Shown here piece after piece: positions 1 through 21,449 of a stretch of DNA of 21,449 nt (position 1 is its first letter; each line of letters opens with the position of its first letter). The stretch covers positions 1 through 21,449 of the forward strand of contig JBEKOM010000014.1 of assembly GCA_049521795.1 (NCBI GenBank), in the 5' to 3' direction. The DNA is from Candidatus Bathyarchaeia archaeon. GTDB taxonomy: Archaea > Thermoproteota > Bathyarchaeia > Bathyarchaeales > Bathycorpusculaceae. Below the pieces are notes generated by a model. That model had not been told where the DNA came from. It saw only the letters and a program-made list of their open reading frames with translations, and made no database searches. The translations under genes were made by a program, and so were the position numbers.

Positions 1-88
1 CTGCTTTCCCAACGGCTTTCCAGTGCCTAAAAAATAGGTTGAAGCCATCAGACATTTTGAAATAATCTTTGACTTCCTCTACGCTCAT
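1..88 (-). CDS. N-terminus of an alpha/beta hydrolase (lysophospholipase-like), runs off the window start
   Basis: Manual translation from ATG at 88: MSVEEVKDYFKMSDGFNLFFRHWKAVGKA. This matches the typical 'DGxxLFxRxW...KA' start of Hydrolase_4/PldB proteins. Not in the ORF track. Confidence 0.6.
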   Translation of the reverse strand, partial: MSVEEVKDYFKMSDGFNLFFRHWKAVGKA

Positions 89-156
89 AATAAAAGCCTT
101 CTTTTATCAAATTGAGTTTCTTATCCCCGCGTGCGTCCATTGGGTGATAGTCTTCG

Positions 157-200
157 TTCAGCTATAACTTTTCCGCAAAACCAAAACTGGATTAGAAAAA
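157..200 (+). repeat. Dispersed intergenic repeat, copy A
   Basis: TTCAGCTATAACTTTTCCGCAAAACCAAAACTGGATTAGAAAAA aligns with 18002-18045; its first 16 bp are identical to 858-873. Confidence 0.6.
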
Positions 201-297
201 TACGTCGAAAGCGTAGAACAGAAGAACGCTAAAATCAAATGGTCGGAAATGCTTTTATGCAAATCAGTTTCTCAGGAGTGATAAGGAATCAAAACAG

Positions 298-795
298 TCA
301 GGTTTTGAGCCCATTCATTATCTCGTTTGCGAAGGTTCTCGCTCGCTCCAATCGTGTCGCATCGGGTTGACCTTGACTATTATCAAGTCGCGCCCATTTA
401 CGTTCTTTCGACCTCGTACTAAGTCGCATGAAGGTTTTAATTAGTCGAGAGACTTGTCCTTGGCAGTCGAAAATGCCAATAATATTAGCCCCCACGGTAG
501 CATCTCTAAATTTCTGAATCCATTCCTGCAAAAGCGGTGCCCCCTCGGGAGCCATGTGGGTGATAAAGAGCGCTATTGCTCTATCCTTGACCCGAGTTTC
601 TAAGAAAGCCCTAGCCTTCTTATCTGGACCATATCCATGTATTGGAAACCCTAGAAATGAAAGGTCATAGCCATCAAGGGATGTGACGTCTTCGCATCGT
701 CTAATCTCTTTTGGTTCTGGAATTGCACCATAAATGGCTTCAGCAACTTTCTTCGTATTTCCAGTCTGAGACATGTAAGCAACCAAAACTTTCAT
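298..795 (-). CDS. Flavodoxin family protein
   Basis: MKVLVAYMSQTGNTKKVAEAI is the FMN phosphate-binding loop; also YDLSFLGFP and IGIFDCQG. Start moved to ATG 795 (track gives 813). Confidence 0.88.
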   Translation of the reverse strand: MKVLVAYMSQTGNTKKVAEAIYGAIPEPKEIRRCEDVTSLDGYDLSFLGFPIHGYGPDKKARAFLETRVKDRAIALFITHMAPEGAPLLQEWIQKFRDATVGANIIGIFDCQGQVSRLIKTFMRLSTRSKERKWARLDNSQGQPDATRLERARTFANEIMNGLKT

Positions 796-857
796 GAACA
801 GCCACCGATGCACTACTTCACATTGGGTGGTTTTTAAAGATTATGAAGACTTCTGAT

Positions 858-873
858 TTCAGCTATAACTTTT
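858..873 (+). repeat. Dispersed intergenic repeat, partial copy
   Basis: TTCAGCTATAACTTTT, identical to 157-172. Confidence 0.55.
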
Positions 874-1124
874 TGTATTGCCATTCATGACCGCTAGATA
901 GTCCTAAGATGGTCACAGTCCAGATTTTTCTTTCGAAGACCGAGCCTAGCCATTTTGCCCAGCTTGGTTTAATAGATGGTGGGGGGAATAGTTGAACTTG
1001 ATGTTTGGAATTAATGGCTTTTCGGGATTGCCTCTGAAATCTCCCTAGTCTTGATGGTATTTCAGAAAGTGCTAGTAAAACGATATTGTTGTCCATCAAG
1101 TTGCATTTCGAGAATGCATGGAAA

Positions 1125-1136
1125 AGCGCGCGCGCT
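1125..1136. repeat. GC junction palindrome
   Basis: AGCGCGCGCGCT. Confidence 0.85.
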
Positions 1137-1340
1137 GAACAGAGAAAAAATCATACCATTATAGTTCATTAATGCAGTTACTCTGGTTGGCAATGCCCGG
1201 GGTGGAACTGTCAACAATAGAGAGTGCGTGTTGGCATTATATAATTGTTATGTATCAATCTTCTACGTCACATGATAGCGAAGCCGCCAACGGGATGGAC
1301 ATTCCACTGCTTCGGTATGGAAATAGCTACTTATTTGCTT

Positions 1341-1532
1341 TCAATCCCGTTTAGAAAACACGATGGCAAGTCCAAAGGTCAGGTTAATCCCAAAGAATCC
1401 TAGGATTGCTAGTGGGTAGGAATATGAAAAGAAGAACAAGAAAGGAGAACAAATAATCGCAAGCACGAGGGCGCAAGCATACAGGACAAACCTGAACCTT
1501 TCAATCGAGCTCATTCTGTTTCCAATCTCCAT
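1341..1532 (-). CDS. Small membrane protein, about 2 TM helices
   Basis: 63 aa with two hydrophobic stretches; overlaps the end of the upstream glycosidase gene on the same strand. Confidence 0.55.
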   Translation of the reverse strand: MEIGNRMSSIERFRFVLYACALVLAIICSPFLFFFSYSYPLAILGFFGINLTFGLAIVFSKRD

Positions 1533-3391
1533 TTCTGGCGTTTTCTTCTGTGAACTGTGACTACAAGTAGCGGCGTAATCATGGATGGTGGCAGAATAAG
1601 CAACGATGGAAACTCTGGAACCGTCTGGATGACCTGGATATAATGGTATGTTTTGTAGAAGGGCAACAGAACGTATTCTCCGTCTGGACCGATGTTAGGT
1701 TCGATCTGTGACCTTTCATGGTACTCGTTCCAGCTGTAGATGGCAACGATGCTTAGGTTTCCTTGATTCTCGTATTCCTGAACGGTTCTCCACTGTTGAT
1801 CGTACATACCGTCGGAATAGTTCCCGTCAAAAGTATGCGTGCCACCTATGTGGCTGTCATCATACCTCGGTTCGATACAAGTAAAACCGTCCATCGAGAG
1901 CTCTGGAAAAATGTTAGGATAACCTATGCTGTCTTGGCTTGTGCTGCAGGGTCTCCAGGCATACCAATCTACATAGGAAGGAGTCTGACCCACTATTCGA
2001 GCAGAGAAGCCTATGGCGTTGTGTATGGCATCTCGACTTGCTTGAGTTGCGGTCATGTTGATGTTGTCGTTCCAGAAGCAAACCAGAGGCATGCCATTCA
2101 GCTTCATGTAGATGCTCTCGTACGGTGCAACGTAAGTATCGTTGATGTAGTCGTATATCGCGTTGAAGTCGTACATGCCGCTCCAGTTGTAAGCCTCAAC
2201 CATGATGGCGATCTGAATTGGATAATCATATTGCTTGACCATGGAGAAAATGGCTTTAGTTGCGTCGTCTTCGAAGGAGTGTGGTCCCCACCAAGAGATG
2301 ATCAGGAAGTCGATGCCGAGTTCCTTGAACCATTCTAGGTGCTGCTTGATCACTTTGGGATCTGATGAATTGTAGAATCCCAGGAGAGGTGTGTCCATAA
2401 CCGTCCAACCTGAACTGCCATTCCAGTGACCTTTTCCCAACTCTCCTGTGTACCAAACGTAATAGAACAGTCCAACTTTAACGTGCTTGCACACATTTGC
2501 AATGACTACCAACGCGGTGGTTTCTGTGTTTTCTGTGTGGCCTGCGGTTGATAGATTTTTGTCGTATCCTGTCGCTATGCCGCCGTCTGGCCCTTGACAA
2601 GCTGCTAGAATATCTTCCATCTTCGTCTCTTGAGGAGGCTTTGGAAGTTTCAAGCGCTGACGAAGGATGATCGCCAATGCGAGTTTAAACGGTTCATAGT
2701 AACCGTATTGTGGAGCCTTTGTATTGTTGTGCGCTGCATCTGCAAACCCGAATCCGTCCCACATACTCATCATGTTGTTATAGCAGGCCATCGCATCTGT
2801 TGCATCGCCGCCGTTTAGGAAGCTCATTCCCATCCATGCTAACTCATCCGAATAGTTCATCCAATCAGGCCAGACGCTTCCGTTGTCCACCTCAGTCGCA
2901 ATCAAGTGTGAGTCTTTTTCAGTCAGATTAATCAGGTTGTAACCATGAGGCACTCCGGCTGGCAACTTGTCTCCAATGATTGGTTCGTGTTTGAAGGAGA
3001 TGGGCAGTCCATTTGGGTCCGTTGGCAATGAATAGTTCTTGGCATAAGCCTCTATCTGGTTTTTGATTGCGTCGCTTATGGTCTTGTTGTATGGTTGAAG
3101 TGCGTAGTAGGCAAGGAGGTTGTCGGTGACTATCCAAAAGACCTGTCCTAGAAATCCCAGACTGTTGCCGCTGTCGCCATAGACTTCTGAGCACAGCCCT
3201 AAAGTGGAGTCGTAAGTACGGTCAATAAGGAAGCCTGCAGCCTTAGCAGAAACAGAAGAGTTGCCAACGTCCAAGCTTGCCAATTCCGTTGTTACGGAGT
3301 TTCCCACCATGGCTGGCACAAACGCTGAAATCACTGTGATCCCCACAAGCCACAAAGCGATAATGCGACCGGCAATTCTGCGGTTTCTCAT
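1511..3391 (-). CDS. Secreted/surface GH99-like glycoside hydrolase with an extra N-terminal domain and C-terminal PEF-CTERM sorting signal
   Basis: N-terminal basic plus hydrophobic signal (MRNRRIAGRIIALWLVG). GH99-type motifs FYYVWY, PLLGFYNSSD, GIDFLIISWWG, YSWNEYHERSQIEP. C-terminus VPEFPSLLIL...VVTVHRRKRQK. Start moved to ATG 3391. Confidence 0.8.
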   Translation of the reverse strand: MRNRRIAGRIIALWLVGITVISAFVPAMVGNSVTTELASLDVGNSSVSAKAAGFLIDRTYDSTLGLCSEVYGDSGNSLGFLGQVFWIVTDNLLAYYALQPYNKTISDAIKNQIEAYAKNYSLPTDPNGLPISFKHEPIIGDKLPAGVPHGYNLINLTEKDSHLIATEVDNGSVWPDWMNYSDELAWMGMSFLNGGDATDAMACYNNMMSMWDGFGFADAAHNNTKAPQYGYYEPFKLALAIILRQRLKLPKPPQETKMEDILAACQGPDGGIATGYDKNLSTAGHTENTETTALVVIANVCKHVKVGLFYYVWYTGELGKGHWNGSSGWTVMDTPLLGFYNSSDPKVIKQHLEWFKELGIDFLIISWWGPHSFEDDATKAIFSMVKQYDYPIQIAIMVEAYNWSGMYDFNAIYDYINDTYVAPYESIYMKLNGMPLVCFWNDNINMTATQASRDAIHNAIGFSARIVGQTPSYVDWYAWRPCSTSQDSIGYPNIFPELSMDGFTCIEPRYDDSHIGGTHTFDGNYSDGMYDQQWRTVQEYENQGNLSIVAIYSWNEYHERSQIEPNIGPDGEYVLLPFYKTYHYIQVIQTVPEFPSLLILPPSMITPLLVVTVHRRKRQKWRLETE

Positions 3392-3437
3392 CACATTTTC
3401 CGAAACCAATCTGAATGAAGGGGACAACACTCTTGTT

Positions 3438-4496
3438 CTAAGATAATGGCCGAGCATTTGAAATTCTCCAATATTTGAAACTTTCTCTTAACGCATAGGA
3501 TAAGGAACTTCTTAACAGCAGAGAATGTGGAGTGGTGCAGCCTGTAAGGCAAGGGCCACAGTTCGCTCGTTTGCTTAGTACCGTGTGGAAACGTTCGGAT
3601 CTGAGCATTTCTTTTATGTTGGATTGAAGGAGGGATCCGATTGTCCAGCTTGGATCAGGTAGGCCGATGGGGCAGATTCGCAGTTCGCCTTTCGGATTTA
3701 CGCCAAGGTAGAGGTAGCCTGCATCGCATAGACGTGGCATCTCGTTGTTGAGGAATTTTCTTATCAGTTCGATCATGTTGACGGAAGGTTCGAGGAGTTT
3801 TGGGTTCTCACTTTTCAGGTTCAGAACACTTGCTAGAAAATCGTTGATTTCTCGTTTGGGAATGCTGAGGTCTTGATACGATAACCCATCTTCGGTTGTT
3901 ACAGGGCAGAAGCTGACCACTACGCCCAGGTCTTGTAACCATCTGGCGAAAGCGACCAGTTCCTTGTAGTTTCTCTTTGTTAGAACGAAGTTTACTCCTA
4001 CCAAACAGTTTCCCTTTACTCGGAGAAGGTTTTTGAGCCCGATGATCGCTGCATCAAAACTTCCCTGTTCTCCTCGAATCTCGTCATGAGTGGCAGAGAA
4101 CCCGTCTAAGCTGACGAATACCCCGTCGAACGATCTGGCAATGGACATTGCGCGTTCAGGGGTTATCAATGTGGCGTTAGTGTTTAATCCCATGAAAACT
4201 CCGCGACTCTGGCCATACTGTGCGATGGCTTCAAGGTCTTTTCTGACGAGCGGTTCACCCCCTGTTATGCCAATTATAGGAACGCCGTAGCCTGCAAGTT
4301 GTTCAACAACGTGCTTAGCTTGCTCCGTTGATAATTCTTCGTGACTTCTTTCTTTCCAAATGTTGCAGAAAACGCATCTACGGTTGCATCGTAACGTGAT
4401 CTGATAACTGACAAACAGGGGTCTTGGTCTTCCCATCTTGTATCTGGCAAAAGTTTTCACGATGCCTATGCCTTTCCAAATGCCTCTAATATCCAT
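3438..4496 (-). CDS. Radical SAM protein with SPASM/twitch C-terminal domain
   Basis: CNRRCVFC (CxxxCxxC), ITGGEPL, VSLDG...HDEIRG; C-terminal CDAG...G.LRICP...CGPCLTGC. Confidence 0.9.
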   Translation of the reverse strand: MDIRGIWKGIGIVKTFARYKMGRPRPLFVSYQITLRCNRRCVFCNIWKERSHEELSTEQAKHVVEQLAGYGVPIIGITGGEPLVRKDLEAIAQYGQSRGVFMGLNTNATLITPERAMSIARSFDGVFVSLDGFSATHDEIRGEQGSFDAAIIGLKNLLRVKGNCLVGVNFVLTKRNYKELVAFARWLQDLGVVVSFCPVTTEDGLSYQDLSIPKREINDFLASVLNLKSENPKLLEPSVNMIELIRKFLNNEMPRLCDAGYLYLGVNPKGELRICPIGLPDPSWTIGSLLQSNIKEMLRSERFHTVLSKRANCGPCLTGCTTPHSLLLRSSLSYALRESFKYWRISNARPLS

Positions 4497-4598
4497 CCTT
4501 TAACCCCGCTACGTTCCTGCAGCTCTTCTTCCGTCATTCGACAGGAAGCCGAGACACGCAAACTCCTTACGATCAATAAACAACTAGATGCAGTTAAT

Positions 4599-4694
4599 TC
4601 CTACTTTGTTGACCAGCAGGTCAACGATTGTTGACTTGCACCTTACATGTGCGCGCTCTACGACTGTTGATTGGACGGTTAGCTTTCGGTTGAC
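4599..4694. promoter_or_regulatory. Candidate operator array (GTTGA/TCAAC half-sites) in the divergent radical SAM / ArsR intergenic region
   Basis: GTTGACC-N4-GGTCAAC 4608-4625; GTCAAC-N4-GTTGAC 4620-4635; TCTACGACTGTTGA 4657-4670 (12/14 identical to 4621-4634); GTTGAC 4689-4694. Confidence 0.45.
4649..4657. repeat. GC junction palindrome (variant)
   Basis: GTGCGCGCT. Confidence 0.65.
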
Positions 4695-4744
4695 GAGACA
4701 AGAATTATCTACATGTTAATTGCAGAAGAGTCTTAGGACTTGCA

Positions 4745-5851
4745 ATGGTAGATGCTGCAGAGCTCTTCGAAGCGATCTCTCATCCTGCGCGGATCAGAAT
4801 TCTGAAAGCTCTCGAGAAGCAACCCTCGAGCTTCGCTTCCTTGAAGAGACAACTGGGCATCGATAGCAGTGGAAACCTTGACTACCACCTCAAGAAACTC
4901 GGTCAACTCGTAACGGTTCGACAAGACGGATTGTATGCGCTCACAGACGTGGGAAAGGAGGCTCTTCTGTCCATTGACGCAGTAGAAATGTGGACAGATA
5001 TGGAAAGGCACAAGGCTAAGATGTTCACGAAAATGCCGAAGGAAGCGCTTTCCCTAGGGCTTCTGGAAATCTGCACGACCGTTTCAATCTTGGTGTTCTT
5101 TCTGACGCTAGTGCAATTGCCCCAGTCTACGGACAATCCATGGGGGTTCTTGTTTTTTGGGGCTCTGTTGTTCACAGGTTTCTGTTCTGGCTTTGGCATA
5201 TTTGTCCGTTGGAGATGGAGTTGGATCATGGTTTTGGCCAAGTCGGCTTTGATCATGTCGATGGGTCTCTTTCTGCTGAATTACTTGTGGAAACCAGAAT
5301 TGGTTATTATTAGTCAATCAAGCTCCGTGGCGTTGTGCTACTTGGCATTTGTTGCTGCAGAAATAGCTACTGTGGTGGTGGCATTAAGGCATCCTCTGAA
5401 GGATTTCCTTGGAATAAGCAAGATCAAACTGTCCTATCTTGACGTCTTCAGTAGCCTATTGTGCATATCCAGCGGACTACTTTTGGTTCTACTTGAGAGT
5501 GCAGTTCGTTTTCCTATAGCAGCAGAACTATCGAGTGACCCGGTCAGGGTGGTCAGTAACTTCAGTTGGGTCAGTACAGTTTTCACTTCCGTATCTGACA
5601 CGTCCATCCTGTGCGGTTTGCTCATAATGGTCGGAGGCGTTCTGATTCTGGTGGGAAGCAGCACTATTGGCGCTGTGATTAGCATCATCTTCGGGTTTTT
5701 TCCACCTCTTCCGTACACTCATCATGTGTACGACATCATTGCAGCGATGCCCACGTTACCTTATGCTCTAGTGATCGCCGTGCTGGTTGGCTCTCTGCCG
5801 ATTGTCGGAGGACTACTCGCTCTTGCCGGTGCGCGAAGGTTATTGCGCTAG
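4745..5851 (+). CDS. ArsR-family winged-helix regulator fused to a multi-pass membrane domain
   Basis: FEAISHPARIRILKAL...SSGNLDYHLKKL...YALTDVGKEAL wHTH, followed by roughly 8 hydrophobic segments. Confidence 0.85.
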   Translation: MVDAAELFEAISHPARIRILKALEKQPSSFASLKRQLGIDSSGNLDYHLKKLGQLVTVRQDGLYALTDVGKEALLSIDAVEMWTDMERHKAKMFTKMPKEALSLGLLEICTTVSILVFFLTLVQLPQSTDNPWGFLFFGALLFTGFCSGFGIFVRWRWSWIMVLAKSALIMSMGLFLLNYLWKPELVIISQSSSVALCYLAFVAAEIATVVVALRHPLKDFLGISKIKLSYLDVFSSLLCISSGLLLVLLESAVRFPIAAELSSDPVRVVSNFSWVSTVFTSVSDTSILCGLLIMVGGVLILVGSSTIGAVISIIFGFFPPLPYTHHVYDIIAAMPTLPYALVIAVLVGSLPIVGGLLALAGARRLLR

Positions 5852-5931
5852 TGCGTAACCCTTGTTCCTTGATAATCAATGATGAAATCAGTATTTTCTG
5901 TAATATAGTATGAGGAAGAGCAGAAGCAACT

Positions 5932-6186
5932 TTACTTTTCGAACATTAACACTGGCGCACACTTCTGTCGTTTGCTTTCTTTGTTCTTGCGATCCCTGAA
6001 GTTGAGTCTCAACACATGCTTTCTTGGATTCCACTCGATCTTCAACAGGCCTGAAAAGAAGAGATCTGTTAGTATTAGGTTGGCCTCTTCCTCAATATGT
6101 TCTTGATTGTATTCATCTTCGTATTCGCTTCCTAGGTTCTCGGTAAAATCCAAGAAGAATTGTCTCGCAACTGCTTCTTTGCTCAT
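5932..6186 (-). CDS. Hypothetical protein (84 aa)
   Basis: ATG start, fills the gap with no competing ORF, divergent from the MBL nuclease; no recognised motif. Confidence 0.55.
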   Translation of the reverse strand: MSKEAVARQFFLDFTENLGSEYEDEYNQEHIEEEANLILTDLFFSGLLKIEWNPRKHVLRLNFRDRKNKESKRQKCAPVLMFEK

Positions 6187-6257
6187 CTCTACCCGCTCCG
6201 TTCCGTTCGCAAGATGCTATAAGACTCTTGTACTTATGCTCTTGTGAGGGGCTTCGT

Positions 6258-7610
6258 TTGGTTAAACTCAGGTTCTATGGCGGTGTGAACGAGATAGGCG
6301 GCAACAAGATTCTCGTGGAAGACGGGAAGACGAGGATTTTCTTCGATTTTGGGCAGTCTTTCACTTTTGGTACAGATTACTTTACAAGTTGGCTCGGACC
6401 AAGAGCGGTCAACGGTTTAGGAGATTATTTTGCGTTTAACCTGTTGCCTCGCATTAGCGGTTTGTATTCTCAGGAAATGTTGGCTTCAACCAGTCTTCGA
6501 TACGCTGAGCCTCAGGTCGACGCTGTGTTCTTGTCGCATGCTCATTTTGATCATGTAGCTCATATTCAGTTTTTGGACCCGAAAATTCCCATCTACGTCG
6601 GCGTAGGCACTAAGCTGTTGATGGAGTCGATGGAGGAGACCAGTAGTTTCTGCAGGTATGGAGAACATGAATGTCGTAAGTTTCGCACTGGGCACAGTTT
6701 TAAGGTTGATGGTGTGACGGTTGAACCGGTGCATGTGGATCATTCTATTCCGGCCGCTTATGGTTTCATCATTCACACTTCTGAGGGGTCAGTGGTCTAC
6801 ACGGGAGACCTGAGAATTCACGGTCCGAGGAAGGATCTGACTGAAGATTTCTTGGAGAAGGCCCAGAGTTGTGAGCCGGTTGCCTTGATCTGTGAGGGAA
6901 CGAGGATGGTTGAGAAGGAGAAGCGGAAGAACTATTCGGAGTCTCAGGTCAGGCAGTTGAGCAACGAAGTTGTTTCTTCAACCGATAAGTTGGTGTTTGC
7001 GATGCGCTACAGTCGAGATTTGGACAGGTTTAGAAGCTTCTACAAAGTCGCTAAGAAAAATGGAAGGAAAATCGTTGTTTCGCCGAAGACCGCTTATCTA
7101 TTGAGCAAGCTTCTTGATGATGAGCATCTTGACCTTCCGGATCCGCTGAAGGATGAGGATATTCTGGTTTATTATAAGCGGAAGAAGTCAGGTGGGTTCG
7201 ATGAGAAGGACTATTATGTTTGGGAGCGAAAGTTCATGGATAAAATGGTGACGCACGAGTTTATTCACGAGAACCAAGGCAAGCTTGTAATGGACTTGGA
7301 CTTCTACCAGTTCGCAGAATTAATAGACATTAATCCGGAGCCCGGCAGTCAGTTCATTCACAGTATGAGTGAGCCGTTTAGCGAAGAAGACATTCAAGAT
7401 GACGTAATGCACAACTGGATAGACCACTTCAGAATGCACTTTCATCAGCTTCACGCATCAGGCCACTTGAACAAGGACCAACTAGTGGACTTAATCAACC
7501 GCATTCAACCCAAACAGGTTTTTCCAGTGCATACTGAAAATCAGCAGCTGTTCCTGCACTACTTCAAGAACGCCCAGACGATACAATATGCAAAAGAATA
7601 TTCTTTATGA
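6258..7610 (+). CDS. Metallo-beta-lactamase / beta-CASP nuclease (RNase J-like)
   Basis: GGVNEIGGNK, FFDFG, SHAHFDH, VDHS, YTGDLR, CEGT, HASGH and PVHTE motifs. Start moved to TTG 6258, after GAGGGG at 6246-6251. Confidence 0.85.
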   Translation: MVKLRFYGGVNEIGGNKILVEDGKTRIFFDFGQSFTFGTDYFTSWLGPRAVNGLGDYFAFNLLPRISGLYSQEMLASTSLRYAEPQVDAVFLSHAHFDHVAHIQFLDPKIPIYVGVGTKLLMESMEETSSFCRYGEHECRKFRTGHSFKVDGVTVEPVHVDHSIPAAYGFIIHTSEGSVVYTGDLRIHGPRKDLTEDFLEKAQSCEPVALICEGTRMVEKEKRKNYSESQVRQLSNEVVSSTDKLVFAMRYSRDLDRFRSFYKVAKKNGRKIVVSPKTAYLLSKLLDDEHLDLPDPLKDEDILVYYKRKKSGGFDEKDYYVWERKFMDKMVTHEFIHENQGKLVMDLDFYQFAELIDINPEPGSQFIHSMSEPFSEEDIQDDVMHNWIDHFRMHFHQLHASGHLNKDQLVDLINRIQPKQVFPVHTENQQLFLHYFKNAQTIQYAKEYSL

Positions 7611-7743
7611 AAGGAAGAATTCTAAGAACGCACTACTAACTCTCACACTCACTTCGTGTGCGTAACGCAACCGAAAGGTTTGAAAGATCTTAGGTGTAAG
7701 CACTAGGTGAATTTCAAAGGCATAAGAAACGGGTGATGAGCGA

Positions 7744-9264
7744 ATGTCCCAATGGTCAAACCTGAAGGTCGACATACTTAAGGTCATTCAAAACTTCGTG
7801 GAAATGTACCCATACCCTGCTGCGGAATGTCTTGTGCTTGAAGCTATTGCTAACTGTCTTGATGCAAAGGCAACTAAGATAGATGTGAGCATTCACAGTG
7901 ACGAGAAAGGCCGGAAGATCTTTAAAGTGGTTGACAATGGGACAGGAATGAGCCAGAGAGAATTTGAGGATAATTATCACGCGCTTTCCGTTTCTTCAAA
8001 AACAAAAGGTGAAGGCATAGGTTTTGCAGGCGTAGGGTCCAAGCTCTACCTTGTATTCCTTGCAAGCGGAGAGAGCATAATAACCGAAACAAAGTCTCAG
8101 AGCTTTCACGGGTCCAGCGAGATAACTGTGATCGGCAAGGAACCCAAGTGGACCTACATTGACAAAAGAACACTTTCTAACACGGGTACCTTATACGAAG
8201 TGAGACTCAATCAAGAAGACGCAGATTCTCTGACGCATGAAGATATTGTTCATATAATTCAATCATATTACAATGCGATACTCTTAGGAAGATATGGGGA
8301 CATATCTATTTCTTTTCAAGGAAAGAAAGTCGATCCATGGAAGCCAGCATTGCTGGTCGAATCGAAGGATCCAATTCCGTTCAAGATAAAAGGTTCTGAA
8401 TTCAAACTATGTCTCTGGCAGACAAAGGATGATCAAGAGGATAGAAATGGACTGGAAATAGTCGTCTTCGGCAAGAAAATCAAAGGCAGACAATGGTTCG
8501 AACTTGACTATTTAGTCAAGCCGAATTTCCGCAAGAAGGTTGTAGGTCAGGTTCTTGCAGACGGCCTTGCCCCGTTGTTAACCACCAATAAATGCGACTT
8601 TAGGCTGCAAACTAATCCTAGATTGTGGGGTTCATTCAAACAGAAAACATATGAGTCGCTGGGAGCATGGCTGGAAGAAATCGGCGCGATGACTGAGAAA
8701 TCACCGACAGAAATTGATCCTGGGCTTGAGTCACTGTGCAAAAGGCTGGAAGCCGAGGTGAACAGACTTCTGAGAGATCCGCTTTTTTCGAACTACAACC
8801 CTTTCTTGAAAATTCAAAGTCGAGCAACGCTCATTCAGGATCCACAAGGCGATACTATGGGCTCAAAAGTAGAAGGAGCACAAGTGACTGAAGGAACCTT
8901 AGGTGGCCAAGACACAGACCAAGGTGTCGAGGTCTTAGGTCCTGATGAAGGAACCGGCATAATTCCATCGACAGACGGGCAGGAAAAAGGGGTCTTGGCT
9001 CCTCGTAGAGTGAGATATGGTATTGCTATTAACCTGAAGGATGATGCTGAGAATCCAAAAGAATCTTGGCTGACACCTGAGGCCATAGTAATAAATACTG
9101 CCCATCCCGTCTTCATGAAAAGCCAGATTCTTGGTTATGCTGCTGAGACCCAGCATATTTTGCGCTGTGTTTTCTTCGCTCTGCTTGAATCCAACCCGCC
9201 CCAAACTTTTAATGAAACCTTGGACAAACTTCGTAGCTTCTATGCGAAGTGGAGCACGATATGA
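7744..9264 (+). CDS. GHKL (HATPase_c_3, MORC/MutL-like) ATPase
   Basis: N box EAIANCLDA, G1 DNGTGM, G2 GEGIGFAGVGSK, G3 TGT; acidic Gly-rich linker; C-terminal INTAHP motif. Confidence 0.85.
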   Translation: MSQWSNLKVDILKVIQNFVEMYPYPAAECLVLEAIANCLDAKATKIDVSIHSDEKGRKIFKVVDNGTGMSQREFEDNYHALSVSSKTKGEGIGFAGVGSKLYLVFLASGESIITETKSQSFHGSSEITVIGKEPKWTYIDKRTLSNTGTLYEVRLNQEDADSLTHEDIVHIIQSYYNAILLGRYGDISISFQGKKVDPWKPALLVESKDPIPFKIKGSEFKLCLWQTKDDQEDRNGLEIVVFGKKIKGRQWFELDYLVKPNFRKKVVGQVLADGLAPLLTTNKCDFRLQTNPRLWGSFKQKTYESLGAWLEEIGAMTEKSPTEIDPGLESLCKRLEAEVNRLLRDPLFSNYNPFLKIQSRATLIQDPQGDTMGSKVEGAQVTEGTLGGQDTDQGVEVLGPDEGTGIIPSTDGQEKGVLAPRRVRYGIAINLKDDAENPKESWLTPEAIVINTAHPVFMKSQILGYAAETQHILRCVFFALLESNPPQTFNETLDKLRSFYAKWSTI

Positions 9265-9275
9265 AGTGAGAATGA

Positions 9276-9809
9276 ATGGCTGCTCAAATTCCCGTTGAAA
9301 TCAGAAAAATAACGGACCCAAACGGAAGTTCAAGGATAGGCGTAGTAACATACCTTGGTGAGGTTATGTCTACGCCCGACATAAGAGAACGTCTTTCCAG
9401 TGTGGAAGACAAGTACAGGTCACTGCTTGAACAATGTAATCAAATCCTTGCCGTCATCAAGACACCTAAGGGTCGCTCTGACGCTAGGTTGAGATGGAAA
9501 TTGGCGGAGAAAATTCACACCTTCCTTGATTCCCAAATGAAAGAAATCGGAGTTGTTCTTGTCAACTACACTGAAGCAATTCATAGAGATCTTGGCGTAT
9601 CTGAATCCGAACTCAGGTACATCTTCAGATTTCATAGCAGGTATAAGAGTCTAAAAGAAGTGGATCCTCAGATCAACTGGTCAAAATACCGTGAATTGAT
9701 GGACTTCTCTAATCATGAAGCGAGGAAACGTTGCGAAGCGCTGATAAAAGAGGGACGGATTACCTCTGACGCCGAGATCAGAGAGTTCAAGCGAAAAGAA
9801 AAGACATGA
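9276..9809 (+). CDS. DUF1016 N-terminal (YhcG_N)-like helical protein
   Basis: RWKLAEKI...AIHRDLGVSESELRYIFRFHSRY...INWSKYRELM resembles the DUF1016_N pattern; 11 bp after the GHKL stop. Confidence 0.6.
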   Translation: MAAQIPVEIRKITDPNGSSRIGVVTYLGEVMSTPDIRERLSSVEDKYRSLLEQCNQILAVIKTPKGRSDARLRWKLAEKIHTFLDSQMKEIGVVLVNYTEAIHRDLGVSESELRYIFRFHSRYKSLKEVDPQINWSKYRELMDFSNHEARKRCEALIKEGRITSDAEIREFKRKEKT

Positions 9810-9821
9810 AACTCTTCCCAG

Positions 9822-9835
9822 AAGCGCGCGCGCTT
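9822..9835. repeat. GC junction palindrome
   Basis: AAGCGCGCGCGCTT, 12 bp after the stop at 9809. Confidence 0.85.
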
Positions 9836-9913
9836 TGAAGTTTTTTCAATGATGCCTGGGTGGAGTCGCACAGTTGGTCCATGGCTCCCTCGACTGGCTC
9901 GTTCAACGTAGCC

Positions 9914-9923
9914 AGCGCGCGTT
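9914..9923. repeat. GC junction palindrome (variant)
   Basis: AGCGCGCGTT. Confidence 0.75.
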
Positions 9924-10087
9924 TATCTTTCTTGTAGAAGAGAAATAAACTGACAAACGATGAGAACCTAACTCGACCGCTCAACAATCGGGCAACAGTG
10001 TGCGCTCAGATCATTTTCTCAGAGAATAGTGGGACCTGCTACCAACTGATTTTATATTGCTGCCTGTATCAGTATTAATCGAGAGAA

Positions 10088-10999
10088 ATGGTTCAAGCGA
10101 CGGATTCAAAAAAATTAACTATGAACTACCTGAAAACATGCGATTGTCCACCGAATCACATCAGCTGCATCACTGCAAAAGAATGGGTTAAGAGCCAAGT
10201 CATTATCCAAGAATTTCCAATTACAGAGGATGAAATCAAAGAGTTCTACTACGAAAGCAGGGACATTCGAGACAAAGATGTCCATCCGGCCGTGTTTCCC
10301 ATAGCTTTACCCGCACACTTCATTAAGACCCTGACTCACAAGGGAGAACTGGTCCTGGACCCTTTCGTCGGCATTGGCACAACTCTAATGGCAGCACAGG
10401 ATTTGGGCAGAAATGCTGTAGGATTTGACCTAAAGAAAGAATATATTGAGTACAGCAAGAAGAGGCTAGCGCAAAAAAGGATAGTGGATGATGGCACACA
10501 ACAGATTGCCATACTTGACGACGCGCACAACATTCCTCAATACTTAGAAAAGAATACGGTTTCTCTGTGTATCACCTCGCCTCCTTATGCAAACATGCTC
10601 GCCCACCAGCGCCTGAACAAGAGCATCAGGGGAGACCTGAGGAAGAACAGCCACTATCTGAAAGTTCAGCAGTATTCTAGCGACCAGCGAGACCTTGGCA
10701 CGATGAACCACGAACAGTATGGTAAAGCTCTTGAAGAAATCTATTCAGGAATTTTTCATCTGATGAAGACAAAAGCTCACTGCGTCATAAACGTCAATGA
10801 TGTATGGGAGAATAATAAGCGCATTCCAACCCATATCTACGTCATAGAAGCTTTACAAAAGGCAGGTTTTGAATTCAGGAACACCTTTGTCTGGGACAAA
10901 CGTAACCTAGTGAACAAAGTTGGAATTTTTGGTTGGCCGAGCAACTTTATATCTTTAGGTGCCACGATGGAATTCATATTGGATTTCTGGCGGCCCTAG
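10088..10999 (+). CDS. DNA N4-cytosine methyltransferase (N6_N4_Mtase family, permuted motif order)
   Basis: HPAVFP, LVLDPFVGIGTT (motif I) and ITSPPY (motif IV); convergent with the REase, stops overlap on CTAG at 10996-10999. Confidence 0.9.
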   Translation: MVQATDSKKLTMNYLKTCDCPPNHISCITAKEWVKSQVIIQEFPITEDEIKEFYYESRDIRDKDVHPAVFPIALPAHFIKTLTHKGELVLDPFVGIGTTLMAAQDLGRNAVGFDLKKEYIEYSKKRLAQKRIVDDGTQQIAILDDAHNIPQYLEKNTVSLCITSPPYANMLAHQRLNKSIRGDLRKNSHYLKVQQYSSDQRDLGTMNHEQYGKALEEIYSGIFHLMKTKAHCVINVNDVWENNKRIPTHIYVIEALQKAGFEFRNTFVWDKRNLVNKVGIFGWPSNFISLGATMEFILDFWRP

Positions 11000-11742
11000 A
11001 TTATCTTCGCGATGTTGTTAAAACATTCGGGTAAATATCTAGGCAAAATCCTGAACCCAGTTCCATGGTCATGAAGGCGCCCATCAGGATAGTGGCCGAT
11101 TCTTATATCCACTTTCAACCTGCCTTTCGCTACAAGTTCTGAGAATCTTTCGAAGCTAAAACCGTCTAGAAGCAAGGCCTCATTGAACCAGAAATGTTCC
11201 TTGCCACTCTCTGTTTTGTGATCTGCCAACACATAGACGAGTTTGTGATACTTCCTCTCAAAGGACTCTCTTAAAGTGTCATTGTCCCAATATGCCTCAA
11301 TGCCTCTGCCGTTTTCAATGAATAACTTGCTTTCTCTAACTCCCAGTTTCAACCCAACGCTGTTAGGCTTCAGCGCATCAACTGTCACATGGAGTTCCTT
11401 ATCCCGAACAGGGACCTTTGATATGTCGAGTTCTTTGCCAAAGGAAAGTTGCTTGTAATCTAGTGGCACTTTTCTCTGGGGGTAACCGAACACTTCCAAG
11501 AGTCTTCTGTTTGCGCTTTCAGGCAAGGGAGCCTTCGTAAATAACGTTAGCATAGAAACAGATTCCTTCCTTCCTGCTTTCAACTCATAAGCGGCGAAGT
11601 CTGGCCCGGCAATATTGTTCTCTGTGATGTCCAATAGGTCCTCGAGAGTCTTGCCGATTCCTGTGTCGCCTTTGCGGTGAGTTTGAACGTAACCCATCTC
11701 TTTTATTTGCGCAATTTTGCGTTGAAACTCAGGGTATTCCAT
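10996..11742 (-). CDS. MvaI/BcnI-family type II restriction endonuclease
   Basis: RKGDTGIGKTLEDLLDITENN..GPDF..YELKA, LTLFTKAP and HDHGTGFRI family signatures. Confidence 0.9.
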   Translation of the reverse strand: MEYPEFQRKIAQIKEMGYVQTHRKGDTGIGKTLEDLLDITENNIAGPDFAAYELKAGRKESVSMLTLFTKAPLPESANRRLLEVFGYPQRKVPLDYKQLSFGKELDISKVPVRDKELHVTVDALKPNSVGLKLGVRESKLFIENGRGIEAYWDNDTLRESFERKYHKLVYVLADHKTESGKEHFWFNEALLLDGFSFERFSELVAKGRLKVDIRIGHYPDGRLHDHGTGFRILPRYLPECFNNIAKII

Positions 11743-11850
11743 ACGTTCTGTTTGTCAGGACGAGCTATAATTGCTTTGCCTAAGCCCCATGAGCACTCTT
11801 CGGGAGTTCTAGTACCACAAGAGACTTATCTGATGAAGATATCTGAAAGA

Positions 11851-12144
11851 ATGACGCGCCTAGATATAGTTGAAGGCCCTGTGTTGTCGCCTCGAAACAC
11901 TAGATATCAAGTTCCAGAATACATTGCTGATGCCATAAGAAGCAAACGCAAGAAAATGTTGTACGGGCCACATTCCTGTCCGAAGTGCGGGTTGGAAAAA
12001 TTGCGGATCGAAGTGGATAGAAAAAACAAGCAAGTCATGGCAGTGTGCAGCTGTGGCCTTGAATGTCGGCTGAATTATGTCCCAGCTTTTGAAGGGGTAG
12101 ACTATTACAACAGATTCGCAGACGAGTTTAAGAAACAAAAATAG
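11851..12144 (+). CDS. Elf1-like zinc-ribbon protein (transcription elongation factor 1 homolog)
   Basis: Basic patch RSKRKK, CPKC...CSC ribbon and C-terminal 'PAFEGVDYYNRFADEF' resemble archaeal Elf1. Start at ATG 11851 (or 11833); the track start 11677 overlaps the REase. Confidence 0.65.
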   Translation: MTRLDIVEGPVLSPRNTRYQVPEYIADAIRSKRKKMLYGPHSCPKCGLEKLRIEVDRKNKQVMAVCSCGLECRLNYVPAFEGVDYYNRFADEFKKQK

Positions 12145-12165
12145 TCCGTGCCAACCTCAATTCTC

Positions 12166-12177
12166 TAGCGCGCGCTA
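12166..12177. repeat. GC junction palindrome
   Basis: TAGCGCGCGCTA, 21 bp after the stop at 12144. Confidence 0.85.
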
Positions 12178-12331
12178 AGAGGATCTCCTAGCATATATGT
12201 ATAACCAAACTGTCCCCGGCTAGAACTCTGACTCTCCTATATTTTGTCCTGTATGTTGAAAATGGGCCTCAAACAAAGCAGAGTTTGTCGACATTAAAAA
12301 CTTCGAAGCTCCATTTTCACAAAACGCAAGT

Positions 12332-12343
12332 AGTGCGCGCACT
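12332..12343. repeat. GC junction palindrome (variant)
   Basis: AGTGCGCGCACT, a perfect 12-bp palindrome. Confidence 0.75.
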
Positions 12344-12583
12344 GGTGTGTTGTTCATAACACGACCACTAGTGCAGATATCTCCCGAAGTAGCCCTCTCC
12401 AAAGAGTGACTTCTACGGGGTGACGATGGCGAGTCGAGTTTGAAAGCATTAACGAACTAACTTCAATGACACCATCCTGCCGTTCTCAGTTTTCTACGCT
12501 CGTGCTAAGTCACGAATGAGCCTCGAATCTTGGTGAATAGATTTAAATCAAGTTCTATCAGTTTACTATTGCGAGGTCAGATT

Positions 12584-13495
12584 TTGAAGATAGTGTCGTT
12601 TATCAATTACAAGGGTGGTGTCGGAAAATCCACGACAGCCTACCACATAGGATGCGCCTTGGCATTAGACCACGGAATGAAGGTGCTTATGGTAGACGTA
12701 GATCCACAAACAAATCTGTCATTCCTATGCGCTGTGCCTGAACGCTGGCAAGAGTTCAAGAACGCTCATGGCACGTTGGCTTCATTATATCAAGCATATT
12801 TGAACGATCAATCATTTAATGGCGAAAGTGTTTTGTGGAAGGAACCCATTGAAAAGGCAGGTGCTAAAGTTGTTCATGGCTTGGACCTAATCCCATCTGA
12901 TGTCGAATTGCTGGGAATAGATCTAGATTTAATGCTCAAGACGGCGTCTTCTAACGACCTCTCCGTGGTAGCCAGCCATTATGTGAAGCAACGGACTATT
13001 TTGCGAAATAGCCTTGAACCTTTTCAGGAAAACTATGATTACATCTTGATCGATTGTCCGCCGAACTTGTATCTCGTAACACAAAACGCTTTGGCAGCGA
13101 GTGATTGCTACGTTGTTACTGCCGTACCTGACCATCTTTCCACCATAGGCCTCAGCATTCTGGAAGCAAGAGTCAATGACAACAACAGGAAATTGGGGTA
13201 TGCGGGCGGAATCATCCGAGAAGAATTGACGAAATCAGAACTTGGAGGAATAATCTTCGTGAAAGTGAGACTTGGAGGCACTGCAATAACAAATGTTCAC
13301 GCAAGAAAAATGGCTGAGGTCTCGGGCAGATATGTCAACAAGACCTTCGAACATTATACCACTGAAGGCATAGGATATAGTGAAGCGGCAGAAAGTGCTT
13401 TGCCCGTTTTCCTTATGGACGGGGCTAATGCCCGAAGAGTCGCCGATCAGTATCGAGAAATCACAGCAGAATTCCTCAAGAGGATACCAGCATGA
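12584..13495 (+). CDS. ParA/Soj-family ATPase
   Basis: Deviant Walker A KGGVGKST, VDVDPQTNLS and YDYILIDCPP. Start moved to TTG 12584 after GAGGT; TTTAAA at 12542-12547. Confidence 0.92.
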   Translation: MKIVSFINYKGGVGKSTTAYHIGCALALDHGMKVLMVDVDPQTNLSFLCAVPERWQEFKNAHGTLASLYQAYLNDQSFNGESVLWKEPIEKAGAKVVHGLDLIPSDVELLGIDLDLMLKTASSNDLSVVASHYVKQRTILRNSLEPFQENYDYILIDCPPNLYLVTQNALAASDCYVVTAVPDHLSTIGLSILEARVNDNNRKLGYAGGIIREELTKSELGGIIFVKVRLGGTAITNVHARKMAEVSGRYVNKTFEHYTTEGIGYSEAAESALPVFLMDGANARRVADQYREITAEFLKRIPA

Positions 13496-14034
13496 AAAAG
13501 CCGACGGAGAAGATAGAACATTCAATTTTGGATTTCCTTGATCAGACAATCGATAGATTTCCCACTGACGCTGAACGCGAGAAAATGATTAAGAGTCTTG
13601 ATGTTATTATCGCGTATTTTAGAGATCTTCAAGAACATGTAGAATCCTTGCCACCCGACCACAAGCAGAAGGAAGTCCTTTCCGCAGTTAACATCATTCG
13701 AGATTTCCTGCAATCAGCAGAAGAAAACCCATCACTGGCAGCTGCGCTCGGTCTTCACTTCGAAAAGTCAATGGCAAGCAGGAAGCCAAGAAGACAGATC
13801 TCTCAGGCTGAAGGCGAGAAAATCTTCAATGAACTTAAACAACTCACGACAGAGCAGATTCAGCAGAGGCTTCTTGATTTCAAAGGCACGTCAATGGGTG
13901 AACTGCAGGGGTTGGCAACGTATCTGGGCATCAAAGAAGCAGAGAAGATTAGTAGACAAACTCTAGTTGACAAGATCGTGAAAATCGGTTTCGCAAACGT
14001 AAGAGGTTATGAGATATTGCGATCAAAAGAATAG
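13492..14034 (+). CDS. Hypothetical protein coupled to ParA, with possible C-terminal HeH/Rho_N-like motif
   Basis: ATGA overlap with the ParA stop; helical; C-terminus SMGELQGLATYLGIKEAEKISRQTLVDKI. Confidence 0.75.
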   Translation: MKKPTEKIEHSILDFLDQTIDRFPTDAEREKMIKSLDVIIAYFRDLQEHVESLPPDHKQKEVLSAVNIIRDFLQSAEENPSLAAALGLHFEKSMASRKPRRQISQAEGEKIFNELKQLTTEQIQQRLLDFKGTSMGELQGLATYLGIKEAEKISRQTLVDKIVKIGFANVRGYEILRSKE

Positions 14035-14056
14035 ACCAATGGCGAATGAACATTTT

Positions 14057-14066
14057 AACGCGCGCC
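14057..14066. repeat. GC junction palindrome (variant)
   Basis: AACGCGCGCC, 22 bp after the stop at 14034. Confidence 0.75.
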
Positions 14067-14102
14067 CTCTATCGTCCCCATCCACATGGATAGTTTAAGC
14101 TT

Positions 14103-14113
14103 TGCGCGCGCTA
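14103..14113. repeat. GC junction palindrome
   Basis: TGCGCGCGCTA, overlaps the TAG stop of 14111..14746. Confidence 0.85.
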
Positions 14114-14746
14114 TGACTCTTGCTTTAGGTCGTCAAGGGTTCTTGCTGAAAGAAATGATCTGAGACTGACATACCATCGACCTTGAATGCCTTTGATCCT
14201 TTGACCACTTTTGATGGGGTGTCCTAGCTTGGTCTTCCATTCGAAGTCAAAACTAAACTTACCGTCATTTCGGGTTTCTGTCCTCTTGTCGTCTATCTTA
14301 GCAAAACGGTCAATAGCCATCACAGGTTTCTTCACGTAGAGTGCCACGTATTCAGGGAACCTTGATTCGTCAACAGTAATCCATCTCCAACGATTATTCT
14401 TCCAAAAAGTCTCTTCGGCCCATTTTGGTTCGGAACTTGCCACAATGACAACTTCAGAGGGTCTGTAGTCGAGAGCTACTACCGGAATTCCGTGAATTCT
14501 ATCAACGGACGATACTGCACAGATAATAAGATCAACTTTGGTTTCATCATGGGCGTGCTGCAGAAAACTCTGGGCATCGAGTTCTGCCTCAACATTTTTC
14601 ACAGATCCATCTTTCATAATGCATACGTAGTCAGGCGTGACCTCTTGACTCAATTTGATCATTTGAACACCGAATTTGTCCAAGTTCTTCTCAAAGTATT
14701 TCCTAAATTGCGCCTCGCTCTTGAATTCAAGGATTTTCTTCTTCAC
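14111..14746 (-). CDS. PD-(D/E)XK-like nuclease domain plus putative PUA/EVE-like domain
   Basis: SEAQFRKYF...PDYV...VEAE...FLQHAHD...DLIIC in the N-half; YVALYVKKPVMAIDRFAKI in the C-half. Confidence 0.6.
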   Translation of the reverse strand: MKKKILEFKSEAQFRKYFEKNLDKFGVQMIKLSQEVTPDYVCIMKDGSVKNVEAELDAQSFLQHAHDETKVDLIICAVSSVDRIHGIPVVALDYRPSEVVIVASSEPKWAEETFWKNNRWRWITVDESRFPEYVALYVKKPVMAIDRFAKIDDKRTETRNDGKFSFDFEWKTKLGHPIKSGQRIKGIQGRWYVSLRSFLSARTLDDLKQES

Positions 14747-14855
14747 CGGATTGCCCCCATTTACCTCTTGGATTGAACTATGAGTTCACATCTTCATATA
14801 ATTATAACTTTCTAATTTCTAACTTTCCAAAAGAAAGAAAAAGAGAGATTTGTAG

Positions 14856-14865
14856 AGCGCGCGCT
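14856..14865. repeat. GC junction palindrome
   Basis: AGCGCGCGCT, 1 bp from the remnant's stop at 14867. Confidence 0.85.
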
Positions 14866-14866
14866 T

Positions 14867-15012
14867 TCAATTTTTTCTGCAAACAATGAGTATCTTTCTG
14901 CCTTCTTCTCTCAGATCGGCTTCAACGATCTCAAAATGCTCAGAAAGAGCGTTTTTCATCTTTGCAACCGGGTATATTGTTTCTTTAAACCTGTACTTGT
15001 GAAGCTGATAGC
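14867..15012 (-). pseudogene. 3' gene remnant, resembles the C-terminus of a class I SAM methyltransferase
   Basis: LHKYRFKETIYPVAKMKNALSEHFEIVEADLREEGRKILIVCRKN*; no start of its own; bounded by GCGCGC palindromes at both ends. Confidence 0.55.
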
Positions 15013-15021
15013 AGCGCGCTA
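15013..15021. repeat. GC junction palindrome (short)
   Basis: AGCGCGCTA, overlaps the TAG stop of 15019..15390. Confidence 0.8.
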
Positions 15022-15390
15022 CACTGTGCCAATCTTTGAAATCTCGATTATTGTTGACTTTGAGAACCAATCGTTAATCGTGTCTTCGTCTGCCTTGCCA
15101 TGATACTTAAAGTAGAGAGCATGTTTTCCCAATTCAAAAATCTCCCCACTTTCATCGATTCGAGCGTTGCCCCTAAACTGGATCTTTCCGATCTTGAACT
15201 GGACTCGATTGTCCTCAAGAATGTTTTTCATCCAGTCAGTGTACGCACCTTCATGGCTAAGATAAATTTCCTTTCCAGCTATTGCAAACCATAATTCAAC
15301 TGTGTGTGGATTTCCAGTCTTCCTACCTCTAGTCGTTAAATAGATGTACTTCTCGTCGGCGACTTTGCTAGGATCCATGTGACTCAACAC
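15019..15390 (-). CDS. Deazaflavin (F420)-dependent nitroreductase family protein (DDN/DUF385, split beta-barrel)
   Basis: YLTTRGRKTGNPHTVELWF...DWMKNILEDNRV. Confidence 0.85.
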   Translation of the reverse strand: MLSHMDPSKVADEKYIYLTTRGRKTGNPHTVELWFAIAGKEIYLSHEGAYTDWMKNILEDNRVQFKIGKIQFRGNARIDESGEIFELGKHALYFKYHGKADEDTINDWFSKSTIIEISKIGTV

Positions 15391-15636
15391 CCACTCCCGT
15401 AAAGTTGTTTAGATTGGTCACATTACCTTTACGCTCGATTCAGCCCTTTTTCAACAGTGAAGAAAACACTAAGGAGATATCTCGACTTTTCTCTTCTCTC
15501 GCCTTTCTTGAGAGAACCAAACATATAACACGAAACTTCCCTCAAATCCGCCCGGACTTTCTAATTTCTTATATGATAATCATAAATAAGAATTTTTCAA
15601 AAGATAGTGGAATTACGGAAACCAGATCGAGACATA

Positions 15637-15646
15637 AGCGCGCGCA
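15637..15646. repeat. GC junction palindrome
   Basis: AGCGCGCGCA. Confidence 0.85.
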
Positions 15647-15738
15647 TTGTGCTACACCTGTCAATAGGGCTTAGTAATTCTGTATCGTTACTCATTGTTT
15701 CTTTTCCTCTTCTTTTTTGAGATAGTAAGTGAAGAGCT

Positions 15739-15750
15739 TAGCGCGCGCTT
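15739..15750. repeat. GC junction palindrome
   Basis: TAGCGCGCGCTT. Confidence 0.85.
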
Positions 15751-15840
15751 GCATTGGCTTAGAGGTCGTCACAGTCACGTTTTTAAATGTAGAAGAGAGG
15801 AAAGAGTTAAGCATGAAATGAAGAATCTGGAGGTGGAACA

Positions 15841-16143
15841 ATCGAGAAAATACAAGACCCATTGAAGGTTGGCAAGAACGCCTACAAACTTGTAATGGAA
15901 AACGACCGTGTGCGCGTACTTGACCTCTTCCTTAAACCAGGCGACAAGGTGGCTATGCATTACCATCCCGACCATGTGATCTACGTTCTCAACGGTGGCA
16001 AGGCAAAACTGACGTCCTCAGGAAAAACAGAGGTTATGGACATGAAAAGTGGCCAAGCAATCTTCCTCAAAAGCCTGTCCCATGACGCTGAGAACACAGG
16101 AAAAACAGATTTACATCTTTTAGTTACCGAACTTAAGAAATAG
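15841..16143 (+). CDS. Cupin-domain protein
   Basis: ENDRVRVL...LKPG...MHYHPDHVIYVLNGG...HDAENTG. The frame extends to ATC 15841 (IEKIQDPLKV) just after GGAGGTG; the track start is TTG 15862. Confidence 0.85.
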   Translation: MEKIQDPLKVGKNAYKLVMENDRVRVLDLFLKPGDKVAMHYHPDHVIYVLNGGKAKLTSSGKTEVMDMKSGQAIFLKSLSHDAENTGKTDLHLLVTELKK

Positions 16144-16144
16144 G

Positions 16145-16190
16145 GTGCGTCGCGCAATATCCCTTTCGGACGCACTAACTTTCCTATTTT
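16145..16190 (+). terminator. Possible stem-loop plus T-rich tract after the cupin stop
   Basis: GTGCGTC 16145-16151 pairs with GACGCAC 16169-16175, followed by TAACTTTCCTATTTT. Confidence 0.3.
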
Positions 16191-16237
16191 TAGCGTGCCC
16201 TTGCCGAATCCTGAATCTGTCTCGACCACAAATGACT

Positions 16238-16248
16238 TCGCGCGCGCT
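16238..16248. repeat. GC junction palindrome
   Basis: TCGCGCGCGCT. Confidence 0.85.
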
Positions 16249-16360
16249 GTACGATCGCTCTCTTCTAAAATGCCCAAACTGCGTAGCGAAAAACAAGTAG
16301 GCCGTGCATTTGAGTGGAAGGAAGGAATAAAACTTTACCCCCAAAACCTGAAACTCTTTT

Positions 16361-16807
16361 TCATCGACTATGGCTGGTTCTGATAAAGTTTTCGACATTG
16401 AAACCTTTTGACTTTACAAATTCTATCAATTCGGAAAATAGATTGTCATCCATTTGCGGGGTTCTGCTAAGTATCCAAAGGTACTTTCGGTTTGGTGTGC
16501 CTACAACCGCATAGTCATAGTCCTTCCCCAGCTTTATGATCCAATAATCACCATAGAACGGGCGGAAGAATGTTACTTTGAGTTTCGCTCCAGAGCTCTT
16601 TTCAACCACTTTTGCCTTGCCCTTTGCCTTCTTAACCTTGCCATTTCTTATGCACTCGTTGAGGACAGATATACTGCCATCTTTGGACAAAGTGTAAGTT
16701 GCTGTCGTGTCAGAACAACCTTCTTGAAATCGAGCAGGAAGATGTGCAATCTCGTACCATTTGCCCAAGTATTTTTCTAGTTCAACATGCGGCACGACTT
16801 CAAGCAT
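16361..16807 (-). CDS. blc: Lipocalin (Blc-like), no signal peptide
   Basis: VELEKYLGKWYEIA, YWII.LG.DYDYAVVG and YLWILSRTP. Confidence 0.9.
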   Translation of the reverse strand: MLEVVPHVELEKYLGKWYEIAHLPARFQEGCSDTTATYTLSKDGSISVLNECIRNGKVKKAKGKAKVVEKSSGAKLKVTFFRPFYGDYWIIKLGKDYDYAVVGTPNRKYLWILSRTPQMDDNLFSELIEFVKSKGFNVENFIRTSHSR

Positions 16808-16875
16808 GCTGCATTCCCTCTTGCGTCAAATAGGTCACTTAGCATTGAAGCAGACCCTTAATGAATAATTTTCGG

Positions 16876-16887
16876 TAGCGCGCGCTT
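16876..16887. repeat. GC junction palindrome
   Basis: TAGCGCGCGCTT, with imperfect outer arms ATAATTTTC / GAAATTAT. Confidence 0.85.
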
Positions 16888-16930
16888 CAAGAAATTATAT
16901 ATTCAGGCACCTCAAACGGAATATTGGTCG

Positions 16931-17311
16931 ATGGAAATGGAATTCACAGAAAGAGAATTCAATTTTCTAATCAAGGTTTTCTCGGAATTGCAAGCAGGGA
17001 ATCCCGATGGCAATTTTGGAAACTATGTCAAAATAACTGAGTACGCGAAACTGAACAAGAAACCCGAGTTGCTTTACTACTACTTCTACCATTATTTTGA
17101 ACCTTTGCTCACTAATGATATGCATTTTGAAAAATCCTTCTCGAATGAAGAAAAACCTCTGATGAAGAGTATATGGAGGAAATTTGAGGTTCTGAAGGAA
17201 TCTTATGGAGAACTCACGGAAAATGACCTTCTGGCGAAGTTCGGCATTGATCTAAACAGTTTATTCCTGGATTTGGGGATACACTGGAAACACCAGAGTC
17301 ACGCTCACTAA
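16931..17311 (+). CDS. Hypothetical protein (126 aa)
   Basis: ATG start, upstream TATA-like TTATATA near 16896, AT-rich codons, no competing ORF. Confidence 0.7.
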   Translation: MEMEFTEREFNFLIKVFSELQAGNPDGNFGNYVKITEYAKLNKKPELLYYYFYHYFEPLLTNDMHFEKSFSNEEKPLMKSIWRKFEVLKESYGELTENDLLAKFGIDLNSLFLDLGIHWKHQSHAH

Positions 17312-17322
17312 AGCGCGCGTTA
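17312..17322. repeat. GC junction palindrome (variant)
   Basis: AGCGCGCGTTA, immediately after the stop at 17311. Confidence 0.8.
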
Positions 17323-17431
17323 TGAGTGAGATACAGAAGGTTTTTGTTGTTTCGAGAACCCTTTGAGATAAACCGCTTTTAGTCCAGTTATCGTGTCAAC
17401 GGTTTCAGATGAACCGGCCATTACCAGAATG

Positions 17432-17441
17432 TTCGCGCGCT
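17432..17441. repeat. GC junction palindrome (variant)
   Basis: TTCGCGCGCT. Confidence 0.75.
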
Positions 17442-17477
17442 CTTCTAATTTGGAAGTCCGTTTTCTGAACAAGGTGA

Positions 17478-17921
17478 TTAGTTTCTATTGTATGATTTGC
17501 CTTCCTCACGAAGTTCCTCTGTCCATTTCTCCTTTGGCATTTGGCTGAAGATTTCTATCAAGTTTCCGTCTGGGTCTCTCAAGTGTATCACGCTTATGCC
17601 ATAGTCTGGACGTTCAGTTGGTTCAGTAATCAGTTTCACTCCCTGCTTCTTCAGTTTCACAGCCTCAGCCTCAAGGTTTTTCACACAGAATATCAATGCA
17701 ACCCTGTCTTGACATTTAGCTTCTAAGGGCAGGTTCGTTGTGCCGACATCTTTTGCCATGATGTCTCTCTTGAAAAGTGCAAGCGTGACGTTTCCAGCAT
17801 CGAAACTGGCATAGCCTTCGCCTTCTTTGCCCCATGTCATCTTGAAACCCATGATGTTGCGATAGAATCGAAAACAGTCATCGAATTTGCTAACTAATAA
17901 TCGCACATTATCCAATTTCAA
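17478..17921 (-). CDS. VOC / glyoxalase-bleomycin resistance family protein
   Basis: VRLLV..FD.CFRFYRNIMGF; YG.SVIHLRDPDGNLIEI. Confidence 0.9.
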   Translation of the reverse strand: MKLDNVRLLVSKFDDCFRFYRNIMGFKMTWGKEGEGYASFDAGNVTLALFKRDIMAKDVGTTNLPLEAKCQDRVALIFCVKNLEAEAVKLKKQGVKLITEPTERPDYGISVIHLRDPDGNLIEIFSQMPKEKWTEELREEGKSYNRN

Positions 17922-18001
17922 CTCTTAGCACCATAGCCCGAAACTGACAAGTCCGCAGATAAAGATTTCTTCTGTTGCAATGCAGTTTAGGATTTCTGTC
18001 C

Positions 18002-18045
18002 TTCAGGCTACGACTTTTCTGCAAAACCAAAAACTGATTCAAAAA
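18002..18045 (+). repeat. Dispersed intergenic repeat, copy B
   Basis: TTCAGGCTACGACTTTTCTGCAAAACCAAAAACTGATTCAAAAA, similar to 157-200. Confidence 0.6.
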
Positions 18046-18063
18046 GACTGGTAGAAGTGTCTT

Positions 18064-18522
18064 CTATTTTCGTTGTTCTCTTCTCTGCATTTCGTTGTAT
18101 AAATATTCAAACCACTCTAGTATTTCTGGTTGATTTCTGGTTTTTCTCAATTCTAATGTTGTATCTTTCATTTTTTCCCATGTCCACTTGATAGGCGTAG
18201 TGAACATATCATCAACTAACTCTATGCCTATGAGTTTTCTCTTAAGAAGAATACCGATTCCCTCAAAGAACATGCCAACTGCTGTCACTTCGGCGTAGCT
18301 TCCATACTTCCTGCGGTAATCATCATAGTCTTTTGCTTCTCTCGTCAAAACCTGTTCCCACGTCTTCTGGAATTCAAGACTGTTAAACTGCGAGTAGAGT
18401 CTCATTACAAGGTCTGTTTGTCTTATTTTAGTCTGATTTCTCATGTCCAGAACATAGTAGACAACACCAACCAGCACACCTGCTGCAGCCACCATCGCAG
18501 AAATCTCTGTTATGCCAACCAT
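18064..18522 (-). CDS. DUF4760-like membrane-anchored protein (paralog 2)
   Basis: N-terminal TM, RQTDLVMRLY, FFEGIGILLKRKLI, WEKMK, FEYLYNEM. Confidence 0.75.
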   Translation of the reverse strand: MVGITEISAMVAAAGVLVGVVYYVLDMRNQTKIRQTDLVMRLYSQFNSLEFQKTWEQVLTREAKDYDDYRRKYGSYAEVTAVGMFFEGIGILLKRKLIGIELVDDMFTTPIKWTWEKMKDTTLELRKTRNQPEILEWFEYLYNEMQRREQRK

Positions 18523-18523
18523 T

Positions 18524-18985
18524 CTAACCCTTCTCCGATTGCAGCTTCTCTATTTCGTTGCCCAGATATTCTATCCCTCGACCCAATTTCGGTTGGCCGA
18601 TTTCCTTTCTGCAAATCTCAAGGAAAGGCTTCATCTTCTTCCAATATCTGGGAACGACTCCACCAAAAAGACTGTTGACTAAGTTGACATCGATTAGTCC
18701 TTTCTCTAGAAGAATCCCTATTTCATTGAAGAACACAGCAGATGGAGGAAACTCTACTTCAAACTTTTCTTGGTATGTCTTGAGGTCTTCAAGTTGTTCT
18801 GTCATAAACGTGTGCCATTCACTTTGGAAGGTTTCTGAGCAATAGATTGAATACAAGTTAGTTATGAGGTCAGTCTTTCTCTGTTTGACTAGATGTCTAA
18901 GCTCCAAAACGGTGAGCACAACACCGACTAACACTCCTACTGCAGCAATAATCGCTGAGATAGAAGGTATATCTAGCATCTGCAT
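18524..18985 (-). CDS. DUF4760-like membrane-anchored protein (paralog 1)
   Basis: N-terminal TM, RKTDLITNLY, FFNEIGILLEKGLID, WKKMK, IEYLGNEI; clearly homologous to the neighbouring gene. Confidence 0.75.
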   Translation of the reverse strand: MQMLDIPSISAIIAAVGVLVGVVLTVLELRHLVKQRKTDLITNLYSIYCSETFQSEWHTFMTEQLEDLKTYQEKFEVEFPPSAVFFNEIGILLEKGLIDVNLVNSLFGGVVPRYWKKMKPFLEICRKEIGQPKLGRGIEYLGNEIEKLQSEKG

Positions 18986-19095
18986 TCCCTAGAAGACAAG
19001 ATTCAGTGTAATTAGTATTAAAGACTACATCATGATCTTCGAAAAAAAATCAGGCAGAAATCTTCTCTTTGAACATGTATCAATAAGTGTCGGTT

Positions 19096-19857
19096 TCACA
19101 GCCCATCCTTGTACGTGGCTATCTTGCCGTGGAAGCGTTGCGGTTCTCCTTTAATGATCTGCACTAATGCTCGCGCAGCTGCTTCAGGAGTTATCAGTAT
19201 TCCTTGCTTCTGCATGTCTCCAAAGACGCGATGCAATTTTTCAGCTCCGCTGCCCTTTGCTTCTCGAGCTTCTTTCTGTAGATCAGTCTCAACAGCTCCG
19301 GGTCGATAAATGAAACAGGTTATCTCTGGAACTTCTACAGCGAGTTGTCTCGCCAAATGCTCTTCAGCGGCTTTGGATAAGCAGTAAGCTCCAATCCCCT
19401 CTATGTTCCTCTCTGCAGCTCCAGATCCAAAGAAAACCGCCAAACCGCTCTTTCTTCGACGCAACTCAGGGTAGGAGAAGCGAGCAATCTGGTAAGCGGC
19501 CAACACGTTAGACCCCCAGACGCTCCCAAAGACAGCTTCAGGAAGTTCGTATAAAAAAGGACCAGGACAAGCAATCCCAGCATTGTGAATGAAACCAGCG
19601 AAACCGCCAATGTCAACCGCAGCTCTTACCATGTTTTTCGCTTTTGCAGCTGAAGCAGCGTCACCTATCACGGTTTTTGCTTCAACGCCTTTCTCTCGTA
19701 CCAAAGATACTGATTCCTCGAGAGGTTCCTTGCTTCGGGCGTTTAGGACAAGGTTGACACCATTCTGAGCGAGTTCCAAGGCTATAGCGCGACCGATTCC
19801 TCTTGAAGCTCCTGTTATGATCAGCGTTTTTCCTTTAAGATCCAATTTGCCCGTCAC
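19096..19857 (-). CDS. Short-chain dehydrogenase/reductase (SDR)
   Basis: TGASRGIG, HNAG, YCLSK (YxxxK) and PGAVET. Confidence 0.92.
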   Translation of the reverse strand: MTGKLDLKGKTLIITGASRGIGRAIALELAQNGVNLVLNARSKEPLEESVSLVREKGVEAKTVIGDAASAAKAKNMVRAAVDIGGFAGFIHNAGIACPGPFLYELPEAVFGSVWGSNVLAAYQIARFSYPELRRRKSGLAVFFGSGAAERNIEGIGAYCLSKAAEEHLARQLAVEVPEITCFIYRPGAVETDLQKEAREAKGSGAEKLHRVFGDMQKQGILITPEAAARALVQIIKGEPQRFHGKIATYKDGL

Positions 19858-19869
19858 CTGTAGGATGAT

Positions 19870-19920
19870 TCAGGAGGTTGTAGTCAGTGTTTCTAGTTCT
19901 TTCCATTCTTCTCTGAGTAT
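19870..19920 (-). pseudogene. 3' remnant of a RimJ/RimL GNAT paralog
   Basis: Translates ILREEWKELETLTTTS*; 19896-19917 is identical to 20814-20835 in the intact GNAT (ILREEWKEPKILT). Confidence 0.7.
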
Positions 19921-19952
19921 ACCTTTGAGAGCTCTGCCTCTCCACTCTTCTT

Positions 19953-20720
19953 CTAGTGCGCGGTTCCATCCTTGACTCGTTTTCGAACGAATTCCACCAT
20001 CTTGTCTGCCCACAGATTCAGATACTCGTCTCCCTTTCCAGCTTCTGCTTCACGAGGATCACCAACTACGCCGTTTTGGGCCACGGTTTTAATGCCTTTG
20101 CGCCATATGAGAGGTACTTTTTCTTCGTAGTTTCCTACGAAACCTTCTTCGGCACGGTCCATATTTACCAAATCCTTGCGCAACGCTAGGACCATTGAGG
20201 TTTCCGATTCACCTGCGTGAGCTCCTGACTTGGCAGCTGAAATTCCATGTTTTGATGAGAATTCAGCAAGCATCTTGAAAAGGGCCTGCAGATCCGTATA
20301 GGACACGATTTTGTTATCTTCAAGACTCTGATTCAGTTCATCTGTGACTTCTTTTACAGCATTGAAATTCCCGCCGTGAGATGGGAATATCACGATGTTC
20401 TTGAAACCGTGCTTTGCAAGGCTTACGCAATAGTCTCGAAGCAAACTTTTCAACGTTTCAGGTTTGATGCTGATGGTTCCTGGAAAAGCCATATGATGTT
20501 CAGAACATCCCACGTTTATGGTAGGCGCCTGAAGAGCATTACCAAGTTTCGCTGTCACTCTGGAAACCAGCGCATCGGCAATTAAAGAATCTGTACACGT
20601 AGGCAAATGAGGACCATGCTGCTCATTTGAACCGACACCGAACACAACAGTATGAAAACCTCCATCCAAAGCTTTCTTGATATCCACCCAACTCATTTCA
20701 GAAATCCGAACACTAGCCAT
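19953..20720 (-). CDS. Creatininase / MftE-family amidohydrolase
   Basis: GSNEQHGPHLP..TD, GCSEHHMAFPGT, SHGGN, HAGESETS and NGVVGDP. Confidence 0.92.
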   Translation of the reverse strand: MASVRISEMSWVDIKKALDGGFHTVVFGVGSNEQHGPHLPTCTDSLIADALVSRVTAKLGNALQAPTINVGCSEHHMAFPGTISIKPETLKSLLRDYCVSLAKHGFKNIVIFPSHGGNFNAVKEVTDELNQSLEDNKIVSYTDLQALFKMLAEFSSKHGISAAKSGAHAGESETSMVLALRKDLVNMDRAEEGFVGNYEEKVPLIWRKGIKTVAQNGVVGDPREAEAGKGDEYLNLWADKMVEFVRKRVKDGTAH

Positions 20721-20787
20721 TCCTTGTTTCTCCCAACATTAACTCGTGCGCTAACTTGTCATTTCCTACGTAAAAGAAAAAGGTTTT

Positions 20788-21321
20788 CTATAGGCGCGCC
20801 GTCAATATTTTTGGTTCTTTCCATTCTTCTCTGAGAATGCTGTAGAGGAACCAGTCAGTCCACACTCCTCTTGCAAAGTAGCCTTTACGAATTGTTCCTT
20901 CCTTCTTGAAGCCAACTTTTTCTAAAACTTTCTGAGAGGCTGCATTTCTCACATCAGTATGGGCTTGGATGCGGACTATGTCCCCCATTGAAAGAAACAA
21001 GTAGTCAACCATAATCTTCACCGCTTCAGAACAATAGCCTTTGCCCCTTTCGTCTGGAAGTAAAACATAGCCGATTTCCATTTGTCCACCCCACAGTTCT
21101 TTTAGACGGGCTACAAAACCGATTTTGCTTCCGTCTTTCTTCTCTATTATGAATGCCTTCAGCTCCACAGGAGTCTCAAACATCTTCTCCACCTCTGTTT
21201 TGGACAACTGTCGCAGAGGATTATAGTCGCCATAGAATTCAGGCATGTTCATCCATTCTGTGAAAAGTGGCAAGTCCTCTTTCTCCATAATCCTAAGATT
21301 GACATTCTTGCCTTCAAGCAA
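20788..21321 (-). CDS. GNAT acetyltransferase, RimJ/RimL family
   Basis: EIGY.LLPDERGKGY..EAV, N.ASQKVLEKVGFKKEG. Confidence 0.92.
   Translation of the reverse strand: MLEGKNVNLRIMEKEDLPLFTEWMNMPEFYGDYNPLRQLSKTEVEKMFETPVELKAFIIEKKDGSKIGFVARLKELWGGQMEIGYVLLPDERGKGYCSEAVKIMVDYLFLSMGDIVRIQAHTDVRNAASQKVLEKVGFKKEGTIRKGYFARGVWTDWFLYSILREEWKEPKILTARL
20793..20800. repeat. GC junction palindrome (variant) in the last codons of the GNAT
   Basis: GGCGCGCC, two bases before the stop codon. Confidence 0.55.
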
Positions 21322-21367
21322 CTCAACTCACCAGTCCACGCAGTTACTAGGGGTTCACCTATAACTC

Positions 21368-21449
21368 TCAATGTTTGAATAGGTATTCCATCAATATCTG
21401 ATCGGTGTACGTTCCGTCTGAGAACTTGATGCCTCTTGTCAGTCTCCCA
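21368..21449 (-). CDS. C-terminus of a probable GNAT acetyltransferase, runs off the window end
   Basis: Manual translation GRLTRGIKFSDGTYTDQILMEYLFKH*, a typical GNAT tail. Confidence 0.55.
   Translation of the reverse strand, partial: GRLTRGIKFSDGTYTDQILMEYLFKH

Follow-up and report, generated by a model that had tools for sequence, protein, structure and literature searches.

A GC-alternating palindrome at gene-module junctions in Bathyarchaeia: a candidate scar of IS5-family elements

The palindrome and the gene modules of the window

The window, the whole 21,449-nt stretch of Bathyarchaeia DNA analysed here, encodes GH99 and radical SAM/SPASM proteins, an MTase with an MvaI/BcnI REase, Elf1, ParA, cupin, lipocalin, VOC and GNAT proteins and others, and its annotation bears out the module gene content listed in the initial annotation. 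Short runs of alternating G and C lie between the modules. GCGCGC gives 28 overlapping matches at 17 loci, the same 17 reported earlier. About two are expected: 100 dinucleotide-preserving shuffles average 1.90 (sd 1.36, maximum 7), and none of them reaches 28. The longer GCGCGCGC has 11 matches at nine loci (starting at 1126, 9824, 12168, 14104, 14857, 15638, 15741, 16240 and 16878), where 0.06 are expected; the initial annotation had also counted nine, against about 0.1 by chance. Gene calls made anew place 15 of the 17 loci between genes, one (15014) in a gene remnant, next to the stop of the neighbouring gene, and one (20794) in the last GNAT codons, in agreement with the earlier claim that all sites are intergenic or in the last codons of a gene. 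None of the 17 separates the ParA/partner, GHKL/DUF1016_N or DUF4760/DUF4760 pairs, just as had been stated for coupled genes. The base before the run is A at 11 of 17 loci and the base after it is T at 13 of 17. The features are as follows, with the strand where one applies.

1126..1135: (GC)5, intergenic, flanked by AA and TG
4651..4656: (GC)3, between the divergently oriented radical SAM gene 3438-4496(-) and HTH gene 4745-5851(+)
9824..9833: (GC)5, 14 nt past the stop of 9276-9809(+); it borders an 80-nt remnant on the left
9835..9914: gene-less remnant flanked by two motif sites
9915..9921: GCGCGCG, bordering the same remnant on the right
12168..12175: (GC)4 with full TA on both sides, 23 nt past the Elf1-like gene
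12335..12340: (GC)3, intergenic, ParA downstream
14059..14065: CGCGCGC, 24 nt past the ParA partner gene 13492-14034(+)
14104..14111: (GC)4, running into the stop codon of 14111-14746(-)
14857..14864: (GC)4, edge of a piece of a multi-copy gene family
14857..15010, minus strand: truncated 3' piece of this family, from sequence comparison
15014..15019: (GC)3, where the truncated remnant meets the F420H2-quinone-reductase-like gene 15019-15390(-)
15638..15645: (GC)4, intergenic
15741..15748: (GC)4; the cupin gene 15862-16143(+) starts 113 nt downstream
16239..16247: C(GC)4, in the gap where the cupin and lipocalin genes converge
16877..17322, plus strand: module of promoter region and 126-aa gene, bordered by (GC)4 at 16878-16885 and GCGCGCG at 17313-17319
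17434..17440: CGCGCGC, 37 nt beyond the stop codon of the VOC gene 17478-17921(-)
20794..20799: (GC)3, within the final codons of the GNAT gene 20788-21321(-)

The site at 4651..4656 is a hexamer only and may therefore be background. Motif junctions are spanned at 100% identity by Logan contigs from three peat runs other than X1, which may be the source sample, for example in X2 (11798-12631 and 13916-14635), X3 (8301-9998, 14508-15101 and 17063-17576) and X4 (16013-16587 and 16673-17100), so the junctions of the window are not assembly chimeras.

The remnant at 9835..9914 is 81-88% homologous to stretches in contigs C13 and C22 of genome G002. Homology stops 1-2 nt from the window motifs for the C13 copy and 2 and 9 nt from them for the C22 copy, and a GCGCGC run is absent from the ends of both G002 copies. 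The family piece (14849/14857 to 15005/15010) is 88-90% identical to family members in G000 (C4), G001 (two of them) and G002. Most copies of this family carry a motif, full or decayed, at the position equivalent to 14857 (intact in L096 and L098, decayed in L097 and L099, about 14 nt upstream in L111), and homology among them stops 0-10 nt from it. The window piece is cut 3 nt short of the GCGCGC at 15014, which abuts the stop of 15019-15390(-) inside a 67-aa gene remnant; other copies continue. The module at 16877..17322 is 91% identical to part of G005 C12, where its borders are AGCGCGTGCT and AGCGCGCGCTA; outside the module the two DNAs are unrelated. In G008 C10 the SDR and GNAT genes adjoin, the creatininase stretch (about 19930-20799) is missing, and homology to the window restarts 1 nt past the site at 20794..20799.

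Distribution of the motif and synteny breakpoints

The window is one stretch of a genome-wide pattern and no special array. One 2.44-Mb Bathyarchaeia MAG contains 931 motif loci, with runs of 6-10 nt at 924 and of 11-13 nt at 7, a sharp upper stop. The motif is also found in other Bathyarchaeia lineages, patchily through the class, and is absent from sister genera. In comparison with a closed congener, (GC)4+ occurs in 1.8% of 1054 syntenic intergenic regions against 14-18.5% at synteny breaks and accessory genes; equal frequency between core genes, which would have spoken against the initial annotation, is thus not what is seen. Only 35 of 361 (GC)4+ loci lie within congener-alignable DNA. 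Breaks in synteny or homology had been expected to fall at the motif, and they do so far above chance: 24.6% of 1327 homology-block ends are within 2 nt of a motif, against 1.7% of random intergenic positions. The motif really does mark junctions of variable modules. These retain their own 5' regions of about 100 nt, are mixed in orientation, and include single-gene intervals between motifs (112 in G000, 150 in G001).

Conserved sequence at the motif amounts to only about 10-12 bp. At solo motifs, A stands at -1 in 181 of 256 loci in G000 and 216 of 288 in G001, and T at +1 in 188 and 220, respectively (71-76%). Only 24-31% of solo loci have a full TA on any one side, and 20 loci in each genome have it on both, where 0.6 and 0.8 are expected; no sequence conservation extends past ±2.

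IS5-family elements with GC-alternating tips

An IS5-family insertion sequence of about 1.1 kb, with DUF772 and DDE_Tnp_1 domains and a TA duplication, carries (GC)3 as the constant tip of its terminal inverted repeats. The one active element family that could be resolved, in G121, comprises seven copies of an IS of 1117 bp, of which four are 99.8-100% identical. The ends of all seven are GCGCGC-AGGGTTGTCCCG ... CGGGACAACCC-CGCGCGC, each sub-family has its own unvarying GC-run length (6 and 7 nt), and the outer flanks have the form xTA-IS-TAx (TA on the left in 6 of 7, on the right in 5 of 7). Since the outer flanks are TA, (GC)3 is part of the element and TA is the target; the palindrome is therefore neither crossover core nor insertion target there, the roles assigned to it in the initial annotation. 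In G001, the 1080 bp at 389080-390159 read TA-GCGCGC-ATGCGTGTTCC...GGAACACACAT-GCGCGC-TA, and two ORFs within them match DUF772 (7.6e-11) and DDE_Tnp_1 (1.1e-11). The same repeats bound many MITEs of about 200 nt in this genome. In these Bathyarchaeia, non-autonomous derivatives with such tips (MITEs of about 170-210 nt and units with passenger genes) far outnumber the element itself. In G001 the repeats also bound, together with TA, units of 872 to 3687 bp that contain passenger genes and no transposase:

G001 524434-525305: cupin
G001 922415-924963: MFS transporter and receiver domain
G001 1699345-1703031: five genes

The cupin of the window and the passenger cupin are 18% identical and have only the Cupin_2 fold in common. 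No inverted-repeat core sequence is left beside any of the window's motifs.

In IS relatives from five genomes other than G001, the repeats begin with, or a few bases from, a GC-alternating run (GCGCGC/CGCGCGC in G231, G171 and G121; CGCGCC/CGCC in G192 and G284). A search for repeat ends with the pattern GCGCGN5TTGTCCC, allowing at most one mismatch and using the reversed pattern as control, yielded 42 ends (control 14) in G000, 46 (14) in G001 and 20 (7) in G121, as against 3 (1) and 4 (8) in the motif-free relatives G018 and G012. G000 further contains a DUF772 fragment at C13:17148-17483, on its motif-densest contig, and two DDE_Tnp_1 fragments. Across genomes, the association between motif and transposase is weak: of 19 motif-rich genomes 7 have the IS transposase, as do 57 of the 282 others (Fisher p = 0.14), and in family f24 the IS is present in 38 of 71 genomes, yet AGCGCGCGCT copies are few. 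The IS protein has no match in the motif-rich genomes G115, G107, G119 and G142 (f31) and G318 (f27), where GCGCGN5TTGTCCC-type repeats are at background counts only; a family search of two of these five, G107 (one contig) and G115, gave no DDE_Tnp_1 match.

Origin of the motif and comparison with known systems

We put at about an even chance that the palindrome at module junctions is a scar of IS5-family elements and their MITE derivatives, as opposed to an integron-like crossover site. Because the element has the form TA-GCGCGC...GCGCGC-TA, a solo tA(GC)3-5Ta looks like TA, merged tips and TA. IS, MITEs and passenger units have these tips in common, and the roughly 900 solo copies would most likely be the remainder at old insertion sites after loss of the element interior. 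Because each of the two (GC)3 tips repeats the other in direct as well as in inverted orientation, broken or slipped ends could pair in several registers, leaving 3 to about 6 GC units between two TA copies. Scars would gather where insertion is tolerated, in intergenic DNA of the accessory genome, and, being GC-rich repeats of 8-10 bp, might later act as endpoints of more deletions and rearrangements; with selection preserving promoter-plus-gene units, they would come to bracket whole modules. At orthologous sites the motif substitutes for the element: where G000 has a MITE and G001 a simple site, the latter is a bare (GC)n in 3 of roughly 5 cases (C1:132767, C3:175758 and C10:33806). We infer that the direction was from element to scar, through joining of the tips, and that the scars at deletion junctions stem from the same elements. 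Counter-evidence comes from scars at deletion junctions outside TA, from the IS in many motif-poor genomes, and from a closed motif-rich genome without such a transposase.

The deletion junctions bear on an alternative that we consider unlikely, namely that break repair in these lineages fills any double-strand break with 7-10 nt of alternating GC on rejoining (added by tailing, by snap-back or by copying another (GC)n locus as template, after which the self-complementary tails pair), the IS merely sharing or exploiting GC tips. In 22 of 32 motif-junction indels, both segment ends are motif-less in the genome that still has the segment. Fillers such as GGCGCGCACT, CGCGCGCTAG, ACGCGCGCTG and GCGCGCGTAG stand in place of 0.5-3 kb, the deletions often reach into a gene, and two of the deletions are derived, as judged from G002. 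Deletions beginning at a pre-existing motif also occur, for example at C8:841 and at C4:142548, where (GC)4 became (GC)5 at a new deletion, a gain of one unit. Of 34 motif-bearing indels, 9 have a TA no more than 3 nt from the left boundary and 6 from the right one (16 and 18 of 104 motif-less indels); with no TA signal at these boundaries, insertion at TA and loss of the interior do not by themselves account for those scars. Filler synthesis would also suit the motif-rich genomes G107 and G115 and the patchiness of the trait. However, it leaves the A/T and TA flanks and the identity with element tips unaccounted for, and a search outside Ku, PolX, PrimPol and reverse transcriptase found no candidate enzyme. 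Moreover, about 75% of indels (104/138) are without motif, G010 has independent deletions at the same loci without it, and there are few cases (4 + 4) in which aligned DNA has gained just the motif as a small insertion.

The integron-like system of the initial annotation, in which a site-specific recombinase would insert, excise and invert gene cassettes at a palindromic crossover core, appears quite improbable. Modules with identical motif-bounded ends across genomes (as at 16877-17322 and in G005), the single-gene intervals, the coincidence with breakpoints and three clean A-motif-X-motif-B versus A-motif-B events (3 of 138 indels) would fit it. Known tyrosine-recombinase sites are longer than 10-12 bp, and with only so much conserved there is no attC-like structure. 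The genome-wide spread, the promoters kept in the modules, their mixed orientation, the segment ends that are motif-less in the sister genome and the transposon-end location of the run in G121 also argue against it. Tyrosine recombinases, one of the enzyme types that the initial annotation suggested looking for, are about equally frequent in G018, from a sister genus free of the motif (7, against 10 in G000 and 9 in G001), and number 1 in G115; Y1 (HUH) transposase is found in none of 31 relatives. What stands of the proposal that a recombinase or transposase encoded elsewhere is involved is thus the linked IS5-family transposase; no recombinase tracks the motif.

It is likewise very doubtful that bare runs of other origin came first and that an IS or MITE lands in their centre, the tips being target halves. 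The three G000 MITEs opposite bare runs would agree with this, and a palindromic centre would suit a dimeric enzyme; but GC length is constant per sub-family in 7 of 7 G121 copies, with TA and not GC outside, most of the 16 aligned MITE copies keep one AGCGCG register at their two ends, and the origin of about 900 runs would be left unaccounted for. A selected signal (terminator or insulator, chromatin or Z-DNA element, HIP1-like methylation-linked palindrome, or uptake sequence) can virtually be set aside: the motif is the most over-represented intergenic 8-mer (322 observed, 53 expected), is denser in convergent than in divergent intergenic DNA (0.97 against 0.47/kb) and often adjoins stop codons, but it is scarce in conserved syntenic and congener-aligned DNA and absent from sister genera, C5 methyltransferase is present in G000 and not in motif-rich G115 and G113, GCGC and AGCGCT are not avoided (observed/expected 0.86-1.05), and the window has no Rfam match.

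Among known repeats, HIP1 (GCGATCGC) of cyanobacteria was tied to deletion endpoints in early work and is likewise a lineage-specific, hyper-abundant, GC-rich palindrome of 8 bp. Two reports describe it as abundant inside genes, conserved between orthologues and methyltransferase-linked (PMC5861425, PMC4390886). In contrast, the Bathyarchaeia motif is intergenic, unconserved at orthologous sites and without a tie to C5 methyltransferase. REP/REPIN sequences with RAYT are also short intergenic palindromes in hundreds of copies; they differ in their Y1 transposase and in their hairpin, for which the 8-10 bp motif is loopless and too short. Integron attC arrays share the recurring site between small accessory genes and similar cargo types, whereas the motif has neither an imperfect inverted repeat of attC length nor an adjacent or associated integrase, and its modules, with mixed orientation and own promoters, are genome-wide and not in a single array. 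In mobile insertion cassettes such as MIC231 of Bacillus cereus, IS ends surround passenger genes. The G001 units resemble these, whereas the modules of the window are bordered by bare (GC)n alone, without repeat cores.

Excision of Tc1/mariner, P and hAT elements in eukaryotes leaves the target duplication and a few end bases, a short palindrome. Target duplication, both tips and target duplication would be the same arrangement, and in both cases scars collect at old insertion sites; the DDE_3 (IS630/mariner-type) transposase, however, is in none of five genomes searched. We know of no description of excision footprints as a genome-wide feature of a prokaryote. A term search of a 2024 review of prokaryotic MITEs gives 0 occurrences of the word "footprint". 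With IS5-family IS and MITEs, the Bathyarchaeia elements share domains, a length of about 1.1 kb, terminal inverted repeats, the TA duplication and many transposase-less miniatures. They may lie near the IS427 and ISL2 sub-groups, which have 2-4-bp duplications and some members with two ORFs. They differ from the family in that their tips are pure alternating (GC)3, palindromic and tandem-repetitive at once, and in that bare tip-like runs exceed element ends by about 9 to 1 (361 (GC)4+ loci against 42 ends in G000).

The palindrome in the window, the genome and the class

The window constitutes the whole of contig C14 of G000, a MAG of 2.44 Mb in 69 contigs (GC 48.6%, completeness 98.75%, contamination 4.37%). 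Its nearest relatives are Bathyarchaeia MAGs and its DNA is present in metagenome runs from peat, soil and wetland; no RNA run containing it was found. GCGCGC occurs at exactly the 17 loci reported in the initial annotation, with 28 overlapping matches against 1.9 expected, a count reached in none of 100 shuffles. The 8-mer GCGCGCGC is present at nine loci, again as claimed (11 matches, 0.06 expected). The motif observation is thus real and strong. All sites had been described as intergenic or lying in the last codons of a gene. By our own gene calls, 15 of the 17 are intergenic and one falls in the last GNAT codons, whereas the remaining one lies within a gene remnant, directly against a stop codon. 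The gene list was confirmed with Pfam and no coupled gene pair is split by the motif.

Contigs from three further runs span motif sites at 100% identity. Because these independent contigs bridge the sites, the window junctions are not assembly chimeras, a possibility that the initial annotation had raised. Population-level evidence for the window consists of contigs only. Contig joints leading from 18036 to 20801 combine high depth with short sides of 23-28 letters, and therefore probably represent paralogous GNAT/DUF4760 loci of other organisms. Extended synteny between the window and its congeners is lacking: individual modules match at dispersed positions and, as predicted, these matches stop at motifs. 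It contains no Rfam match and no transposase, none of the 30 ORFs scanned carries a recombinase domain, and no inverted-repeat core survives beside any of its motif sites. Other features of the window are:

156-198 (31-45 nt): short repeat with many genus-wide copies, identity up to 97-100%, clustered (e.g., G000 C10:346, 912, 1273, 2212, 2633)
5452-6118: bin in which contig depth spikes in three runs
5893-5968 (~76 nt): short repeat with many copies across the genus, identity up to 97-100%
10088-11742: complete-looking type II RM pair, N4/N6 methyltransferase and MvaI/BcnI-family endonuclease, convergent with a 4-nt overlap

The notion of a special array in the window did not hold, as the same pattern runs through the entire genome, with 931 alternating-GC runs of at least 6 nt.

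Lengths of alternating-GC runs in G000
6 nt: 344
7 nt: 198
8 nt: 219
9 nt: 107
10 nt: 56
11-13 nt: 7

By a crude ORF mask that scores 83% as coding, the (GC)4+ loci comprise 282 intergenic, 16 gene-edge and 63 "coding" sites. GCGCGCGC is the top over-represented intergenic 8-mer, and dinucleotide runs of at least four units number 361-419 for GC versus 8-71 for other dinucleotides. A logo of 191 (GC)4 and 45 (GC)5 loci shows the GC run, A at -1 (65%), T at +1 (72%), weaker T/A at ±2 and nothing else; the absence of conservation beyond ±2 rules out a MITE or long repeat around every motif.

AGCGCGCGCT is found in 92 copies in G000 (reversed control, 1) and in 7-114 copies in all ten congeners examined, versus 0-1 in 20 genomes that belong to the family or order but not to the genus. 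Its distribution in the class is patchy: 19 of 301 Bathyarchaeia genomes, from several families, have 24-131 copies (controls 0-5), most of the remainder have 0-5, and the spread inside single genera is large.

Synteny breaks and homology breakpoints

Genes were called in G000 and in the closed 2.35-Mb genome of its congener G001, yielding 1560 reciprocal best hits (median identity at the amino-acid level, 92%).

Occurrence of (GC)4+ in intergenic regions of G000
Syntenic: n = 1054; in 1.8% of regions; 0.20/kb
Synteny break: n = 136; in 14%; 0.92-1.2/kb
One orthologous neighbour: n = 502; in 14.5%; 0.92-1.2/kb
No orthologous neighbour: n = 558; in 18.5%; 0.92-1.2/kb

The contrast between syntenic and variable regions persists when region size is held to 50-400 nt (2.6% versus 9.4-22.4%). 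At the nucleotide level, 327 of 1327 homology-block ends (24.6%) have a motif no more than 2 nt away in either genome (178, or 13.4%, in G000 and 244, or 18.4%, in G001). For intergenic positions drawn at random the figure is 1.7%, and for gene ends 0.8%. Although DNA aligned with G001 makes up 63% of the G000 genome, it holds just 35 of the 361 (GC)4+ loci; 72 others are at block ends, 36 within 50 nt of one and 218 in unaligned DNA. The initial annotation had considered that the motif might be equally common between core genes, with breakpoints falling elsewhere. Instead it is found in 1.8% of syntenic regions against 14-18.5% of the others, and the breakpoints coincide with it.

Elements with (GC)3 tips and deletion junctions

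Two repeat families were characterized. The first, ~180 nt long (16 aligned copies, 75-86% identity), has the 18-nt inverted repeats AGCGCGYTGSCTTGTCCC. The second was found in G001 by a generic scan for GCGC plus an arm followed by the reverse arm plus GCGC; its ends read TA[GCGCGC]WWGCGTGTTCC... One member, 1080 bp long and with TA/TA flanks, encodes two ORFs:

G001 389154-389738: DUF772 (7.6e-11)
G001 389755-390138: DDE_Tnp_1 (1.1e-11)

The same repeats also bound a cupin gene (872 bp), a transporter with a receiver domain (2549 bp) and a group of five genes (3687 bp), as well as numerous MITEs of ~200 nt. In all, G001 has 35 paired elements, mostly ~200 nt, some of which may be chance pairs since up to three mismatches were permitted. 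Five other genomes contain related elements of ~1.1 kb whose repeats end in, or come within a few bases of, a GC-alternating run; relatives also include intact ORFs of 330-342 aa. In the genome G121, seven copies of the element (four nearly identical) have constant (GC)3 tips, with TA outside on the left in six and on the right in five. Constant tips and outer TA flanks indicate that the element includes the GC run and that TA is the duplicated target. The DDE transposase with DUF772 (G001 and relatives), the terminal inverted repeats and the short target duplication (G121 and G001) identify an IS5-family insertion sequence; the short, non-coding, multi-copy elements bearing the inverted repeats of the autonomous IS are MITEs. 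To this extent, the looser part of the original proposal, that a transposase encoded elsewhere is tied to the motif marking module junctions, is supported by the IS tips in G001 and G121. All that G000 retains of the transposase is fragments, including one on the contig where motifs are densest. G000 and G001 have 42-46 repeat ends, versus 3-4 in motif-free relatives. Further elements are as follows:

G000 C11:33123-33308 and 15 other copies in G000 and G001: ~180-nt MITE in which TGTATATGCAAA is repeated three times in tandem
G000 C15:2207-7800: 5.6 kb with 7 genes, flanked by a MITE end present in two copies that face outward; seven internal (GC)4-type runs, six between genes and one in a gene
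G001 1671434-1672548: second IS copy, 1115 nt, f24-type GCGC-tipped repeats, 248-aa DDE_Tnp_1 ORF
G121 L258 and L262: two identical IS copies with mixed flanks, TC|IS|TA and TA|IS|TC

The TGTATATGCAAA array may be promoter-like or bind a protein; among intergenic words, the related 8-mers GCATATAC and TGCATATA rank just behind the GC run in over-representation. The C15 unit could be composite, or an element split by later insertions. The mixed flanks in G121 are as expected from recombination between one copy with a TC duplication and another with a TA duplication.

At three orthologous sites, a MITE in G000 corresponds to a bare run in G001. As judged from its sequence, the solo form tA(GC)3-5Ta would equal TA, merged tips and TA. 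TA is found on both sides of 20 of 256 solo loci in G000 and 20 of 288 in G001, against 0.6-0.8 expected. Such bare (GC)n runs, proposed to remain once the inside of an element is lost, are referred to here as scars. In several genomes of family f24 (e.g., G141, G088, G204, G225), the reversed control T(CG)4A also reaches raised counts, at 13-26 copies, and related IS in this family have tips of CGCGCC/CGCGCGC type; the raised control may be a second, shifted scar type.

Clean indels between G000 and G001 (at least 100 nt in one genome, at most 40 nt in the other; n = 138) carry a motif at the junction of the segment-lacking genome in 32-34 cases, about 75% of all indels having none. In the genome that holds the segment, the motif is at neither end in 22 of the motif-bearing indels, at one end in 7 and at both ends in 3, these last being clean A-m-X-m-B versus A-m-B events. 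Where 0.5-3 kb is missing, a filler of 7-10 nt, such as ACGCGCGCTG, stands in its place; the loss often extends into a gene, of which a remnant is left. Two (GC)4-5 deletions are derived, as a third genome, G002, retains both segments intact; deletions of another relative, G010, at the same C3 loci are without motif. TA is not enriched at the boundaries of motif-bearing deletions (9 and 6 of 34) relative to motif-less indels (16 and 18 of 104). An 826-nt single-gene indel (G002 C5:97572-98398 versus G000 C3:137144), flanked by GTCGAC direct repeats and with no GC run, is an ordinary microhomology indel; the same site has a (GC)4 scar in G001.

Competing readings and known systems

The reading we favour, giving it roughly an even chance, is that the motif represents the scars and ends of a (GC)3-tipped, TA-targeting IS5-family system of IS, MITEs and cassettes, the scars then serving as microhomology for deletions. 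Several results do not fit this reading. The transposase is present in 7 of 19 motif-rich genomes and in 57 of 282 others (p = 0.14); in f24, 38 of 71 genomes have the IS, yet AGCGCGCGCT copies are few. Four motif-rich genomes of family f31 and G318, from family f27, gave no IS-protein match and no more than background counts of the repeat pattern, and a DDE_Tnp_1 search of two of the f31 genomes, G107 (one contig) and G115, likewise gave no match. The repeat pattern of the first MITE is not above control in distant motif-rich genomes.

The live rival, rather improbable in our estimation, is de novo GC filler at breaks. In a bolder variant, a lineage-specific end-joining activity may write (GC)n de novo at deletion junctions, the IS tips mimicking its product. 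De novo writing would fit the scars located away from TA, as well as the closed, motif-rich G107 genome lacking such a transposase. The residue that the scar model leaves unexplained, and that is most worth following, is the (GC)n at non-TA deletion junctions and the motif-rich genomes without transposase.

On a further reading, a DDE transposon that targets TA and has self-complementary (GC)3 tips would have left palindromic scars by the hundred in the accessory genome of several Bathyarchaeia lineages. These scars, rather than the transposase, would now be the main points of breakage and rejoining, dividing the flexible genome into promoter-plus-gene modules that could be lost, duplicated and exchanged there. 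This footprint-driven, integrase-free "pseudo-integron", operating in several Bathyarchaeia lineages, we regard as possible but doubtful. Intervals between motifs are shorter than 200 nt in 150 of 598 cases, the short ones often gene-less; single-gene intervals (112 in G000, 150 in G001) have a 5′ spacer of ~100 nt (median 93-107) and a 3′ spacer of ~40-56 nt. Such a pattern would be expected where scars are placed at random and purifying selection preserves the functional genes. Were the scar reading true, a 10-bp scar would be a readable record of transposon traffic in an uncultured archaeal group and would explain how a single short palindrome comes to coincide with a quarter of the homology breakpoints between two genomes of the same genus. 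The system would also be a rare prokaryotic case of footprints retained genome-wide, implying donor-site rejoining rather than donor loss, and would show footprints influencing how accessory genes are gained and lost as modules. In practice, the motif can serve to locate accessory DNA, and joints prone to rearrangement, in MAGs of Bathyarchaeia. It is unmentioned in the literature searched on archaeal/Bathyarchaeota intergenic repeats and on IS/MITE excision footprints (a limited collection); a term search of a 2024 review of prokaryotic MITEs did not return the word "footprint".

Other candidates fared worse. Lack of conservation at orthologous sites speaks against a selected signal. Cut-and-fill by an RM system (G^CGCGC or A^GCGCT) is not borne out, GCGC and AGCGCT showing no avoidance (observed/expected 0.86-1.05); nor is methylation, a C5 methyltransferase being found in G000 only among five genomes and thus not common to motif-rich ones. 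REP/RAYT or IS200 elements were dismissed on finding the Y1 HUH transposase (PF01797) in 0 of 31 genomes, with a control search matching 6 of 14 reference genomes, and IS630/mariner on finding PF13358 in 0 of 5. An all-against-all protein comparison of G000 and G001 gave no multi-copy transposase family, only GNAT, DUF4760, TBP, Alba, GT4, Lrp-like, ABC and similar families, and the list of non-syntenic best matches offered no transposase or recombinase lead. Alba paralogues number up to four (e.g., G000 C2:4169-5806 and C4:122291-123897; also in G001), two in G000 each forming a direct pair with a glycosyltransferase gene; TATA-binding-protein paralogues in G001 are four in number (85-96% identity).

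The integron reading put forward initially is not supported, as regards either recombinase or site. Tyrosine recombinases are not associated with the motif: Phage_integrase matches number 10 in G000, 9 in G001, 7 in motif-free G018, from a sister genus, and 1 in motif-rich G115. In an integron, each cassette carries at its 3′ end an attC site, an imperfect inverted repeat tens of bases long; the motif logo shows no such structure. Integron cassettes are mostly promoter-less, in a single orientation and served by a common promoter; in the window, strands are mixed and single-gene modules have the 5′ spacer noted earlier. HIP1, an iterated palindrome, is described as abundant in genes, conserved at orthologous positions and matched by cognate methyltransferases, whereas the present motif is mostly intergenic, with 35 of 361 loci in aligned blocks.
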